This document shows, piece after piece, positions 1-64,000 of a stretch of 64,000 nucleotides of DNA. The stretch lies in assembly GCA_963716935.1 (NCBI GenBank), contig CAVQUN010000002.1:1733-65732 (forward strand). Direction: 5' to 3'. Within the stretch, counting starts at the first letter, position 1. The number at the start of each line of letters is the position of its first letter. The notes under the pieces are model-generated. The model searched no databases and was not told the origin of the DNA. It saw nothing but the letters and a program-made list of their open reading frames with translations. A program made the translations under genes and the position numbers. The DNA comes from an uncultured Actinomycetes bacterium (lineage in GTDB: Bacteria; Actinomycetota; UBA4738; HRBIN12).

Positions 1-378
1 CTGAACCTGCTGCTGCTCCTGTTCGTCTCGGTCTTACCGTTCCCGACCCGGATGCTCGGCGAATACCTGCGGGAGACTGGAGCCGAGCGGATCGCCGTCA
101 CTGTGTATGGGTTGAACCTGCTCGCCATCTCGGGTCAGACGAGTGTCCTCTGGCACTACGCGGTCTCGGAACGACTGATCAAGGGCGATCTCGCGGACGA
201 TGACGCCCGGGCGATCACCTCGAAGCTCAACCCGAGCCTTGCCTTTTACGCCGTGACCATCGCGATCGGCTTGCTCGTTCCGGTAGCAGCTGTTGTGCTC
301 TACTTCGCCATCGCGCTTTATCTCTTGATCCCGTTCCGCGCCATCGCCCGCCAGTTCCGTCGTCGACCAGCCGGGTAA
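1..378 (+). CDS. Membrane protein, C-terminal part (runs off the window start); DUF1211/TMEM175-like
   Basis: Frame 1 is open from nt 1 (LNLLLLLFVSVLPFPTRMLGEY...). Two predicted TM helices; hydrophobic and Arg-tailed C-terminus. Confidence 0.45.
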   Translation: MNLLLLLFVSVLPFPTRMLGEYLRETGAERIAVTVYGLNLLAISGQTSVLWHYAVSERLIKGDLADDDARAITSKLNPSLAFYAVTIAIGLLVPVAAVVLYFAIALYLLIPFRAIARQFRRRPAG

Positions 379-711
379 CAGGCCTGCGCAACACCGAACC
401 CGTCCGGAAGCTCCGCCGACACATGCCGCTCATCTCGGCGAGGGGATTCGATGCGTCGATGTTCCTGGCTCGGACCATTCCTCCGGGACATGCGACAGGT
501 GCCGGCGAAGGCCCCGGCGATGCATCGGTGAGCGAGTGCATCCCGCGAGGACCAGCACTGCCGAGACGGCCGTGACCCAGCAAGTCCGAAGCCTACCGAC
601 TGTCCCGCGTGCACCGAGCTGCCGGGGGAGGCCGAGATGGACACCGCGGAGAGCCCGTTCTCCGCGGTCCCCCAATGACGGTCATCTCACGTGCGATAGC
701 CTGCGGGCCTC

Positions 712-1479
712 ATGCGACTGGTCCGCTTCCGCTTCGGCGACCGCATCGCGACCGGCGCCGCCGACTTCGACTCGGAGGTGATTCGCATCCTGCGGGGAAC
801 CTTCTTCGAGGATCCGGTCCCCACCGGCGAGGAGGTGCCGATTGACGACGTTCGGCTTCTGGCGCCCGTCCTGCCCTCCAAACTCGTCTGCGTGGGGAAG
901 AACTACCCCGCGCACGCGGCGGAGTTCGGGCTGGAGATGCCCGAGGAGCCGCTGCTGTTCCTGAAGCCCTCGACCGCCGTCATCGGCCCCCACGACCCGA
1001 TCCGCCTGCTGCCGATCAGCAAGCGCGTGGACTACGAGGGGGAGCTCGCGGTCGTGATCGGCGCCCTCGCCCGCAACGTGCGGAGCGAGGAGGCGCATCG
1101 CGTGATCCTCGGCTACACCTGCGCGAACGACGTGACGCTGCGCGACCTCCAGCACGAGAACGACCAGTGGACTCGCGCCAAGGGCTTCGACGGGTCGTGC
1201 CCGCTCGGCCCCTGGATCGAGACCGACCTGGACCCGACCGACGTGCGCGTCGAGACCCGCCTGAACGGCGAGGTGCGGCAGGGCGCACAGACGGCGGACA
1301 TGGCGTTCGGCGTCGCGACGCTCATCGAGTACGTCACGTCGTTCATGACGCTCCTGCCCGGCGACGTCCTCCTCACCGGCACGCCCGAGGGTGTGGGCAA
1401 GCTCTCGGCCGGCGACGTCGTCGAGGTCGAGGTCGACGGGATCGGGACGCTGAGCAACCCGGTCGAGCCGTCGCCGTGA
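712..1479 (+). CDS. Fumarylacetoacetate hydrolase (FAH) family protein
   Basis: 255 aa. FAH-fold signature blocks (KLVCVGKNYPAHAAE, VDYEGELAVVIG, FTLLPGDVLLTGTPEGVG). High GC3 coding bias. Confidence 0.85.
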   Translation: MRLVRFRFGDRIATGAADFDSEVIRILRGTFFEDPVPTGEEVPIDDVRLLAPVLPSKLVCVGKNYPAHAAEFGLEMPEEPLLFLKPSTAVIGPHDPIRLLPISKRVDYEGELAVVIGALARNVRSEEAHRVILGYTCANDVTLRDLQHENDQWTRAKGFDGSCPLGPWIETDLDPTDVRVETRLNGEVRQGAQTADMAFGVATLIEYVTSFMTLLPGDVLLTGTPEGVGKLSAGDVVEVEVDGIGTLSNPVEPSP

Positions 1480-2894
1480 CCGAGGTCCGCTGCCGGTTCG
1501 CCCCGGCGCCGAGCGGCTCCCTGCACGTCGGCAACGTGCGGACGGGCCTGTTCTCGTGGGCGTTCGCGCGGCACAACGCCGGCGCGTTCATCCTGCGGAT
1601 CGAGGACACCGACGCGAGCCGCGTCACCGAGGAGGCCTTCCACGGCGTCATGGACTCACTTCGCTGGCTCGGCGTCGACTGGGACGAGGGGCCCGACGTG
1701 GGCGGCCCGCACGGGCCCTATCGCCAGTCGCAGCGCATGGACGTCTATCGGGAGACGACGGAGCGGCTGCTCGCGCAGGGTGACGCCTACCCCTGCTACT
1801 GCACGGAGGAGGAGCTCGAGGAGCGGCGGCGCGCCGCGCTCGCGCGGGGGGCGCCGCCGGGCAACGACCGGTGCCGCGACCTCACCGAGGAGGAGCGTGC
1901 CGCGTTCGAGGCCGAGGGACGGTCCCACGCCGTGCGGTTCCGGATGCCCGAGCGCGAATGGGTCACCGACGACCTCGTCAAGGGCGAGGTTCGCTGGGCG
2001 GCCGGCCACCTGAAGGACTTCGTGCTGATGCGCTCGGACGGCTCGCCGGTGTTCCTCCTCGCCGTCGCGGTCGACGACTTGCTCATGGGCGTCACGCACG
2101 TGATCCGGGGCGACGACCTCCTCGACAGCGCCCCCCGCAACGCGGCCGTGATCGAGGCCCTCGGCGGCACGCCGCCGTCGTACGCCCACGTGCCCCAGGT
2201 GAACGGCGCCGACGGCAAGCCGCTGTCCAAGCGCCACGGCTCGACGAGCGTCGAGGCCTTCCGCGAGCAGGGGATCCTGCCCGAGGCGCTCATGAACTAC
2301 CTCGCGCTGCTCGGGTGGTCCAAGGACGCCGAGACGACCTTCGTCTCGAAGGACGAGCTCGTGGCGTCGTTCGAGCTCGAGCGCGTGTCGAAGAACCCGG
2401 CCCGGTTCGACGTCGAGAAGCTCGAGTGGATGAACAACCACTACATCCAGGCGCTCGACGACGACGACCTCGCCGCGCGATGCCTGCACTTCCTGTCGAT
2501 CGCCGGGCTGTCGCCCGAGCCGGCGCTGCTCCGGCGCGCGATGCCGCTCGTGCGCGAGCGGATGAAGCACCTCACCGAGTGCGTCACCCTTCTTCGCTTC
2601 CTGTTCTCCGACGACGTCGCTCCGGATGCGAAGGCGCTCGAGGAGATCGCGAAGACCCCGGCCGGGTATCTCGCCTCGGTCGCGGACGGCCTCGACGGCC
2701 TCGAGCCCTGGAGCGCCGAGGCCATCATGGGCCGCCTCGACGAGGTCGCCGCCGCCTCGAGCCTCAACCGGCGCAAGGGGTTCGCGCCCGTCCGGGCCGC
2801 GGTCACCGGATCGACGATCTCGCCGCCGCTGCCGGAGTCGCTCGAGCTCCTCGGGCGCGAGCGGACGACCGAGCGCCTGCGCCGGGTCGCGTGA
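1476..2894 (+). CDS. gltX: Glutamate--tRNA ligase
   Basis: Class I aaRS motifs (RFAPSPSGSLHVGNVRT = HIGH region; KLSKRHGS = KMSKS). GTG start overlaps the FAH stop (GTGA). The 5' part of the longer track ORF (1167-) is Arg-rich junk. Confidence 0.9.
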   Translation: MTEVRCRFAPAPSGSLHVGNVRTGLFSWAFARHNAGAFILRIEDTDASRVTEEAFHGVMDSLRWLGVDWDEGPDVGGPHGPYRQSQRMDVYRETTERLLAQGDAYPCYCTEEELEERRRAALARGAPPGNDRCRDLTEEERAAFEAEGRSHAVRFRMPEREWVTDDLVKGEVRWAAGHLKDFVLMRSDGSPVFLLAVAVDDLLMGVTHVIRGDDLLDSAPRNAAVIEALGGTPPSYAHVPQVNGADGKPLSKRHGSTSVEAFREQGILPEALMNYLALLGWSKDAETTFVSKDELVASFELERVSKNPARFDVEKLEWMNNHYIQALDDDDLAARCLHFLSIAGLSPEPALLRRAMPLVRERMKHLTECVTLLRFLFSDDVAPDAKALEEIAKTPAGYLASVADGLDGLEPWSAEAIMGRLDEVAAASSLNRRKGFAPVRAAVTGSTISPPLPESLELLGRERTTERLRRVA

Positions 2895-3598
2895 GGCGTC
2901 TCGCCGCCGCCGCCGTCGCGCTCGTCGTCCTGCTCGCCGGGTCGCCGGCGAGCACGGGCGAGCCGCCCGACCCCGGCGACGTCAAGCCCGCGATCGTCTG
3001 GAAGAAGATCCCCTTCGGTGCCAAGCGCAAGCGCCAGATGGCCGCGTACTCGCTGCGACACTACGGCGAGCGGACCTGGCGGCTCGCCGATCCGCAGGTG
3101 ATCGTCGAGCACTACACTGCCGGGACCTCGTTCGACTCGGCGTGGAACCACTTCGCCGCGAACGGCCTGCACCTCGGCGAGAAGCCGGGCGTCTGCGCGC
3201 ACTTCCTGATCGATACCGACGGGACGATCTACCAGCTCGTGAACCTGGGGATCCGATGCCGACACGCCATCGGCATGAACTGGACCGCGATCGGCATCGA
3301 GCACGTCGGCACCAACGCCGACGACATCCTCGACGACGCCGACATGATGCGCGCGTCCCTTCGGCTCACCGCGTGGCTGATGCTCCGGTACGGGATCGCC
3401 GTCGGGAACGTGATCGGGCACGCCGAGACGCTCGAGAGCCCGTTCCACCACGAGCTCTACGACGACTGGGCGTGCTCGACCCACGCCGATTGGAACCACC
3501 AGGAGATGCGCGTCTACCGTAAGCGGTTGCGCAAGCTGGCCGATCGGCTCGGCATCCCCGGCGGCGCCGGCCCGCAGTGGGTGGACAACGGCTGCTGA
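2891..3598 (+). CDS. Secreted N-acetylmuramoyl-L-alanine amidase (Amidase_2/PGRP domain)
   Basis: GTG start overlapping the gltX stop. N-terminal signal peptide (RRLAAAAVALVVLLAGSPAS). Amidase_2-like blocks (IVEHYTAG, AHFLIDTDGTIYQLV, GIEHVG, GNVIGHAE). Confidence 0.8.
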   Translation: MRRLAAAAVALVVLLAGSPASTGEPPDPGDVKPAIVWKKIPFGAKRKRQMAAYSLRHYGERTWRLADPQVIVEHYTAGTSFDSAWNHFAANGLHLGEKPGVCAHFLIDTDGTIYQLVNLGIRCRHAIGMNWTAIGIEHVGTNADDILDDADMMRASLRLTAWLMLRYGIAVGNVIGHAETLESPFHHELYDDWACSTHADWNHQEMRVYRKRLRKLADRLGIPGGAGPQWVDNGC

Positions 3599-3599
3599 G

Positions 3600-4763
3600 G
3601 TGGCGGGCGCCTGGTTCGATCCCTCGGACCCGGGCTTCGTCGCGGATCCCTACCCGACGTACGAGCGGCTGCGGGCCGAGTCCCCGGTCCTGTTCCACGA
3701 GCCGAGCGGGCTGCGGTTCGTCTCGCGCCGCGCCGACGTCGACGCGACGCTTCGCGACCGGCGGTTCGGCCGCGTGTTCGTCCCGCGCGAGCCGGTCGAG
3801 AAGATGCGGCCGTTCAACCTGCTGAACGAGCACTCCCTGTTCGATCGCGAGCCGCCCGAGCACACGCGACTGCGCGGCCTGGTCTCGACCGTCTTCACGC
3901 CGCGGCGAGTCGAGGCGCTCCGGCCCCTCGTGCGCTCGATGGCGGAGGAGCTCATTCGCGCCGGGCTCACCGACCTCGTCGCCGACCTCGCCGAGCCGAT
4001 CCCGGTCGCGGTGATCGCCGAGCTCCTCGGCGTCCCCGAGCCCGACCGGCACCGGCTGCGGCCGTGGTCGCGGGCGATCGTCGCGCTGTACGAGCTCGAG
4101 CACGACGAGCGGGCGGCCGGCGCGGCCGTCCGTGCGAGCGCGGAGTTCCGGGAGTACCTGCTCGCGCTCGCGGACGGCCGGCGCGACGCCGTCGATGGCG
4201 ACCTGTTGAGCGGGCTCGTGCGCGTCGGCCTGTCCGACGACGAGCTCGTCGCGACGTGCGTGCTCCTGCTCAACGCCGGGCACGAGGCCACCGTGAACAC
4301 GCTCGGCAACGGCGTCGTCGCGCTGCTCGAGCATCGAGAGCAATGGAATCGGCTGCGCGACGACCCGGCCCTCGTGCCGTCGGCGGTCGAAGAGCTGCTG
4401 CGCTTCGACACGCCGCTGCAGCTGTTCCAGCGAACGGCGCTCGTCGACGCCGAGATCGCCGGGACGAAGGTCGCCGCCGGAGAGCGTGTGGCGCTCCTGC
4501 TCGGATCGGCGAACCGCGACGCCCACGCCTTCGCGGACCCCAACCGGCTCGACGTCGGCCGCTCGCCGAACCCCCATCTCGGGTTCGGCGCCGGGATTCA
4601 CTTCTGTCTGGGCGCGCCGCTCGCTCGACTCGAGCTGCAGGAGGAGCTGGGGGCGCTGCTCCGGCTCGCCCCCGACATCGAGCTCGACGGCGAGCCAGAG
4701 CGCCGGCCCGGACACGTGATCCGAGGGTTCGAGCGGATCCCGGTGTCGGCTCCGCCGCGCTAG
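3600..4763 (+). CDS. Cytochrome P450
   Basis: 387 aa. Heme-thiolate loop FGAGIHFCLGAPLARLE, ExxR (EELLR), I-helix LLNAGHEAT. Confidence 0.9.
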   Translation: MAGAWFDPSDPGFVADPYPTYERLRAESPVLFHEPSGLRFVSRRADVDATLRDRRFGRVFVPREPVEKMRPFNLLNEHSLFDREPPEHTRLRGLVSTVFTPRRVEALRPLVRSMAEELIRAGLTDLVADLAEPIPVAVIAELLGVPEPDRHRLRPWSRAIVALYELEHDERAAGAAVRASAEFREYLLALADGRRDAVDGDLLSGLVRVGLSDDELVATCVLLLNAGHEATVNTLGNGVVALLEHREQWNRLRDDPALVPSAVEELLRFDTPLQLFQRTALVDAEIAGTKVAAGERVALLLGSANRDAHAFADPNRLDVGRSPNPHLGFGAGIHFCLGAPLARLELQEELGALLRLAPDIELDGEPERRPGHVIRGFERIPVSAPPR

Positions 4764-4766
4764 CGG

Positions 4767-5075
4767 TCAGTGCTTGGGCGTCTTCGGCGAGAGGGCGCGG
4801 CCAATCAAGCCGATCAGCACGGCTAGCAGGATGGGGAACAGCGCCACCGAGAAGGCGAGGAGGGTCAACAGCACTCCGTCGTTGACGGTCGCGGAGGAGA
4901 ACGTCGTGCCCTTGGTGAGCGCGTAGACGTTCGCCGCGACGTAGAAGGCGACCGGGATCAGGAACGGCAGCATCACGAGGACGAAGAAGATCGCGATGCC
5001 GATCCCGAGCGCGATCACCTTCGAGCCGGGCGGCGTCCGGAAGGCCTGCTCGTCGTCGCGATCTTCGCGTCTCAC
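4767..5075 (-). CDS. Small integral membrane protein (hypothetical)
   Basis: 102 aa, three hydrophobic helices. Sits immediately downstream of the Rieske gene on the same strand. Confidence 0.5.
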   Translation of the reverse strand: MRREDRDDEQAFRTPPGSKVIALGIGIAIFFVLVMLPFLIPVAFYVAANVYALTKGTTFSSATVNDGVLLTLLAFSVALFPILLAVLIGLIGRALSPKTPKH

Positions 5076-5076
5076 G

Positions 5077-5409
5077 TCAGTCCCTCCGCCGAAGCTCGAC
5101 CACGCCGTCCGTTACGCGGACATCGTACGCGGGCTCGGGGCTCGTCGCCGGGGCGCGCATCACGTGTCCGTTGGAGAGGTCGAACGCGCTCCCGTGCGCG
5201 GGACACGTCACCTGGGCGATCGATCCCGAGAACGTGACCCGCCCCCGACTGAGCGGCGCCCCCTGGTGGGTGCACCGGTCGCCGATGGCGAAGAGCCGTT
5301 CGCCGTCTCGGACGAGCAGGACGGGCGCATCGTCCACCGTGACCCGCGCCGGTCGCCGGTCCTCGAGCGACGTGAGCTCAACCGTCGGCACCCACTCGTC
5401 GTCCGGCAT
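5077..5409 (-). CDS. Rieske [2Fe-2S] domain protein (ferredoxin-like)
   Basis: CTHQG...CPAHGSAFDL = the CxH...CxxH Rieske ligands. ATG at 5409; the longer upstream extension of the track ORF is low-complexity. Confidence 0.75.
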   Translation of the reverse strand: MPDDEWVPTVELTSLEDRRPARVTVDDAPVLLVRDGERLFAIGDRCTHQGAPLSRGRVTFSGSIAQVTCPAHGSAFDLSNGHVMRAPATSPEPAYDVRVTDGVVELRRRD

Positions 5410-5500
5410 CGATCGATCCCCCTTCGTCACTCTTCGCGCCCGAACGATACGGGATCGGCGCCTTCGATAGGCTTGCCGCTCCGGCGGAAGGGATCGAGGG

Positions 5501-6268
5501 ATGAGGGGCTCGCTGCGGCTCGTGGCCGTCGTCGCCGTTGGGATGCTCGCGCTCGCCGCGTGCGGCGAGAACGACGCCGGAGGGTCGGGGACCCTCGAGG
5601 GCGTCGACTGGGAGCTCTCGTCGCTCGCCGGCGCCACCGGTCCGAGCGCGGACACGTCGCCGATCACCGCCCGATTCGACAGGAAGACGCTCTCGGGCAG
5701 CGGTGGGTGCAACCAGTACCACGCGACCTACTCGCTCGACGGCGGCGACCTCCAGATCGGCCCCGTCGCCGGGACGCGCATGGCGTGCGACGACCCGACC
5801 AACGCCCGCGAGACCGCGTACTTCGCCGCCCTGGAGAAGGTGGCGTCATACCAGGCCGACGGCACGAGCCTCACGCTGCTCGACGGCGACGGCGGCGACC
5901 TGCTCACGTATCAGACGGTCGAACCGGCGCCGCTCACCGGCACCGCGTGGACGGGGCTCTTCTTCAACGACGGCGACGCGCTGGTCTCCGCGCTCGCCGA
6001 CTCGGGCTTCACGGCGACCTTCGCCGACGACGGAACCGTGAGCGGCAGCTCGGGGTGCAACACGTTCTCCGGGTCGTACACGGTCGACGGCGACACGATG
6101 TCCTTCGGGCCGCTCGCGTCGACCCAGATGGCGTGCGCCGAGGAGGTCATGACCCAGGAGGCGGCGGTGCTCGGTGCGCTCGACCGCGTGACGAGCTTCG
6201 CGATTCAGGGCGACGAGCTCACGCTCCTGGACGACCAGGGGAACGTGCAGGTCTCCTACCGGGCCTGA
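5501..6268 (+). CDS. Lipoprotein with two META (DUF306/HslJ-like) domains
   Basis: Lipobox LALAAC. Duplicated GSGGCNxY...L/GSSGCNTFSGSY blocks typical of META domains. Confidence 0.7.
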   Translation: MRGSLRLVAVVAVGMLALAACGENDAGGSGTLEGVDWELSSLAGATGPSADTSPITARFDRKTLSGSGGCNQYHATYSLDGGDLQIGPVAGTRMACDDPTNARETAYFAALEKVASYQADGTSLTLLDGDGGDLLTYQTVEPAPLTGTAWTGLFFNDGDALVSALADSGFTATFADDGTVSGSSGCNTFSGSYTVDGDTMSFGPLASTQMACAEEVMTQEAAVLGALDRVTSFAIQGDELTLLDDQGNVQVSYRA

Positions 6269-6326
6269 GCCGGCCGCAGCCCTCGGGTGGAACCCCCCGA
6301 CTGCCTCCGTTCGTAGAGTCGGGTGA

Positions 6327-7604
6327 GTGCGCCGAGACGGAGCGACCCGCGGAACCCGAACCCTCGCACTTTCGTTCGCCCTCGGCGCGCTCGCGACCGC
6401 CTGTCAGGCCACGACGCCGGAGCCGTCGAGCACGCCCGCTGCCCCCTCGCCCACACCGTCCGCGTCCTCGACCCCGTCGCCCGAGCCGACGGCCTCGAGC
6501 TCGACGCCCGCGGCCTTCGATCCCGGCGGCGTCCAGCTCGAGCTCGACAGCCTCGTCGCCGGTCTCGACGACCCGCTGCTGGTGACGGCGGCCGGCGACG
6601 GAAGCGACCGCCTGTTCGTGGTCGAGCAGCCCGGCCGGATCCGGATCGTGCGGGACGGAGAGCTCGAGCCGGAGCCGTTCCTCGACATCTCCGACCGCCT
6701 CGTCTCGGGCGGCGAGCAGGGGCTGCTGGGCCTGGCCTTCCATCCCCGCTACGCGCAGAACGGCCGCTTCTTCGTGAACTACACGGACCGAAACGGCGAC
6801 ACGGTCGTCGCCGAGTTCGCGGTCTCCCCCGACGATCCCGATCGCGCCGACCCGGACTCCGAGCGGGTGATCCTCGGGTTCGACCAGCCGTTCGCCAACC
6901 ACAACGGCGGCAACCTCGCGTTCGGGCCCGACGGGGACCTGTGGATCGGGACCGGCGACGGCGGCGACGCGGGCGATCCCTTCGGCAACGGGCAGAACCT
7001 CGAGACCTTCCTCGGCAAGATGCTGCGCATCGACGTCGACCATCGCGACAAGGGGCTCGCGTACGCGATCCCGCCGGACAACCCGTTCGTCGAGGACCGG
7101 AACGCCTTCCCCGAGATCTGGGCGTACGGGCTTCGGAACCCGTGGCGCTACAGCTTCGACCGCGAGACCGGCGACCTGTGGATCGGGGACGTGGGGCAGG
7201 GGGCCTACGAGGAGATCGACCACGTCGCGAGCACCAAGGCCGGGCTGAACTTCGGGTGGAACGTCATGGAGGGCCGCGAGTGCTTCCAGCCGCTCACCGG
7301 CTGCGACGAGTCGGGGATCACCCTGCCGGTCGCCGTCTACGGCCACTCCCAGGGCTGCTCGGTGACCGGCGGCTTCGTCTATCGGGGATCACGCTGGCCG
7401 GCGCTCCGCGGGGCGTACCTGTTCTCCGACTACTGCTCGGGCACGATCTGGGGGCTCGACGCGGCAGACCCCAAGTCCGAGCCGTCCGAGCTGCTCACCT
7501 CGGGGCGGGCGATCAGCTCGTTCGGGCAGGACGAGGCCGGCGAGCTCTACGTCACCGACCTGTTCAGCGGCGAGGTGCTCGAGGTCGCGGCGCCGGCCGC
7601 CTAG
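6327..7604 (+). CDS. PQQ-dependent soluble sugar (glucose/sorbosone) dehydrogenase family lipoprotein
   Basis: Lipobox LATAC. Beta-propeller GSDH blocks (FVVEQPGRIRIV, FANHNGGNLAFGPDGDLWIGTGDGG, AYGLRNPWRYSFD). Confidence 0.8.
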   Translation: MRRDGATRGTRTLALSFALGALATACQATTPEPSSTPAAPSPTPSASSTPSPEPTASSSTPAAFDPGGVQLELDSLVAGLDDPLLVTAAGDGSDRLFVVEQPGRIRIVRDGELEPEPFLDISDRLVSGGEQGLLGLAFHPRYAQNGRFFVNYTDRNGDTVVAEFAVSPDDPDRADPDSERVILGFDQPFANHNGGNLAFGPDGDLWIGTGDGGDAGDPFGNGQNLETFLGKMLRIDVDHRDKGLAYAIPPDNPFVEDRNAFPEIWAYGLRNPWRYSFDRETGDLWIGDVGQGAYEEIDHVASTKAGLNFGWNVMEGRECFQPLTGCDESGITLPVAVYGHSQGCSVTGGFVYRGSRWPALRGAYLFSDYCSGTIWGLDAADPKSEPSELLTSGRAISSFGQDEAGELYVTDLFSGEVLEVAAPAA

Positions 7605-7605
7605 C

Positions 7606-8979
7606 TCACATCCCCATCCGACTGCGCTTGAGGAACGTCCCCTGTCCCTCCTTGCCGTGGAACTCGCCGTCCTCGACGAGCACGGCGCCCCGCTGCAGGA
7701 CGACCTCGGGAAGCCCTTTCACCGTCATGCCCTCGAAGGCCGAGTAGTCGACGTTCATGTGATGCGTGCTCGCCGAGATCGTGCGCTCGTGGTTGGGGTC
7801 GAACACGACGATGTCGGCGTCCGAGCCCGGCGCGATCGTGCCCTTGCGCGGGTACAGGCCGAACATCTTCGCCGGCGCCGTCGACACGATCTGCACGAAG
7901 CGATTCAGCTCGATCTTGCCCGCGTGCACGCCCTGGAACATGAGCGTGTAGCGGTCCTCGACGCTCGGCAGGCCGTTCGGGATCTTCGAGAAGTCGCCCA
8001 TCCCGAGGTCCTTCTGTCCCTTGAAGTTGAACGGCGCGTGGTCGGTCGAGACGATCTGCAGGTCGCCCTGCCGCAGCCCCGACCACAGCTCCTCCTGGTG
8101 GTCCTTCGGCCGCAGCGGGGGAGAGCAGACGAACTTCGCGCCCTCGAACCCGGGGCGCGCCATGTCGTCCTGCGACAGGTACAGGTACTGCGGGCAGGTC
8201 TCGGCGAACGCCGGCAGGCCGCGGTCGCGCGCGTCGCGCACGGCGTTGAGCGCGTCGCGCGAGGACAGGTGGACGATGTACGCGGGGGTGCCGGCGAGCT
8301 CGGCGAGCTTGAACACGCGGTGCACGGCCTCGCCCTCCATCGCGGCCGGCCGCGTGAGCCCGTGGTTGATCGGGTCGGTCTTGCCGAGGGCCACGTACTG
8401 CTTGACGAGCACGTCGATCGGCCCGCCGTTCTCCGCGTGCATCATGATCAGCGCGCCGCTGTTCGCCGCCCGCTGCATCGCGGTGAAGATCGACGCGTCG
8501 TCGAGCATGAACACGCCGGGGTAGGCCATGAAGAGCTTGAACGAGGTGACGCCCTCGCCGACGAGCTCGTCCATCTCCTTGAGGACCTGATCGTTCACCT
8601 CCTTGACGATCATGTGGAACCCGAAGTCGATGCAGGCCTTCTGCGCCTTCTCGTGCCAGGTGTCGAGGCCCTTGCGCAGGCCCTCGCCGGTCCCCTGGAG
8701 CGCGAAGTCCACGACCGTCGTCGTGCCGCCGAACGCGGCCGCGCGGGTCCCGGTGCCGAAGTCGTCGGAGCAGAAGGAGCCGCCGAACGGCAGGTCGAAG
8801 TGCGTGTGCGGGTCGACGCCGCCGGGCATCACGTAGCGGTCGGTGGCGTCGATCACCTTGTCGGCCTCGACCGGCATCCCCACGCCGATCGCCGCGACCT
8901 TCTCGTCCTCGATCACCACGTCCGCCCTCGTCGTCTCGGTCGCCGTGACCACCGTGCCGTTCTTGATCAGCGTCCTCAT
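7606..8979 (-). CDS. Dihydropyrimidinase / D-hydantoinase (cyclic amidohydrolase)
   Basis: MRTLIKNGTVVTA...GGVDPHTHFDLPFGG...; carboxylated-Lys region MAYPGVFMLDD; length about 457 aa. ATG at 8979. Confidence 0.9.
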   Translation of the reverse strand: MRTLIKNGTVVTATETTRADVVIEDEKVAAIGVGMPVEADKVIDATDRYVMPGGVDPHTHFDLPFGGSFCSDDFGTGTRAAAFGGTTTVVDFALQGTGEGLRKGLDTWHEKAQKACIDFGFHMIVKEVNDQVLKEMDELVGEGVTSFKLFMAYPGVFMLDDASIFTAMQRAANSGALIMMHAENGGPIDVLVKQYVALGKTDPINHGLTRPAAMEGEAVHRVFKLAELAGTPAYIVHLSSRDALNAVRDARDRGLPAFAETCPQYLYLSQDDMARPGFEGAKFVCSPPLRPKDHQEELWSGLRQGDLQIVSTDHAPFNFKGQKDLGMGDFSKIPNGLPSVEDRYTLMFQGVHAGKIELNRFVQIVSTAPAKMFGLYPRKGTIAPGSDADIVVFDPNHERTISASTHHMNVDYSAFEGMTVKGLPEVVLQRGAVLVEDGEFHGKEGQGTFLKRSRMGM

Positions 8980-9039
8980 GTCGCGTCCGCCTCCTCGTGC
9001 CGACGCCTGGATGCTACGCGAACCCGCTAGGCTGGGAAG

Positions 9040-9540
9040 ATGGATCCCGCACCCTGGCACCTGGCCCAGTTGAACGTCGGGGTCCTGCGGGCCCCGCTGG
9101 ACTCACCTCAGCTCGCCGGGTTCGTCGAGGCGCTCGACCCGATCAACGCGCTCGCCGACCGGACACCCGGCTTCGTCTGGCGTTTGCAGACCGAGGACGG
9201 GAACGCAACCGCGATCAGGCCGTTCGAGGACGACCGCGTCGCCGTCAACCTCTCGGTCTGGGAATCGCTCGAGGCCCTCGGCGAGTTCGTCTACGCGTCC
9301 CGGCACCTGGACGTCCTGCGCCGCCGGCGCGAGTGGTTCGAGCATATGGCCGAGGCCTATCTGGTCCTGTGGTGGGTCCCCGCCGGCACGATCCCGACGG
9401 TCGAGGAGGCCAAGCGCCGCCTCGAGATCCTCCGCGAGCGCGGGCCCTCGCCGGAGGCGTTCACGTTCCGCGAGCCGTTCCCGCCGCCGGGGACGGCGGC
9501 GACGGCTCGACCCGACGACCGCTGGTTCTGCCCGGCCTAG
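9040..9540 (+). CDS. DUF3291 domain protein
   Basis: 166 aa, good coding bias. Convergent 4-nt overlap with the LLM gene. Confidence 0.55.
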   Translation: MDPAPWHLAQLNVGVLRAPLDSPQLAGFVEALDPINALADRTPGFVWRLQTEDGNATAIRPFEDDRVAVNLSVWESLEALGEFVYASRHLDVLRRRREWFEHMAEAYLVLWWVPAGTIPTVEEAKRRLEILRERGPSPEAFTFREPFPPPGTAATARPDDRWFCPA

Positions 9541-10538
9541 CGAAACGCCGGGATCACGTCGCGGCCGAAGTCCTCGATGACGCCGGCCGGCCCGGGGTCC
9601 TCCTGCATCGAGTAGATGTTGAACTGCGTCATCCCGATGCCCTCGAGCTCGCGGAGCTTGGCCGTGCACTCCTCGAGCGTGCCGATCACGCAGAAGCGGT
9701 CGACGACCTCGTCCGTCACGAACCCGGCGTGCTCGGCGCCCGTCCGGCCGTGCTCGGCGTAGTCGTAGTGGTCGCGGGCCTTGATGTAGTCGGTGAGCGC
9801 CTCGGGCATCTCGGTCGTGCTGTAGCGCGTGACGAGGTCGACCACGTGATTGGACACGAGCGCCGGGAACCACCGAACCTGGTCGCGGGCCTTCTCGCGA
9901 TCCTCGGTGATGTAGGCCGGCGCGGCCACCTGGATCTCGATGTCCTCGAAGCGGCGCCCCGCCGCCTCGGCGCCCTCGCGCACGAAGCCGAGCGACCATT
10001 CCAGGATGTACGGGTCCGCGAGCTGCATGATGAGCCCGTCCGCAACGCGGCCGCAGGCGCGAAGCGCCTTCGGGCCGTAGGCGGCGATCCAGACCGGGAG
10101 GCGATGTCCCTCGCTCCACTTCAGCTGGAGCTCGGTCCCGTCGACGTCGACCTGTCTCCCCTCCGCGAGGTCCTTGATGAGCCGGCACGCCTCCTCGAGC
10201 CGGTCCACCGTGACCGGGGTCTTGCCGATCACCCGCCGCGCGCTGTCCCCGCGGCCGATCCCCATGTCCATCCTGCCGGCGGAGATCTCCTGCAGGGTCG
10301 CGAGGCCGCTCGCGGTCACGGTGATGTCGCGGGTGGCCGGGTTCGTGACGCACGGGCCCATCCGGACCCGCTCCGTGCCGGCCGCGACGAGCGCGAACGT
10401 CGCGTAGAACTCCTGCCACAGCACGTGTGAGTCCCACGCCCAGACGTAGTCGAACCCGTTGCGCTCGGCGAGCCTCGACCACTCCACGGTGCGCGAGACG
10501 GGCGGGTCCAGCATGAAGGTCACCCCGAACGACAGCAT
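9537..10538 (-). CDS. LLM-class (luciferase-like) F420-dependent oxidoreductase
   Basis: TIM-barrel LLM blocks (FDYVWAWDSH, VWIAAYGPKAL). Probable start at MLSFGVTF. Confidence 0.75.
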   Translation of the reverse strand: MLSFGVTFMLDPPVSRTVEWSRLAERNGFDYVWAWDSHVLWQEFYATFALVAAGTERVRMGPCVTNPATRDITVTASGLATLQEISAGRMDMGIGRGDSARRVIGKTPVTVDRLEEACRLIKDLAEGRQVDVDGTELQLKWSEGHRLPVWIAAYGPKALRACGRVADGLIMQLADPYILEWSLGFVREGAEAAGRRFEDIEIQVAAPAYITEDREKARDQVRWFPALVSNHVVDLVTRYSTTEMPEALTDYIKARDHYDYAEHGRTGAEHAGFVTDEVVDRFCVIGTLEECTAKLRELEGIGMTQFNIYSMQEDPGPAGVIEDFGRDVIPAFR

Positions 10539-10616
10539 GCGCGGCTCCTTGCGCTCAGAGGGTGCAGTCTGCCCCGCCCGAGGGCTCGGCGCCATCTCTG
10601 CGGCCGGACCGCCGGG

Positions 10617-11315
10617 CTACGCCGGCGGCGTGCCGCGCCGGTAGGGGGCCCGGAAGAACGCGTAGACGGGGGCCCCGGCCGGGAACATCCGGACGGTCGT
10701 GGCATGCGTCGGGTCGTTGACCGCGAGCGACATCGTCACGTCGTCGCGGCGCGGCCGGTTCGGGTCGTACAGCCGGAGCGTGAGAATGGTCCCGGCGCGC
10801 TCGTAGCCGTAGGCGAGGACCTGGTGGTTGTCGCCGAGGTCGAGGGGATCGATCGACTTGACCCGGACGAGGCCGAGCGGCGAGGGCGTGCCCTCGTCGA
10901 TGTCGCGGCGGATCTGGGGCCACTCCTGCGTGATCATGCGCCACGCTCGCCCGTGCGGCGCGAGACCGATCCGCGTGAGGAGCGAGTCGCCGTCGGAGAG
11001 CGCGGGGCTCATGAGCTGGAGGTACCGCGCGGGCCCGGACGGCAGGTCGAAGCTTACGAACAACCGTTCCACGAGGTAGTCGAACAGCGGCCCCTTGCTC
11101 GGCGGCTCCGAGTCCGCGGGTGGAGTTCGACCGGCCTCGAAGTAGTCGCGGACGGCGAATGTCATCCCACCGCACAGGCCGTTCGAGGCGTCGCCGATCG
11201 GCACGGTGATCACGCCCGGGATCCCGATCTGCCGGAGCGGTACGTGGGGGAAGACGTTGGGGAACCGAAACCCCGACGTGCTCGGGAGGAAGTTGGGAAC
11301 GACCCGAATGGTCAT
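10617..11315 (-). CDS. Hypothetical protein with a possible papain-like (C39/BtrH-like) Cys motif
   Basis: 232 aa from MTIRVVPNF. Motif QIGIPGVITVPIGDASNGLCGGMTFAV resembles the Q...CG catalytic block of C39-like peptidases. The N-terminal extension of the track ORF is antisense junk. Confidence 0.4.
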   Translation of the reverse strand: MTIRVVPNFLPSTSGFRFPNVFPHVPLRQIGIPGVITVPIGDASNGLCGGMTFAVRDYFEAGRTPPADSEPPSKGPLFDYLVERLFVSFDLPSGPARYLQLMSPALSDGDSLLTRIGLAPHGRAWRMITQEWPQIRRDIDEGTPSPLGLVRVKSIDPLDLGDNHQVLAYGYERAGTILTLRLYDPNRPRRDDVTMSLAVNDPTHATTVRMFPAGAPVYAFFRAPYRRGTPPA

Positions 11316-11357
11316 GGCGCGTCTCGACGATCCTGACGCGTCGCGCCCCGGCCGGCA

Positions 11358-12179
11358 ATGGGCGAGGCGCTCCCCCGAGGCCGGCCCGCTACGATGACCG
11401 GGCGGGAGGAGCCGGGCGTGGCGCATCCATTCGAGATCACGAAGGACCTGGAGGTCGCGGCGTCCCCGGACCTCGTCTGGGAGGCGATCGCCACCGGCCC
11501 CGGGCTGGACTCCTGGTTCATGGGCCGGAACACGATCGAGCCGCGCGAGGGCGGTCGCGTGACGTTCAGCATCGGCGACTTCACCGAGGAGGCGACCGCC
11601 ACCGTCTGGGAGCCGCCGACGCGATTCGCGAGCTCGGGCACCCCGGCGCCGGACGGCGCGGTGCACCAGTTCGAGTACCGGCTCGAGGAGCGGACCCCGG
11701 GCCGCACGACGATCCGGTACGTGCACAGCGGCATGCTCGGCGATGACTGGGAGGCCGAGTACGAGGCGATGAGCGAGGGCGACCCGATGTATCTGCACAA
11801 GCTCGTGCAGTACGTCACGTACTTCCCCGGCCGGTTCGCGAAGTCCGTCGAGGCGTTCGGACCGCGCGTCCCCGACCGCGAGCGGGCGATGGCCGGGTTC
11901 CGGCGAGCGCTCGGGCTCGGCGACGGGGTCGCCGACGGCGATCGGGTCCGCCTCGAGCCGCAGGGGCTGCCGGCGATCGACGGCGTCGTGGACTACGTGT
12001 CCCCCCACTTCCTCGGCCTGCGAACGGACGACGCGCTGTACCGGTTCATCCACGGGTTCGAGGGGACCGTCCTCGTCGGGCATCACCTGTTCGCGGACGG
12101 GGTCGATCGCGACGAGGCCGAGGCCGCCTGGCGAACCTGGCTCGCTGACGCGTTCGCGGCCGAGGCCGCGGAGGCCTAG
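11358..12179 (+). CDS. SRPBCC / AHSA1 (activator of Hsp90 ATPase-like) family protein
   Basis: PFEITKDLEVAASPDLVWEAI... typical AHSA1 N-terminus. True start may be the internal M at about 11394. Confidence 0.65.
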   Translation: MGEALPRGRPATMTGREEPGVAHPFEITKDLEVAASPDLVWEAIATGPGLDSWFMGRNTIEPREGGRVTFSIGDFTEEATATVWEPPTRFASSGTPAPDGAVHQFEYRLEERTPGRTTIRYVHSGMLGDDWEAEYEAMSEGDPMYLHKLVQYVTYFPGRFAKSVEAFGPRVPDRERAMAGFRRALGLGDGVADGDRVRLEPQGLPAIDGVVDYVSPHFLGLRTDDALYRFIHGFEGTVLVGHHLFADGVDRDEAEAAWRTWLADAFAAEAAEA

Positions 12180-12211
12180 TCGCGCGTCGCCGAACGCGAA
12201 CCCGAGCGTCC

Positions 12212-13030
12212 ATGGCCCCCACGCGATCCTCGTCCACCGACCCGCGAGACCGGGATCGGGCTCGCGTCGCGCGTCTGCTGAAGGCGCACGCGCCTCCGGA
12301 TTGGGAGCGGCGATTCCGCAGGGACGAGCTCCTCGACGCCGTGATCGACGGCGAGCCGATCCAGATGTTCGTCATGGCCGCGGACATCCGTGAGTCGACG
12401 ACGCTCATGAAGGAGGCGGTCCGCTTCGAGCGGTTCGCGCTCGTCATGGACAAGTTCGTCTCCTCCGTGCGGCGAGGGATCCGAGGCTCGGGTGGGTGGT
12501 TCGACAAGTTCACGGGGGACGGGTTCCTGGCCTACTGGATCGTGCAGGCGGCGGACCCGAAGGAGTACGAGGAGCGCTTCGTCCAGACGACCGGCGACAT
12601 CGCCCACACGGCGCACACGCTGATCGACCTGTTCCACCGTCGCGTCCTCGAGGACTTCCGCAGCAACTCCCGGAACCTGTCGGCGGGCGTCGGGCTGTCG
12701 ATGGGGCTGGACGCCGGACCGGCCTACCTCGTGAAGATCGCCGACGAGCTCACGATCGTCGGCTCGCCCGTGGTCGGCGCGGTGCGCATGGTCACCGCGG
12801 CGGCGCTGCCGCAGGAGATCGTCGCGAACGTGTACCTCGGCGAGCGCCTGCGAGACGAGCAGGACGGCGTCTACCGGGCGCTCGACGTCACGGTCACCCG
12901 CGAGTTCCGGCCCACGAAGGAGTACCCGCGGGGCCAGGAGGTCTACGCACTGACGTTCGACGAGGGCGGCGAGCTCGAACCCCCGGACGAGATCGAGGAT
13001 TCGGTTCAGGGCTCTCCCGAGCCCGACTGA
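12212..13030 (+). CDS. Stand-alone class III nucleotidyl (adenylyl/guanylyl-type) cyclase domain protein
   Basis: QMFVMAADIRESTTLM (first metal Asp) and DKFTGDGFLAYW (second metal Asp, TGDG motif). The canonical Asn/Arg transition-state pair is not evident. Confidence 0.6.
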   Translation: MAPTRSSSTDPRDRDRARVARLLKAHAPPDWERRFRRDELLDAVIDGEPIQMFVMAADIRESTTLMKEAVRFERFALVMDKFVSSVRRGIRGSGGWFDKFTGDGFLAYWIVQAADPKEYEERFVQTTGDIAHTAHTLIDLFHRRVLEDFRSNSRNLSAGVGLSMGLDAGPAYLVKIADELTIVGSPVVGAVRMVTAAALPQEIVANVYLGERLRDEQDGVYRALDVTVTREFRPTKEYPRGQEVYALTFDEGGELEPPDEIEDSVQGSPEPD

Positions 13031-13232
13031 CCATCGTCGAGACCATCGCGCCGGCGTCCGACGCGTTGCGTAGGGTGTCCGGCCCAGACCGGTGTCGTGC
13101 GCCCGGCCGGAGCCCGTCGCATCGTCGTAGGGCATGTTGGCCGCGGCCGGGAAGACGATTCCCCGCGACCGCCGTCGATGACAGGATCTCGAAGGTGAGC
13201 CGGCCACCTGCCTCGACGAGACACGTTTCCGC

Positions 13233-14582
13233 GTGAGTCGCCGCTCGCGCCCTCCCGGCCCCCTGCGGCGCCGCGACTTCTTCCTCGTCTACGTCGCCGC
13301 GACGATCTCGGTGGTGGGGGACCGATTCGCGTTCGTCGCGCTCCCGTTCGCCATCCTCGCCGCCTCGGGCAGCCTCGCCGACGTCGGCCTCGTCGTCGCC
13401 GCGGAGGCGGCCGCGCGGGGAGTGTTCTTGCTCTTCGGCGGGGTGATGGCGGACCGCCTGCGCCGCTCCCGCGTGATGGTGGCCGCGGACCTCGTCCGGG
13501 CCGGCTGCCAGGCGGCGCTCGCCGCCCTGGTCCTTTCCGGGCACGCCTCGCTGCCCGCGCTCGTGGCCCTGCAGGCCGTGCACGGCGCGGCGTCGGCGTT
13601 CTTCGACCCCGCGTCGACGGGCCTGGTGGCGGAGGTGGTTCCGTCGGAGGAGCTCCAGGCCGCCAACGCGCAGCTGTCGATCAGCCGCGGCCTCGCCACC
13701 ATCGCCGGGCCGGTCCTGGCGGGGTTCCTCATCGTGGTGTTCAACCCCGGCGTGGCCCTCGCCGTGGACGCCGCGAGCTTCGTCGTGAGCGCGGGCTTCC
13801 TCCTGTTCGTCCCGAGTCGCGCTCGCGTGCGCGAGTCGGGTTCCGACGAGCAGGGAGTCCTCGCCGACCTGCGCGCGGGATTCGTGGAGCTCCGGTCTCG
13901 TCCGTGGCTGGTGATGATCATGGTCGCGTCGGGCATCTCGCTGATGGCGATCCTCGGGACGCTGTTCGTGCTGGGTCCGGCCGTCGCGAGCCGGTCGCTC
14001 GGCGGCGCCGACTCGTGGGGGCTCGTGGTCGGCGCGTTCGGGCTCGGAAGCGTGGCCGGCGGGGTCGTCGCCCTGCGGGTCCCAGCCCATCGGCAGCTGC
14101 GGGCGATCTTCTCCGTGGCGCTCGTCACGGTTCCCGGGATCCTCCTGCTCGCCGTCCCCGCGCAGATCGCCATCATCGCGGCCGCCATGCTCGCGGCGGG
14201 GATCGCGATGACCTACGCGGGGACGGTGTACGAGGTCGTCCTCCAGCAGTGGATCCCGTCCGCCGTCCTCGCCCGCGTGGCCTCGTACGACTGGCTCGTG
14301 ACCACGGTGCTCAGCTCGGTCGGGTTGGTGCTCGCGGGTCGTCTCGCCGAGCTGATCGGTGTTCGTCGGACGCTCATCGGCGCGGCGGCGACGGTGACGA
14401 TCGCCGCCATCGTGTCCCTCCTGTCGCCCTCCGTCCGCCGGGCCGACGCCGAGCACGCGCGCTCGGCGCTCGGGTCGGCGATCGAACCGGAGACCATCGT
14501 CGTTCTTCCCGACCCGCCCGGCATGGCCGAGCCCGTCCTGGCGCTGCCCGATCCGCCTCCGGCGTTCGCTCGTCCGGACTGA
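13233..14582 (+). CDS. MFS transporter
   Basis: 449 aa, about 12 TM segments. Conserved loop GGVMADRLRRSRV between TM2 and TM3. Confidence 0.85.
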   Translation: MSRRSRPPGPLRRRDFFLVYVAATISVVGDRFAFVALPFAILAASGSLADVGLVVAAEAAARGVFLLFGGVMADRLRRSRVMVAADLVRAGCQAALAALVLSGHASLPALVALQAVHGAASAFFDPASTGLVAEVVPSEELQAANAQLSISRGLATIAGPVLAGFLIVVFNPGVALAVDAASFVVSAGFLLFVPSRARVRESGSDEQGVLADLRAGFVELRSRPWLVMIMVASGISLMAILGTLFVLGPAVASRSLGGADSWGLVVGAFGLGSVAGGVVALRVPAHRQLRAIFSVALVTVPGILLLAVPAQIAIIAAAMLAAGIAMTYAGTVYEVVLQQWIPSAVLARVASYDWLVTTVLSSVGLVLAGRLAELIGVRRTLIGAAATVTIAAIVSLLSPSVRRADAEHARSALGSAIEPETIVVLPDPPGMAEPVLALPDPPPAFARPD

Positions 14583-14676
14583 ACCACCCGATCGAGAAGG
14601 CGCGGTCCGCGCCGTGGGTGTGCCGGTCAGAACCCGGCTCCGACGCTAGCCTGAGGGTGAACCCTCGGGGCCGGGC

Positions 14677-15588
14677 ATGGCGAACGCGATCCGAACCGAA
14701 GACCTGTCGAAGACGTTCGGGAAGACCCGGGCTCTGATCTCCTTGAACTTGGAGGTCCCCGAGGGAGAGGTCATCGGGTACCTCGGGCCGAACGGTGCCG
14801 GGAAGACCACCACCATCCGTCTGCTCCTCGGCCTGATGAACGCAACGCGCGGCCGGGCCGAGATCTTCGGGATCGACGCGCAGGCCCATCCCGTCGAGGC
14901 CCATCGGCGGGTCGCCTACGTGCCCGGCGAGGTGAGCCTGTGGCCCTCGCTCACCGGGACCGAGACGCTGCACCTGCTCGGGCGCGTGCAGGGTCGGGTG
15001 GACACCGCGTACCGCGACCTGCTGCTCGAGCGCTTCGAGTTCGACCCGTCCAAGAAGGTCCGGACGTACTCGAAGGGCAACCGCCAGAAGCTGATCCTCA
15101 TCGCGGGGCTGATGACGAGGGCCGACCTGCTGCTCCTCGACGAGCCGACGAGCGGTCTCGACCCGCTGATGGAGCGGGCGTTCCGCGAGTGCGTCGAGGA
15201 GGCCCGGGAGCGCCGGCAGACCGTGTTCCTGTCCTCCCACATCCTGTCCGAGGTCGAGGCGCTCTGCGATCGCATCGCGATCCTGCGCGCCGGTCGCCTC
15301 GTGGAGGTCGGGACGCTCGCCGACATGCGGCACCTCTCGGCGCTGCAGATCGATGCCGAGATGGAGGGCTCGATCCCCGACCTGTCGGCGATCCCCGGGG
15401 TGAGCGCCGTCGAGGTCGACGGAAGCCGCCTCCGCTGCCAGGTCGTCGGCCCGGTCGAGCCGGTGCTCCGCGTCCTGGCCGACGCCGGCGTTCGTCACCT
15501 CGTCAGCAGGGAGCCGTCGCTCGAGGAGCTGTTCCTGGCCCACTACGGCGCCGACGGGTCGCACGGGGAGGTTCCCGATGCCTCGTAA
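14677..15588 (+). CDS. ABC transporter ATP-binding protein
   Basis: Walker A GPNGAGKTT, signature YSKGNRQKL, Walker B LLLLDEPTSGLD. Confidence 0.9.
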   Translation: MANAIRTEDLSKTFGKTRALISLNLEVPEGEVIGYLGPNGAGKTTTIRLLLGLMNATRGRAEIFGIDAQAHPVEAHRRVAYVPGEVSLWPSLTGTETLHLLGRVQGRVDTAYRDLLLERFEFDPSKKVRTYSKGNRQKLILIAGLMTRADLLLLDEPTSGLDPLMERAFRECVEEARERRQTVFLSSHILSEVEALCDRIAILRAGRLVEVGTLADMRHLSALQIDAEMEGSIPDLSAIPGVSAVEVDGSRLRCQVVGPVEPVLRVLADAGVRHLVSREPSLEELFLAHYGADGSHGEVPDAS

Positions 15589-17212
15589 CGACGTGTACGG
15601 CGAGCGCCGCGCCTCGAGGGTGGTGGCGGTCATCACCGCGCGGCGAGCGGGGCTCCCGGGGCTCCTGTGGGGGCTCGTCTTCGGGGCGACGATCGCGTCG
15701 TCGGCCTCCGTGTACGCCTCCACGTTCCCCACCGCGTCCTCGCGGGCGCAGCTGGCGCTCGCGTTCGAGGGGAACACGGCGTGGGAGGCCCTGTTCGGCA
15801 CCATTCGCCGGATCGACACGGTGGCCGGGTACACCGCCTACAAGTCGTCGATGTTCGCGATGATCCTCGGCTCGATCTGGGGGCTCCTGGTCGCGACCCG
15901 GCTCCTGCGGGGCGAGGAGGATGCGGGCAGGTGGGAGCTGTTCCTGTCCGGGCACACGACCCGCGCGCGAGCGGTCCTGCAGGCGGCCGCCGGGCTCGGC
16001 GTGGGCGTCGTCGCCCTGTGGGTCCCCACGGCCATCCTCACCGCCGGCGTCGGTGCGTCCTCGAGCGTGAACATCGGGGTCGGGGCGTCATTGTTCTTCG
16101 CCACGGCGATCGTGGCCGCCGCCGCGATGTTCATGGCGATCGGCATGCTCGTCGGTCAGGTGGCCGCCAGCCGCAGGGATGCCAACCTGGTCGGCGCCGG
16201 CATCCTCGCCGCCTCGTACCTGATCAGGATGGCCGCCGACTCGGACCCCGGGCTCGGGTGGCTCCGCTGGGCGAGCCCGCTCGGCTGGATCGAGGAGCTG
16301 CAGCCCCTGACCGGTTCGCGGCCGCTGGGGTTCGTTCCGATCCTCGCCCTCGTGGGGGTGCTCGTGGCGCTCGCGGTGCTGATCGGGAGCCGGCGGGACG
16401 TGGGGGCGGGAGCGCTCGCCGTCCGCGACGCGCCGAGGCCGCGCACCCTCCTGCTCGGGGGCCAGGCCGGACTGACCATCCGCCTCACCCGTCCGACGAT
16501 CACGGCATGGATCTTGGCGCTGGCCGCGACCGGACTGGTGTTCGGCCTCGTCGCCCAGGCGGCGGGGAGCGCGCTGCAGGGGGCGAGCGGCGTGGAGGAG
16601 GCGATCGCCCGGCTGGGAGGGACCATTGCCGGAGCGGCGACGTACCTCGGGTTCGTCTTCGTCGTGGCGGCCGGGCTGATGTCGATCGCGGTGGCCGGTC
16701 AGGTCGCGGCGATCCGCAACGAGGAGTCGGCCGGGCATCTGGAGAACCTGCTCGTCCGTCCGGTGGCGCGTTGGCGGTGGCTGACGTTCCGGCTGGGTGT
16801 CGGTCTTGCGCTCGTCGTCGTCGCGAGCGTGCTCGCCGGGCTCGCCGCGTGGGTCGGCGCGACGAGTCAGCACGCCGGCGTCGGCCTCGGCGACCTCCTC
16901 GAGGCGGGACTGAACGTCGTTCCCCCGGCGGTGTTCGTGCTCGGGATCGGCGCCCTCGCGTTCGGCCTGTGGCCGCGGGGGGCGATCGGGGTCGCGTACG
17001 GGCTCGTCGTCTGGTCGTTCCTCGTCGAGACCATCGCGGCGGTCTTCGACTCCAACCACTGGCTGCGCGACACGTCGCCGCTGCTGCACATCACGCCGGT
17101 GCCTGCCGCCGACCCGAACTGGACGGCCGCCGCCTGGCTCGTCGGGCTTGGGCTGCTCGCCGCCGCGGTGGGCGTCGCGGCGTTCGATCGGCGTGACCTG
17201 GTAGGGGCGTAG
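15578..17212 (+). CDS. ABC-2 type transporter permease
   Basis: 544 aa polytopic membrane protein. 11-nt overlap with the preceding ATPase gene. Confidence 0.8.
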   Translation: MPRNDVYGERRASRVVAVITARRAGLPGLLWGLVFGATIASSASVYASTFPTASSRAQLALAFEGNTAWEALFGTIRRIDTVAGYTAYKSSMFAMILGSIWGLLVATRLLRGEEDAGRWELFLSGHTTRARAVLQAAAGLGVGVVALWVPTAILTAGVGASSSVNIGVGASLFFATAIVAAAAMFMAIGMLVGQVAASRRDANLVGAGILAASYLIRMAADSDPGLGWLRWASPLGWIEELQPLTGSRPLGFVPILALVGVLVALAVLIGSRRDVGAGALAVRDAPRPRTLLLGGQAGLTIRLTRPTITAWILALAATGLVFGLVAQAAGSALQGASGVEEAIARLGGTIAGAATYLGFVFVVAAGLMSIAVAGQVAAIRNEESAGHLENLLVRPVARWRWLTFRLGVGLALVVVASVLAGLAAWVGATSQHAGVGLGDLLEAGLNVVPPAVFVLGIGALAFGLWPRGAIGVAYGLVVWSFLVETIAAVFDSNHWLRDTSPLLHITPVPAADPNWTAAAWLVGLGLLAAAVGVAAFDRRDLVGA

Positions 17213-17256
17213 GTGCCGGGTCGGCGGGTTACGCACGTCCGGGGGCGATCGGTCGC

Positions 17257-18513
17257 ATGAGTACCATGCGGAACGTGAACGCCGCGCACCACCCACGCCT
17301 GGTCGCGGTCTCCGAGGACGCCCGCGTCACGCCGATCGAGCTGTTCTTCGACCTCGTGTTCGTGTTCGCGATCACGCAGGTCACGGCGCTCATGGCCGCC
17401 GACCTCACAGGGCGCGGCGTGCTGCGCGGGCTCCTCGTCCTCGCGCTTCTGTGGTGGTGCTGGGTGGGGTTCGCGTGGCTCGGCAACGTGGTGCGGGCCG
17501 ACGAGGGCGTCGGCCGCGTGGCGATGTTCGGCGCGATGGCGGCGATGTTCGTCCTCGCGCTCTCGGTGCCCGAGGCGTTCGACGACCTGCCCGGAGGCCT
17601 GAACGGACCGGTCGTCCTCGCGCTCGCCTACCTGGCCGTGCGCCTGCTGCACCTCGGGATCTTCTGGCTTGCCGCGGCCGACGATCCCGGGCTGCGGAGG
17701 CAACTGCTGCGCTTCGTGCCGAGCGTGTTCGGCGGCACGGCGCTCCTGCTGGTGGCGTCGCAGCTGGAGGGCCGCGCGCAGACCATCGCCTGGGCAGCGG
17801 CCCTCGTCGCCGACTACGTCGGCACGATCCTTGCCGGCGCGTCGGGGTGGCGCCTTTCCTCCGCGTCCCACTTCGCGGAGCGGCACGGCCTGATCGTGAT
17901 CATCGCGCTCGGCGAGTCGATCGTGGCGATCGGCGTGGGGGTGGGGCACCTGCCGATCTCGACGCCGACCCTCGCGGCGTCGGTGCTCGGGCTCGCGCTC
18001 GCGGGGACGCTCTGGTGGGCCTACTTCGACGTGGTGTCGCTCATCGCCGAGCGCACCTTGCGCGCCCTTTCGGGCGAGGCGCGCACGCGGCTCGCCCGCG
18101 ACGCCTACAGCTACCTCCACCTCCCGATGATCGCGGGGATCGTGCTGCTGGCGCTCGGCCTGAAGGAGGTGCAGGCCTTCGTCGGCGGCGCCGAGGGCCA
18201 CACGCTCAGCGACGCGCTCCCCGCCCTTTCGATCTCGGCGATGTACGGAGGCGTCGCGCTGTTCCTGCTCGCGCATGTCGCCTTCGCCTGGCGAGCGGAG
18301 CGGGTGATCAAGGTGCAGCGGATCGCGGTCGCGCTCCTCGCCCTCGCGCTCATCCCGGTGGCCGCGCGGCTGCCGGCGCTCGGCGCCCTGGGGTTGATCA
18401 CCGCCATCATGGTCGTGATGATCGCGGGGGAGTCGATTCGGTTCTCCGAGGCCCGCGAGCGGATCCGGCACGAGGACGACGAGGCCCCGGCGCTCGGGCG
18501 GACGATCAGGTAG
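17257..18513 (+). CDS. Low temperature requirement A (LtrA) family membrane protein
   Basis: ELFFDLVFVFAITQ signature at the N-terminus. Multi-pass membrane protein. Confidence 0.75.
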   Translation: MSTMRNVNAAHHPRLVAVSEDARVTPIELFFDLVFVFAITQVTALMAADLTGRGVLRGLLVLALLWWCWVGFAWLGNVVRADEGVGRVAMFGAMAAMFVLALSVPEAFDDLPGGLNGPVVLALAYLAVRLLHLGIFWLAAADDPGLRRQLLRFVPSVFGGTALLLVASQLEGRAQTIAWAAALVADYVGTILAGASGWRLSSASHFAERHGLIVIIALGESIVAIGVGVGHLPISTPTLAASVLGLALAGTLWWAYFDVVSLIAERTLRALSGEARTRLARDAYSYLHLPMIAGIVLLALGLKEVQAFVGGAEGHTLSDALPALSISAMYGGVALFLLAHVAFAWRAERVIKVQRIAVALLALALIPVAARLPALGALGLITAIMVVMIAGESIRFSEARERIRHEDDEAPALGRTIR

Positions 18514-18660
18514 TCATTCGCTCGTCGTTTGCTCGGAAAGCCCAGGCCCGGGGAGAGCCCGCCCCTACGTCGCGTGCAGGTTGACAGTCGGAGGGCACCA
18601 TCGCTTAATGCACCGCGAGCCGGATCGGACCGCGGCCCGGCTCGGGGAGAGAGGACCGGC

Positions 18661-19116
18661 GTGAAGAGCTCGAACGGTTCGAGGTTCCGGTGGCTAGCGT
18701 TCGTCGGGCTGATCGGAGCGGTGGCGGCGGCGGGGCTGCCTCCGTCCGCGGCCGTCGGAGGCATGTCCTGCCGAGGACAGCAGGCCACGATCGTCGGGAC
18801 GACCGGCGACGACGTCCTGACGGGCACCCGTGGCCCCGACGTGATCGCGGGGCTCGGCGGCGACGACGAGATCGACTCCCTCATGGGCGATGACCTCATC
18901 TGCGCCGGACCTGGGCACGATGACGTCAAGGCTGGGCCTGGTGCGGACAAGGTCTCCGGACAGGGCGGCGCCGACTCGCTCGCGGGAAACGGCGGGCCGG
19001 ACACGCTCCGAGGGGGCCTGGGAGCGGATGCTCTCGATGGCGGCGGCGGCATGGACGTCTGCCGCGGCGGATCGACGACGGCCTGCGAGTCCGTAGCGAC
19101 GCTCGCGCAGACCTGA
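18661..19116 (+). CDS. Secreted protein with hemolysin-type (RTX) calcium-binding repeats
   Basis: GTG start after GGGAGAGAGG. Signal-like FRWLAFVGLIGAVAAAG. Repeated GxGxDx nonapeptides (GTTGDDVLTGTRGPDVIAGLGGDDEIDS...). Confidence 0.6.
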   Translation: MKSSNGSRFRWLAFVGLIGAVAAAGLPPSAAVGGMSCRGQQATIVGTTGDDVLTGTRGPDVIAGLGGDDEIDSLMGDDLICAGPGHDDVKAGPGADKVSGQGGADSLAGNGGPDTLRGGLGADALDGGGGMDVCRGGSTTACESVATLAQT

Positions 19117-19225
19117 CGGCGCGGGCCGCTTTGGTTCTGTTCATCCATCGAGTGCATCGTCGCGCCCCGCCTCGAGGGAGTGTGGTTCTCACCCAGGCCG
19201 CGGGACTCATCCGTGGTTCGTCGCG

Positions 19226-19270
19226 AGTAGTCCCAACGGGGTTCGAACCCGTGTCTCCACCTTGAGAGGG
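19226..19270 (-). repeat. tRNA-Glu 3'-end fragment (about 45 nt): distal att-type direct repeat, outer boundary of the composite island
   Basis: GTAGTCCCAACGGGGTTCGAACCCGTGTCTCCACCTTGAGAGGGT matches the 3' half of the intact tRNA at 38121-38196. The 5' half is not present. Confidence 0.8.
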
Positions 19271-19323
19271 TTAACCCAACTGGCCTCGTCAAGGCGACGA
19301 GCGCCGTACCCGTGACCTTTCGC

Positions 19324-19632
19324 CTACGGGACCCTGGCGACGTGGCCAGCTGAGCCCAACGGCGACGCGGCGGCGCCAATCCGGGCGAACGTAAGCTTCA
19401 ACGCAGCCTCCCCGCCGGACTTCAGGAATGCGACATCCCCGTCCCCGGTAATCGAGAGCGACACCTCGATGCCCTGGAGAAATCCGGTTCTGTCCTCCTC
19501 CAGCACGGTGCTGATCGACTTGCAGATGGGAATCAACTCGCGCGCCATACGCGCCGGGTGGACCTCACCGCCAGGCACCTTGACGACCGTGCCGGACGTT
19601 GAGAGCTGCTGTAGCGGATACGAGTTGTCCAT
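19324..19632 (-). CDS. Hypothetical protein (island cargo)
   Basis: 102 aa with non-repetitive composition. GC3 is lower than in core genes, consistent with foreign origin. Confidence 0.4.
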   Translation of the reverse strand: MDNSYPLQQLSTSGTVVKVPGGEVHPARMARELIPICKSISTVLEEDRTGFLQGIEVSLSITGDGDVAFLKSGGEAALKLTFARIGAAASPLGSAGHVARVP

Positions 19633-20137
19633 CCGTTCCCTCCTAGATAGGCCGCCTGTGTCAGGGGGACGACCGCTGCGTCCGAGCCTTCGGCATCGGA
19701 CTCACGCTTGCCAGCCGCCCGTACGGCCCACAGCATCTTCATGGCAGGAGCTGCTCCGCGCTTGGCATCTCCGGCCTGGCCCGACGAGAGCGCGACGTCC
19801 TCGAGCGGGCCATCCGGCCCGTGAGTGAGCAGTCGGCCAAGGCCGACGCGCTCGTCGACGAGGCCATAGAGGTTGGCTTCGACGGGTCCCATCCGGTCAG
19901 GGTTCAGGCGAAGATGCTGCGACCCGAGTTGGCGGGAGCCACCGGCTGAAATGCCCGGTCGACGATCAGACCCTCTCCAGCGCCGCCACCAGGTGCATCG
20001 GCGCCGGCTCGTCCTCCTCGAGGTCGATGTGAATGTCTCGGCGAGCCACACCGTGTCCTCACGCTGGTGCAGACGATCGATCAGCGCGGAACGGTCGGCG
20101 TCGGGCCGCGTGAGAGTGTCGAGAAACTCCCAGCTCG

Positions 20138-20917
20138 ATGATGGCGGAAACCATCCGAGTCGAGACTCGACGCGTAGACCTTGCTAGAAGTCGGACGCAG
20201 CTCGGGATGCCGCTGTTGACGATGCAGAACGGCCCAGCGCGATCGGCCACGATGCCGACGCAAAGTGAGTCACGGACGTGGGCCGAAGTGGCCCTCGTAT
20301 GTGGCGTCGTCGCCGTGGTGGCGTACTCGCTGATCTCTGCGGTCTCGCTAGCGCTCGTCCCCGCCGTCGTCGTCGTTTGCGTATTCGGACCAGCGTTGGC
20401 CGCGGCCTCTGCTGGTCTGTACGAAGTCCTCCGTCTCCACCGGTCGACCGTCAGCCTGAAGATCGGGATCGTCGCCAACATCGCGGCCGCCGTCACGATC
20501 ACGATGACGCTGCTGGCTCAGCTCGCCTTCAAGCGGTGGCTCGAGCTTGAGTTCCCAGGGGTCATCGGCGCCGGGTCCTCCTCGCCCGCCTACCAGGCGG
20601 CCAATGGGCTCCAGCTCGGTCTCGACGTCGCGTGGGATCTGTTCCTTTCGCTCGGCACGTTCCTCATCGCCTTCAACATGTGGAGCCACCCGCGCTTCGG
20701 ACGCGGCTTCGCGATCAGCGGCGAGCTGATCGCCGTGCTGCTCTTGAGCTTCAACATCGGAACCTTTCCAGAGCCTCCGGGAGATACGAGCCTGATCGAT
20801 ATCGGACCACTCGTCGGGCTCTGGTACCTGGCGGTGGCGATCCGCATAGGGCTGTCGCTGAGGTGGGTCGATAGGGAGGCGGCTCGGGAGTTCGGCGAGT
20901 ACGGCCAAGCTCCTTGA
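20138..20917 (+). CDS. Hypothetical polytopic membrane protein (island cargo)
   Basis: Five to six hydrophobic helices. The true start is probably an internal Met. Confidence 0.5.
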   Translation: MMAETIRVETRRVDLARSRTQLGMPLLTMQNGPARSATMPTQSESRTWAEVALVCGVVAVVAYSLISAVSLALVPAVVVVCVFGPALAAASAGLYEVLRLHRSTVSLKIGIVANIAAAVTITMTLLAQLAFKRWLELEFPGVIGAGSSSPAYQAANGLQLGLDVAWDLFLSLGTFLIAFNMWSHPRFGRGFAISGELIAVLLLSFNIGTFPEPPGDTSLIDIGPLVGLWYLAVAIRIGLSLRWVDREAAREFGEYGQAP

Positions 20918-21703
20918 TCAGCGCCCAGCATTCGTCACCACCTGGCCGGTAGCCCCATGCGACCTTCGGCATCAGGCCCCACATCGCAGAGGCGAAGGAC
21001 TCGGCTACTGCCAGGTGTGAAGCGCGACCTCGAAGCGGGAGTCCGAGACGTTCGTCCTCGACTGCTCCGCACCGGCCAGACCGTCTACTAGGTGGCGGGC
21101 CTGGTGTGTCGCCCGGTCATTGGGCGCACCGGGAGCCCGCGGCGCACGGCGAGCCGGCGGTCTAGCGCTTGCGTAGCCTGGGGGGGCTATCTCGACCCAC
21201 AACGAGGAGGAGCCGTGAAATCGGCGCTAAGGGCTCGCCAGCCCTGCCTTCCGCAATCGCGAGCAGGCGGACCGATGTAGCATGCGTCGACATGGGTGAG
21301 GTTTCGCGCGGCGGACCCGCTCCGATCCATTCCCAGGCCGGTGAGCTCGCCGAGGAGGAGCGGCAGCGAGAGCTCCTCGAGAAGGGCGAGCACGAGCGGC
21401 TCGCTCATGAGATGTCCAGGAGCTCTCGGCCGTGGTGGAGGTTCTGGAGCCGACAGAAGCACTGAGCAGCACGCATCTCGGTCGGCCCATAGGCGCCGGT
21501 CCCGGTGACCCGGCGGCGCAGATAGGGGGAGCGACCGCATAGCTCATCCGTGGAACTACGGAGGCGGCGAGGTCCGGATGCGGAGGGCGCCCGTTCCCCT
21601 CTACTCGCCCTCGCCGGCCACCCGGAGCATCGAGCGAAGCATCGTGCCAGTCACGAGGCCCGATGAAGGCCAAAGAGGGCCGCTCACCTGCGGTTTCGGC
21701 TTC

Positions 21704-21751
21704 GTAGTCCCAACGGGGTTCGAAGCCGTGTCTCCACCTTGAGAGGGTGGT
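21704..21751 (-). repeat. tRNA-Glu 3'-end fragment (about 48 nt, one mismatch GAAGCC)
   Basis: GTAGTCCCAACGGGGTTCGAAGCCGTGTCTCCACCTTGAGAGGGTGGT. Confidence 0.8.
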
Positions 21752-21913
21752 CGCTGCGAGCAGCTGGGAGAGCCCAGTAGTCGTTTGACCTGCGAAAACC
21801 ATATTTGGCGAGTACTGCCAAGTGCTGTATCGCACCGTCTCCGACTCGCGCAAGAGCGGTCGACGCTGCCGAAGACTACGCCCCAGAAGGCATCATCGTG
21901 GCATCAGGCGGGG

Positions 21914-21942
21914 TTGACATGGCATCAGAGTGATGCCATCAT
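21914..21942 (+). promoter_or_regulatory. Promoter -35 (TTGACA) overlapped by a perfect 9-3-9 inverted repeat ATGGCATCA-GAG-TGATGCCAT; candidate RHH operator
   Basis: Seen directly, 7-30 nt upstream of the ATG at 21949 (a leaderless or short-leader transcript). Confidence 0.55.
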
Positions 21943-21948
21943 GCTGCC

Positions 21949-22476
21949 ATGAACCTCTCACCGTTCATCGAGAGCATCCATCGGCAGCTCGAGGCATCCG
22001 CGGAGGCCGGCGGCGAGGACGCCCGGCTCTTCGTGGAGCGCCTCCTCGCACCGCTCGACGCGTCGATCCGCCTGTCGTTGCAGGACGCGCTGGCGGCCGC
22101 GGCGGAGGAGATCACGGTCGAGCTGGCGCCGGGCTCGGTCGAGCTGCGCCTTCGCGGCCGCGATCCGGAGTTCGTGGTGACCCCGCCCCCGAACGATCCA
22201 TCCGTCGAGGAGGTCGGGGAGGGGGACGACGCGCCGGCGTGGCCAGACGTGGTGCGGACCTCGGAGGGCGACGAGGGTGCCGTCTCCCGGATCAACCTTC
22301 GCCTGCCCGAGCACCTGAAGTCGCGGATCGAGCGCGCGGCGGCGGACGAGGGACTGTCCGTGAACTCGTGGCTCGTCCGGGCCGCCGCCGCCGCGATCGA
22401 ACGGACGGATGCGCCGCGGCGACGCGAACGGCGAACGCCGCACGGCGCCCAGCGATACACGGGCTGGGCGCGCTAG
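21949..22476 (+). CDS. Ribbon-helix-helix (Arc/CopG/HicB-antitoxin-like) DNA-binding protein with acidic N-terminal region
   Basis: C-terminal RINLRLPEHLKSRIERAAADEGLSVNSWLVRAAAAAIE is a classic RHH. Confidence 0.6.
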   Translation: MNLSPFIESIHRQLEASAEAGGEDARLFVERLLAPLDASIRLSLQDALAAAAEEITVELAPGSVELRLRGRDPEFVVTPPPNDPSVEEVGEGDDAPAWPDVVRTSEGDEGAVSRINLRLPEHLKSRIERAAADEGLSVNSWLVRAAAAAIERTDAPRRRERRTPHGAQRYTGWAR

Positions 22477-22492
22477 CCGAAAGGAGCAACCC

Positions 22493-23380
22493 ATGCAGAC
22501 CTTCGAAACCCCCGAACCCATCGCCGTCACCATGGAGCTCGGCGTCGGCGACGTTCGGATCGCCGCGACCGACCGAGCCGACACGAGGGTCGACGTGCGC
22601 CCGAGCGACCCGTCGAAGCGATCCGACGTGATCGCCGCCGAGCAGACCAGGGTCGAGTACGCGAACGGCCGGCTCCTGGTTCGCGCCCCCAAGGGCTGGC
22701 GGCAGTGGAGCCCGCTCGGCCCACGGGGCGGTCACGAATCGATCGAGGTGGAGATCGACCTTCCCGCCGGCTCCAGCCTCTCGGGTCAGGCAGGCGTGGG
22801 AGCGATCCGCTGCACGGGTCGCATCGGCGTATGCCGATTCCGCGTCGGCGTCGGGGACATCCGGGTCGAAGAGGCCGGCTCGGTCGAGCTCAAGACCGGC
22901 GCCGGGGACGTGGTCCTCGACCGGATCGACGGCAACGCCGAGGTCACGACGGGATCCGGCTCCGTCGGGATCGCGAGCGTCGCCGGACGGGTGATCGTCA
23001 AGAACGGCAACGGCGAGACGTGGGTCGGCGAGGTCACGGGCGAGGCGCGGGTGAACGCGGCCAACGGCAGGATCTCGATCGATCGCGCACACGCCGGGGT
23101 GGTCGCCAAGACCGCCAACGGCGACGTCTGTCTGGGCCAGGTGGAACGCGGCGCCGTGGTCGCGCAGAGCGCGTTCGGCAGCGTCGAGGTCGGCGTGCAC
23201 GATCGCGTCCCCGTCTGGCTGGATCTCGACACGAAGTTCGGCACCGTGCACAACGACCTGGATGCGGCCGACCGTCCCGGACCGAGCGAGGACGTGGTCG
23301 AGGTGCACGCCCAGACGTCCATGGGCGACATCACGATCCACCGCTCGGCGGAGGCCGACGCCGGGAAGGACCGGTCATGA
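22493..23380 (+). CDS. DUF4097 (putative adhesin-like beta-strand repeat) family protein
   Basis: RBS AAAGGAG. Repeated GDVxV...GxVxVxTxxGDI beta-repeat pattern. 295 aa. Confidence 0.65.
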   Translation: MQTFETPEPIAVTMELGVGDVRIAATDRADTRVDVRPSDPSKRSDVIAAEQTRVEYANGRLLVRAPKGWRQWSPLGPRGGHESIEVEIDLPAGSSLSGQAGVGAIRCTGRIGVCRFRVGVGDIRVEEAGSVELKTGAGDVVLDRIDGNAEVTTGSGSVGIASVAGRVIVKNGNGETWVGEVTGEARVNAANGRISIDRAHAGVVAKTANGDVCLGQVERGAVVAQSAFGSVEVGVHDRVPVWLDLDTKFGTVHNDLDAADRPGPSEDVVEVHAQTSMGDITIHRSAEADAGKDRS

Positions 23381-24336
23381 CCACCACCATCGATCTCCCC
23401 GCAATGACGGCGACGGGACTCCGCAAGTCGTTCGGAGACACGGTGGCCCTCGACGGCATCGACCTGAGCGTCGCGCAGGGCACGATCTTCGCGCTGCTCG
23501 GGCCGAACGGCGCCGGGAAGACCACGACCGTACAGATCCTGTCCACGCTGATCGGCGCCGACGCGGGAGAGGTTCTCGTGGCGGGCCACGACCCGGTCCG
23601 CGAGCCCGATGCGGTTCGGGGCGTGATCGGCGTCACCGGCCAGTTCGTCGCCGTGGACACGCTCCTCACGGGCGAGGAGAACCTGACGCTCATGGCCGAC
23701 CTCCATCACCTCGGGAGGATCGAAGGCAGGCGTGTCACGGCGGAGTTGCTCGACCGTCTCGACATGGTGGAGGAGGCGGGCAGGTCGGCTTCGACCTATT
23801 CGGGCGGTGAGCGTCGACGGCTCGACCTCGCGATGACCCTGGTCGGCGACCCTCGGATCATCTTCCTCGACGAGCCGACCACCGGCCTGGACCCTCGCAG
23901 CCGCCGCACGATGTGGCGGATCATCCGTGGGCTCGCCGCCGACGGGGTCACGATCTTCCTGACGACGCACTACCTGGAGGAGGCGGATCAGCTGGCGGAT
24001 CGGGTCGCGGTGCTCGACCGGGGGAGGATCGTCGCCGAAGGAACGCCCGACGAGCTCAAGCGCCTCATCCCCGGCGCGCACGTCCGGCTGCAGTTCGCGG
24101 ATCCGCGGGCCCTGGAGTCGGCCGCCGCGATCATCCCGGGATCCGCGCGCGACGAGGACGGCCTCGTCCTGAGGGTTCCGAGCGACGCCGACGTCCAATC
24201 GCTCCACGACCTCCTCGATCGCCTCGTCGCGGCATCGATCGAGGTCGAGAGCTTCTCGGTCCACACACCCGACCTGGACGACGTCTTCCTCACCCTCACC
24301 GGTGAGCCCGACACGGAAAGGACCGTCTCGTCATGA
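23377..24336 (+). CDS. ABC transporter ATP-binding protein (DrrA-like exporter ATPase)
   Basis: ATGA overlap with the upstream gene. GPNGAGKTTT, YSGGERRRLDLA, IIFLDEPTTGLD. Confidence 0.9.
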   Translation: MTTTIDLPAMTATGLRKSFGDTVALDGIDLSVAQGTIFALLGPNGAGKTTTVQILSTLIGADAGEVLVAGHDPVREPDAVRGVIGVTGQFVAVDTLLTGEENLTLMADLHHLGRIEGRRVTAELLDRLDMVEEAGRSASTYSGGERRRLDLAMTLVGDPRIIFLDEPTTGLDPRSRRTMWRIIRGLAADGVTIFLTTHYLEEADQLADRVAVLDRGRIVAEGTPDELKRLIPGAHVRLQFADPRALESAAAIIPGSARDEDGLVLRVPSDADVQSLHDLLDRLVAASIEVESFSVHTPDLDDVFLTLTGEPDTERTVSS

Positions 24337-25124
24337 GCACCCTCGCCTATGCCCTCAGCGATTCGAAGACGATGCTGTGGCGGAACCTGCGACACGCGTT
24401 GCGTTACCCGGCGGTCACTTTCGTGGTGGCCGGGATCCCCATCGTGATCCTGCTCCTGTTCGTGTACGTGTTCGGCGGCACGCTCGGCGCGGGGCTCGGA
24501 ATGGTCTCGGGAGACCGTGGGGCGTACGTCGACTACGTCGTTCCGGGCATCCTGCTCATGGCCGTCGCGGGCGCGTCGCAGGGGACCGCGATCTCGGTTT
24601 CGATGGACATGACCGAGGGCATCATCGCCCGCTTCCGCACGATGGGAATCACGCGCGCCTCGGTGCTGACCGGTCACGTCCTCGGCAGCACGATCCAGAC
24701 GATGATCGGGTTGGCCGCCGTGATCGGCGTGGCCTTCGTGGTCGGGTTCCGGCCCACCGCTTCACCGGTCGAGTGGATCGCGGCGGCCGGCGTGCTCCTA
24801 ATGGCGACGCTGGCGATCACGTGGCTGGCGGTCGCGCTCGGCCTGTACCCGAAGACCGTGGAGGCGGCGAGCAACCTCCCCATGCCGCTGATCCTCCTGC
24901 CCTTCCTGAGCAGCGGCTTCGTCCCCACCGGGTCGATGCCGGCCGGGGTCGCATGGTTCGCCGAGCACCAGCCGTTCACGCCGATCATCGAGACGCTGCG
25001 CGGGCTGCTCCTCGGCACGGCGATCGGCAACAGCGCTCTACTGGCGATCGCCTGGTGCGTCGGGATCGCGCTGATCAGCTACCGGTGGGCCCTGAAGCTG
25101 TACAACCGCGAGCGCTCTCGCTAG
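24333..25124 (+). CDS. ABC-2 type exporter permease (DrrB-like)
   Basis: 263 aa, six TM segments. ATGA overlap with the ATPase gene. Confidence 0.85.
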   Translation: MSTLAYALSDSKTMLWRNLRHALRYPAVTFVVAGIPIVILLLFVYVFGGTLGAGLGMVSGDRGAYVDYVVPGILLMAVAGASQGTAISVSMDMTEGIIARFRTMGITRASVLTGHVLGSTIQTMIGLAAVIGVAFVVGFRPTASPVEWIAAAGVLLMATLAITWLAVALGLYPKTVEAASNLPMPLILLPFLSSGFVPTGSMPAGVAWFAEHQPFTPIIETLRGLLLGTAIGNSALLAIAWCVGIALISYRWALKLYNRERSR

Positions 25125-25263
25125 CTGGTGCCGTTGGGGGCGTGCTCAGCACCTCCACATCGCCTGGGCCCACAGCCATCGACGAGCCCGCCGTCACCGC
25201 CGCGCTCGCGCTGCGAGAAGCGCTCTCCTGCTGGTCGGCACACCCTCAAAGCGCTCATTCCTC

Positions 25264-25286
25264 GTAGTCCCAACGGGGTTCGAACC
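25264..25286 (-). repeat. tRNA-Glu 3'-end fragment (short, about 23 nt)
   Basis: GTAGTCCCAACGGGGTTCGAACC, then diverges. Confidence 0.65.
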
Positions 25287-25500
25287 TCCTCACTCAGGCG
25301 CAGAAGTCTGTTCCTTCGGTCACGTGAGCGCTACTCCTCGCCATCTCGCTCCGTGCACGCCGTAGGTTCCCTACGGCGGCTGCGGGGTGCGGGCCTCCTG
25401 GTATGCCACGTAGACCCCACGGAGTAGGACGTTCGGCCTATAGCGCCGGCCGCGAGTCGGCGATGCTGAACCTTCGCACCGCGCATTAGGGGAGGGAGAG

Positions 25501-28500
25501 ATGAGGGGATCCAGGACGAGACTGCTAGGCCGTAGCACCGTCCTCGCGGTGACCGCGGCGCTCGCAGCGATCATCGCGGTCCCGGCCCTACCGGCGGCCG
25601 CCGACCAGCCGTGCCCGTGCAGCATCTGGGATCCGGCGACGACGACGCCGGGCATCATCGACAACGGCGTGGACTTCGGCCCGAACGAACTCGGGGTCAA
25701 GTTCCGGACGGACGCGGACGGGTTCGTGACCGGCGTCCGCTTCTACAAGGCCCCGGCCAACGGCGGCACGCACACCGGCAGCCTGTGGTCGGCCTCCGGT
25801 CAGGAGCTCGCCACGGCGACGTTCACGAACGAGACGACTTCCGGCTGGCAGGAGGTGACGTTCGGAGCGCCCGTCGCGATCAGCGCGAACACTACCTACG
25901 TCGCGTCGTACTTCGCCCCGCAGGGACACTATTCGTACGATGCCGCGTACTTCGCGTCGTCCGGCGTCGACAACCCCCCGGTCCACGCACTGCAGGACGG
26001 CGTCGACGGGGGCGACGGCGTGTACAACCCCGGCGCCCACGCGTTCCCGGGCCAGACCTTCAACTCCGCGAACTACTGGGTCGACGTCGTCTTCGCGACC
26101 GAGGCCCCGCTCGACACGACGCCGCCGACCGTGACCTCCACGGCTCCGCTGGCCGGCGCGACCGGCATCCCGGTCGGCTCGAACGTGAGGGCCACGTTCA
26201 GCGAGCCGATGGACGCCACCTCGATCGACGGCACCACGTTCGTCCTGCGCGACCCGACCAACGCGCCGGTGCCGGCGTCGGTGACCTACGACGACCCGAC
26301 GCGGACGGCGACGCTCGATCCCTCGGCTCCGCTCGATCCGCTGACGACCTACACGGCCACCGTCACCGGCGGGGGCTCGGGCGTGCAGGACGTGGCCGGC
26401 AATGCGCTCGAGAACGACGCTTCGTGGTCATTCACGACGGCGGGGCCGCCCCCGGACGAGGGTCCCGGGGGGCCGATCCTGGTCATCGCCCAGGCCTCCA
26501 ACCCGTTCGGCCGCTACTACGCCGAGATCCTTCGCACCGAGGGGTTCAACGAGTTCACCGTGACCGACCTGTCAACCGTGACGGCCGGCGTCCTGGCCGG
26601 GTACGACGTGGTCGTCCTCGGCGAGACGTCGCTCACGGGACCGCAGGTCTCCGTGCTGTCCGATTGGGTGAACGCCGGCGGGAACCTGATCGCGATGCGG
26701 CCCGACGGCGGGCTGGCGGGGCTGCTCGGCATCGCCGGCCCGGGATCCACGCTGTCGAACGCCTACCTGCGGGTCGAGACCTCGAGCGGGCCAGGAGTCG
26801 GCATTACGGATCAGACGATCCAGTTCCACGGGCCGGCGGACCTGTACGCGCTCAACGGCGCGACGAGCGTGGCCACGCTCTACAGCGACCCGACGACCGC
26901 GACCCCGAACCCGGCGGTGACGCTCGCGAGCGTTGGCTCGAACGGCGGGCAGGCCGCCGCGTTCGCCTACGACCTGGCGCGCTCGGTCGTGTACACGCGG
27001 CAGGGCAACCCGGCGTGGAGCGGCCAGGAGCGGGATGGGGTCTCGCCGATCCGGTCCGACGACCTGTTCTTCGGCAACGCGAGCGCTGATCCTCAACCCG
27101 ACTGGGTGAACCTGGAGAAGGTCGCGATTCCGCAGGCCGACGAGCAGCAGCGACTGCTCGCCAACCTCATCACCAGGATGGATCTCGACCGCAAGCCGCT
27201 GCCGAGATTCTGGTACTTCCCGCGCGGCGAGGACGCGGTCGTCGTCATGACCGGAGACGATCACGGGAGCGGGGGCACGGCCGGCCGGTTCGACCAGCAG
27301 ATCGCGCAGAGCCCGAACGGCTGCTCGGTCCAGGCCTGGGACTGCATCCGGTCGACCTCCTACGTCTACACGGGCCTGCCCCTGACGGACGCACAGGCCG
27401 CGAGCTACGTGTCACAGGGCTTCGAGGTCGCCCTGCACGTCGACACTGGGTGCGCCGACTGGACGCCTACGTCGCTGGAGCAGACCTACGCGAGTCAGCT
27501 CGCGGGCTGGGCAGCCAAGTTCACCAGCCTGCCCCCGCCGGCCACGAACAGAACGCACTGCATCGTGTGGAGCGACTACTCCACGCAGCCGCAGGTCGAG
27601 CTCGACCACGGGATCCGGCTCGACACGAACTACTACTACTGGCCGCCCAGCTGGATCCAGGACCGCCCCGGCTTCTTCACCGGATCGGGGATGCCGATGC
27701 GGTTCGCCGACGCCGACGGCAACCTCATCGACGTCTACCAGGCCGTGACGCAGATGACCGACGAGTCCGGCCAGTCGTACCCGTTCACGATCGACACGCT
27801 GCTCGACCGGGCGACCGGCCCGCTCGGGTACTACGGCGCCTTCACTGCCAACATGCACACGGACAGCGCGAGCTCATCGGGCGCCGACGCGATCGTGAGC
27901 TCCGCGCTCGCCAACGGCGTGCCCGTGGTCTCCGCCCGCCAGATGCTCGAGTGGCTGGACGGACGCAACGCCTCCTCGTTCGGCTCGATCTCGTGGGACG
28001 GGAGTGCCCTGAGCTTCGGCGTCGCTGCCGCGACGGGATCCGGTGGCCTCCGCGGCATGGTCCCCACCGAGTCCACGGCGGGAGATTTGACCGGCATCAC
28101 CCGCGACGGGAGCCCGATCGGCTTCACCACCCGGACGGTCAAGGGGATCGAGTACGCGTTCTTCTCGGCGACCCAGGGCGCCTACGTGGCCTCGTACGCT
28201 CCCGACGCCACGGGCCCCGTCATCACGGATCGGTCGGCCGTCCCCGAGTCGACCACCGCCCTGATCACATGGACGACCGACGAGCCCTCGAGCTCGCGCG
28301 TCGACTACGGCACGTCGCAGGACCCCCTCACGAACAGCGAGTCCGCGTCAGCCCTCGTGACGGCCCACAGCATCCAGCTCACCGGACTCCAGCCGAGCAC
28401 GACCTACTACTTCCGGGTGCGCTCGACGGACGGGTCCACCAACGAGTCCACCTCGCCGCCCACCTCCGACCCGCCCGACAGCTTCATCACGACGGCGGCG

Positions 28501-30141
28501 ACCCTGACCGACACGACGGTCGCGGACTTCGAGGCCGGCGCGGGGAGCGGGACGTCCGTCGCCGAGACCGCCGACGGTGAGGTCGAGCTCGCCCCGACCG
28601 AAGGGGCCGAGTTCTTCGGCACGTCGCTGCCTCAGGGATGGTCGGGCTCGCTCTGGGACCCGAGTGGCTCGTTCGTCGTCGGCTCGGGCAATGTCGCGAT
28701 CGACGCGGCGAGCGTCGGCACGAACGCGACCTACGGCGCCGGCCGGTCGCTGGAGTTCACGGCGACGTTCAGTGGGCAGGCCAACCAGCACATCGGGTTC
28801 GGCGTGACGTTCAACGAGGCGATGTGGGCCATCTTCAGCACGTTCCAGGGAGGTGGCCTCTACGCACGGACGAACAGCAACGCCGGGGCGACCGACACCT
28901 TGATCCCCGGGAGCTGGCTGAACGCACCCCACCGCTTCCGGATCGAGTGGACGTCGGGCACCGTCTCGTTCTTCATCGACGGCGCGTCGGTCGCCACGCA
29001 CACGATCGATCCGGCAGCGGCGCCGATGCGGCCGATCGCGAGCGATCTCACCCCCGGCAGCTCGCTGTCGGTCGACTGGATGCGCATGAGCCCGTACACG
29101 TCATCCGGGACGTTCACGTCGCGCGTGTTCGACGGGACGAAGGTCCGGGACTGGGGGGAGCTGTCCTGGCACGTCGACGAGCCGGCCGGCACGGCCGTGG
29201 CGCTCTCGGTCCGGACGGGGGACACGCCGACCCCGGACGGGACCTGGACCGCGTTCATGCCGATCGCCGACTCCGGCGATCCCATCGCGGGCATGTCGAG
29301 GTACATCCAATACCGCGCCGAGCTCTCGACCACCGCTCCGGACCCGACCCCGACGCTGCGCGACGTGTCGATCACGTTCTCGGAGACCGCCCCCGTCGCG
29401 CAGTCGCAATCGGTCAACACCACCCAGGACATCCCCGTGAACATCACGCTCGTCGCGACCGACGCCGACGGCGACGCCCTCACGTACTCGATCGTGAGCC
29501 CCCCGACTCACGGCACGCTCTCCGGCAGCGGCGCCACTCGCACCTACACGCCGGCCGGTGGGTTCACGGGGTCCGACCAGTTCACGTTCAAGGCCAACGA
29601 CGGCACCGTCGACTCCAACGTCGCCACCGTCTCGATCACCGTGTCGCCCTCGGGCAACGGACCCACGATCACGGACTTCACGCCGACGTCGGGGCCGCCG
29701 GGGACGCGGGTCACGATCTCCGGGACGAGGTTCGTCAACGTCACGTCGGTCACGTTCGACGGTGTGGCCGCGACCTTCCGGGCGTCGCGCGGCGGAACGT
29801 CGATCCGGACGAGCGTGCCCGCCGAGGCGTCCACCGGTCCGATCGTCGTGACGACCCCCGCCGGCACGGCCACCAGCAGCACCGACTTCGTCGTGCCCGC
29901 GCCACCGACGATCACGAGCTTCACGCCGACGAGCGGGCCGATCGGGACACAGGTGACCATCCACGGCAGCAGGTTCACGGGAGTGATCTCCGTCTTGTTC
30001 CGTCGCACGTCGGCGAGCTTCACCTTCGTCGACGACTCCACGATCGTCGCGTTCGTCCCCGCGGGAGCGAGGACGGGGCCCATCATCGTCACCACCCCCG
30101 GCGGCACGGCGAGGAGCGGCACCAGCTTCCGGGTCACCTGA
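25501..30141 (+). CDS. Giant secreted multidomain surface protein (DUF4082-like N-terminal domain, Ig-like, large central module, FN3, ConA/LamG-like, cadherin-like, two IPT/TIG)
   Basis: 1546 aa single ORF with a signal peptide. FN3 block ITWTTDEPSSSRVDYGTS...YYFRVRS. Cadherin-like TDADGDALTYSIV. Two C-terminal repeats PTITDFTPTSGPPGTRVTISGTRF / PTITSFTPTSGPIGTQVTIHGSRF (IPT/TIG). Confidence 0.85.
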   Translation: MRGSRTRLLGRSTVLAVTAALAAIIAVPALPAAADQPCPCSIWDPATTTPGIIDNGVDFGPNELGVKFRTDADGFVTGVRFYKAPANGGTHTGSLWSASGQELATATFTNETTSGWQEVTFGAPVAISANTTYVASYFAPQGHYSYDAAYFASSGVDNPPVHALQDGVDGGDGVYNPGAHAFPGQTFNSANYWVDVVFATEAPLDTTPPTVTSTAPLAGATGIPVGSNVRATFSEPMDATSIDGTTFVLRDPTNAPVPASVTYDDPTRTATLDPSAPLDPLTTYTATVTGGGSGVQDVAGNALENDASWSFTTAGPPPDEGPGGPILVIAQASNPFGRYYAEILRTEGFNEFTVTDLSTVTAGVLAGYDVVVLGETSLTGPQVSVLSDWVNAGGNLIAMRPDGGLAGLLGIAGPGSTLSNAYLRVETSSGPGVGITDQTIQFHGPADLYALNGATSVATLYSDPTTATPNPAVTLASVGSNGGQAAAFAYDLARSVVYTRQGNPAWSGQERDGVSPIRSDDLFFGNASADPQPDWVNLEKVAIPQADEQQRLLANLITRMDLDRKPLPRFWYFPRGEDAVVVMTGDDHGSGGTAGRFDQQIAQSPNGCSVQAWDCIRSTSYVYTGLPLTDAQAASYVSQGFEVALHVDTGCADWTPTSLEQTYASQLAGWAAKFTSLPPPATNRTHCIVWSDYSTQPQVELDHGIRLDTNYYYWPPSWIQDRPGFFTGSGMPMRFADADGNLIDVYQAVTQMTDESGQSYPFTIDTLLDRATGPLGYYGAFTANMHTDSASSSGADAIVSSALANGVPVVSARQMLEWLDGRNASSFGSISWDGSALSFGVAAATGSGGLRGMVPTESTAGDLTGITRDGSPIGFTTRTVKGIEYAFFSATQGAYVASYAPDATGPVITDRSAVPESTTALITWTTDEPSSSRVDYGTSQDPLTNSESASALVTAHSIQLTGLQPSTTYYFRVRSTDGSTNESTSPPTSDPPDSFITTAATLTDTTVADFEAGAGSGTSVAETADGEVELAPTEGAEFFGTSLPQGWSGSLWDPSGSFVVGSGNVAIDAASVGTNATYGAGRSLEFTATFSGQANQHIGFGVTFNEAMWAIFSTFQGGGLYARTNSNAGATDTLIPGSWLNAPHRFRIEWTSGTVSFFIDGASVATHTIDPAAAPMRPIASDLTPGSSLSVDWMRMSPYTSSGTFTSRVFDGTKVRDWGELSWHVDEPAGTAVALSVRTGDTPTPDGTWTAFMPIADSGDPIAGMSRYIQYRAELSTTAPDPTPTLRDVSITFSETAPVAQSQSVNTTQDIPVNITLVATDADGDALTYSIVSPPTHGTLSGSGATRTYTPAGGFTGSDQFTFKANDGTVDSNVATVSITVSPSGNGPTITDFTPTSGPPGTRVTISGTRFVNVTSVTFDGVAATFRASRGGTSIRTSVPAEASTGPIVVTTPAGTATSSTDFVVPAPPTITSFTPTSGPIGTQVTIHGSRFTGVISVLFRRTSASFTFVDDSTIVAFVPAGARTGPIIVTTPGGTARSGTSFRVT

Positions 30142-30350
30142 GGCCCATCGTCGAAGGAGCGTGTCGGGTGGGGGGAGGTCCGGCACGCTTCCTCGCGAAC
30201 GGCGTCGGCCGACACCGTGTACGTGGGCCTGTACGACGAGACTGGCCGATCGGTGGCAGCCGCGATCTCTGCCTTGGCCCAATCGTGTCCAACGGTGAGC
30301 CGTCTGACTCAGAGGCAGGTCGCCAGCCTTCCTGACCTACTTGTTTGCTT

Positions 30351-30392
30351 GTGGTCCCAACGGGGTTCGAACCCGTGTCTCCACCTTGAGAG
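30351..30392 (-). repeat. tRNA-Glu 3'-end fragment (about 42 nt; variant GTGGTCCC). The upstream CCTGACCT flank is also shared with the intact copy.
   Basis: GTGGTCCCAACGGGGTTCGAACCCGTGTCTCCACCTTGAGAG. Confidence 0.8.
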
Positions 30393-30473
30393 TGTTCTCG
30401 GGGTCGCTCCGACCCTGCAGGTCGGTCCACAGACTACGACCGACCGTTGACGCCGTGACCCGCACATCGTACA

Positions 30474-30818
30474 GTGAACCGAATGGTTAAGTCTGCCACC
30501 CTGGATCGGGCGTTCTCCGCCCTATCGGACCCAACGCGGCGCGCGATGCTCGAACGTCTGGCTCGGGGGCCCGCCACTGTCAGCGAGCTCGCGGCGCCCG
30601 CTGGGATCTCCCTCCCCGGCACCCTCAAGCACGTCCGGATCCTCGAGGAGGCGAAGCTCGTGACCTCGAAGAAGAAGGGACGAACCCGAGAGTGCCGGCT
30701 CGGCCCCGACCAGCTGGACGACGTGACGCGATGGATCGAGTGGTACCGCGCGACCTGGGACCGGCGCCTGGACCGTCTCGAGGCGTACATCGAGAAGCGC
30801 AAGGGGGGTTCGAGATGA
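30474..30818 (+). CDS. ArsR/SmtB family transcriptional regulator
   Basis: LSDPTRRAMLERLARGPATVSELA...GTLKHVRILEEAKLV winged HTH. Confidence 0.85.
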   Translation: MNRMVKSATLDRAFSALSDPTRRAMLERLARGPATVSELAAPAGISLPGTLKHVRILEEAKLVTSKKKGRTRECRLGPDQLDDVTRWIEWYRATWDRRLDRLEAYIEKRKGGSR

Positions 30819-31276
30819 CGTACGACATGAAGATCGAGCGGCTGTTCGACGCACCGCCCGAGCTCGTGTTCGACACGATGGTCGACCCGGAGGCCCAACC
30901 CGAGATCTTCGCCGACGAGGTGCCGGGTTGGAACCTGTGGGAGTGGGGGATCGACCTCCGCGTGGGAGGCGAGTGGACGTTCGTCTACGGACTCGCGGAT
31001 CGATCTGGTGAGCCGGATCGGAACACGAGCGTGTTCACCGAGATTGATCGACCGCGCCGACTCGCCTACCGGTCGTCGATGTTCGTGAGCGAGTGGGGGC
31101 GCGCGGTCGACTACACGGAGACCGTCACGTTCGAGGAGCGCGACGGGAAGACGCTCGTCACGATCGAGCTCACGGGCCTCGAGCTGGAGAAGGACCGGGA
31201 CGCGTTCATGAGCGGGCTTCCCGGGTACCTGGATGCGGTCGAGCGCGTCGTGGCGAACAGGATGGCCGAGCGCTGA
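30815..31276 (+). CDS. SRPBCC/AHSA1 family protein (ArsR-associated)
   Basis: ATGA overlap with arsR. The ArsR-AHSA1 pair is a very common operon. Confidence 0.75.
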   Translation: MTYDMKIERLFDAPPELVFDTMVDPEAQPEIFADEVPGWNLWEWGIDLRVGGEWTFVYGLADRSGEPDRNTSVFTEIDRPRRLAYRSSMFVSEWGRAVDYTETVTFEERDGKTLVTIELTGLELEKDRDAFMSGLPGYLDAVERVVANRMAER

Positions 31277-31508
31277 CGCCAGGAGTCGGTGTACGGCGGG
31301 CGCCGGTGGACCCATGAGTTCGCGACCCGTCGTCCGTCCCATCCAGCAGATCTGATCACGGAGGTCGGAGATGTTTCCCGAAACCGAGAACGTGGATTTC
31401 GCACCACCTCGAGCCGGTCGCCGCGAGTGGCCGCGCGTCAGCCAGTAACCGGCAAAAGGAGGTCATCATGACTCACATATCAACCACCACCGCGGCGGTC
31501 GGTACACA

Positions 31509-32132
31509 ATGAACGCACCCGCCTCAATCACCATCACGCCAGTCCGCGTTGCCGACCTGCTCGCCGAGGGCGAGCGGATGCCGGTCTACGTGCACGTCAT
31601 CGACCATCCTGATGCGCGCGTGCTGGTCGACACCGGCATGACGGAGCTGCACCCGGCGGTGGCCGACCTCGATCCCCGCCTCCGGCCACTGAGCAAGCAG
31701 GACTTCGATCTCGCCGGCATCGACATCGTCGTCAACACACACCTGCACTTCGACCACTGCGGCGGCAACCACCTCTTCGCCGGCAAGCCGATCTACGTCC
31801 AGCGTGGGGAGCTCGACGACGCGCGCAGCGAGGACGACTACACCATTCGCGAGTGGGTCGAGGCGCCCGGTGTGCGGTACGTGCCGGTCGACGGCGAGCT
31901 CGAGCTGCTTCCCGGGCTCCGACTCGTCCCGGCGCCGGGCCACACACGCGGCACGCAGGTGGTCGTCGTCGAGACTGGCGGGCGTCGGGTCGTCGTCGGC
32001 GGCGACGTGGCGGTTTGGTTCGGCGAGCTCGACGAGCCGCACACCGAAGGCCAGCTGCGGGTGCGTGCGCTCGACCCCGAGCTGGTCTGGCTCGCGCACG
32101 AGCACGAGCCATGGCGACCCCGCACCGTCTGA
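31509..32132 (+). CDS. MBL-fold metallo-hydrolase
   Basis: HLHFDHCGG (HxHxDH zinc motif), plus downstream His and Asp ligands. Confidence 0.85.
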   Translation: MNAPASITITPVRVADLLAEGERMPVYVHVIDHPDARVLVDTGMTELHPAVADLDPRLRPLSKQDFDLAGIDIVVNTHLHFDHCGGNHLFAGKPIYVQRGELDDARSEDDYTIREWVEAPGVRYVPVDGELELLPGLRLVPAPGHTRGTQVVVVETGGRRVVVGGDVAVWFGELDEPHTEGQLRVRALDPELVWLAHEHEPWRPRTV

Positions 32133-32271
32133 GGCATCCCGCCGGCGCTCTCTGAGTCGTCGAGTGCCATGGAACGAAGAGTCTTGTCGAAGAAGGGAGT
32201 GATGGGCTTCGAGGCAGTCCGGTGGCGACAGTCGGTCGTACTGTCGAACCCCTTACCGAGGAGGACTTCTG

Positions 32272-32835
32272 ATGCGCAGCGTGACCTATTCAATGAACGT
32301 CTCACTTGACGGCTACATCGTCGGGCCGGACGGCGGCTTCGACTGGCCGGGGTTCGACGAGGAGGTCTTTCGCTTCTGGATCGACGAGATACGAGGGGTC
32401 GGCGTGCACCTGTTGGGACGACGGCTGTATGAGACGATGCTGTACTGGGAGACCGCCGACCAGGATCCGTCGCTCGACGACTCAAGCCGCGAGTGGGCCG
32501 CGCTCTGGAAGCCGCTCCCGAAGGTGGTGTTCTCCACCACGCTGTCGGCGGTGCAGGGCCATGCCCGCCTGGCCTCCGGTGGCCTGGCGGAGGAGATCGA
32601 GCGGTTGCGGGCCGAGCCGGGAGAGGGCGATATCGCGATCGGCGGCGCGACGCTCGCCGCCGAGGCGGCCGCGTTGGGTCTGATCGACGAGTACCGGGCC
32701 GTGGTCTACCCGGTGCTGGTTGGCGGTGGCATCCCGTTCTTTCCTCGGCGCGAGCGGCGGGTGGATCTCGAACTCGTCGAGACGCGCACCTTCAGCTCGA
32801 GAGTCGTCTACCTCCGCTACCGCGTGGCGCGCTAG
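32272..32835 (+). CDS. Dihydrofolate reductase family protein (RibD C-terminal domain-like)
   Basis: MRSVTYSMNVSLDGYIVGPDGGFDW... typical YwjB/RibD_C. Confidence 0.8.
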   Translation: MRSVTYSMNVSLDGYIVGPDGGFDWPGFDEEVFRFWIDEIRGVGVHLLGRRLYETMLYWETADQDPSLDDSSREWAALWKPLPKVVFSTTLSAVQGHARLASGGLAEEIERLRAEPGEGDIAIGGATLAAEAAALGLIDEYRAVVYPVLVGGGIPFFPRRERRVDLELVETRTFSSRVVYLRYRVAR

Positions 32836-33016
32836 CCCTGAGCGCCCGGTCCTGGTGCGGCCCAGGCGGACGGTCGTCGTGCGGACGGTCTTCGTTCGAG
32901 TGCCCGTTTCCCCCGGCTCCGAGCTGACGGGGCTGAAGGGGGGAACAAACGGGGGGAACGAGGGCCATCTAGCGCTGCCCCCACCCCCATCGTCGGGGTT
33001 TCGGCAGGTCGAAAGG

Positions 33017-33065
33017 GGTAGTCCCAACGGGGTTCGAACCGGTGTCTCCACCTTGAGAGGGTGGT
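33017..33065 (-). repeat. tRNA-Glu 3'-end fragment (about 49 nt, one mismatch)
   Basis: GGTAGTCCCAACGGGGTTCGAACCGGTGTCTCCACCTTGAGAGGGTGGT. Confidence 0.8.
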
Positions 33066-33759
33066 ACGGGCACGCACGAGATGCAACTGGTTGCACGAAA
33101 CGCCTGCTCAGGGGTCACGTCGGTATCAGTCCGTATCGGTCCGTGCCATTCCTCTTGCGGCACGTCTGCGGCACGCTCGGCCCAATGAGCTCGGCGAGCA
33201 CGAGCAGTTAGCGGTGAGGAAGCCCGGAGCTCCCCCGGACTCCCCACCGTGTCGCCGCGGCGATAGGGGAGGGGATGGAACCCACCGTGGGGGACCGCGG
33301 CGCCGTCGCACAACACCCCACGTTCGCCGGACCGACCGGCGCCCACGGGCCGAGCATGACATCCCCGTGGTGGGTTCGGCTCGAGTCCTAGCCGATGGGT
33401 CGGCTACGCCCAAGCGACCATCGGTTCGCGGGGAGGTGGCTCGGGTGCCCGCCGCACGGGCTCATCGCATCCTCGCCGTGTGCGTCTCGGTAGCGAATGC
33501 GTGTCGGCTCCGGATCTCCCTTTCCTCGTCCCTGCCACTCCTCCACTGTGATCTCTTCCCTCGCCCTCCCCACACCACCCGACTCCAGAACCGGCTCTTC
33601 GAGGGGAGCGTCTCCTCAGGACGTGTCAACCACCACAGCATCTGCGGGGCTGCGAGGAGGATCGGACGCTCCGGGCGGTGCTGGTCGGGATGCTGCGGGA
33701 GATCGAACGCGAAGCGCCGGGAGAAGCCTGGCGTTGAAGCGACTAATCGTGATGGCGAC

Positions 33760-34245
33760 TTACGGTCGAGGCGCTGGAGGCGGTGGGGGCGGCGGTAGAG
33801 CTCCAGAGGGCGGAGCCGAAACCGGTTCAACCTCAGGAGGAGGTCCGTACTGATTCCAGCCTTGGTCTCCCTGGATTGCCAAGAACACGAGCAACACGAT
33901 CCATCCGAATGGCACTAGGCCTAGCAACCACCACCACCCGGACTTGCCGGCGTCGTGTAGCCGACGGACACCGGCTGCCAAGTAGGGGATGATGAACGCA
34001 AGGACGGCTACACCTGCTAGGAAGACGAAGAAGATTGCAACCCCGCTCACGGACCCGTCGAACCCCGGCTGAGCGAGAGAGAACTTTGAGTCGAGCGCTA
34101 TTAGCGGCACTACGGGCATCAGGATCACGATGTAGTAGGCAAGGACGAACCACCAGAACTCTGGTCGTGAGGCTCGACCCCGAAACTCCGCGTACTTCCT
34201 GAAGCAGGTGGCAATCGCTTCAGTGAACGACAAACCCGTCACCAC
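33760..34245 (-). CDS. DUF805 family inner-membrane protein
   Basis: CFRKYAEFRGRASRPEFWWFVL...RRLHDAGKSGWWWL; Pro-rich C-terminal tail. Confidence 0.75.
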   Translation of the reverse strand: MVTGLSFTEAIATCFRKYAEFRGRASRPEFWWFVLAYYIVILMPVVPLIALDSKFSLAQPGFDGSVSGVAIFFVFLAGVAVLAFIIPYLAAGVRRLHDAGKSGWWWLLGLVPFGWIVLLVFLAIQGDQGWNQYGPPPEVEPVSAPPSGALPPPPPPPAPRP

Positions 34246-34604
34246 CTTCCTATGCGGATGCTAGTACGCGCGACCTTGCCGCCGCTCCCAGTCACTGGAC
34301 GCAATGGGATCCCGCGCCGCACGACGAGCCGAGCGCCTGATCGACTGGGAGAAGCACCGGACCCTAGAGTGGCACTCGTTAGGAGCTGCGTGCGGACAGG
34401 CTATAGCCGATGACCTGGCGCGCCTTGACGCCTCAGTGACGCAGACCCACCTTCGTGAGCGTGAGGAAGGTCATCGCGTCCCTGGTCCTGGGTTACGTGG
34501 TGCTCGCCGTGTACTACCGCGCCAGGGAGGCCGCCGGCAGCCGGATCGGAGTGCCATCTCCCGCTCGAGCCGAGTCAGTCGCCGTACGCGGGCCGTTCCC
34601 GCGA

Positions 34605-36743
34605 TCAGGTTGATACCTGAGCTCGGGACGGGATCGACCCCGTGACCTTGGTGCCCGTGCCGGGTGACGACTCGACCGTTAGCGTTCCGCCAAGTGCCTC
34701 GAGTCGATCCCTCATCCCCTGGAGCCCGGTACCGAGCGGCGTCCGCGCCGGGTCGAACCCCGACCCGTCGTCGGTTACCTCGAACCTAACCGCTCCGTCT
34801 CGGTCGTCGATCCGCACGCGAGCGCTCGCAGCGTTCGCATACTTCGCAACGTTCTGTAGGGCTTCGAGGCAGCAGAAGTAGACGGCCGCCTCGACCTCCT
34901 GCGGGTAGCGGCCGGTCCCCGCTCCCGTTACGTCAACCGGGAGCGCCGCCTTTCGCCCCTGCGCATCTAGGGCGACGACGAGCCCCTGGTCTGCGAGCAG
35001 CGGCGGGTAGATCCCGCGGGCCAAGTCTCGAAGGCTCTCGAGCGCGTCTGTGGCCTGCTCCTGCAGCCCGCCAAGGGTTTCGGCGATCGCAGGTGCGTCG
35101 TGTTCGGCCAGCCGGCGCGCGAGGTTCAGCCGTATGCCGAGCGCCACTAGCTGCTGCTGTGCGCCGTCGTGCAGGTTGCGCTCGAGCTGCTTGGCCCGTT
35201 CGTCCTGCGCCGTGACGATCCGTCGGCGCGAGGCACGCAGCTCCTCGATCAGCCGGACGTTCCGGAGCACGAGTCCCGCCTGCGCCGCGAGGTCGCGGAC
35301 GAGCCGCTCCTTCGACGGGTTCATCGGGTCGTTCGGCGGCATGGTCACCGAGAGGGCACCGAGGAGCTCGCCGAGGTGGCGAACCTCGATCCCGTCCTCC
35401 CCTTCGCCGAACCCGCCCGGACGTCCGCCCTCGACCGCGACGGGAGGCACCGAGCCGTTTTCCGGCCACGACACGGCCGGACGAAGTTCCTCGCCGAACC
35501 GCAGCCACACGCGCGCCGAACTCGCGCCGGTCCCGTTCGCGAGGATCTGCGCCATCCTCGGCAGGACGTCCTCGGCCGCGAATGCGGTCGCGACCTTATC
35601 CGAGAACTCCGACAGGACCTCGTACGGCGTCGCGCGCTTGCCGTACACGATGCGGTTCGCAAGGTGCCGGACGCGTTCGCGCACGGGTTGGAACGCGACC
35701 GCGATGGCGACCGCGGTCACGATCGTCAGGAAGGAGTTCCCACGGTCACCGACGAGCGTGCCCACGCCGATCACGAGCGCGACGTAGACGAGGGTAAACA
35801 GGGCCGCGAGGATCCCGTACACGAGCGCCTTGCTCACGACGAGGTCGAGGTCGTACAGCCGATACTTGAACAACGCGAGGGCGATCGACGCGGGGACGCC
35901 GAAGAGGATGATGAGGATTAACGCGGTGAACGCCACGACCCCGACGATCGTCTGGTCGCAGCCGCAGGCGATCAGGCTCGCCAGCGAGCTCAGGACGCAG
36001 GCGCCCCCGGCCGCCGCGACGAGCCCCAGCCACTTGATCTGCTGGCGAAGCTCCGCGTCCCCGTGGCGGAAGCGCTGGATCAAGCCCGCGAAACAGCCCA
36101 CGACTGCCTCCACGGTCACCCACGCGGCGATCACGAGCGCCGGCCCGACGACGCCAAGCAGACTGGCCACCCCGAACGGGTTCGGAAAGGAGCCCGCAGT
36201 ACCCGACGGAGCGACCGGCATGGGTTTGAGGAGGAACAGGACGTAGCTGGCGACCGCGCCGCCGATCCCCATCCACAGCACGGGACGCCACCGGGGGGAC
36301 GGCGGACGGCCGTCCGGGAAGAGCAACAGGACGAGCGAGATCCCGACGAGCGCGAAGATCCAGAACTGCGAGAGGGCGGTCAACACCTCTTCGACGGCTG
36401 GGAGCGACCCGGGGAATGTCACGAGCCCGACCGCGCCGTACGCGTTGCCGAGCGTCACCACCCCGGTGCTGATGCCGACGGCCGCCAGGAACCAGCCGAT
36501 CACGTTCCGCGCCCGGACTGCGATGAGTAGCCCGATGGCGACGTAGAGCACGGTCCCGATCACCGAGATCACGTCGAAGAACAGGTCACCTTGGGCGTTG
36601 GTGAGTGCCTCGTGGCCGAACGCGAGCAGGACGACGTTCGCCAAGGTGAGGGCCGCCGCGGACAGCCCTACCGCGATGGCCGCCCACCTCGTCGTCCGAT
36701 CGGTCACCTGACCACCGGGCCGATTGTGACGCCGGGACTCCAT
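34605..36743 (-). CDS. Multi-TM sensor histidine kinase (HisKA_3 + HATPase_c; NarX/LiaS class), orphan
   Basis: About 9 N-terminal TM helices. ERNLHDGAQQQLVAL H-box. N-box LQNVAKYANAS and G-box DDGSGFD. Confidence 0.85.
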   Translation of the reverse strand: MESRRHNRPGGQVTDRTTRWAAIAVGLSAAALTLANVVLLAFGHEALTNAQGDLFFDVISVIGTVLYVAIGLLIAVRARNVIGWFLAAVGISTGVVTLGNAYGAVGLVTFPGSLPAVEEVLTALSQFWIFALVGISLVLLLFPDGRPPSPRWRPVLWMGIGGAVASYVLFLLKPMPVAPSGTAGSFPNPFGVASLLGVVGPALVIAAWVTVEAVVGCFAGLIQRFRHGDAELRQQIKWLGLVAAAGGACVLSSLASLIACGCDQTIVGVVAFTALILIILFGVPASIALALFKYRLYDLDLVVSKALVYGILAALFTLVYVALVIGVGTLVGDRGNSFLTIVTAVAIAVAFQPVRERVRHLANRIVYGKRATPYEVLSEFSDKVATAFAAEDVLPRMAQILANGTGASSARVWLRFGEELRPAVSWPENGSVPPVAVEGGRPGGFGEGEDGIEVRHLGELLGALSVTMPPNDPMNPSKERLVRDLAAQAGLVLRNVRLIEELRASRRRIVTAQDERAKQLERNLHDGAQQQLVALGIRLNLARRLAEHDAPAIAETLGGLQEQATDALESLRDLARGIYPPLLADQGLVVALDAQGRKAALPVDVTGAGTGRYPQEVEAAVYFCCLEALQNVAKYANAASARVRIDDRDGAVRFEVTDDGSGFDPARTPLGTGLQGMRDRLEALGGTLTVESSPGTGTKVTGSIPSRAQVST

Positions 36744-36894
36744 GAGCGAAAGGGCGCCTGCCCCCTCGGGAGACGTGGCGCTCCCATCCCGGGGACCTCT
36801 CGAGCCTGACGGACGAGGTGGGACACGAAGACTCTTTCGGGGGGCCCGGCGCTAACTGGTGGGTACAAGGGTGCCTGGACCCTCCGCACGCGAG

Positions 36895-37296
36895 CTACTC
36901 ACCGCGGAGGCGGGTCGCGAGCGACTCGAGCATTGCCCAGGCGACGCTTGGTTCAGAGAGGATCAGCTCTCGAAGCGACTCCTGATGTAGCACGAGGCAT
37001 CGCATTGAGGTCTCGGCGATTACCGACGCAGCGCGAGGTCGACCGTCGATCATGGAAATCTCGCCGAAGAACTCACCAGGCCTTCTGTGGGAGATCGTCC
37101 GTCCGCCGCGGACGACCTTGGCGGAGCCCTCGAGAACCACGAACAACGTCGCCGAGCGCCCTCCCTCGCGCACGATCGTCGTATCGGGATCGTACTGGTG
37201 CTCCAAGACGCCTTTCCGGACATTGCGAAGCTGACGTGTGGACAGCTTCGAAAAGAGTGGGATCGTTGACAACGCATCCAACTCGGACGGCGGCAT
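36895..37296 (-). CDS. Cyclic nucleotide-binding (CAP-effector-type) domain protein, no DNA-binding domain
   Basis: IPLFSKLSTRQL...GEFFGEISMIDGRPRAASV cNMP-binding fold. 133 aa only. Confidence 0.8.
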   Translation of the reverse strand: MPPSELDALSTIPLFSKLSTRQLRNVRKGVLEHQYDPDTTIVREGGRSATLFVVLEGSAKVVRGGRTISHRRPGEFFGEISMIDGRPRAASVIAETSMRCLVLHQESLRELILSEPSVAWAMLESLATRLRGE

Positions 37297-37668
37297 GAGG
37301 CCGGTCTATCGAGGCACAGACCGCCAGTCAAGACGTCTGCGCCGAATTTGGTGGGGCTTGGGGATTCCTCTCCCTGTCATGATTCGGCACGGCCTTGGCT
37401 CATCGCCCGCTGGGCGGGAGGGTCATGCACGTCGGGAGCCAGAGGCTTGAGGTGTTGTTGACCTTAGGATCTGGGAGAACGGTAGTCACGAGCGGCGAGC
37501 CGGACCCGCTGCTGAGCCTCGGCGGCCCAAGAACTTGGTCCAGGAAATTGAAGCGGGGGATGTCGTCGCCTCGGCCGACTCCTCAGGGCTGACCGCTCCC
37601 AACTCCGCGTCGCCATCGAGGAAGGTGGATGCCTCGATGAGGGAAGTGTCCTGACCACCGGGGCGCGG

Positions 37669-38107
37669 GTGCTCAGCCTCAAGACAGCGCGTTCGCGTAG
37701 AGCCGTAACTTTGCCACACACGATCACCTTGGAGCTCGCGGAGCACCTGCGGCGATTTCCGCCGGGGCAGTGTGGTCTCGTGTTCACGGCTGAGCGGGGG
37801 GGGAGTGATCCGGCGTCCGGCATTCGGCCGGCTCGTGTGGCGAACAGCGGTCGCGCGCGCGGGACTGGAGGGGTTCCGGTTCGGCCAGCTGAGACACACC
37901 GGCGCGACGTTGGCGTTGGAGGCCGGAGCGAACCCCGTCCTGGTGGCGTTCCGGCTCGGACACACCTCGACCAGAATGCTCGAGCAGCACTACGCGGGAC
38001 GGCTCGATCGCGCCGACCGCGAACTCGCACGCGCTCTGGACGCTGCGGTACGGTTGCGGCACGTAGAGGAGTCGCGCGAGACTCGCACGGATGCAAACCC
38101 CTCCTGA
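37669..38107 (+). pseudogene. Tyrosine recombinase / phage-type integrase C-terminal remnant (frameshifted, N-terminally truncated)
   Basis: Frame A, 37669-about 37800: HTITLELAEHLRRFPPGQCGLVFTAERGG. Frame B, 37772-38107: LRHTGATLALEAGANPVLVAFRLGHTSTRMLEQHYAG (the R...HxxR...Y catalytic box). The 3' end is 14 nt from the tRNA. Confidence 0.7.
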
Positions 38108-38120
38108 CCTGCGAGTTTCC

Positions 38121-38196
38121 TGGTAGTCCCAACGGGGTTCGAACCCGTGTCTCCACCTTGAGAGGGTGGTGTCCTAGGCCACTAGACGATGGGACC
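38121..38196 (-). tRNA. tRNA-Glu (anticodon CUC), intact, with encoded CCA
   Basis: Reverse complement reads GGTCCCATCGTCTAGTGGCCTAGGACACCACCCTCTCAAGGTGGAGACACGGGTTCGAACCCCGTTGGGACTACCA. Cloverleaf with anticodon loop CUCUCAA. Confidence 0.85.
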
Positions 38197-38246
38197 GAGG
38201 GTGCCCGCGTCGCGCTCGGGCGGCAGGAAGGATACCGAAGCCCGGC

Positions 38247-39227
38247 TCAGCCGCTCAGCAGGTCGAGGAGCTGCGTCCCGAGCGGGGTCAGGCTGCTGTA
38301 CACGCCGCGGCCGCTCCGGTGCGCCTCGACGACGCCGGCCCGGCGGAGCTGGGCGAGCTGCTGGGAGACCGCACCGGGGGTCACGCCCAGCCGCCGTGCC
38401 ACCTCGCTCGTCGTCATCGGGATCTCCAGGGCGCGAAGGATCGCGGCCTTGGAGTCCCCGACGAGCTCGAGGAGCGCGGCGCCTGACGGCGTCCGCTCGG
38501 CCTCCCACAGCGTGGCGAGCCCTCGGGGCGGGTAGCCGACCGTGGGCTGCCACGGCTCATCCCACATGACCGTGAGGCGCGGGCAGGCGAACACGAGCGG
38601 GATCAGCACGAGGCCTCGACCGAGCGGCTTGATGTCCTCGTCCCACTTGTGCTTGTCCAAGGTGAGGACGCCGTCCTTCCACGAGGCCTCCGGGTGCAGG
38701 TTCGCGAACAGCGCCTCTGGGCCCTCGAGCGCGAGCTGGCGGGCGCGATACAGGACGTCGCCCTCGAGGAGGGCGCGCATCCTCGGCCAATGCGGCTCGA
38801 TCGCCGTCTCCCAGTACCCGCGCATCGCCGCGACGAGATCGCGCAGCGCCTCGTCCGGCTCCTCGACGAACAGGGCGGCGTCGGGCGGCAGGGCGTCGCC
38901 CCCGTAGGCCCGGCGAACCTCGATGGCAACCTCCGCGTGCGGCGTCGCGGCGACGCGCTCGAGCTCCTCCTCGAAGACCGGGTAGGGCCCCTCGGGGGGC
39001 GGCGACACGAAGTCCGGAAGGTAGTGCGTGCCGGTTGGGACCAGCGCGAGGAGCGGTCGCAGATCCAACGCCTGGATCTGCTCGCGGTGCTCGTTCATCC
39101 ACGGGAGGTGGAAGACGCTGCTGGAGGGTTTGCGCAGCCCGACGAAGCTCTGCATGACCTCCCAGATCGGGCTGAAGGCGAACCGCGTCTCGGCGAGGTC
39201 CTCGGGCGTGAGGTGGATCCTGATCAT
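38247..39227 (-). CDS. ArsR-type HTH regulator with N-terminal DUF5937-like domain
   Basis: C-terminal AAILRALEIPMTTSEVARRLGVTPGAVSQQLAQLRRAGVV winged HTH. Confidence 0.7.
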   Translation of the reverse strand: MIRIHLTPEDLAETRFAFSPIWEVMQSFVGLRKPSSSVFHLPWMNEHREQIQALDLRPLLALVPTGTHYLPDFVSPPPEGPYPVFEEELERVAATPHAEVAIEVRRAYGGDALPPDAALFVEEPDEALRDLVAAMRGYWETAIEPHWPRMRALLEGDVLYRARQLALEGPEALFANLHPEASWKDGVLTLDKHKWDEDIKPLGRGLVLIPLVFACPRLTVMWDEPWQPTVGYPPRGLATLWEAERTPSGAALLELVGDSKAAILRALEIPMTTSEVARRLGVTPGAVSQQLAQLRRAGVVEAHRSGRGVYSSLTPLGTQLLDLLSG

Positions 39228-39285
39228 GGCGCCTCCGCGATTCTGGGTCTCGCCGGGTCGGCGGACGACAGATTTAGAGATTACT

Positions 39286-39295
39286 GAATCGATTC
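39286..39295. promoter_or_regulatory. Perfect 10-bp palindrome GAATCGATTC inside an AT-rich patch of the divergent promoter region
   Basis: Seen directly. Local AT-rich island (AGATTTAGAGATTACTGAATCGATTCACC) in 70% GC DNA. Confidence 0.3.
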
Positions 39296-39369
39296 ACCGT
39301 CCGCCACCCCTCCCATAGGGTCCAATCGGCGGTGCGGCGAGGTGCCCGTCGCCGGGAGAGGAGGCCGAG

Positions 39370-39579
39370 ATGCTGCCCATCCACGATCCAGACCGGAGCC
39401 GGAGGCTCGAGCGCGAGCTCCGAGACTCGGCCGAGCTCACCCGGCGACTCCGTGAGGCGCGGTCCGACGGCGCCACGCGCATCGAGCCGGAGCTCCCGGC
39501 CGCAGAGGTGGTGGAGCTGCCGATCGCCGAAGACGTCTGTGTCCTCTGCGAGCTCGAGGGCGAGCCGAGCTCCGCGTAG
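39370..39579 (+). CDS. Small hypothetical protein (69 aa)
   Basis: ORF with an RBS-like GGAGAGGAGG upstream. No recognisable domain. Confidence 0.25.
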   Translation: MLPIHDPDRSRRLERELRDSAELTRRLREARSDGATRIEPELPAAEVVELPIAEDVCVLCELEGEPSSA

Positions 39580-39602
39580 CCGGCGTCGCGACGACGACCC
39601 GG

Positions 39603-40067
39603 TCAGCTCTCCGCGCGCAGACGCCCCACGAAGAGCTCGTTGCCGAGCGCGTAGGGTCCGCGCGCGGCCCGGACCAGGCCGAGCGCCACGTCGGGGGATT
39701 GACCGAGCCGGGTGAGCGCCAACGCCGCCAGGAGACCGGAGCGGTTGAGCCCGCCCATGCACGTGATGAGGGTGGGCCGTCCCGCGCGCACGGACCTCTC
39801 GACGAGCCCGACGATCACCTCGAGGACATCTTCGTTCGGAAGCTCCTCGTCCGCGTCCTCGATGGGCCAGGAGACGAAGACGCCGCCGAGTGGTGGGCGC
39901 ACGCCGTCCCGCGAAATCCGCTCGAGCATGACGACGACCTCGAACCCGTCCGCGAAGGCCGTCGACGCCTGGATGTCCCACCGGCCGACCCACAGGTTGG
40001 GGACGATCTCGTTGGCGGGGTCGAGCGTGATGCCCTCGTCGAATCGCGGGGCTCGAGCGACCGGCAT
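39603..40067 (-). CDS. Dual-specificity / tyrosine protein phosphatase (CX5R)
   Basis: ITCMGGLNRSG = the CxxGxxRS P-loop. About 154 aa from MPVARAP. The upstream part of the long track ORF is junk. Confidence 0.75.
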   Translation of the reverse strand: MPVARAPRFDEGITLDPANEIVPNLWVGRWDIQASTAFADGFEVVVMLERISRDGVRPPLGGVFVSWPIEDADEELPNEDVLEVIVGLVERSVRAGRPTLITCMGGLNRSGLLAALALTRLGQSPDVALGLVRAARGPYALGNELFVGRLRAES

Positions 40068-40075
40068 CGCCAGGC

Positions 40076-41587
40076 TCAGTTCTCGCCTTGCGCCCGCGTG
40101 AAGCCGAGCTCGCCGTCGAACTCCTGGAGCTTCTCGATGTGCATCCAGCGATGCCGCGTCGAGACGCGCTTGAGGAGATCGTGGACGGCGTCGTCGGACA
40201 GATCGCCCGGGTTGTCGCGGATCACGAATCGGCACGCGTAGTGGTCGACCATGTCGGCCGCGGCACCCGTGGCCGGGAACACCTGACGCCCGCGATTCGC
40301 GATCGACTTGAGCTCCAGGTTCATCCCGTCGGTGAGCTCGCGCACGCTTGTGCCGAGCTCCTCCGGCTCCAGCGGCGACTCGACGAACAGGTCGAGCCCG
40401 ACGACGGCGCGGGTGGCCGCGGACACGAAGTCCGGCCTGCCGCTCACCCTCGGCAGGTTGATCGGCTTGTACTCCCGGACCTGCCAGCGCTCCGAACGCT
40501 TGCCGAGGTTGCCGATGATCGCGTCCGTGTACGCCGAGGTCGGCGTCCCCTTGTCGTAGCCGAGCACGTCGCCCGTGAGCGTCCCCTGCTCGAGGGTGAC
40601 GAGGATCGCGTGCTCGATGGTTGCCGCGACGTCGAACGCGCCGAGGTACCGGAGCATGAGGATCGCCGCCCCGATGACCGCGGTCGGGTTGATCACGTCC
40701 TTGCCGGCGTACTTCGGTGCCGAGCCGTGCACCGCCTCGAAGATCGCGACCTCGGTGCCGATGTTGGCGCTGGGCGCGTAGCCCAGTCCGCCGATCAGCG
40801 CGCTCGACTCGTCCGACAGGATGTCGCCGTTCATGTTCGTCGTGACGAGGACGTCGAACTGCTCGGGCCGTTTCACGAGCTGGTGGGCGCAGTTGTCGAC
40901 GATGATGTGCCACGCCTCGATGCCGGGATACTCGGGCGCGATCTCCTCGAACGTCCGCTTCAGCATCCCCTCCGTGAACTTCATGATGTTGGCCTTCGTC
41001 GCGCAGTGGACGGTCGTGCGGCCCTCGGCGACGGCGAGCTCGAACGCGAACCGGACGATCTTCTCGCAGCCCTTGCGGCTGATGAGCTTGAGCGTCTGGG
41101 CCACGCCCGGCGTCTGCATGTGCTCGATGCCGGCGTACAGGTCCTCGACGTTCTCGCGAACCACGACGAGGTCGATTCCGCGGCCGCTGTAGGGCGTCGT
41201 CACGCCGGGGAGCTCCCGGACCGGCCGCACGTTCGCGTACGTTTCGAACAGCTTGCGCAGGGTGACGTTCGCGCTCTTCTCGCCGAAGCCCACCGGGGTC
41301 TCGAGCGGCCCCTTCAGCACGACCCGGGTGCGCTCGATCGACTCGATGGTCTCGGGCGGGACGCCGGAGGGAAGGCCCTTCTTGAACACCTCTGCGCCGG
41401 CCTCGCGCTCCTCCCACGCGAGGTTCGCGCCGGCCGCCTCGAGGATGCGTTGGGCCGATCTGACGCACTCGGGGCCGATGCCGTCCCCGGGGATCACGGT
41501 CACGAGCTGCTTGCCGGAAGTTCCTGTCTGCGGTGCCAATGTGGACTCCCTCCGTCGGTCATGCCGTCCCGTGCGCGTCGGCGCCAC
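40076..41587 (-). CDS. Isocitrate/isopropylmalate dehydrogenase family protein (likely NAD(P)-IDH) with about 130-aa C-terminal extension
   Basis: [43 protein letters not shown]. An uncharacterised tail follows the catalytic domain. Confidence 0.75.
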
Positions 41588-41646
41588 ATCCTCTCAACTG
41601 GCGGAAGCGGCGCCCAATCGCGGGGTGGTTGGTAGGCTCCGCGCCG

Positions 41647-43149
41647 ATGTCGACCGACCGACGACGCGGGCGGGGTCGCCCTTCTGCAGCGGCGCTGTTC
41701 CTATCCGCGACGGTCATCGGCGCGTGCGCCGCATCCGTGGCGCCGGGGGCCGCCGGCTCGGGCGTTGTTGCGGGCGCGGGCGGATTCGCGCCATCGGGGT
41801 CGGCTCCCGCTGGGCCCGAGCAGCCGCCAGTGCTCCGCGGCTTCGACAACATCGAGCACCTGATCTTCATCGTGCAGGAGAACCGCTCGTTCGATCACTA
41901 CTTCGGCACGTTCCCGGGCGCGAACGGCATCCCGATGGCGGGCGGCCACCCGACTGTGTGCATTCCGGACCCGGTGCTTCGCCGATGCGTGCGTCCCTAT
42001 CACGACCGCACGCTGCAGAACGAGGGCGGCCCGCACGGTCATTCGGCGTCGGTCGACGACGTCAACGGCGGCCGAATGGACGGGTTCGTGGAGACGCTCG
42101 TCGCGGGCCCTAGCACCTGCGGCGATCATCGTGAGGCCGCGTCGTGTGCGGACGACCTCGGACCGCAGGGCCAACCGGACGTGATGGGGTACCACACGCG
42201 GGCTGAAATCCGGAACTACTGGCGGTACGCGGAGACGTTCGTCCTGCAGGATCGCTTCTTCGCGCCCTCAGACTCGTGGACCCTGCCGGCCCACCTGTTC
42301 CTCGTCTCCGGCTGGGCGGCGAGCTGCGGCGACCCGCACGACCCGATGAGCTGCACCTCCGACCTGGATCTCGACGGGGTCGTTGACCGACAGCGGCACG
42401 GCGCACACCCAGCCATCTACGCGTGGACCGACATCACCTACCTCCTCACGCGGGAAGGCGTCAGCTGGGGCTACTACATCGGGAACACGACGTGCCTGGA
42501 TCCGGAAAACTGCCCGCGGAAGGAGAAGGACCCGCACGCCACCCCGCCCGCGCAGAACCCATTGCCCTCGTTCACCACCGTGCACGAGCAGCACACCCAA
42601 GATCGGATCCAGTACCACGAGGACTTCTTCCAGGCGGTCGAGGACGAGGGCCTGCCGACGGTCTCCTGGATCATGCCGGGCGGCCGCACAAGCGAGCATC
42701 CCGGCAACGGCGCGCCGATCACCAAGGGGCAGGCGCACGTCACGAGGGTGATCAACGCGATCATGCGCAGTCCTCTCTGGTATCGAACGGCGATCTTCCT
42801 CACGTGGGACGACTGGGGCGGCTTCTACGACCACGTCAAGCCGCGCCGGGTCGACGAGAACGGGTACGGCATCCGTGTCCCCGGCCTGCTGATCAGCCCA
42901 TGGGCGCGTGGGGGCACCATCGACTCCCAGGTGCTCACCTTCGACGCCTACCTGAAGTTCGTCGAGGACCTCTTCCTCGACCACCAGCGATTGGATCCGG
43001 AGACCGACGGCCGGCCGGACTCGCGCCCGACGGTGCGAGAGGAGGTGGGGATCCTAGGGGACCTGCGGGACGAGTTCGACTTCGACCAGGATCCGATCCC
43101 TCCTCTCATCCTGGATCCCGCGCCGATCACGACGGCGGTCGACGCGTGA
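41647..43149 (+). CDS. Phosphoesterase family protein (phospholipase C / acid phosphatase PlcN-like), secreted
   Basis: [19 protein letters not shown] hallmark. Signal peptide with an Arg-rich (Tat-like) N-region. Confidence 0.8.
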
Positions 43150-44621
43150 GGCGCGCGGGTATCGTCGCGGCGGCGCTCTTGCTGGTCGGGGGGGCCTGCA
43201 GTGGGAACGGTGGGAGCGCGCAGCCCTCGCAGTCCCGCAGCCCTCAGGGCCCGACGGCGGCGAGCGGCAGCACCTCGGCGGGTCCGACGGGGGTGACCGT
43301 CGGCGGTGCAACGGGCGAGACCCCGACCACGCTCGAGCTCGCGCAGTCCCACCTCAAGCACCTGATCTTCATCGTGCAGGAGAACCGCTCGTTCGATCAC
43401 TACTTCGGCACGTTCCCGGGCGCCGACGGGATCCCGATGGTGAACGGTGGCCCCTCGGTCTGCGTGCCGGACCCGATCCTCGGGAAATGCGTCCCCCCGT
43501 ACCACACGAGCAGCCAGCTCCAGCAGGGCGGCCCGCACGCCCTGCAGCACTCGAAGGAGGACGTCGACGGCGGCAAGATGGACGGGTTCATCCGGATGGC
43601 GATCGAGAGCCCGGTCTACTGCGCAGATCATCGATCCGATCCGACGTGCGCGAGCTACCTCGGGCCGCAGGGCCAGCCCGACGTCATGAGCTACATGACC
43701 AAGCGCGAGATCCCGAACTACTGGACGTACGCGAAGCGGTTCGTCCTGCAGGACCACCTGTTCGCCCCGGCCGACTCGTGGACGCTGCCGGCGCACCTGT
43801 TCCTCGTCTCGGCGTGGGCGGCCCACTGCACCGACGCCCACGATCCGATGAGCTGCTCCTCGGACCTCGAGCTGAACGAGGAGCACGCCGAGATGAAGGC
43901 CAAGCACAAGGCCCCGCTGTACGCCTGGACCGACATCACGTACCTGCTTCACGAGCAGGACGTGACGTGGGCCTACTACGTCGGCAACGACACCTGCGCC
44001 TTCGAGTGCACGAACAACAACGGCGAGCAGCGCACCGTCTCGCAGCAGAACCCGCTGCCGTGGTTCACCACGGTTCGCGAGGACCGGCAGCTCGGCAACA
44101 TCCAGACGCACGACGACTACTTCGCCGAGGCCGCGAACGGCACCCTGCCGACGATCTCGTGGGTCATGCCGTACTCGGGAGTCGGCGAGCATCCGGGTTC
44201 CGGGGAGCCGGTCTGGAAGGGCCAGCGGCACGTGACGCAGGTGGTGAACGCGGCCATGCAGGGTCCCGACTGGGACGAGACGGCCATCTTCATCACGTGG
44301 GACGACTGGGGCGGCTTCTACGACCACGTGCAGCCGCCGCGGGTCGACCAGAACGGCTACGGGATCCGGGTTCCCGGCCTCATGATCAGCCCCTGGGCTC
44401 GTGCGGGGACGATCGACTCCCAGGTCCTGTCGTTCGACGCCTACCTGAAGCTGATCGAGGACCTCTACCTCGGCGGGCAGCGGCTGGACCCGAAGACGAT
44501 GAGCCGCCCGGACTCGCGGCCCACGGTGCGCGAGGACGCGAGGATCCTCGGCGACCTGCTCGAGGAGTTCGACTTCACGCAGGACCCGTTGCCGCCCCTG
44601 GTGCTCGACCCGCATCCGTAG
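43146..44621 (+). CDS. Phosphoesterase family protein (paralog; lipoprotein)
   Basis: GTGA overlap with the previous gene. Lipobox [10 protein letters not shown]. Same [19 protein letters not shown] block. Collinear with the upstream paralog along the whole length. Confidence 0.8.
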
Positions 44622-44673
44622 GCAGGCCAGGGCCGCCGCCACCCTCGCGCGCCTAGAATTCGGGCGTCTGAGG

Positions 44674-46170
44674 ATGTCGCGTCGCGAGCCCGTCTCCGTC
44701 GGTTCGGACGCCTCCGTCGACGAGCGGACCGTCCGTCGGTTCCAGGAGGCGGGCATCGCGCTGCCGACCTTCGAGCAGCTGGCGGAGCCGGCAAAGATCC
44801 CGCAGCGGATCCGCGACGAGCTCGAGCGCATCGATCCCGACGCCGCCCATCCGCTGAACCTGTTCCGGGTCCACTGGTACAACGGGGCCGATCGGCGCTC
44901 GGTCGTCGAGGTCCCGGAGCACGTCGTCCTGGACTCGTCGCTCACGGGCGTCGATGCGCCCATCGTGGTCGCGCTCGGCGACCGGTTCCCGATGATCGCC
45001 GCGCACAAGGTGCTCGCGGCGTACGCGTGTCTCGTCCCGCGCGTGGTGGACGGCGGCTTCGACCCGACCGCGCATCGCGCCGTCTGGCCCTCGACCGGCA
45101 ACTACTGCCGCGGCGGCGTCGCCATCAGCCGGATCGTGGGGTGCCGCGGGGTCGCCGTCCTGCCCGAGGGCATGAGCCGCGAACGCTTCGAGTGGCTCGA
45201 GCGCTGGGTCGCCGAACCCGCGGACATCGTCCGGACGCCGGGCGTCGAGAGCAACGTCAAGGAGATCTACGACGAGTGCAAGCGGCTCGAGCGCGACCCG
45301 GCCAACGTGATCCTGAACCAGTTCTCCGAGTACCCGAACCACGTCGTGCACGAGATGGTCACCGGCCGCGCGCTGGCCCACGTGTTCGAGTCGCTGCGCG
45401 ACCGCGAACCGGCGCTGCGCCTGCGAGCCTTCGTGTCGGCAACGGGCTCGGCCGGCACCATCGCCGCCGGCGACCACCTGAAGGACCGGTACGGAACGGC
45501 GATCGTCGCGGCGGAGGCCCTGCAGTGTCCGACGTTGTTGCGCAACGGGTTCGGCGAGCACAACATCCAGGGGATCGGCGACAAGCACGTGCCGCTCATC
45601 CACAACGTGATGAACACGGACGTCGTCGTCGACGTGAGCGATACGGACACCGATGCGCTGAACGTCCTGTTCAACACCGACGCGGGGCGCGCGCATCTCC
45701 GCACGCGGGGGATCGACGAGCCCACGATCGCGGCCCTGGATGCGTTCGGGCTGTCGAGCATCTGCAACGTGCTCGCGGCCATCAAGACGGCCAAGCTGCT
45801 CGGCCTCGGCGCACGCGACGCCATCCTCACGATCGCCACCGACGGCGCCGGGCTGTATCGGACGGAGGTCGACAAGGTGATGGGGCGCGACTTCCCAGGA
45901 GGCTTCGGCGAGGCGGAGGCGGCCGAGACGTTCGGCCGATCGCTCGAGGGCCAGGGGACCGGGGATATGAAGCAGCTCACCGACGAGGATCGGCAGCGCA
46001 TCTTCAACCTCGGGTACTTCACGTGGGTCGAGCAGCAGGGGATCTCGATCGAGGATTTCCTGGCCCGGCGCGACCAGGCGTTCTGGCGCGGGCACCGCGA
46101 GCTCGTTCCGATCTGGGACAAGGCCATCCGGGCGTTCAACGCGCGGACCGGGCTGGGCGAGGCCGCATGA
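44674..46170 (+). CDS. PLP-dependent enzyme, fold type II (Trp-synthase-beta/cysteine-synthase-like) with N- and C-terminal extensions
   Basis: 498 aa. Central PALP-like region ([26 protein letters not shown]). First gene of a long coupled operon. Confidence 0.6.
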
Positions 46171-47504
46171 GCGTGGACCCGCCCACGAGCGTCGTCTGCG
46201 CCGGGTGCGGGCACGTTGCCGGGCAAGACGAGCCGTTGCCCTTCCGGTGCCCGAACGCCGACGGCGACGACGTCGACCACCTGATGGTCCGCGAGCTCGA
46301 CCCGACGCACGTCGTCTTCCCCGCGGACGAGGAGCCGAATCCGTTCGTGCGGTACCGGGAGCTGTTCCACGCCTACCACCTCGGACGCGCCAACGGCATG
46401 AGCGACGACGACCACGTCCACCTGGTGGAACAGCTCGACAAGGCGGTCGCGGAGGTCGACGGATCCGGCTTCGCGGAGACGCCGTTCGAACGGAGCGACG
46501 GGCTGTCCGAGCGGCTCGGGTGCGCCGTCTGGGTCAAGGACGAGACCGGGAACGTCTCGGGGACCCACAAGGCCCGGCACCTGATGGGCCTCATGGTGCA
46601 CCTCCTCGTCGCCGAGCAGGCGGGGCTCGTCGCGGGGGAGGGCGCCGAGCTTGCGATCGCGAGCTGCGGCAACGCGGCCCTGGCCGCGGCCGTGGTGGCG
46701 CGCGCCGCGGACCGGCCGATCCGGGTGTTCGTCCCGGCGTGGGCGGACGAGGCCATCCTGCGGCGGCTCAGGGAGCTCGGCGCGACGATCGAGGTGTGCG
46801 AGCGGACGGAAGGCGTCCCGGGCGACCCGACGTATCGCGCGCTCCGCGCGGCGATCGCCGACGGCGCCGTGCCGTTCACCTGTCAGGGACCCGACAACGG
46901 CCTCGCGATCGAGGGCGGCGAGACGCTCGGCTACGAGATGGTCTCCCAGCTGACGCGGGCGGGCGAGGGCCTCGATCGCCTGGTGGTCCAGGTCGGCGGG
47001 GGCGCCCTCGCGAGCGCGTGCGTGCGGGCGTTCGAGGACGCCGCGCTCCTGGAGGCACCGGAGCGCCTTCCGAGGATCCACGCGGTGCAGACGGACAACG
47101 TCCACCCCCTCGCCCGCGCCTTCATGCGCGTGCGGCAGCGCGCCGGGCACGAGGCGTCGCCCGAGGGAATCGTCGAGGCGTTGTCGTGGGCGCGCTCGCA
47201 CCGTTCCGAGGTCATGTGGCCGTGGGAGCAGGAACCGGCGAGCGTCGCCGAGGGGATCCTGGACGACGAGACCTACGACTGGGCGGCAGTCGTCGGGGGG
47301 ATGCTCGCCACCGACGGCTTCCCCGTCCTGGTCTCGGAGGACCTGCTCCGCGAGGCGAACGACGTCGCGCGCGACGCGACCGGGATCGACGTCGACCACA
47401 CGGGCTCGGCCGGGCTCGCCGGGCTGCTGGAGCTGTCGCGCCGGGGAGCGCTCGGCGCGGACGAGCGCGTGGCCGTGCTGTTCACGGGCGCGCGCCGGAG
47501 TTGA
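46167..47504 (+). CDS. PLP-dependent fold type II enzyme (threonine-synthase/diaminopropionate-ammonia-lyase-like) with N-terminal Cys-rich segment
   Basis: ATGA overlap. CAGCGH...[20 protein letters not shown] (PLP-Lys block), GGGALASA. Confidence 0.65.
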
Positions 47505-47517
47505 GAGGAGGCAGGCG

Positions 47518-48474
47518 ATGAGGAGCTTCGCGGGACGCGACATCCTCTCGCTCAAGGAGTTCGAGCGGGAGGAGTTCTTCCACATCTTCGAGGTCTGCGA
47601 CCGGATGGCGCCGATCGCCAAGGAGCGGCGGAACGCCGACCTGCTGAAGGACAAGACCCTACTTACGGCCTTCTATCAGCCGAGCACGCGGACGCGCCTG
47701 GCAACGGAGGCGGCGATGCATCGCCTCGGTGGCCACGTGCTCGGCTTCTCGGACGCGAAGATGACGCGCGCGGGCGACTTCTACCAGGAGTCGATCAAGG
47801 ACACGGTCCACATGCTCGAGTTCTACGCCGACGTCATCGCGATGCGCCACTTCCAGCAGGGCGCACCCGAGGAGGCCGCGCGGTGGGCGTCGATCCCGGT
47901 CATCAACTGCGGCGACGGCTGGGGCGAGCATCCGACGCAGGTCCTCACGGACCTGTACACGACCTGGAAGGAGAAGGGCACGCTCGACGGGCTCAACTTC
48001 CTGCTGGTCGGCGACATGCGGATGCGGACGATGCACTCGATCCTGTACGCGTTCAGCCAGTTCGACATCGTGTCCTACGTCGTCGGTCCGCCGGAGATGA
48101 CGCTCCTCCCGGAGTTCAGGGCGGAGCTCGATGAGCGGAACGTGCGGTACCAGGAGGCGGAGTCGGTCGAGAAGGTCATCGCCGAGTGCGACGTGATCTA
48201 CATGGAGCCCGTCGTGCAAGCCGACTACACGAAGGGACGGGACGAGCGCGGCGAGGCGGCCCTGCCGACGACGCCGCCCGAGTACCGGGTGACGCGCGAG
48301 CTCCTGCGCGACAAGGCGAAGAGCGACGCCATCATCCTGCACTCGTTGCCGCGGATGGACGAGCTCCCGGTCGACGTCGATTCGACGCGGCACGCCCGGT
48401 ACTGGACGGAGGCGTTCAACGGCGTCGTGATGCGGATGGCGCTGCTGTCGCTCGTCCTCGGGGCCGTCGAGTAG
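47518..48474 (+). CDS. Aspartate/ornithine carbamoyltransferase family protein (atypical: HSLP instead of HCLP)
   Basis: RBS GAGGAGG. STRTRLATE, HPTQVLTDL, ILHSLP. Confidence 0.8.
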   Translation: MRSFAGRDILSLKEFEREEFFHIFEVCDRMAPIAKERRNADLLKDKTLLTAFYQPSTRTRLATEAAMHRLGGHVLGFSDAKMTRAGDFYQESIKDTVHMLEFYADVIAMRHFQQGAPEEAARWASIPVINCGDGWGEHPTQVLTDLYTTWKEKGTLDGLNFLLVGDMRMRTMHSILYAFSQFDIVSYVVGPPEMTLLPEFRAELDERNVRYQEAESVEKVIAECDVIYMEPVVQADYTKGRDERGEAALPTTPPEYRVTRELLRDKAKSDAIILHSLPRMDELPVDVDSTRHARYWTEAFNGVVMRMALLSLVLGAVE

Positions 48475-48485
48475 ACGCGACGGCG

Positions 48486-49442
48486 ATGATCGTGAAGACG
48501 GCGGTGGTCGCGATTGGTGGGAACTCGCTCATCAAGGACACGCTGCACCAGAGCGTGCGCGATCAGTACATCGCCGCCGGCGAGACGTGCTGGCACATCG
48601 CCTCGATGATCCGCGATGGCTGGAACGTGGCGATCACGCACGGCAACGGCCCGCAGGTCGGGTTCATCCTGCGCCGCTCGGAGATCGCGGCCCACGAGCT
48701 CCATGAGGTGCCGCTGGATGTGTGCGGGGCCGACACGCAGGGGGCGATCGGGTACGCGCTCCAGCAGAACCTCCACAATGACTTCGTCCGACTCGGCATG
48801 AACAAGCGGGCCGTGACGGTGATCACCCAGACGGAGGTGTCCGCAGACGACCCGGCCTTCCAGCACCCGAGCAAGCCCATCGGCTCCTACATGGACGCGG
48901 CGCAGGCCGAACGCCGCCGGGAGCAGGACGCCTGGAGTGTCACGGAGGACGCTGGTCGCGGGTGGCGACGGGTGGTTCCGTCCCCCGAGCCCGTGCGGAT
49001 CGTGGAGGAGGACGTCATCAGGAGCCTACTGGACGAAGGGGTCGTGGCGATCGCGGTCGGTGGCGGCGGGATTCCCGTCGTCGCCGACGGCGATGGGAAC
49101 CTCCGAGGCGTCGCCGCCGTGATCGACAAGGACCTCGCATCCTCGCTGCTCGCCTCGTCGCTCGGAGCGGAGCTGTTCCTGATCAGCACCTCGGTCGAGA
49201 AGGTCGCGCTCCGCTTCGGCACGCCGGAGCAGGAGTGGGTCGACCGGCTCACCACGTCGGAGGCCCGGGGATACCTGGAGGAGGGGGGGCACTTCGCGGC
49301 GGGCAGCATGGCTCCGAAGATCCGCGCGGCGCTCGCGTTCGCTGAGGCCACCGGCGGTACCGCCCTCATCACGAACCCCGAGAACGTCGAACGTGCTCTA
49401 GCGGGCGAGACCGGCACGCGGATCTCGGGCGGCGAGGGATGA
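48486..49442 (+). CDS. arcC: Carbamate kinase
   Basis: MIVKTAVVAIGGNSL..., ITHGNGPQVG, VAIAVGGGGIPV - amino-acid-kinase family. Confidence 0.85.
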   Translation: MIVKTAVVAIGGNSLIKDTLHQSVRDQYIAAGETCWHIASMIRDGWNVAITHGNGPQVGFILRRSEIAAHELHEVPLDVCGADTQGAIGYALQQNLHNDFVRLGMNKRAVTVITQTEVSADDPAFQHPSKPIGSYMDAAQAERRREQDAWSVTEDAGRGWRRVVPSPEPVRIVEEDVIRSLLDEGVVAIAVGGGGIPVVADGDGNLRGVAAVIDKDLASSLLASSLGAELFLISTSVEKVALRFGTPEQEWVDRLTTSEARGYLEEGGHFAAGSMAPKIRAALAFAEATGGTALITNPENVERALAGETGTRISGGEG

Positions 49443-49491
49443 TGCCGACCGTGCAGGCGCGTCGACGCACCGAGCAGGGGGTGAGACCCTC

Positions 49492-52101
49492 GTGGACCTC
49501 ACGCTGAACGGGCGGGCGGTCTCGGTCGCCACGCGACCGGGGATGAGCCTGCTCGAGCTCCTGCGCGAGGAGCTCGGCGCCATCTCCGTGAAGGACGGCT
49601 GCGCGCCCGAGGGATCGTGCGGCGCCTGCACGGTGCTCGTCGACGGCCGCGCCGTCGTCTCCTGCGCCCAGAAGGCCGAGCACGTCGAGGGGCGGAGCGT
49701 GATCACGCAGGAAGGGCTCGAGCCCGCCGAGCGCGAGCGCTGGGCCGATGCCTTCGTCGTCGCCGGCGCCTCGCAGTGCGGGTTCTGCTCGCCCGGGATC
49801 CTGATGAAGGCCGAGGCGCTGCTCGGCAAGAACGAGGCGCCCACACGCGAGGAGATCGGCAAGGCGCTCGCCGGCAACCTGTGCCGGTGCACCGGCTATC
49901 TCAAGATCGTCGACGCCGTCGAGCTGGTCGCGCGCTCGCGCCTCGGCGAGCCGATGCCCGAGCCCGACCGTTCGGGGCGGATCGGCTCGCGGACGGCGCG
50001 GTACGAGGGGCGGGAGCTCGCGCTCGGCGACAAGCCGTACATCAACGACCTGACGGCACCCGGCATGCTGCACGGGGCGCTGCGGTTCAGCGGCCACCCG
50101 CGCGCGCGGCTGGTGCGGATCGATCCGGAGCCGGCGCGAGCCCACCCCGGCGTCGTGGCCGTGCTGCTCGCAGCCGACGTGACGGGGGAGCGCTCGCAGG
50201 GGCTGATCACGCCCGACTGGCCGCAGGTCGTGGCGGAGGGCGAGATCACGCGCTACGTGGGCGACGTCCTCGCGATCGTCGTCGCCGAGACCCGCCACGC
50301 GGCGCGAGAGGCCGCCACGCTCGTCGAGGTCGAGGTCGAGGTGCTCGAGCCGGTCACGGACCCGTTCGCCGCGATGGCGCCGGAGGCGCCGGCGCTGCAT
50401 CCGGGCGGCAACGTCCTGTCGACCTCGATCGTGAAGCGCGGCGACGTCGACGCGGCGCTCGAGGGCTCGTCGCACGTGCTGACCGAGACCTTCCGGACGC
50501 AGGTCATCGAGCACGCGTTCCTGGAGCCCGAGTCGGCGTTCGCGGTGCCCGAAACGGACGGGACGGTCCACGTCTCCTCACAGGGACAGGGCGTGTGGGA
50601 GGACCGCCGCCAGGTCGCGTCGTTCCTCGGATGGCCCGAGGAGCGGGTGCGCGTGACCCAGGTCTCCAACGGCGGCGCGTTCGGCGCGAAGGAGGATCTC
50701 AACGTCCAGTGCCACGCCGCGCTCGCGGCGGTCGCCACCGGCCGACCCGTGCTGCTCACGCTCTCGCGGGCCGAGAGCCTCGCGTTCCACCCCAAGCGCC
50801 ACCCGCTCACGATGACCTACACGGTGGGCAGCGACGCCGAGGGCCGGCTCACCGGCGTTCGTGCGCGGATCATCGGCGACACCGGCGCATACGCGAGCGT
50901 CGGCGACAAGGTCCTCGAACGCGCGGCGGGCCACGCGTGCGGGCCGTACCGATTCGAGGCCGTCGACGTCGAGTCCACGGCCGTCTACACCAACAACCCG
51001 CCGAACGGCGCGATGCGCGGCTTCGGCGTGAACCAGGTCGCGTTCGCGATCGACGGGATGCTCGACCGTCTGGCCGAGCTCGTCGGCATCGACCCGTGGG
51101 AGATCCGGTGGCGCAACGCTCTCGAGGTCGGCGACCGGTTCGGCACCGGCCAGATCCTCGGCGAGGGGGTCGGGATCAAGGCGTGCCTCGAGGCCGTCCG
51201 GGACGCCTACCGCGGCAGCCGCTACGCCGGCATCGGGTGCGGGGTCAAGAACACGGGCATCGGCAACGGGCTGAAGGAGCTCGGCCGCGCGATCCTTCGA
51301 CCCGAGGCCGACGGCACCGTCACGCTGTTCCACTCGTGGACCGAGATGGGCCAGGGCGTGAACACCGTCCTCATGCAGATCGTGTGCGAGGAGCTCGGGC
51401 TCACGGCCGATCGGGTGCACGTCATCGTCGACACCATGCGCGAGCTCGACACCGGCCAGACGACCGCCTCGCGCTCCACGGTGCTCGGCGGGCGGGCGAT
51501 CCAGGAGGCCGCGAAGAAGGTCCGGGCCGAGCTGAACGGCGGCCGGCTCGAGGACCTTGCGGGGCGCGAGTTCTCGGGTGAGGTGGTCGTCGACTGGACG
51601 CACAAGCCCGGGACCCCGGGCGTCGAGAACCCGGTGACGCACTTCGCCTACGCGTGGGCGGTTCAGGTCGTCGTCCTGGACGACGAGGGGCGGGTGGACA
51701 AGGTGATCGCGGCGCACGACGTGGGGAAGGCGCTGAACCCCACGCTCGTCGAGGGGCAGGTCGAGGGCGGCGTCCACATGGGCCTCGGGTTCGGCCTGAC
51801 CGAGGACTTCCCTCTGGAGGGCGGCGTTCCCACGAGCACCACGCTGAAGTCGCTCGGCATCATCCCGGCGCCGCGGATGCCCGACGTCGAGACCATCATC
51901 GTCGAGGTGCCGCAACCGGAGGGCCCGTACGGCGCGAAGGGCGCCGGCGAGATCGGGCTCGTCCCGACCGCGGCGGCCTGCGCGGGTGCCCTTCGAGCGT
52001 TCGACGGACGGTGGCGCACCCAGCTGCCGATGCGGGACTCGGCCGCCGCCGCCGCCCTCGTGCCGAGGCTGACCTCCGCCCGCCGCGCGGAGGCCGAGTG
52101 A
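49492..52101 (+). CDS. Fused [2Fe-2S]-binding + molybdopterin-binding xanthine dehydrogenase-family protein (XdhD-like)
   Basis: N-terminal CGACTVLVDG...QCGFCSPG...CRCTGY. C-terminal aldehyde oxidase/XDH MoCo domain (GAFGAKE, NNPPNGAMRGFG). Confidence 0.85.
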   Translation: MDLTLNGRAVSVATRPGMSLLELLREELGAISVKDGCAPEGSCGACTVLVDGRAVVSCAQKAEHVEGRSVITQEGLEPAERERWADAFVVAGASQCGFCSPGILMKAEALLGKNEAPTREEIGKALAGNLCRCTGYLKIVDAVELVARSRLGEPMPEPDRSGRIGSRTARYEGRELALGDKPYINDLTAPGMLHGALRFSGHPRARLVRIDPEPARAHPGVVAVLLAADVTGERSQGLITPDWPQVVAEGEITRYVGDVLAIVVAETRHAAREAATLVEVEVEVLEPVTDPFAAMAPEAPALHPGGNVLSTSIVKRGDVDAALEGSSHVLTETFRTQVIEHAFLEPESAFAVPETDGTVHVSSQGQGVWEDRRQVASFLGWPEERVRVTQVSNGGAFGAKEDLNVQCHAALAAVATGRPVLLTLSRAESLAFHPKRHPLTMTYTVGSDAEGRLTGVRARIIGDTGAYASVGDKVLERAAGHACGPYRFEAVDVESTAVYTNNPPNGAMRGFGVNQVAFAIDGMLDRLAELVGIDPWEIRWRNALEVGDRFGTGQILGEGVGIKACLEAVRDAYRGSRYAGIGCGVKNTGIGNGLKELGRAILRPEADGTVTLFHSWTEMGQGVNTVLMQIVCEELGLTADRVHVIVDTMRELDTGQTTASRSTVLGGRAIQEAAKKVRAELNGGRLEDLAGREFSGEVVVDWTHKPGTPGVENPVTHFAYAWAVQVVVLDDEGRVDKVIAAHDVGKALNPTLVEGQVEGGVHMGLGFGLTEDFPLEGGVPTSTTLKSLGIIPAPRMPDVETIIVEVPQPEGPYGAKGAGEIGLVPTAAACAGALRAFDGRWRTQLPMRDSAAAAALVPRLTSARRAEAE

Positions 52102-53450
52102 GCCTCGTACTTTCCGGCGGCACGGTCGTGACCTCGCTCGACCCGCCGGTCCTTCGAGCGATCGACGTGACGGTGGTGAACGGCCGGGTCGCGGCCGGCG
52201 ACGACCGATCCGTCTCGCCGGGCGCCGAGAGGATCGACTGCACCGGCTGCCTGGTCGTCCCGGGGAACGTCTGCGCGCACCACCACCTCTACTCGTCGCT
52301 CGCTCGAGGGATGCCGTACCGGCTCGAACCGCCGGGGAACTTCGTCGAGACGCTTCAGCGCGTCTGGTGGCGCCTGGATCGAGCGCTCGATCCCGGCTCC
52401 ATCCAGGCGTCGGCCTGGTCGGGCGGCGCGGACGCGGTGCTCGCGGGAACGACGACCATCGTCGACCATCACGCTTCGCCGACCGCGATCGACGGATCGC
52501 TCGACGAGGTCGAGCGCGGTTTGAGCCGGGTGGGAGCGCGACGGATCCTGTGCTACGAGGTGACCGATCGCGATGGGCTCGAGGCGGCGGCCGCCGGGCT
52601 CGAGGAGACCCGCCGGCGCCTCAAGGAGGATCGACGCCACGGCGGCAACGCCGATCGCCTGCACCGGACGATGGTGGGGGCCCACGCATCGTTCACGCTG
52701 TCCGACGACACGCTCGATGCCTGCGTCTCGCTCGCGAACGAGTTCGACGTCGGGATCCACATCCACGTGGCCGAGGACGAGGCCGACGAGCGGGATGCGC
52801 ACGCGCGGTTCGGGCGCCGCGTCGTCGAGCGCCTGGCCGAGGCCGGCGCGCTCACCGATCGCTCGCTCCTCGCGCACTGCGTGCACGTCGACGATCGCGA
52901 GATCGATCTGCTCCGCGACCACGGTGCGTGGATCGCGCACAACCCGCGCTCGAACATGAACAATCGCGTCGGGCGGGCTCCCGCCGTCCGACTGGGTGAG
53001 CGCGTCGCGCTCGGGACCGACGGGATCGACGGGGACCTGTTCGCGGAGTCCAAGGCCGCCTACTGGCGCGGGCGCGAGGACGATCCCTCCATCTCGCCGT
53101 CGTGGGTCATCGGACGGCTGGCGGCGGGCGCGGCGTTCGCCGCGCGCGCGTTCGACGAGCCGCTGCTCGGGCGCGTCGAGCCCGGAGCGCCCGCGGATCT
53201 CCTGGTACTCGACTATGACCCGCCGACGCCGCTGTCGGCCGACAACCTCGCGGGGCACTGGATATTCGGGCTGTCGGCGCGCGACGTTCGCGACGTGGTC
53301 ATCGACGGCTCGATCGTCGTTCGCGACCGGCGGCTCGTCCGCGAGGGCGAGGGGGAGCCCCGCGCGCATACCCAAGCGGCCGCCGAGCGCTTGTGGGAGC
53401 GGATGGATCGCATCCCCGCCCACCCGTTCGCGCCGGCGGGGAGCGAGTGA
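52098..53450 (+). CDS. Amidohydrolase (SsnA / chlorohydrolase / aminohydrolase family)
   Basis: GTGA overlap. CAHHHLYSS metal-binding HxH. HVAED, ALGTDG. Confidence 0.75.
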
Positions 53451-53451
53451 C

Positions 53452-54468
53452 GTGCCGGTGGGCTCCGAGGGGCGCGTCGCGCTGTACCTGCAGGACAAGC
53501 ACCCGATCCGTGACGGCATCCGGTACGCGCAGCGGGCCGAGGAGCGCGGCTTCGAGGCCGTCTGGCAGGCAGAGAGCCGACTGGTCCGCGAGGCGACCGT
53601 GCCGATGGCGGCCTTCGCGGCCACCACCGAGCGGATCAAGGTCGGCTCGGGCGTCGTGAACTGCTGGACGCGCAACGTCGGCCTGATGGCGGCGACCTTC
53701 GTGACGCTGGACGATCTCGCCCCCGGCAGGATGCTGCTCGGGATCGGGGCGTGGTGGGAGCCGCTCGCGACCAAGGTGGGCGTTCGGCGCGAGCGACCGC
53801 TCCGCGCGATGCGCGAGTACGTCCAGGTGGTCCGCCGGCTCATCGCGATGGAGAACGTGACCTTCCACGGCGAGTTCGTGGACGTCGACGACATCGAGAT
53901 CGACATCGTGCACGGGGATCGTTCGCCGCGACCGATCCCGATCTACCTCGGCGCCACCGGCATGCAGATGATGGAGCTCGCCGGCGAGATCGCCGACGGC
54001 GCTCTCCTGAACTACCTTGTGAGCCCCGAGTACAACGCGACGGCGATGGAGCACCTCGCGCAGGGGGCGGCGAGGGCCGGGCGCAGCGTCGACGACATCG
54101 ACCGGCCGCAGCTCGTGGTGTGCTCGCTCGACCGAGATCGCTCGCTCGCGCTCGATCGCGCCCGCGAGCTCGTGACCCAGTACCTGGGGCAGCAGCCGCA
54201 CATCGGGACGGCGAGCGGCGTCGACGCGTCGCTGCTCGAGGACATCGCGAAGGTGCTCACGTGGCCGGCCGGCCCGGAGGAGATCCGCACGGCCATGGCG
54301 CTCGTGCCCGACGAGGTCGTCCAGCTGCTCACCGCGTCCGGGACCGCCGACGAGTGCCGGGCCAAGGTGCGGGCGTACGTCGACGCCGGGTGCACGTGCC
54401 CGGTGCTGTACCCGCTCGGCGACGACGTCGAGGCCATGATCGACGCGTTCGCGGACGGGGTGATCTGA
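53452..54468 (+). CDS. LLM-class F420-dependent (luciferase-like) oxidoreductase
   Basis: GTG start 2 nt after the upstream stop. LLM TIM-barrel blocks; about 338 aa. Confidence 0.7.
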
Positions 54469-55347
54469 ATGGACGTCCTGCTCCCCGGGTCGTTGGAGGA
54501 GGCGCTCGAGCTCCGCGCGGAGCACCCCGAGGCCGTCCCGATCGCGGGCGGCACCGACCTCATGGTGGCGATCAACTTCGACAAGCTGCGCCCCGATGCG
54601 ATCCTCGACGTCTCTCGGATCCCCGAGCTCCGCGAGTGGCGCGTCGAGGGCGACGCGGTCGTCGTCGGGGCCGGCGTCACGTTCACGAGGATCCTCGCCG
54701 AGCTCCCGCAGCTCCGAGCGCTCGCGCAGGCCTCCCGCGGCGTCGGTTCCCCGCAGATCCGCAACCGCGGGACGCTCGGCGGCAACCTCGGCACCGCCTC
54801 GCCGGCGGGCGACGCGCTGCCCGTCCTCGCGGCCCACGACGCGGAGATCGGGCTCGCGCGAGTCGGCGGGGAGCGATGGCTGTCGTGGGACGCGTTCCTC
54901 ACCGGGGTGAAGGAGAACGCCCTCGCGCCCGACGAGCTCATCCTGGGCGCGCGGTGGAGCCAGCTCGACGGGCCCGCGTCCTTCTCGAAGGTCGGCACCC
55001 GCAACGCGATGGTCATCTCGATCGCGATGCTCTGCTTCGCGCTCGACCCGGCGGTTCGCGGGGTCCGGGTGGCCCTCGGCTCCGTGGCGCCGACCGCCAT
55101 CCGGGCTCCCGATGCCGAGGCGTACCTCGCCGCCGAGCTCGAGCGGGCGGGCGCGTGGGACGACCTGAGCGCCACGATCTCGGCGACGGTCGCCGACGGG
55201 TTCGCGGAGCTGGTCGCCGAGGCGGCCCGCCCGATCGACGACGTCCGCGGGACGGCCGCGTATCGGCGCCATGCGCTTCGCGTGCTGGCGCGCCGCGCGC
55301 TCGGCTGGGCGATGAACGAGCGCGCCGAAGAGGCGATGGTCTCGTGA
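54469..55347 (+). CDS. Xanthine dehydrogenase family FAD-binding subunit (CoxM/XdhB-like)
   Basis: IAGGTDLMV, RNRGTLGGNL FAD-binding motifs. Confidence 0.85.
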   Translation: MDVLLPGSLEEALELRAEHPEAVPIAGGTDLMVAINFDKLRPDAILDVSRIPELREWRVEGDAVVVGAGVTFTRILAELPQLRALAQASRGVGSPQIRNRGTLGGNLGTASPAGDALPVLAAHDAEIGLARVGGERWLSWDAFLTGVKENALAPDELILGARWSQLDGPASFSKVGTRNAMVISIAMLCFALDPAVRGVRVALGSVAPTAIRAPDAEAYLAAELERAGAWDDLSATISATVADGFAELVAEAARPIDDVRGTAAYRRHALRVLARRALGWAMNERAEEAMVS

Positions 55348-55357
55348 GGACGCGCGG

Positions 55358-55828
55358 GTGCTGATCCGCGTCCACGTGAACGACGAGTGGCGCGAGGCGG
55401 ATGCGTGGGAGGGATCGAGCCTGCTCTCTTTCCTGCGCGACGAGCTCCAGCTCCCCGGCTCGAAGAACGCGTGCGAGCAGGGCGAGTGCGGCTCGTGCTC
55501 CGTCTGGCTCGACGGCGAGCTCGTCTGCGCGTGCCTCGTGCTGGCCGCGCAGGCGCACGAGCGCCAGGTGAGCACGATCGAGGGGCTGGCCGACGGCGAC
55601 CGCCTGCATCCGGTCCAAGCGGCGTTCGTCGAGGCCGGCGCCGTGCAGTGCGGCTTCTGCACGCCGGGGTTCGTCGTCGCCGTCGCCGATCTGCTCGAGC
55701 ACGACCCCGCCCCCGACGAGATCACCGTGCGCGAGGCGCTCTCGGGCAACCTGTGTCGCTGCACGGGCTACCAGAAGATCCTCGACGCCGTGCGCCTTGC
55801 GGCACAACGCCTTCGGGAGGCGCCGTGA
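55358..55828 (+). CDS. Xanthine dehydrogenase family [2Fe-2S] small subunit (CoxS-like)
   Basis: CEQGECGSCSV...QCGFCTPG...CRCTGY. Confidence 0.9.
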   Translation: MLIRVHVNDEWREADAWEGSSLLSFLRDELQLPGSKNACEQGECGSCSVWLDGELVCACLVLAAQAHERQVSTIEGLADGDRLHPVQAAFVEAGAVQCGFCTPGFVVAVADLLEHDPAPDEITVREALSGNLCRCTGYQKILDAVRLAAQRLREAP

Positions 55829-57177
55829 CGAGGCTCCTCGTGGAGTCGTGCGAGTTCGTCGTGGCGATGGACGACGCCGGGACCGAGCTCGCGGGCGCGT
55901 CCGTGCTCGTGGAGGACGGCGCGATCGTGTGGGTCGGATCGGGGGCGCCGCCGGAGGAGCCCGACGAGCGGCTCGACGGCCGAGGCACGATCGCGATCCC
56001 GGGCCTCGTGAACACGCACCACCACCTGTATCAGGCGCTCACCCGCGCCCGGGCGCGCGAGCAAGGCCTCTTCGGCTGGCTCACCGAGCTGTACCCGGTG
56101 TGGGAGGGGCTCGACGCCGAGTGGGAGCGCGCCGCGGCGCGGGTCGGCCTCGCGCAGCTCGCGCTCTCCGGATGCACGACGACGACGGATCATCACTACG
56201 TGCATCCGGCCGGCGCCGGCGATCTCCTGGAGGTCGAGATCGACGTCGCGCGCGAGCTCGGGATCCGGTTCCACCCGTGCCGGGGCTCGATGGACCTCGG
56301 CGAGTCCGACGGCGGCCTGCCGCCCGACTCGGTGGTGGAACGAACGGACGACGCGCTCGCGCGGTCGCGCGAGGCGGTGGAGCGCCATCACGACCCGGCC
56401 CCCGGCTCGATGCTCCGGATCGCGATCGCGCCCTGTTCGCCCTTCAGCGTGACCGAGCGGCTGATGCGCGAGAGCGCCGAGCTCGCGCGCGAGCTCGGCG
56501 TGGCGCTGCACACGCACCTCGCCGAGACGCTCGACGAGGAGCGGTTCTGCCTCGAGCGGTTCGGGCGCCGGCCGCTCGAGCTCATGGACGACTGGGGCTG
56601 GCTCGGCCCCGACGTGTGGTTCGCGCACGCGGTGCACCTGGACGAGAAGGACGTCCGGCGCATCGCCGACACCCGGACGGGCGTCGCGTCGTGCCCCTCC
56701 TCGAACCTGCGACTCGGGGCGGGGATCGCTCCGGTGCGCGCGCTCGTCGAGCACGGGGCGCGCGTCGGCCTCGGCGTCGACGGTCCGGCCTCGAACGAGG
56801 CGAGCGACCTGTTCGCCGAGATCCGCCAGGCGATGCTCGTCTCGCGGGCGGGAGGCCCCGAGGCGGGCCTGTCGGCCCGGGCGGCGCTCCGGATGGCGAC
56901 GCGCGGCGGGGCGGAGGTCCTCGGGCGCGCCGACGTCGGGACGATCTCGCCGGGCGCGCGCGCGGACCTCGCGCTGTTCGCGGTCGACGGCCTGGCGCAC
57001 GCGGGCGCCGAGGCCGATCCGGTGGCGGGGCTGCTCATGGGGAGCCCGCAGCGCGTGCGGCACCTCCTCGTCGAGGGCCGCTTCGTGGTGCGCGACGGTC
57101 GGCTCGCGACCGCCGACGAGGACGAGATCGCGCGCGAGGGTCATCGCGTGGGCCGTCGGATCGCGGAGACGCGATGA
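55825..57177 (+). CDS. Amidohydrolase (guanine / 8-oxoguanine deaminase-like)
   Basis: GTGA overlap. NTHHHLYQ, HTHLAE, GVDGPASN. Confidence 0.8.
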   Translation: MTRLLVESCEFVVAMDDAGTELAGASVLVEDGAIVWVGSGAPPEEPDERLDGRGTIAIPGLVNTHHHLYQALTRARAREQGLFGWLTELYPVWEGLDAEWERAAARVGLAQLALSGCTTTTDHHYVHPAGAGDLLEVEIDVARELGIRFHPCRGSMDLGESDGGLPPDSVVERTDDALARSREAVERHHDPAPGSMLRIAIAPCSPFSVTERLMRESAELARELGVALHTHLAETLDEERFCLERFGRRPLELMDDWGWLGPDVWFAHAVHLDEKDVRRIADTRTGVASCPSSNLRLGAGIAPVRALVEHGARVGLGVDGPASNEASDLFAEIRQAMLVSRAGGPEAGLSARAALRMATRGGAEVLGRADVGTISPGARADLALFAVDGLAHAGAEADPVAGLLMGSPQRVRHLLVEGRFVVRDGRLATADEDEIAREGHRVGRRIAETR

Positions 57178-59564
57178 GCGTCCGCGTCGACGAGCGCACC
57201 CGCGGAGCCATCGGTGAGAGCGTCCGTCGGGTCGACGGTCTGCCCAAGGTCACCGGCGCGTTCGCCTACGGAAGCGATCTCTGGCACGAGCGCATGTTGT
57301 GGGGCGCCACGCTGCGGAGCCCGCACCCGCACGCCCGCATCGCGGCGATCGACGTCTCGCAGGCCCTCACGAGTCCCGGCGTCCTGGCGGTGCTCACCCA
57401 CGACGACGTCCCGGGCAAACGCACGTACGGGCTCGAGCTCGCCGATCAGCCGGTGCTGGCCTGGGATCGCGTCCTGTACGCGGGCCAGCCAGTCGCGGTC
57501 GTCGCGGCCGAGACCCTCGAGCTGGCGAAGCGCGCCGCCGCACGCATCCGCGTCGACTACGAGGTCCTGGAGCCGGTGCTCGACATGGTGTCGGCGCTCG
57601 ACCCGAGCGCGCCTCGGCTGCACGACTGGGGCAACGTGCTCCGCCACGTCCGGATCGAGCACGGCGACCCCGGCGCCGAGGCCGAGGTCTGGGTGGAGGG
57701 CTACTACGAGACCGCGATGCAGGACCAGGCGGCGCTCGGCCCCGAGGCCGGGCTCGCGATCCCGGCCGAGGACGGCGGCGTCGACCTCATCGTCTCGACG
57801 CAGTGGCTGCACGTCGACCGGCAGCAGATCGCGCCGGTCCTCGGGCTGCCCGAGGAGCGCGTCCGGATCACGCTCGCGGGCGTCGGCGGGGCGTTCGGCA
57901 GCCGCGAGGACCTCCACATGCAGATTCACGCCTGTCTGCTCGCGCTGCACACCGGTCGCCCCGTGAAGATGTCGTACGGCCGCGAGGAGTCGTTCCTCGC
58001 CCACGTTCACCGGCACCCCTCGCGGATCTGGCTCCGAACGGGAGCGACGCGCGACGGCCGGCTCGTCGCCGTTCGCGGCCGGATCCTGATCGACGGGGGA
58101 GCGTTCGCGTCCTCCTCCACGGCGGTCGTCGCGAACGCGACGACGTTCCTCGCGGGCCCGTACGAGGTGCCGAACGCGCTGTTGCAGGGCACCGCCGTGT
58201 ACACGAACAACCCCCCGTGCGGCGCGATGCGCGGGTTCGGCGCGCCGCAGGTGTGCTTCGCGCACGAGGCCAACATGGACCGGCTCGCCCGCGAGCTCGG
58301 GCTGGACCCGGTCGAGCTCCGGCTGCGCAACGCCGTGCGGCCGGGATCGGTGCTGCCGACGGGACAGGTCGTCCGCGGCAGCGCGCCCGTCCGGGACGTG
58401 CTCGAGCGCTGTCGCGACCTCGCGATGCCGCCCGAGCCCGAGCCCGCCGCGATGCGCGACCCGATGACCTTCCCCGGCGGCGCGGGCAACGTCGGCCACG
58501 GCGAGGGCCTGCGTCGGGGCGTGGGGTTCGCGCTCGGGTACAAGAACGTGGCGTACAGCGACGGCTTCGACGACTTCCACCAGGCCCGGGTCACGCTCTC
58601 GCGAGGCCCGGGCGGCCCGCTCGTCGAGCTGTACACGGCCGGCGTGGAGTGCGGGCAGGGCTTCTCGACGATCGTCACCCAGGTCGCGCGGGAGGAGCTC
58701 GGCGTCGAGGCCGTGGTGCTGCACGCCGCCGACACCGGCGTGGACTCGGCGGGATCCACCAGCGCGTCCCGGCAGACGTTCATGGGCGGTGGGGCCGTCC
58801 AGATGGCGTGCCGCGCCGTCGCGGACGAGCTGCAGGCCCGCGCGCGGGAGCGAGTGCGGCCGGCGGGGACGCTGACGCTCCGCGACGGCCGGGTCCTGGA
58901 GGACGGCGTGCCCGTCGCCGAGCTCGAGGAGCTCCTCGACGAGCCGATCGTCGCGACGCGCACGTTCCACCACCGCCCGACCACGAGCTTCGGCGAGAAG
59001 GGCCAGGGCGACATCCACGTGATGTTCGCGTTCGGCGCGCATCGCGCGGTGGTCGAGGTCGACGAGGAGCTCGGGCTCGTGCGCGTGGTGCAGCTCGGGT
59101 CGGTGCTGGACGTCGGGCGGGCGCTGAACCCTCAGGGGGTCGAGGGGCAGAGCGAGGGCGGCGCCGCGCAGGGGCTGGGCCTCGCGGTCATGGAGGAGAT
59201 CCGGCTGCGCGACGGGCACATCGCGAACGCCTCGTTCACCGACTACCTGATCCCGACGATGCTCGACATGCCCCCGGTGACGACCGCCATCGTGGAGGAC
59301 CCCGAGCCCGACGTGCCGTACGGGGCGAAGGGGATCGGCGAGGTCTCCACGATCGTCTCGACGGCGGCCGTGGTCGCCGCGATCCGCGACGCGACCGGCC
59401 GAGACCTGCGTCGGGCCCCCGTGCAGCCGGACGATATCGTCGGCCTGCGCGAGCCCGGACCGAGCCCCGCGTGGCCCCCCGAACCCGACGTGCCCGGACC
59501 GCGCCCCGTGCCCGAGTACTTCGGCGAGGGACTCGGCCAGAGCGAGCTGAGAGCGAAGGAGTGA
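57174..59564 (+). CDS. Xanthine dehydrogenase family molybdopterin-binding large subunit (CoxL/XdhA-like)
   Basis: ATGA overlap. GGAFGSRE, NNPPCGAMRGFG, GQSEGG blocks. Confidence 0.9.
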   Translation: MSVRVDERTRGAIGESVRRVDGLPKVTGAFAYGSDLWHERMLWGATLRSPHPHARIAAIDVSQALTSPGVLAVLTHDDVPGKRTYGLELADQPVLAWDRVLYAGQPVAVVAAETLELAKRAAARIRVDYEVLEPVLDMVSALDPSAPRLHDWGNVLRHVRIEHGDPGAEAEVWVEGYYETAMQDQAALGPEAGLAIPAEDGGVDLIVSTQWLHVDRQQIAPVLGLPEERVRITLAGVGGAFGSREDLHMQIHACLLALHTGRPVKMSYGREESFLAHVHRHPSRIWLRTGATRDGRLVAVRGRILIDGGAFASSSTAVVANATTFLAGPYEVPNALLQGTAVYTNNPPCGAMRGFGAPQVCFAHEANMDRLARELGLDPVELRLRNAVRPGSVLPTGQVVRGSAPVRDVLERCRDLAMPPEPEPAAMRDPMTFPGGAGNVGHGEGLRRGVGFALGYKNVAYSDGFDDFHQARVTLSRGPGGPLVELYTAGVECGQGFSTIVTQVAREELGVEAVVLHAADTGVDSAGSTSASRQTFMGGGAVQMACRAVADELQARARERVRPAGTLTLRDGRVLEDGVPVAELEELLDEPIVATRTFHHRPTTSFGEKGQGDIHVMFAFGAHRAVVEVDEELGLVRVVQLGSVLDVGRALNPQGVEGQSEGGAAQGLGLAVMEEIRLRDGHIANASFTDYLIPTMLDMPPVTTAIVEDPEPDVPYGAKGIGEVSTIVSTAAVVAAIRDATGRDLRRAPVQPDDIVGLREPGPSPAWPPEPDVPGPRPVPEYFGEGLGQSELRAKE

Positions 59565-60556
59565 GCGTGGACCGATCGACCCTGCGAGGGCGCGACTACA
59601 TCGAGACGCTGGACTGGAGCACGGACGAGATCGACGAGGCGATCGGGCTCGCCGGCGAGCTGAAGGCGAAGTTCGCGGCGGGCGAGCCGCACCGCCTGCT
59701 CCCGGATCGCACGCTGTTCATGCTGTTCCTCGACAAGTCGACGCGCACCCGCAACGCGTTCGAGGCGGGGATGACCCAGCTCGGCGGGCACGCGCACTTC
59801 CTCGATGCCGACAAGACGCAGGTCGCGCACGGCGAGAGCCCGAAGGACATGGGGATCATCCTGTCGCGGTACGGCCACGGCCTGGCCATCCGCCACGACC
59901 TCGTCCCGTACGAAGGCAACGCGTACATGCGCGAGGTCGCTCGGTGGGCCGAGATCCCCGTGATCAACCTGCAGTGCGACGTCGACCATCCGACGCAGAC
60001 CCTCGCCGACCTGATGACGCTCCGCGAGCAGCGCGGGCAGGACCTGCGCGGGATGCGGGTCGCCGTCTCCTGGGCGTATGCGCCGAGCTACGCAAAGCCG
60101 CTCTCGGTGCCGCAGGGGCTGCTCATGCTGCTGCCGAGGTACGGGATCGACGTCGTCCTCGCGCACCCGCCCGGCTTCGACCTCATGCCCGAGGTGCGCG
60201 CTCGCGCGGAGGAAGCCGCGGCGCGCGGCGGCGGGACCATCCGGGTGACCGACGACATGGACGCCGCGTTCGAGGGCGCGGACGCGGTCTACCCGAAGTC
60301 CTGGGGCCGACTCGACCTGTTCGGCGACGAGACCGCGGCCCTGGCCGACGCGGCGAGGTACGCCGACTGGATCTGCGACGAGCGGCGCATGGGGCTCGCG
60401 AAGGGCGACGCCCTGTACCTGCACTGCCTCCCGGCCGATCGCGGGACCGAGGTCACCGACGCCGTGATCGACGGCCCGCACTCGGTGGTGTACGACGAGG
60501 CCGAGAACCGCCTGCACACCGGCAAGGCCCTGATGGCGCTCACGATGGCGCCGTAG
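59561..60556 (+). CDS. Ornithine-type carbamoyltransferase family protein (canonical HCLP)
   Basis: GTGA overlap. RBS GAAGGAG. STRTRNAFE, HPTQTLADL, LHCLP. Confidence 0.85.
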   Translation: MSVDRSTLRGRDYIETLDWSTDEIDEAIGLAGELKAKFAAGEPHRLLPDRTLFMLFLDKSTRTRNAFEAGMTQLGGHAHFLDADKTQVAHGESPKDMGIILSRYGHGLAIRHDLVPYEGNAYMREVARWAEIPVINLQCDVDHPTQTLADLMTLREQRGQDLRGMRVAVSWAYAPSYAKPLSVPQGLLMLLPRYGIDVVLAHPPGFDLMPEVRARAEEAAARGGGTIRVTDDMDAAFEGADAVYPKSWGRLDLFGDETAALADAARYADWICDERRMGLAKGDALYLHCLPADRGTEVTDAVIDGPHSVVYDEAENRLHTGKALMALTMAP

Positions 60557-60603
60557 CGCCGGCGGTTCCCGCCATTCGGTCGGGTACGATGGGCGGCGCC
60601 TGT

Positions 60604-60676
60604 TGGCGGGTCGTCTAATGGCAGGACGCCAGGTTCTGGCCCTGGAAGTTGGGGTTCGAGTCCCTGCCCGCCAGCC
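60604..60676 (+). tRNA. tRNA-Gln (anticodon CUG)
   Basis: TGGCGGGTCGTCTAATGGCAGGACGCCAGGTTCTGGCCCTGGAAGTTGGGGTTCGAGTCCCTGCCCGCCAG. U1:A72, anticodon loop UUCUGGC. Confidence 0.7.
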
Positions 60677-60694
60677 GATCTCTCGGTCGCGGCC

Positions 60695-61327
60695 TCAGGC
60701 GGCCGGGCCGGTCACGGGAAACGACATGAGGCCGGGCGGCACCTCCGCCCGAAACGACTGGACGACGCGGAAGAAGTCGTCGCGTTCGGCGTCCCACCCG
60801 CCGGGTGGGAAGAACGCGGCCACGAGGAATCCGGTGCCGTCGCGTCCGAGCGTGATCGCCACGGCGACGCTCCCGGTCACGGCTCCGTCCTGCTTCACGT
60901 CCGTCACCAGCAAGCGGCCCTCGTCGCCGTCGATGCGGACCGGATCCTCCACCCGCACGTCGACGGCCGGGTCGCCGGTGAGGAAGTACAGCGCCATCGC
61001 GTCCAGATCCGCGAACCCGTCCGTCTGGACGGCGAGAACCCGGTAGGTGGTCTGATCCGCGGACTGCGCCGCGGCGTCGAAGAGGCCGCCGCCGAGAGCC
61101 GACTGCGGCGAGGGGCTGGGTTGCGGCGGCGAGGCGACGACGCCCGTAAGCAGCTGGGGGCCACCGCTCGACGCCTGTGCCGGCGTCACCTGGAGATCGT
61201 TGGCGGCCGGCAGGTTCGTGGCGAAGATCCCCTGCGGGTCGTAGTACCGGGCGAACTCGCGCCCGGAATCTCCCGAGCAGGCGGCGAGCGACAGGGTCGC
61301 CACCGCCCCGATCAGGATCTTCTTCAT
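60695..61327 (-). CDS. Hypothetical lipoprotein
   Basis: MKKILIGAVATLSLAAC lipobox. Ala/Gly/Pro-rich. Confidence 0.55.
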   Translation of the reverse strand: MKKILIGAVATLSLAACSGDSGREFARYYDPQGIFATNLPAANDLQVTPAQASSGGPQLLTGVVASPPQPSPSPQSALGGGLFDAAAQSADQTTYRVLAVQTDGFADLDAMALYFLTGDPAVDVRVEDPVRIDGDEGRLLVTDVKQDGAVTGSVAVAITLGRDGTGFLVAAFFPPGGWDAERDDFFRVVQSFRAEVPPGLMSFPVTGPAA

Positions 61328-61413
61328 GATCGAATCATCGTCGCACGGGGTCTGGGCATTGACCATGGGACGCGAATCTCGTTACGGTGCAGGAGGGACG
61401 CGGGAGGCAGCGC

Positions 61414-61722
61414 ATGAACAAGAACGGTCTCGTGGCCGAGGTGGCCAAACGCACCGGATCCAGCAAGGCCGACGTCGCACGGATGATCGACGCGTCGATG
61501 GACGTGATCCGCGAGTCGGTCGCCCGCGGCGACCGCGTGTCGCTCGTGGGCTTCGGCACGTTCGAGCGCAAGCGGCGGAACAAGCGGATCGCTCGCAACC
61601 CCCGCAAGCCGGCGACGCCGATCGTCGTCCCGGCGCGGGACCTTCCCTGGTTCGTGCCGGGCAAGGAGTTCAAGGAGATGATCGCGACCAAGCGCCGCCG
61701 CGTGCCCGCGCGCCGGAGCTGA
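61414..61722 (+). CDS. hup: HU family nucleoid protein with basic C-terminal tail
   Basis: MNKNGLVAEVAKRTGSSKADV...VSLVGFGTFERKRR...; Lys/Arg-rich tail. Confidence 0.8.
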   Translation: MNKNGLVAEVAKRTGSSKADVARMIDASMDVIRESVARGDRVSLVGFGTFERKRRNKRIARNPRKPATPIVVPARDLPWFVPGKEFKEMIATKRRRVPARRS

Positions 61723-61761
61723 GCTCGCGAACCGGGTCACCGCGGAACCGGAGCGTCTCCT

Positions 61762-61968
61762 TCAGAAGGTGACGAGCCGAAGGGTCCGCGCGATCTTCGC
61801 GCCGCCCTCCTCGACCAGATCGAAGCGAACGCGCTGTCCGATGCGCAGCAGCCGGATGCCGGCGCCCTCGACCGACGTGGCGTCGATGCGCACCTCGGTG
61901 GCGTCCTCCATCAAGAGCGAGCCGTCGCGCGTGTCGGGGTCGAACTCCTTGATCGTTCCCTGCGGCAT
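61762..61968 (-). CDS. Small cold-shock-domain-like protein
   Basis: MPQGTIKEFDPDTRDGSLL... resembles the CspA N-terminal OB fold (GTVKWFN.EKGFGFI). Confidence 0.45.
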   Translation of the reverse strand: MPQGTIKEFDPDTRDGSLLMEDATEVRIDATSVEGAGIRLLRIGQRVRFDLVEEGGAKIARTLRLVTF

Positions 61969-61986
61969 GCCGCTCCTCTCGGTGGC

Positions 61987-62631
61987 TCAGGCGGTGTTCC
62001 GCAGCCGCTCCGCGAGATCCATCTGCAGGCAGACCTCGCGCGTGCGCCCGCGTCGTCCGTCGGACAGCAGCGTGAGGATATCGCCGGGGCGGTCCAGGTC
62101 GAACGAGAGCTCGCGGCGGTCGACGACCGCGACGGGGAGATCGCGCTCCCTCGCGAGCTCCTCGTGACGGCGGAACGAGTCCGGCCCGAATCGCGCCGGG
62201 ATCGCCCGGGGAGGACGCCGCAGCAGGAAGCTCGTGCCCCGGCCGTCAGCGGAGCGGGCGAGCACGACGGCTCCCAGGGTGCGGAATCCGTCGTGCAGGG
62301 CCTCGGGGGTCAGGAGTGGCAGATCCCCGGGCAGGATCGTGAGCGCCTCGGCCTCGCGCTCCTTGGCCAGGCGCTCGACCTGGCGGATGGCGTTCGGCAG
62401 CGAGGGCTTGGCCTCCGGAATCGACTCCACGCCGCGACGTGCCGCGATCTCGAGGGCCACCTCGTCGGGGGACACGACCCAGGTGTCCCAGCCCGGGACG
62501 GCCTGGGTGGCGTCGAGCACGTCCTCGAGCATCGCGAGCGTGAGCGCGCCCCGTTCGAGCGAGGTGAGCGCGGGGGCGAGCCGGCTCTTGGCCCGCGAGA
62601 GCGACTTCACGGGGATGGCGACGACGCGCAT
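61987..62631 (-). CDS. cofC: 2-phospho-L-lactate (or PEP) guanylyltransferase, F420 biosynthesis
   Basis: MRVVAIPVKSLSRAKSRL... typical CofC/FbiD N-terminus. Confidence 0.7.
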   Translation of the reverse strand: MRVVAIPVKSLSRAKSRLAPALTSLERGALTLAMLEDVLDATQAVPGWDTWVVSPDEVALEIAARRGVESIPEAKPSLPNAIRQVERLAKEREAEALTILPGDLPLLTPEALHDGFRTLGAVVLARSADGRGTSFLLRRPPRAIPARFGPDSFRRHEELARERDLPVAVVDRRELSFDLDRPGDILTLLSDGRRGRTREVCLQMDLAERLRNTA

Positions 62632-62680
62632 CGGATCAGGCTAGCGCGGAGGACGCGATAGCATCCGGCGCTCGGAGGGG

Positions 62681-63364
62681 GTGCGGTCCATGGAGCCCTG
62701 GTACCACACGCTGAAGGGACTCCTGCGACCGCCGTTCGCGCTCTGGTTCAACTGGCGCTTCGAGGGCCTCGAGCGGATCCCGTCCGAGGGCCCGCTCATC
62801 GTTGCGGGGAACCATCTCTCGTATCTGGATCCGTTCGCGCACGCGCACTTCGTCATGGAGGCCGGCCGGCGCCCGCGGTTCCTCGCCAAGCACGAGCTGT
62901 TCGACAACTGGCTGGTCGGCGCCGCGCTGCGGGGAGCGGGGCAGATCCCGGTCGACCGCGGGACCGGCGATCGCTCGCCGCTCGACGCGGCCACGCGTGC
63001 GCTGGAGGCGGGCGAGGTCGTCGTGGTCTATCCCGAGGGAACCACGACCACGACGAACGCGGACTTCTCTCCCGGCACGGGCAAGACGGGCGTCGTCCGG
63101 TTGGCGTTGCAGACCGGCGTGCCGATCCTGCCGGTCGCGACGTGGGGCGGGCAGTACGTCTGGCGAAAGGCGGGGCGGCAGAGCCTGGCCTTCGGGAGAC
63201 CGATCTGGCTGCGGGCCGGGGACCTCATCGACCTCGGACGGCGCGAGGGCGAGCTGAGCGCCCGCGAGGTCCGCGCGCTGACGGACGACCTGATGCGAAG
63301 GATCACCGATCTCACGGCGGGTCTCGGCTCCCGCTATCCGGCTCGCTGGTCGCGCCCCGGGTAG
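62681..63364 (+). CDS. plsC: 1-acyl-sn-glycerol-3-phosphate acyltransferase (PlsC family)
   Basis: AGNHLSYLDP (HX4D motif) and YPEGT motif. Confidence 0.85.
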   Translation: MRSMEPWYHTLKGLLRPPFALWFNWRFEGLERIPSEGPLIVAGNHLSYLDPFAHAHFVMEAGRRPRFLAKHELFDNWLVGAALRGAGQIPVDRGTGDRSPLDAATRALEAGEVVVVYPEGTTTTTNADFSPGTGKTGVVRLALQTGVPILPVATWGGQYVWRKAGRQSLAFGRPIWLRAGDLIDLGRREGELSAREVRALTDDLMRRITDLTAGLGSRYPARWSRPG

Positions 63365-63374
63365 GCTGAGGCCC

Positions 63375-64000
63375 GTGGACGAGGAACGCCGCCCGGGCTT
63401 CGCCACCCGCGCGATCCAGGGCGCGCGAACGCCGCCGATCGACCAGGACACGCCCAGCGTGCCGATCTTCCAGACCTCGACGTTTCGCTTCGAGAGCGCC
63501 GAGGCGTACGCGGAGACCATCGCGTTTCGCCGGCCCGGCTACACGTACACCCGCGGCTACGGCAACCCGACGCTGCTCGCGTTCGAGTCCCTGATGGCCG
63601 AGCTCGAGGAGACCGAGTCGGCGTTCTCGTTCGCGAGCGGGATGGCCGCGATCCACACGGTGCTGACGACGGTCGCGCAAGCCGGCGACCGCATCGTCGC
63701 GAGCCCCGAGCTCTACGGCGGGACCTATTCGCTGTTCACCAAGGTCATGCCCCGGTACGGGATCGAGGTGGACTTCGTCGACGCGCACGATCCGGACGCG
63801 GTCGCGCGCGCGGTTCCCGGCGCCAAGCTCTTCTACTGCGAGACCATCGCGAACCCGAACGTCACGATCGCCGACCTCGACGCGCTCGGGCGGATCTGCG
63901 CCGACGCGGACGTTCCCGCGGCGGTGGACAACACGTTCGCCTCGCCCTATCTCTGCAACCCGGCGGCCTTCGGGTTCTCCTTCGTGATCCACTCGGCGAC
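63375..64000 (+). CDS. Cys/Met-metabolism PLP-dependent enzyme (O-acetylhomoserine sulfhydrylase / cystathionine gamma-synthase family), N-terminal part; runs off the window end
   Basis: PSVPIFQTSTFRFES, GYTYTRGYGNPT, ELYGGTYSLF typical of the trans-sulfuration family. No stop before nt 64000. Confidence 0.8.
   Translation, partial: MDEERRPGFATRAIQGARTPPIDQDTPSVPIFQTSTFRFESAEAYAETIAFRRPGYTYTRGYGNPTLLAFESLMAELEETESAFSFASGMAAIHTVLTTVAQAGDRIVASPELYGGTYSLFTKVMPRYGIEVDFVDAHDPDAVARAVPGAKLFYCETIANPNVTIADLDALGRICADADVPAAVDNTFASPYLCNPAAFGFSFVIHSA

Follow-up and report, generated by a model that had tools for sequence, protein, structure and literature searches.

The window is a 64-kb stretch of the genome of an uncultured soil actinobacterium. 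A GC3 frame plot, start/stop inspection and a codon model placed 12 consecutive plus-strand genes in an operon spanning positions 44674 to 60556. The original prediction gave 13 genes, but its own gene list also sums to 12. A possible 13th gene on the same strand is the upstream PLC-like phosphoesterase (43146 or 43293 to 44621), which lies at a distance of 52 nt. The PLC-like genes, whose co-regulation had been raised as a point to check, were syntenic in close relatives only and lay outside the conserved cluster. The genes of the operon are as follows:

44674..46170, +, g1 (PLPa): fold-type-II PLP enzyme of 498 amino acids, CysK/CBS-like, with N- and C-terminal extensions
46167..47504, +, g2 (PLPb): fold-type-II PLP enzyme of 445 amino acids, ThrC/TdcB/serine-racemase-like, overlapping the end of g1
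47518..48474, +, g3: ATCase-derived carbamoyltransferase without aspartate-binding residues
48486..49442, +, g4: carbamate kinase (NF009007, 380 bits versus 266; TIGR00746, 359.1 versus 358.25)
49492..52101, +, g5: fused 2Fe-2S and molybdopterin enzyme with no FAD domain, XdhAC/XdhD type
52098..53450, +, g6: SsnA-like amidohydrolase (NF005540, 418 bits versus a cut-off of 444; next family, 165)
53452..54468, +, g7: luciferase-like (LLM) oxidoreductase, Mer-like, F420-type (PF00296, 242 bits)
54469..55347, +, g8: XDH FAD-binding subunit (PF00941, PF03450; XdhB-like at 145 bits, under the cut-off)
55358..55828, +, g9: XDH 2Fe-2S subunit (PF01799, PF00111; 43% identity to E. coli XdhC)
55825..57177, +, g10: 8-oxoguanine deaminase-family amidohydrolase (NF006055, 632 bits versus a cut-off of 532)
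57174..59564, +, g11: XDH molybdopterin subunit, PucD type (TIGR03196, 868 bits versus a cut-off of 784)
59561..60556, +, g12: YgeW-family carbamoyltransferase, shortened form

All five predicted 4-nt start/stop overlaps were seen on inspection (46167, ATGA; 52098, GTGA; 55825, GTGA; 57174, ATGA; 59561, GTGA), and g2 is translationally coupled to g1. Four of the five also occurred in the independent public gene calls of a related locus (L002), and the public collection contained exact proteins with starts at 47518, 52098 and 53452. The gap before 53452, earlier given as 2 nt, is 1 nt (the TGA ends at 53450 and the GTG starts at 53452), while g7 and g8 abut (54468/54469). At the family level, Pfam and NCBIfam bore out the predicted gene content: two PALP enzymes, two OTC-superfamily members, a carbamate kinase, a fused 2Fe2S and MoCo enzyme, separate FAD, 2Fe2S and Mo subunits, two amidohydrolases and one LLM. 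The operon is real as a unit. Its gene order was kept in more than 20 MAG loci of uncultured Actinomycetota at protein identities of 50 to 90%, a conservation far beyond chance expectation. As predicted, it is related to the ygeW/yqeA/xdhD/ssnA urate cluster, with homologues of four reductive-pathway proteins: an XdhAC-type Mo enzyme, an SsnA-like amidohydrolase, a YgeW-family carbamoyltransferase and a carbamate kinase.

Molybdenum enzymes, amidohydrolases and the F420-type oxidoreductase

Relatives were surveyed in 81 related loci, among which 44 LLM loci had full flanks; co-occurrence was scored in 23 Actinomycetota-like loci with both SsnA and the LLM and flanks of at least 8 kb. The g5-g6-g7 core was present in nearly all actinobacterial loci, even those without the three-subunit XDH. 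The g5 protein had five Pfam domains, exceeded the cut-off of TIGR03311 for a fused "selenium-dependent XDH" (982 bits versus 830) and shared the architecture of the Desulfovibrio aldehyde oxidoreductase 1dgj (E = 3e-95). We propose g5 as a candidate urate to 2,8-dioxopurine reductase and g6, which aligned with E. coli SsnA over its full length at 36% identity and immediately preceded the LLM in most loci, as a candidate ring opener of dihydro-2,8-dioxopurine. The g11 subunit scored above the PucD xanthine dehydrogenase cut-off but is accessory, missing in L005, L009, L012, L018 and L025. CO dehydrogenase models scored far lower; these scores and the grouping of g12 described below left the original prediction unrefuted. 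The gene originally called guanine-deaminase-like, g10, instead passed the 8-oxoguanine deaminase model, and it matched 7ww2 (8-oxoguanine deaminase) and 3hpa in the PDB with E of about 1e-130. By homology, its proposed role would be that of a feeder converting 8-oxoguanine to urate, or possibly guanine to xanthine.

The 17 best NCBIfam matches of g7 were all F420-LLM classes, none over its cut-off, and its closest solved structures were the F420-dependent Mer (E = 3e-38) and also FGD and Adf. Identity of this protein ranged from 66 to 85% among Actinomycetota, Chloroflexota, Pleurocapsa and Armatimonadota. Within the conserved core, the LLM was the only other oxidoreductase and was located after SsnA; of the 44 full-flank LLM loci, 36 contained an SsnA-like gene and 39 a Mo subunit. 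No homologue of YgfK, PreA or PreT was found in the window or the 81 related loci, in agreement with the prediction that YgfK is missing and that an F420-type LLM beside SsnA holds the reductase position. Gene context and complementary distribution suggest that g7 is likely an F420H2:2,8-dioxopurine reductase replacing YgfK/UacX.

The window also carries a second LLM and a gene for F420 biosynthesis, both predicted originally:

9537..10538, -, LLM2: second LLM
61987..62631, -, cofC: F420 biosynthesis guanylyltransferase (PF01983, 104 bits), 1.4 kb past the operon and syntenic in L002

In 15 of the 19 full-flank Chloroflexota/cyanobacterial loci, a cofC homologue lay directly upstream of the LLM. 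The Chloroflexota locus L051 held npdG/Fno (222 versus 150), CofE, CofD and CofC between SsnA (505 versus 444) and the LLM. The prediction of F420 biosynthesis genes near the operon was supported, with cofC in the window and cofC, cofD, cofE and an NADPH:F420 reductase in Chloroflexota clusters.

It is improbable that the LLM is something other than the dearomatizing reductase, such as a monooxygenase dependent on FMN or an F420 enzyme of unrelated function carried along with the cluster, with the reductase elsewhere in the genome. The failure of g7 to reach any F420-LLM subfamily cut-off, the 8 of 44 full-flank loci without an SsnA detectable at the thresholds used, and a view limited to 64 kb of genome would allow this. 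However, the strong family and structure matches were all to F420 enzymes, FMN monooxygenases matched only at about 1e-8 or worse, a YgfK or PydA-type gene occurred in none of the 81 loci, and the Chloroflexota LLM adjoined cofC/D/E and Fno. Additionally, the LLM directly adjoins SsnA; Li et al. (PMC12507026) report that the genes for YgfK and SsnA co-localize and that YgfK acted measurably on 2,8-dioxopurine only in the presence of SsnA.

Carbamoyltransferases, carbamate kinase and PLP enzymes

The g3 protein passed the ATCase model TIGR00670 by a margin of 6 bits (243 versus 237); its closest PDB entry was the ATCase 1ml4 (E = 2e-70), and it was 38% identical to E. coli PyrB. All 24 of the 24 family members retained the carbamoyl-phosphate residues and R167, and in all 24 K84 was replaced by Y, R229 and Q231 were unconserved and HPLP was changed to HSLP. 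The HSLP predicted in one carbamoyltransferase was therefore found, but not as a substitute for HCLP: g3 is ATCase-like, for which HPLP is canonical, and HCLP occurs in g12. The closest PDB entry of g12 was E. coli YgeW (3q98, E = 1e-64; 38% identity). It fell under the YgeW model cut-offs (242 versus 453) and carried the YgeW-specific inserts and motifs GNAYMREVA, NLQCDxDHPTQ, WAYxPSYxKPLSVPQG and YPKSW; it grouped with YgeW. The carbamate kinase g4 was 47% identical to E. coli YqeA.

As predicted, YgeY was absent from the operon. In the co-occurrence set, no locus had both g3 and YgeY/CN-hydrolase, 16 had g3 only, 6 the other only and 1 neither (P = 7e-5), and g12 was present in all 16 g3 loci. 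The statistics on complementary distribution count kin genomes separately, as if independent, and draw on few loci (4 with YgeY and 3 with YgeX). From gene context and this complementary distribution, g3 is likely a second ureido-group phosphorylase replacing the hydrolase YgeY. The earlier suggestion that the LLM stands in place of both YgfK and YgeY is plausible for YgfK only, the candidate replacement of YgeY being g3.

The two PLP enzymes had been described as DpaL/YgeX-like. BLASTP against E. coli YgeX gave E > 0.2 for these proteins, which ruled them out as DpaL orthologues, and YgeX was absent from the operon. The CysK-like g1 scored 38.9 bits with Pfam PALP, and its closest solved structures were cysteine synthases (E = 3e-15). 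The best PDB Foldseek matches of its AF2 model (pLDDT 82) were CysK, CBS and beta-cyanoalanine synthase, and K112 and the S140-T-G-N-Y loop were invariant among 29 homologues. The ThrC/TdcB-like g2 (PALP, 143.9 bits) had an N-terminal CxxC...C zinc-ribbon-like motif and an invariant K135; its AF2 model (pLDDT 88) best matched TdcB and threonine synthase, with the DAP ammonia-lyase 5ygr at rank 43. Nineteen of the 23 loci carried g1, none of them with YgeX, an exclusion that was nonsignificant (P = 0.17) because the set held only one YgeX locus. In turn, g2 was present in 17 of the 19 g1 loci; neither YgeX nor the ThrC-like PALP415 ever accompanied it. The beta-elimination-type folds, the invariant PLP lysines and the lack of co-occurrence with YgeX make g1/g2 the likely terminal lyase module in the place of YgeX. 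Two PLP enzymes are found here where YgeX alone suffices in the known pathway.

Ordinary oxidative purine salvage or catabolism, joined to biosynthetic PyrB, ArgF and cysteine/threonine genes and with no reductive urate pathway, is a very remote prospect. Public JGI names would fit such a mixture ("aspartate carbamoyltransferase catalytic subunit" for g3, "cysteine synthase" for g1 and "threonine synthase/dehydratase" for g2), as would the narrow pass of g3 with the ATCase model. A cytochrome P450 gene within the window also suggests an aerobic organism, and because of it the "anaerobic" label originally given is doubtful for this host. However, K84, R229 and Q231 are gone from all 24 members of the g3 family, g12 has the YgeW-specific motifs, and g1 and g2 scored 70 bits versus a CysK cut-off of 351 and 77 bits versus a ThrC cut-off of 303. 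Moreover, an oxidative-salvage scheme leaves carbamate kinase and SsnA without a function, and the 12 genes were kept together in distant lineages.

Predicted pathway and comparison with known systems

On homology and gene context, we consider it probable that the operon serves to degrade urate and other purines by a variant of the recently discovered reductive (2,8-dioxopurine) route, whose reference chemistry has been described (PMC12507026; bioRxiv 10.1101/2025.04.24.650524; PMC12990295). Hypoxanthine, xanthine and guanine derivatives would be converted to urate by the three-subunit XDH (g8/g9/g11) and the 8-oxoguanine deaminase g10, and urate would be reduced to 2,8-dioxopurine by the FAD-less fused FeS-Mo enzyme g5 of the XdhAC type. 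The Mer-like LLM g7 would then carry out the F420H2-driven reduction (dearomatization) of the pyrimidine ring, the job of YgfK/UacX elsewhere. The first ring opening, by the SsnA-like g6 acting on dihydro-2,8-dioxopurine, would yield ureidomethyl-hydantoin, and the second, by a hydantoinase encoded outside the operon, 2,3-diureidopropionate. Phosphorolysis would take off both ureido groups, the YgeW-family g12 acting on one and the ATCase-derived g3 on the other, with carbamate kinase g4 converting carbamoyl phosphate to ATP and a yield of up to 2 ATP per urate. The remaining amino acid, 2,3-diaminopropionate or a mono-ureido precursor, would be cleaved to pyruvate and ammonia by the g1/g2 pair in place of YgeX. 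The formation of urate and of 2,8-dioxopurine, the first ring opening and the g12/g4 share of ureido removal are proposed from homology to characterized enzymes; we infer the reduction by g7 and the roles of g3 and g1/g2 from gene context and complementary distribution.

The operon itself has no hydantoinase gene, and the sole candidate for the HyuA step in the window is the following:

7606..8979, -: D-hydantoinase/dihydropyrimidinase (TIGR02033, 612 bits versus a cut-off of 393)

Its product was 44% identical to E. coli HyuA. Its co-regulation with the operon had been raised as a point to check; its orthologues (67 to 89% identity) belonged to a conserved LLM2/CN-hydrolase/dihydropyrimidinase module of their own in 26 of 26 metagenome loci, and its link to the operon is uncertain. 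In some other relatives, the urate cluster itself included a HyuA-like gene. Neither the window nor the 81 related loci contained a permease for urate or purines; an adenine deaminase gene occurred in 12 related loci, and in one relative (L165) the upstream genes included a PucR-type HTH regulator and a nucleoside ABC transporter of the Bmp type.

A less probable reading, to which we give a minor share of our confidence, is that a purine-like heterocycle is degraded without a 2,8-dioxopurine intermediate. The LLM might, for example, be a direct reductase of xanthine, urate, 8-oxoguanine or a pterin, with g5 an ordinary hydroxylase and the downstream ureido and PLP chemistry acting on another intermediate. 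Such a route is compatible with the low identity of g5 to E. coli XdhD (27%) and the unconserved putative specificity residue E606 among its orthologues, the pterin substrate of Mer as the nearest characterized relative of g7, the score of g6 under the SsnA cut-off, and terminal enzymes (g1, g2 and g3) unlike those of the known pathway. However, the 2,8-dioxopurine pathway is recognized by just this combination of carbamate kinase with SsnA, YgeW and an XdhAC-type enzyme. In addition, seven variant loci (L010, L014, L024, L035, L038, L044 and L045) combined the LLM core with genuine YgeY, YgeX or HyuA, or with E. coli-type XdhD and YgfM, which suggests the same intermediates. In the reductive urate pathway that we favor, an F420 enzyme and three other replacement enzymes appear to have been swapped in. 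As an idea, the F420/LLM substitution is not new: Li et al. (2025, PMC12507026) had already put forward an F420-dependent yanthine reductase for Chloroflexota, as a bioinformatic remark drawn from a neighborhood network, with no analysis or assay. The actinobacterial architecture and the YgeY and YgeX replacements were not found in the literature that could be searched.

In E. coli, uric acid is degraded reductively by the products of the ygeW-ygeX-ygeY-hyuA-yqeA ... ygfK-ssnA-ygfM-xdhD cluster (Li et al. 2025, PMC12507026). The operon shares with this cluster homologues of SsnA (36%), YgeW (38%), YqeA (47%) and a fused XdhD-type FeS-Mo enzyme, with HyuA (44%) elsewhere in the window, and the predicted logic would be the same: reduction, dearomatization, two ring openings, two ureido removals and a PLP lyase forming pyruvate. 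Unlike the E. coli cluster, the operon is without YgfK, a dedicated YgfM subunit, YgeY, YgeX and the UacT permease. It carries instead the LLM, two PLP enzymes of other kinds and a transferase derived from ATCase; it also includes XDH and 8-oxoguanine deaminase, and its g5 belongs to subfamily TIGR03311 rather than the E. coli-type TIGR03313. Liu et al. (bioRxiv 10.1101/2025.04.24.650524) described the 2,8-dioxopurine pathway of Clostridium sporogenes, in which XdhAC (DOPDH) works alongside an XDH of its own. The FAD-less fused FeS-Mo enzyme, the separate urate-feeding XDH and the YgeW/YqeA tie to ATP are common to both, whereas C. sporogenes has selenium-dependent enzymes (SelD, YqeB/YqeC) and an NADPH-using YgfK. 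Homologues of yqeB/yqeC were not found in the window, and yqeB-like genes were rare in actinobacterial loci (only L017).

The Chloroflexota variant (Li et al. 2025, PMC12507026) has the same LLM orthologue (66 to 74% identity to g7) beside SsnA. Its loci contain Fno, cofC/D/E, YqeB/C and DUF6909, usually with no carbamoyltransferase nearby, whereas the actinobacterial variant combines carbamate kinase and g2 with two carbamoyltransferases. Among proteins of solved structure, g7 is closest to Mer (PDB 1z69, 1f07 and 8qpl), an F420-dependent methylenetetrahydromethanopterin reductase with a TIM-barrel LLM fold that transfers hydride from F420H2 to a carbon beside nitrogen in a fused pyrimidine heterocycle. 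However, g7 scored 180 bits versus a Mer cut-off of 276, the host is no methanogen or methylotroph, and the context is purine catabolism. Similarly, g3 resembles PyrB in fold, length, the carbamoyl-phosphate site (STRTR, R105, HPTQ) and R167 but differs in K84 (Tyr), the TRxQ aspartate-binding motif (EPVV and an insertion), HPLP (HSLP) and its location in a catabolic operon beside carbamate kinase. The predicted sequence of dearomatizing reduction, amidohydrolase ring opening and decarbamoylation also resembles the Pyd pathway (PydA, PydB, PydC). By this analogy, the LLM would hold the position of the flavin/FeS enzyme PydA, and the LLM2 and dihydropyrimidinase module, to which relatives add a CN-hydrolase, is a further parallel in the window.

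Operon structure and homologues of urate-pathway enzymes

With a G+C content of about 70% in the window, raw ORF lists were useless. Thus, we used three other gene-finding methods: we plotted third-position GC by frame, inspected starts and stops, and trained a codon model on the region (a codon model was also used for gene calls on high-GC related loci). Together, these methods gave 12 consecutive plus-strand genes from 44674 to 60556, not the thirteen of the original prediction, whose own list also sums to twelve.

44674..46170 (+), g1, PLP enzyme
46167..47504 (+), g2, PLP enzyme
47518..48474 (+), g3, ATCase-derived carbamoyltransferase
48486..49442 (+), g4, carbamate kinase
49492..52101 (+), g5, fused FeS-molybdopterin enzyme
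52098..53450 (+), g6, SsnA-like
53452..54468 (+), g7, LLM oxidoreductase
54469..55347 (+), g8, XDH FAD subunit
55358..55828 (+), g9, XDH 2Fe2S subunit
55825..57177 (+), g10, 8-oxoguanine deaminase-like
57174..59564 (+), g11, XDH Mo subunit
59561..60556 (+), g12, YgeW-like carbamoyltransferase

All five predicted 4-nt overlaps, at 46167, 52098, 55825, 57174, and 59561, were present on inspection of starts and stops. The supposed 2-nt gap at 53452 proved to be a 1-nt gap (53450/53452), and g7 and g8 directly abut. Independent public gene calls in the close relative L002 reproduced four of the five overlaps, and the public protein collection contains the exact products of the starts at 47518, 52098, and 53452. 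The downstream end of the operon is marked by a tRNA-Gln(CTG) gene on the same strand (60604-60676), 48 nt past the last stop. An Rfam scan of the window found two tRNAs only and no riboswitch; a tRNA-Glu(CTC) lies at 38121-38196 on the minus strand. No promoter-like site appeared in a sigma-70/terminator scan of 41600-61500, and its terminator-like matches did not rise above shuffles; the scan was uninformative on the operon limits. The next same-strand gene on the 5' side, a PLC-like phosphoesterase, ends at 44621. Two such tandem PLC/acid-phosphatase-like genes (41830-43149 and 43146/43293-44621) lie directly upstream on the operon strand, preceded by isocitrate dehydrogenase (40076-41503, minus strand). 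The order icd-phosphoesterase-operon was conserved in the close relatives L002 and L165-L167 and missing from the remaining loci, and we did not retain the PLC-like genes as pathway members. Elsewhere, 25549-30141 encodes what is probably a large surface protein of 1530 aa, with DUF4082, Big_5, purple-acid-phosphatase N, cadherin-like, and TIG domains.

The reductive urate pathway is set out in two 2025 studies and a commentary (PMC12507026; bioRxiv 10.1101/2025.04.24.650524; PMC12990295). XdhD-YgfM or XdhAC reduces urate to 2,8-dioxopurine, YgfK or the PydA-like UacX reduces this to its dihydro form, SsnA opens the ring to give ureidomethyl-hydantoin, and HyuA converts the hydantoin to 2,3-diureidopropionate. 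One ureido group is then removed by YgeW with phosphate, the carbamoyl phosphate yielding ATP through YqeA; YgeY removes the second to leave diaminopropionate, which YgeX converts to pyruvate. The two studies disagree on the regiochemistry of YgeW (PMC12507026 versus bioRxiv 10.1101/2025.04.24.650524).

Families were assigned with Pfam and NCBIfam and by BLASTP against the urate cluster proteins of E. coli K-12, and all functions given here for the operon are predictions from homology and gene context. The g6 product scored under the SsnA models (418 versus a cut-off of 444 on NF005540 and 403 versus 455.5 on TIGR03314, the next family scoring 165) and shared 36% identity with E. coli SsnA across 427 aa; the SsnA family (IPR017700/TIGR03314) served as a marker in Li et al. 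(PMC12507026). The preceding gene, g5, overlaps the g6 start, passes TIGR03311 (982 versus 830), has a fused 2Fe2S+MoCo architecture, and is 27% identical to E. coli XdhD. It is an XdhD/XdhAC-type fused FeS-molybdopterin enzyme adjoining the SsnA-like gene and is predicted to reduce urate to 2,8-dioxopurine. E606, a residue proposed to set XdhD specificity, was dropped as a marker for g5, as the region aligned poorly and the Glu was not conserved among g5 orthologues; a regex search for the XOR catalytic motif was uninformative. Carbamate kinase g4 scored above its model cut-off and was 47% identical to YqeA. The g12 product is OTC/YgeW-like, below all model cut-offs, with 38% identity to YgeW and YgeW (3q98) as its best PDB match; inserts and motifs specific to YgeW are retained, and the differences are deletions in loops and at the termini. 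With g4, it is the predicted YgeW carbamoyltransferase-carbamate kinase pair. The three-subunit XDH consists of g8, g9, and g11 (FAD, 2Fe2S, and Mo subunits; g11 scored 868 versus 784 on the PucD model), and g10 is a predicted 8-oxoguanine deaminase by its equivalog score (632 versus 532 on NF006055) and its similarity to a solved enzyme (7ww2, E=3e-130). Searches with the E. coli K-12 cluster found no homologues of YgeX, YgeY, YgfK, or a purine permease in the window; UacT, XanQ, and GhxQ were likewise without homologues in the window and in 81 related loci, and no HyuA-type hydantoinase lies inside the operon.

The LLM oxidoreductase and coenzyme F420

The g7 product matched PF00296 with 242 bits. 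Its top 17 NCBIfam matches were all F420-LLM classes, none above cut-off: the best subfamily score was 180 versus 276 (Mer), and every other curated F420-LLM subfamily also fell below its threshold. The closest solved relatives were F420-dependent Mer (E=3e-38), FGD, hydroxymycolate dehydrogenase, and Adf, with FMN monooxygenases far weaker. Unlike YgfK, g7 had no Fe-S domain detectable with Pfam. YgfK, PreA (a proxy for UacX), and PreT gave no tblastn match in the window or the 81 related loci. Mer reduces an N-bound carbon of a pterin, and the hydride transfer to C6 of 2,8-dioxopurine that we propose for g7 would resemble that reaction.

The LLM was strikingly conserved: more than 120 cluster representatives were at least 83% identical, and all came from uncultured Actinomycetota metagenomes. 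A scan of one genome per species gave at least 599 loci with LLM relatives (E <= 1e-3, so that paralogues may be included); the best 80 of these were 66-85% identical and belonged to Actinomycetota, Chloroflexota, Pleurocapsa, and Armatimonadota. Homologues of the window and E. coli genes were tabulated by tblastn in 81 loci. The fixed core of the actinobacterial loci was g5-g6-g7, and among loci with full flanks 36 of 44 had an SsnA-like gene and 39 of 44 a Mo subunit. The three-subunit XDH and g10 were accessory, being missing from L005, L009, L012, L018, and L025. At least 10 relatives had HyuA-like genes inside the cluster, 12 loci had an adenine deaminase, and genes upstream in L165 encode a nucleoside ABC transporter of the Bmp type and an HTH regulator of the PucR type. 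Two Nocardioides-type loci (L035 and L038) combined the LLM/SsnA core with an E. coli-type 969-aa XdhD, a YgfM-like FAD subunit, and an in-cluster hydantoinase; this mixed architecture argues that the LLM and YgfK share the intermediates on which they act. Upstream in L035 is a gene for a tryptophanase-family beta-eliminating lyase.

A different embedding, that of the Chloroflexota/cyanobacterial type, was found in locus L051, whose genes run in the following order.

Genes 1-4: ThrC-like PLP enzyme, GT2, g1-like (43%), SsnA (505 versus 444)
Genes 5-9: NADPH:F420 reductase (npdG, 222 versus 150), CofE, CofD, CofC, LLM (71%)
Genes 10-14: YqeB-like, FAD-FeS protein, DUF6909, Mo subunit, YqeC-MocA

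Thus, npdG, CofE, CofD, and CofC stand between SsnA and the LLM (6291-11002), an embedding shared by about 15 other Chloroflexota/cyanobacterial loci; in the same loci YqeB-like, YqeC-MocA, and 599-aa DUF6909 proteins sit among XDH-like subunits. A complete route from NADPH to F420H2 and the late F420 biosynthesis genes, wedged between SsnA and the LLM, are the strongest available evidence for the predicted use of F420 by the LLM, and the cofC gene of the window (61987-62631, minus strand) lends this further, likewise indirect, support for g7. From L003 to L082 the LLM was 66-85% identical over four phyla and its neighbors (SsnA-like, g1-like, and Mo subunits) only about 40% between the Actinomycetota and Chloroflexota types, which points to an unusually strong constraint on the LLM or to its horizontal transfer.

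The core of the original prediction, a reductive urate cluster re-wired with an F420-type LLM, is borne out by homology and gene context. It had also noted correctly that YgfK-like and YgeY-like components are missing from the operon, neither having a homologue in the window, and had placed the LLM in the stead of both. This agrees with our results for the YgfK slot; for the YgeY slot, the candidate is g3.

The second carbamoyltransferase and the PLP enzymes

In overall similarity the g3 product is an ATCase: it passes the aspartate carbamoyltransferase model TIGR00670 by a margin of 6 bits (243.1 versus 236.95), with 1ml4 as its best PDB match (E=2e-70). The carbamoyl-phosphate site (S52, T53, R54, T55, R105, H134, and Q137) was conserved in 24 of 24 family members, and R167 was also invariant. 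K84 (E. coli numbering) was replaced by Y in all 24, the TRxQ motif after the beta-strand by EPVV plus an insertion, and HPLP by HSLP. R229 was replaced by P, or by variable K/V/A/Q under an alternative alignment, and Q231 by T/S or R; neither was conserved under either alignment. Having lost K84, R229, and Q231 of the aspartate site, g3 fails the defining substrate-site test of an ATCase despite passing TIGR00670.

The distribution of g3 points to the YgeY step. It occurred with g12 in 16 of 16 loci. No locus combined g3 with YgeY or a CN-hydrolase, 16 had g3 only, 6 had the other only, and 1 had neither (Fisher p=7e-5, with related genomes counted as independent). YgeY was present in only 4 related loci, all lacking g3. 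This mutually exclusive pattern makes g3, rather than the LLM, the candidate replacement for YgeY. In the Acidimicrobiia loci L044, L045, L046, L075, and L082, a CN-hydrolase of the N-carbamoyl amidohydrolase type precedes g5-g6-g7 and no carbamoyltransferase is present; in this variant the core takes a hydrolytic form. L044 and L045 have a true YgeX homologue, L046 has g1/g2 instead, and L045 also has an NMT1-type ABC binding protein. N-carbamoyl-aspartate belongs to the 2-ureido acids. The simplest assignment is that g3 would phosphorolyze the 2-ureido group of diureidopropionate or 3-amino-2-ureidopropionate, with g12 taking the 3-ureido group. Both decarbamoylations would then yield ATP.

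The two PLP enzymes had been described as DpaL/YgeX-like, which they are not: YgeX matched g1 and g2 with E=0.29 and 0.53 in BLASTP, and the NCBIfam DpaL model did not match. The g1 product is CysK-like with a weak PALP match (38.9 bits), and g2 is ThrC/dehydratase-like (143.9 bits). The AF2 model of g1 (pLDDT 82) resembled CysK, CBS, and beta-cyanoalanine synthase, and that of g2 (pLDDT 88) resembled TdcB, threonine synthase, and serine racemase, with DAP ammonia-lyase lower in the list; both keep the PLP lysine. The two genes occurred together in 17 of 19 loci; no locus had them alongside YgeX. Folds of both types catalyze beta-elimination or beta-replacement on alpha-amino acids. Since the modeled folds and PLP lysines fit this chemistry, g1/g2 are credible candidates for making pyruvate from diaminopropionate, or from albizziin with release of urea. 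Two enzymes might be needed because the intermediates differ in stereochemistry (D versus L) or because each enzyme has its own substrate.

Another PLP enzyme of the ThrC-like kind, about 415 aa long and with a zinc ribbon (47-54% identity across phyla), was found in L014 (7368-8615), L010, and 11 Chloroflexota/cyanobacterial loci. In L010 and L014, which lack g2 and g3, it separates the XdhAC-type gene from SsnA. It may represent a third option for the terminal lyase. The L051 PLP protein PALP421 was rejected as a g2 orthologue: it passes the threonine synthase model (314 versus 303) and is only 27% identical to g2. We therefore treated PALP421 and the actinobacterial PALP415 as a separate, possibly alternative PLP component.

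JGI cluster names call g3 "aspartate carbamoyltransferase catalytic subunit," g1 "cysteine synthase," and g2 "threonine synthase/dehydratase," an annotation trap through which metabolic reconstructions of carrier MAGs are probably wrong at these three genes.

A possible pyrimidine module, lifestyle, and comparison with known systems

The D-hydantoinase/dihydropyrimidinase at 7606-8979 (minus strand; 612 versus 393) is 44% identical to E. coli HyuA. Over 7606-10538 it stands with a plus-strand DUF3291 gene and a second LLM, LLM2 (9537-10538, minus strand), which is F420-type, scores above cut-off on TIGR03842 (441 versus 295), and is 27% identical to g7. In a metagenome scan with LLM2, the LLM was followed by a hydantoinase orthologue (67-89%) in 26 of 26 loci, with a CN-hydrolase between them in 25; the window copy has no CN-hydrolase. 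The module looks like a reductive pyrimidine pathway with a putative LLM replacement of PydA, and our literature searches found no description of it. The published HyuA accepts both ureidomethyl-hydantoin and 5-ureidodihydrouracil, so one hydantoinase could be shared by the operon and this module. A tie of the hydantoinase to the operon, as originally suggested, is possible but uncertain: the enzyme resembles HyuA, and its gene has a conserved place in a separate module.

Cytochrome P450 needs oxygen, and a P450 gene lies at 3600-4763; together with the affinity of the closest loci to Thermoleophilia and Gaiellaceae MAGs, this points away from a strictly anaerobic lifestyle. The selenium-cofactor marker genes yqeB and yqeC had no homologues in the window, and yqeB-like genes were rare in actinobacterial loci. 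An oxygen-tolerant version of the reductive urate pathway is a reasonable prediction from this gene content.

Joining these lines gives a reading that we advance tentatively and hold to be somewhat doubtful. F420 would be a general nucleobase-dearomatizing reductant in soil Actinomycetota and Chloroflexota; g7 would be an F420H2:2,8-dioxopurine reductase without the Fe-S clusters of YgfK, the operon would be fully phosphorolytic, the new PLP pair would finish the pathway, and LLM2 would replace PydA for pyrimidines. If so, g7, lacking Fe-S, could make the "anaerobic" urate pathway oxygen tolerant and usable in aerobes, and carbamoyl phosphate would come from both g3 and g12, for a yield of 2 ATP per urate. 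The operon itself offers three concrete hypotheses on enzymes that can be cloned: g7 as a reductase, g3 as a carbamoyltransferase of new specificity, and g1/g2 as a lyase module. For engineered uricolytic strains, a reductase free of Fe-S clusters might also be the easier one to employ.

Literature searches that paired F420 with urate, ssnA, carbamate kinase, or dihydropyrimidinase turned up Li et al. 2025 only and, as a loose precedent, a putative F420/FMN reductase that acts on the C5=C6 bond of uracil in mureidomycin. The LLM/F420 substitution is thus already in print as a bioinformatic remark on another phylum, the Chloroflexota (PMC12507026). The network in that study colored any PF00291 protein "YgeX" and any PF00185 protein "YgeW" (PMC12507026) and is therefore unable to tell g1, g2, and g3 apart. 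The literature that we could search made no mention of a second transferase derived from ATCase, of the PLP pair, of F420 supply genes embedded in the cluster, or of the breadth over soil phyla. Descriptions of the reductive urate pathway date only from 2025 and concern gut anaerobes; the operon would extend it to abundant uncultured Actinomycetota of soil and groundwater, with a bearing on purine-nitrogen recycling in soils, and would give coenzyme F420 a new physiological role.
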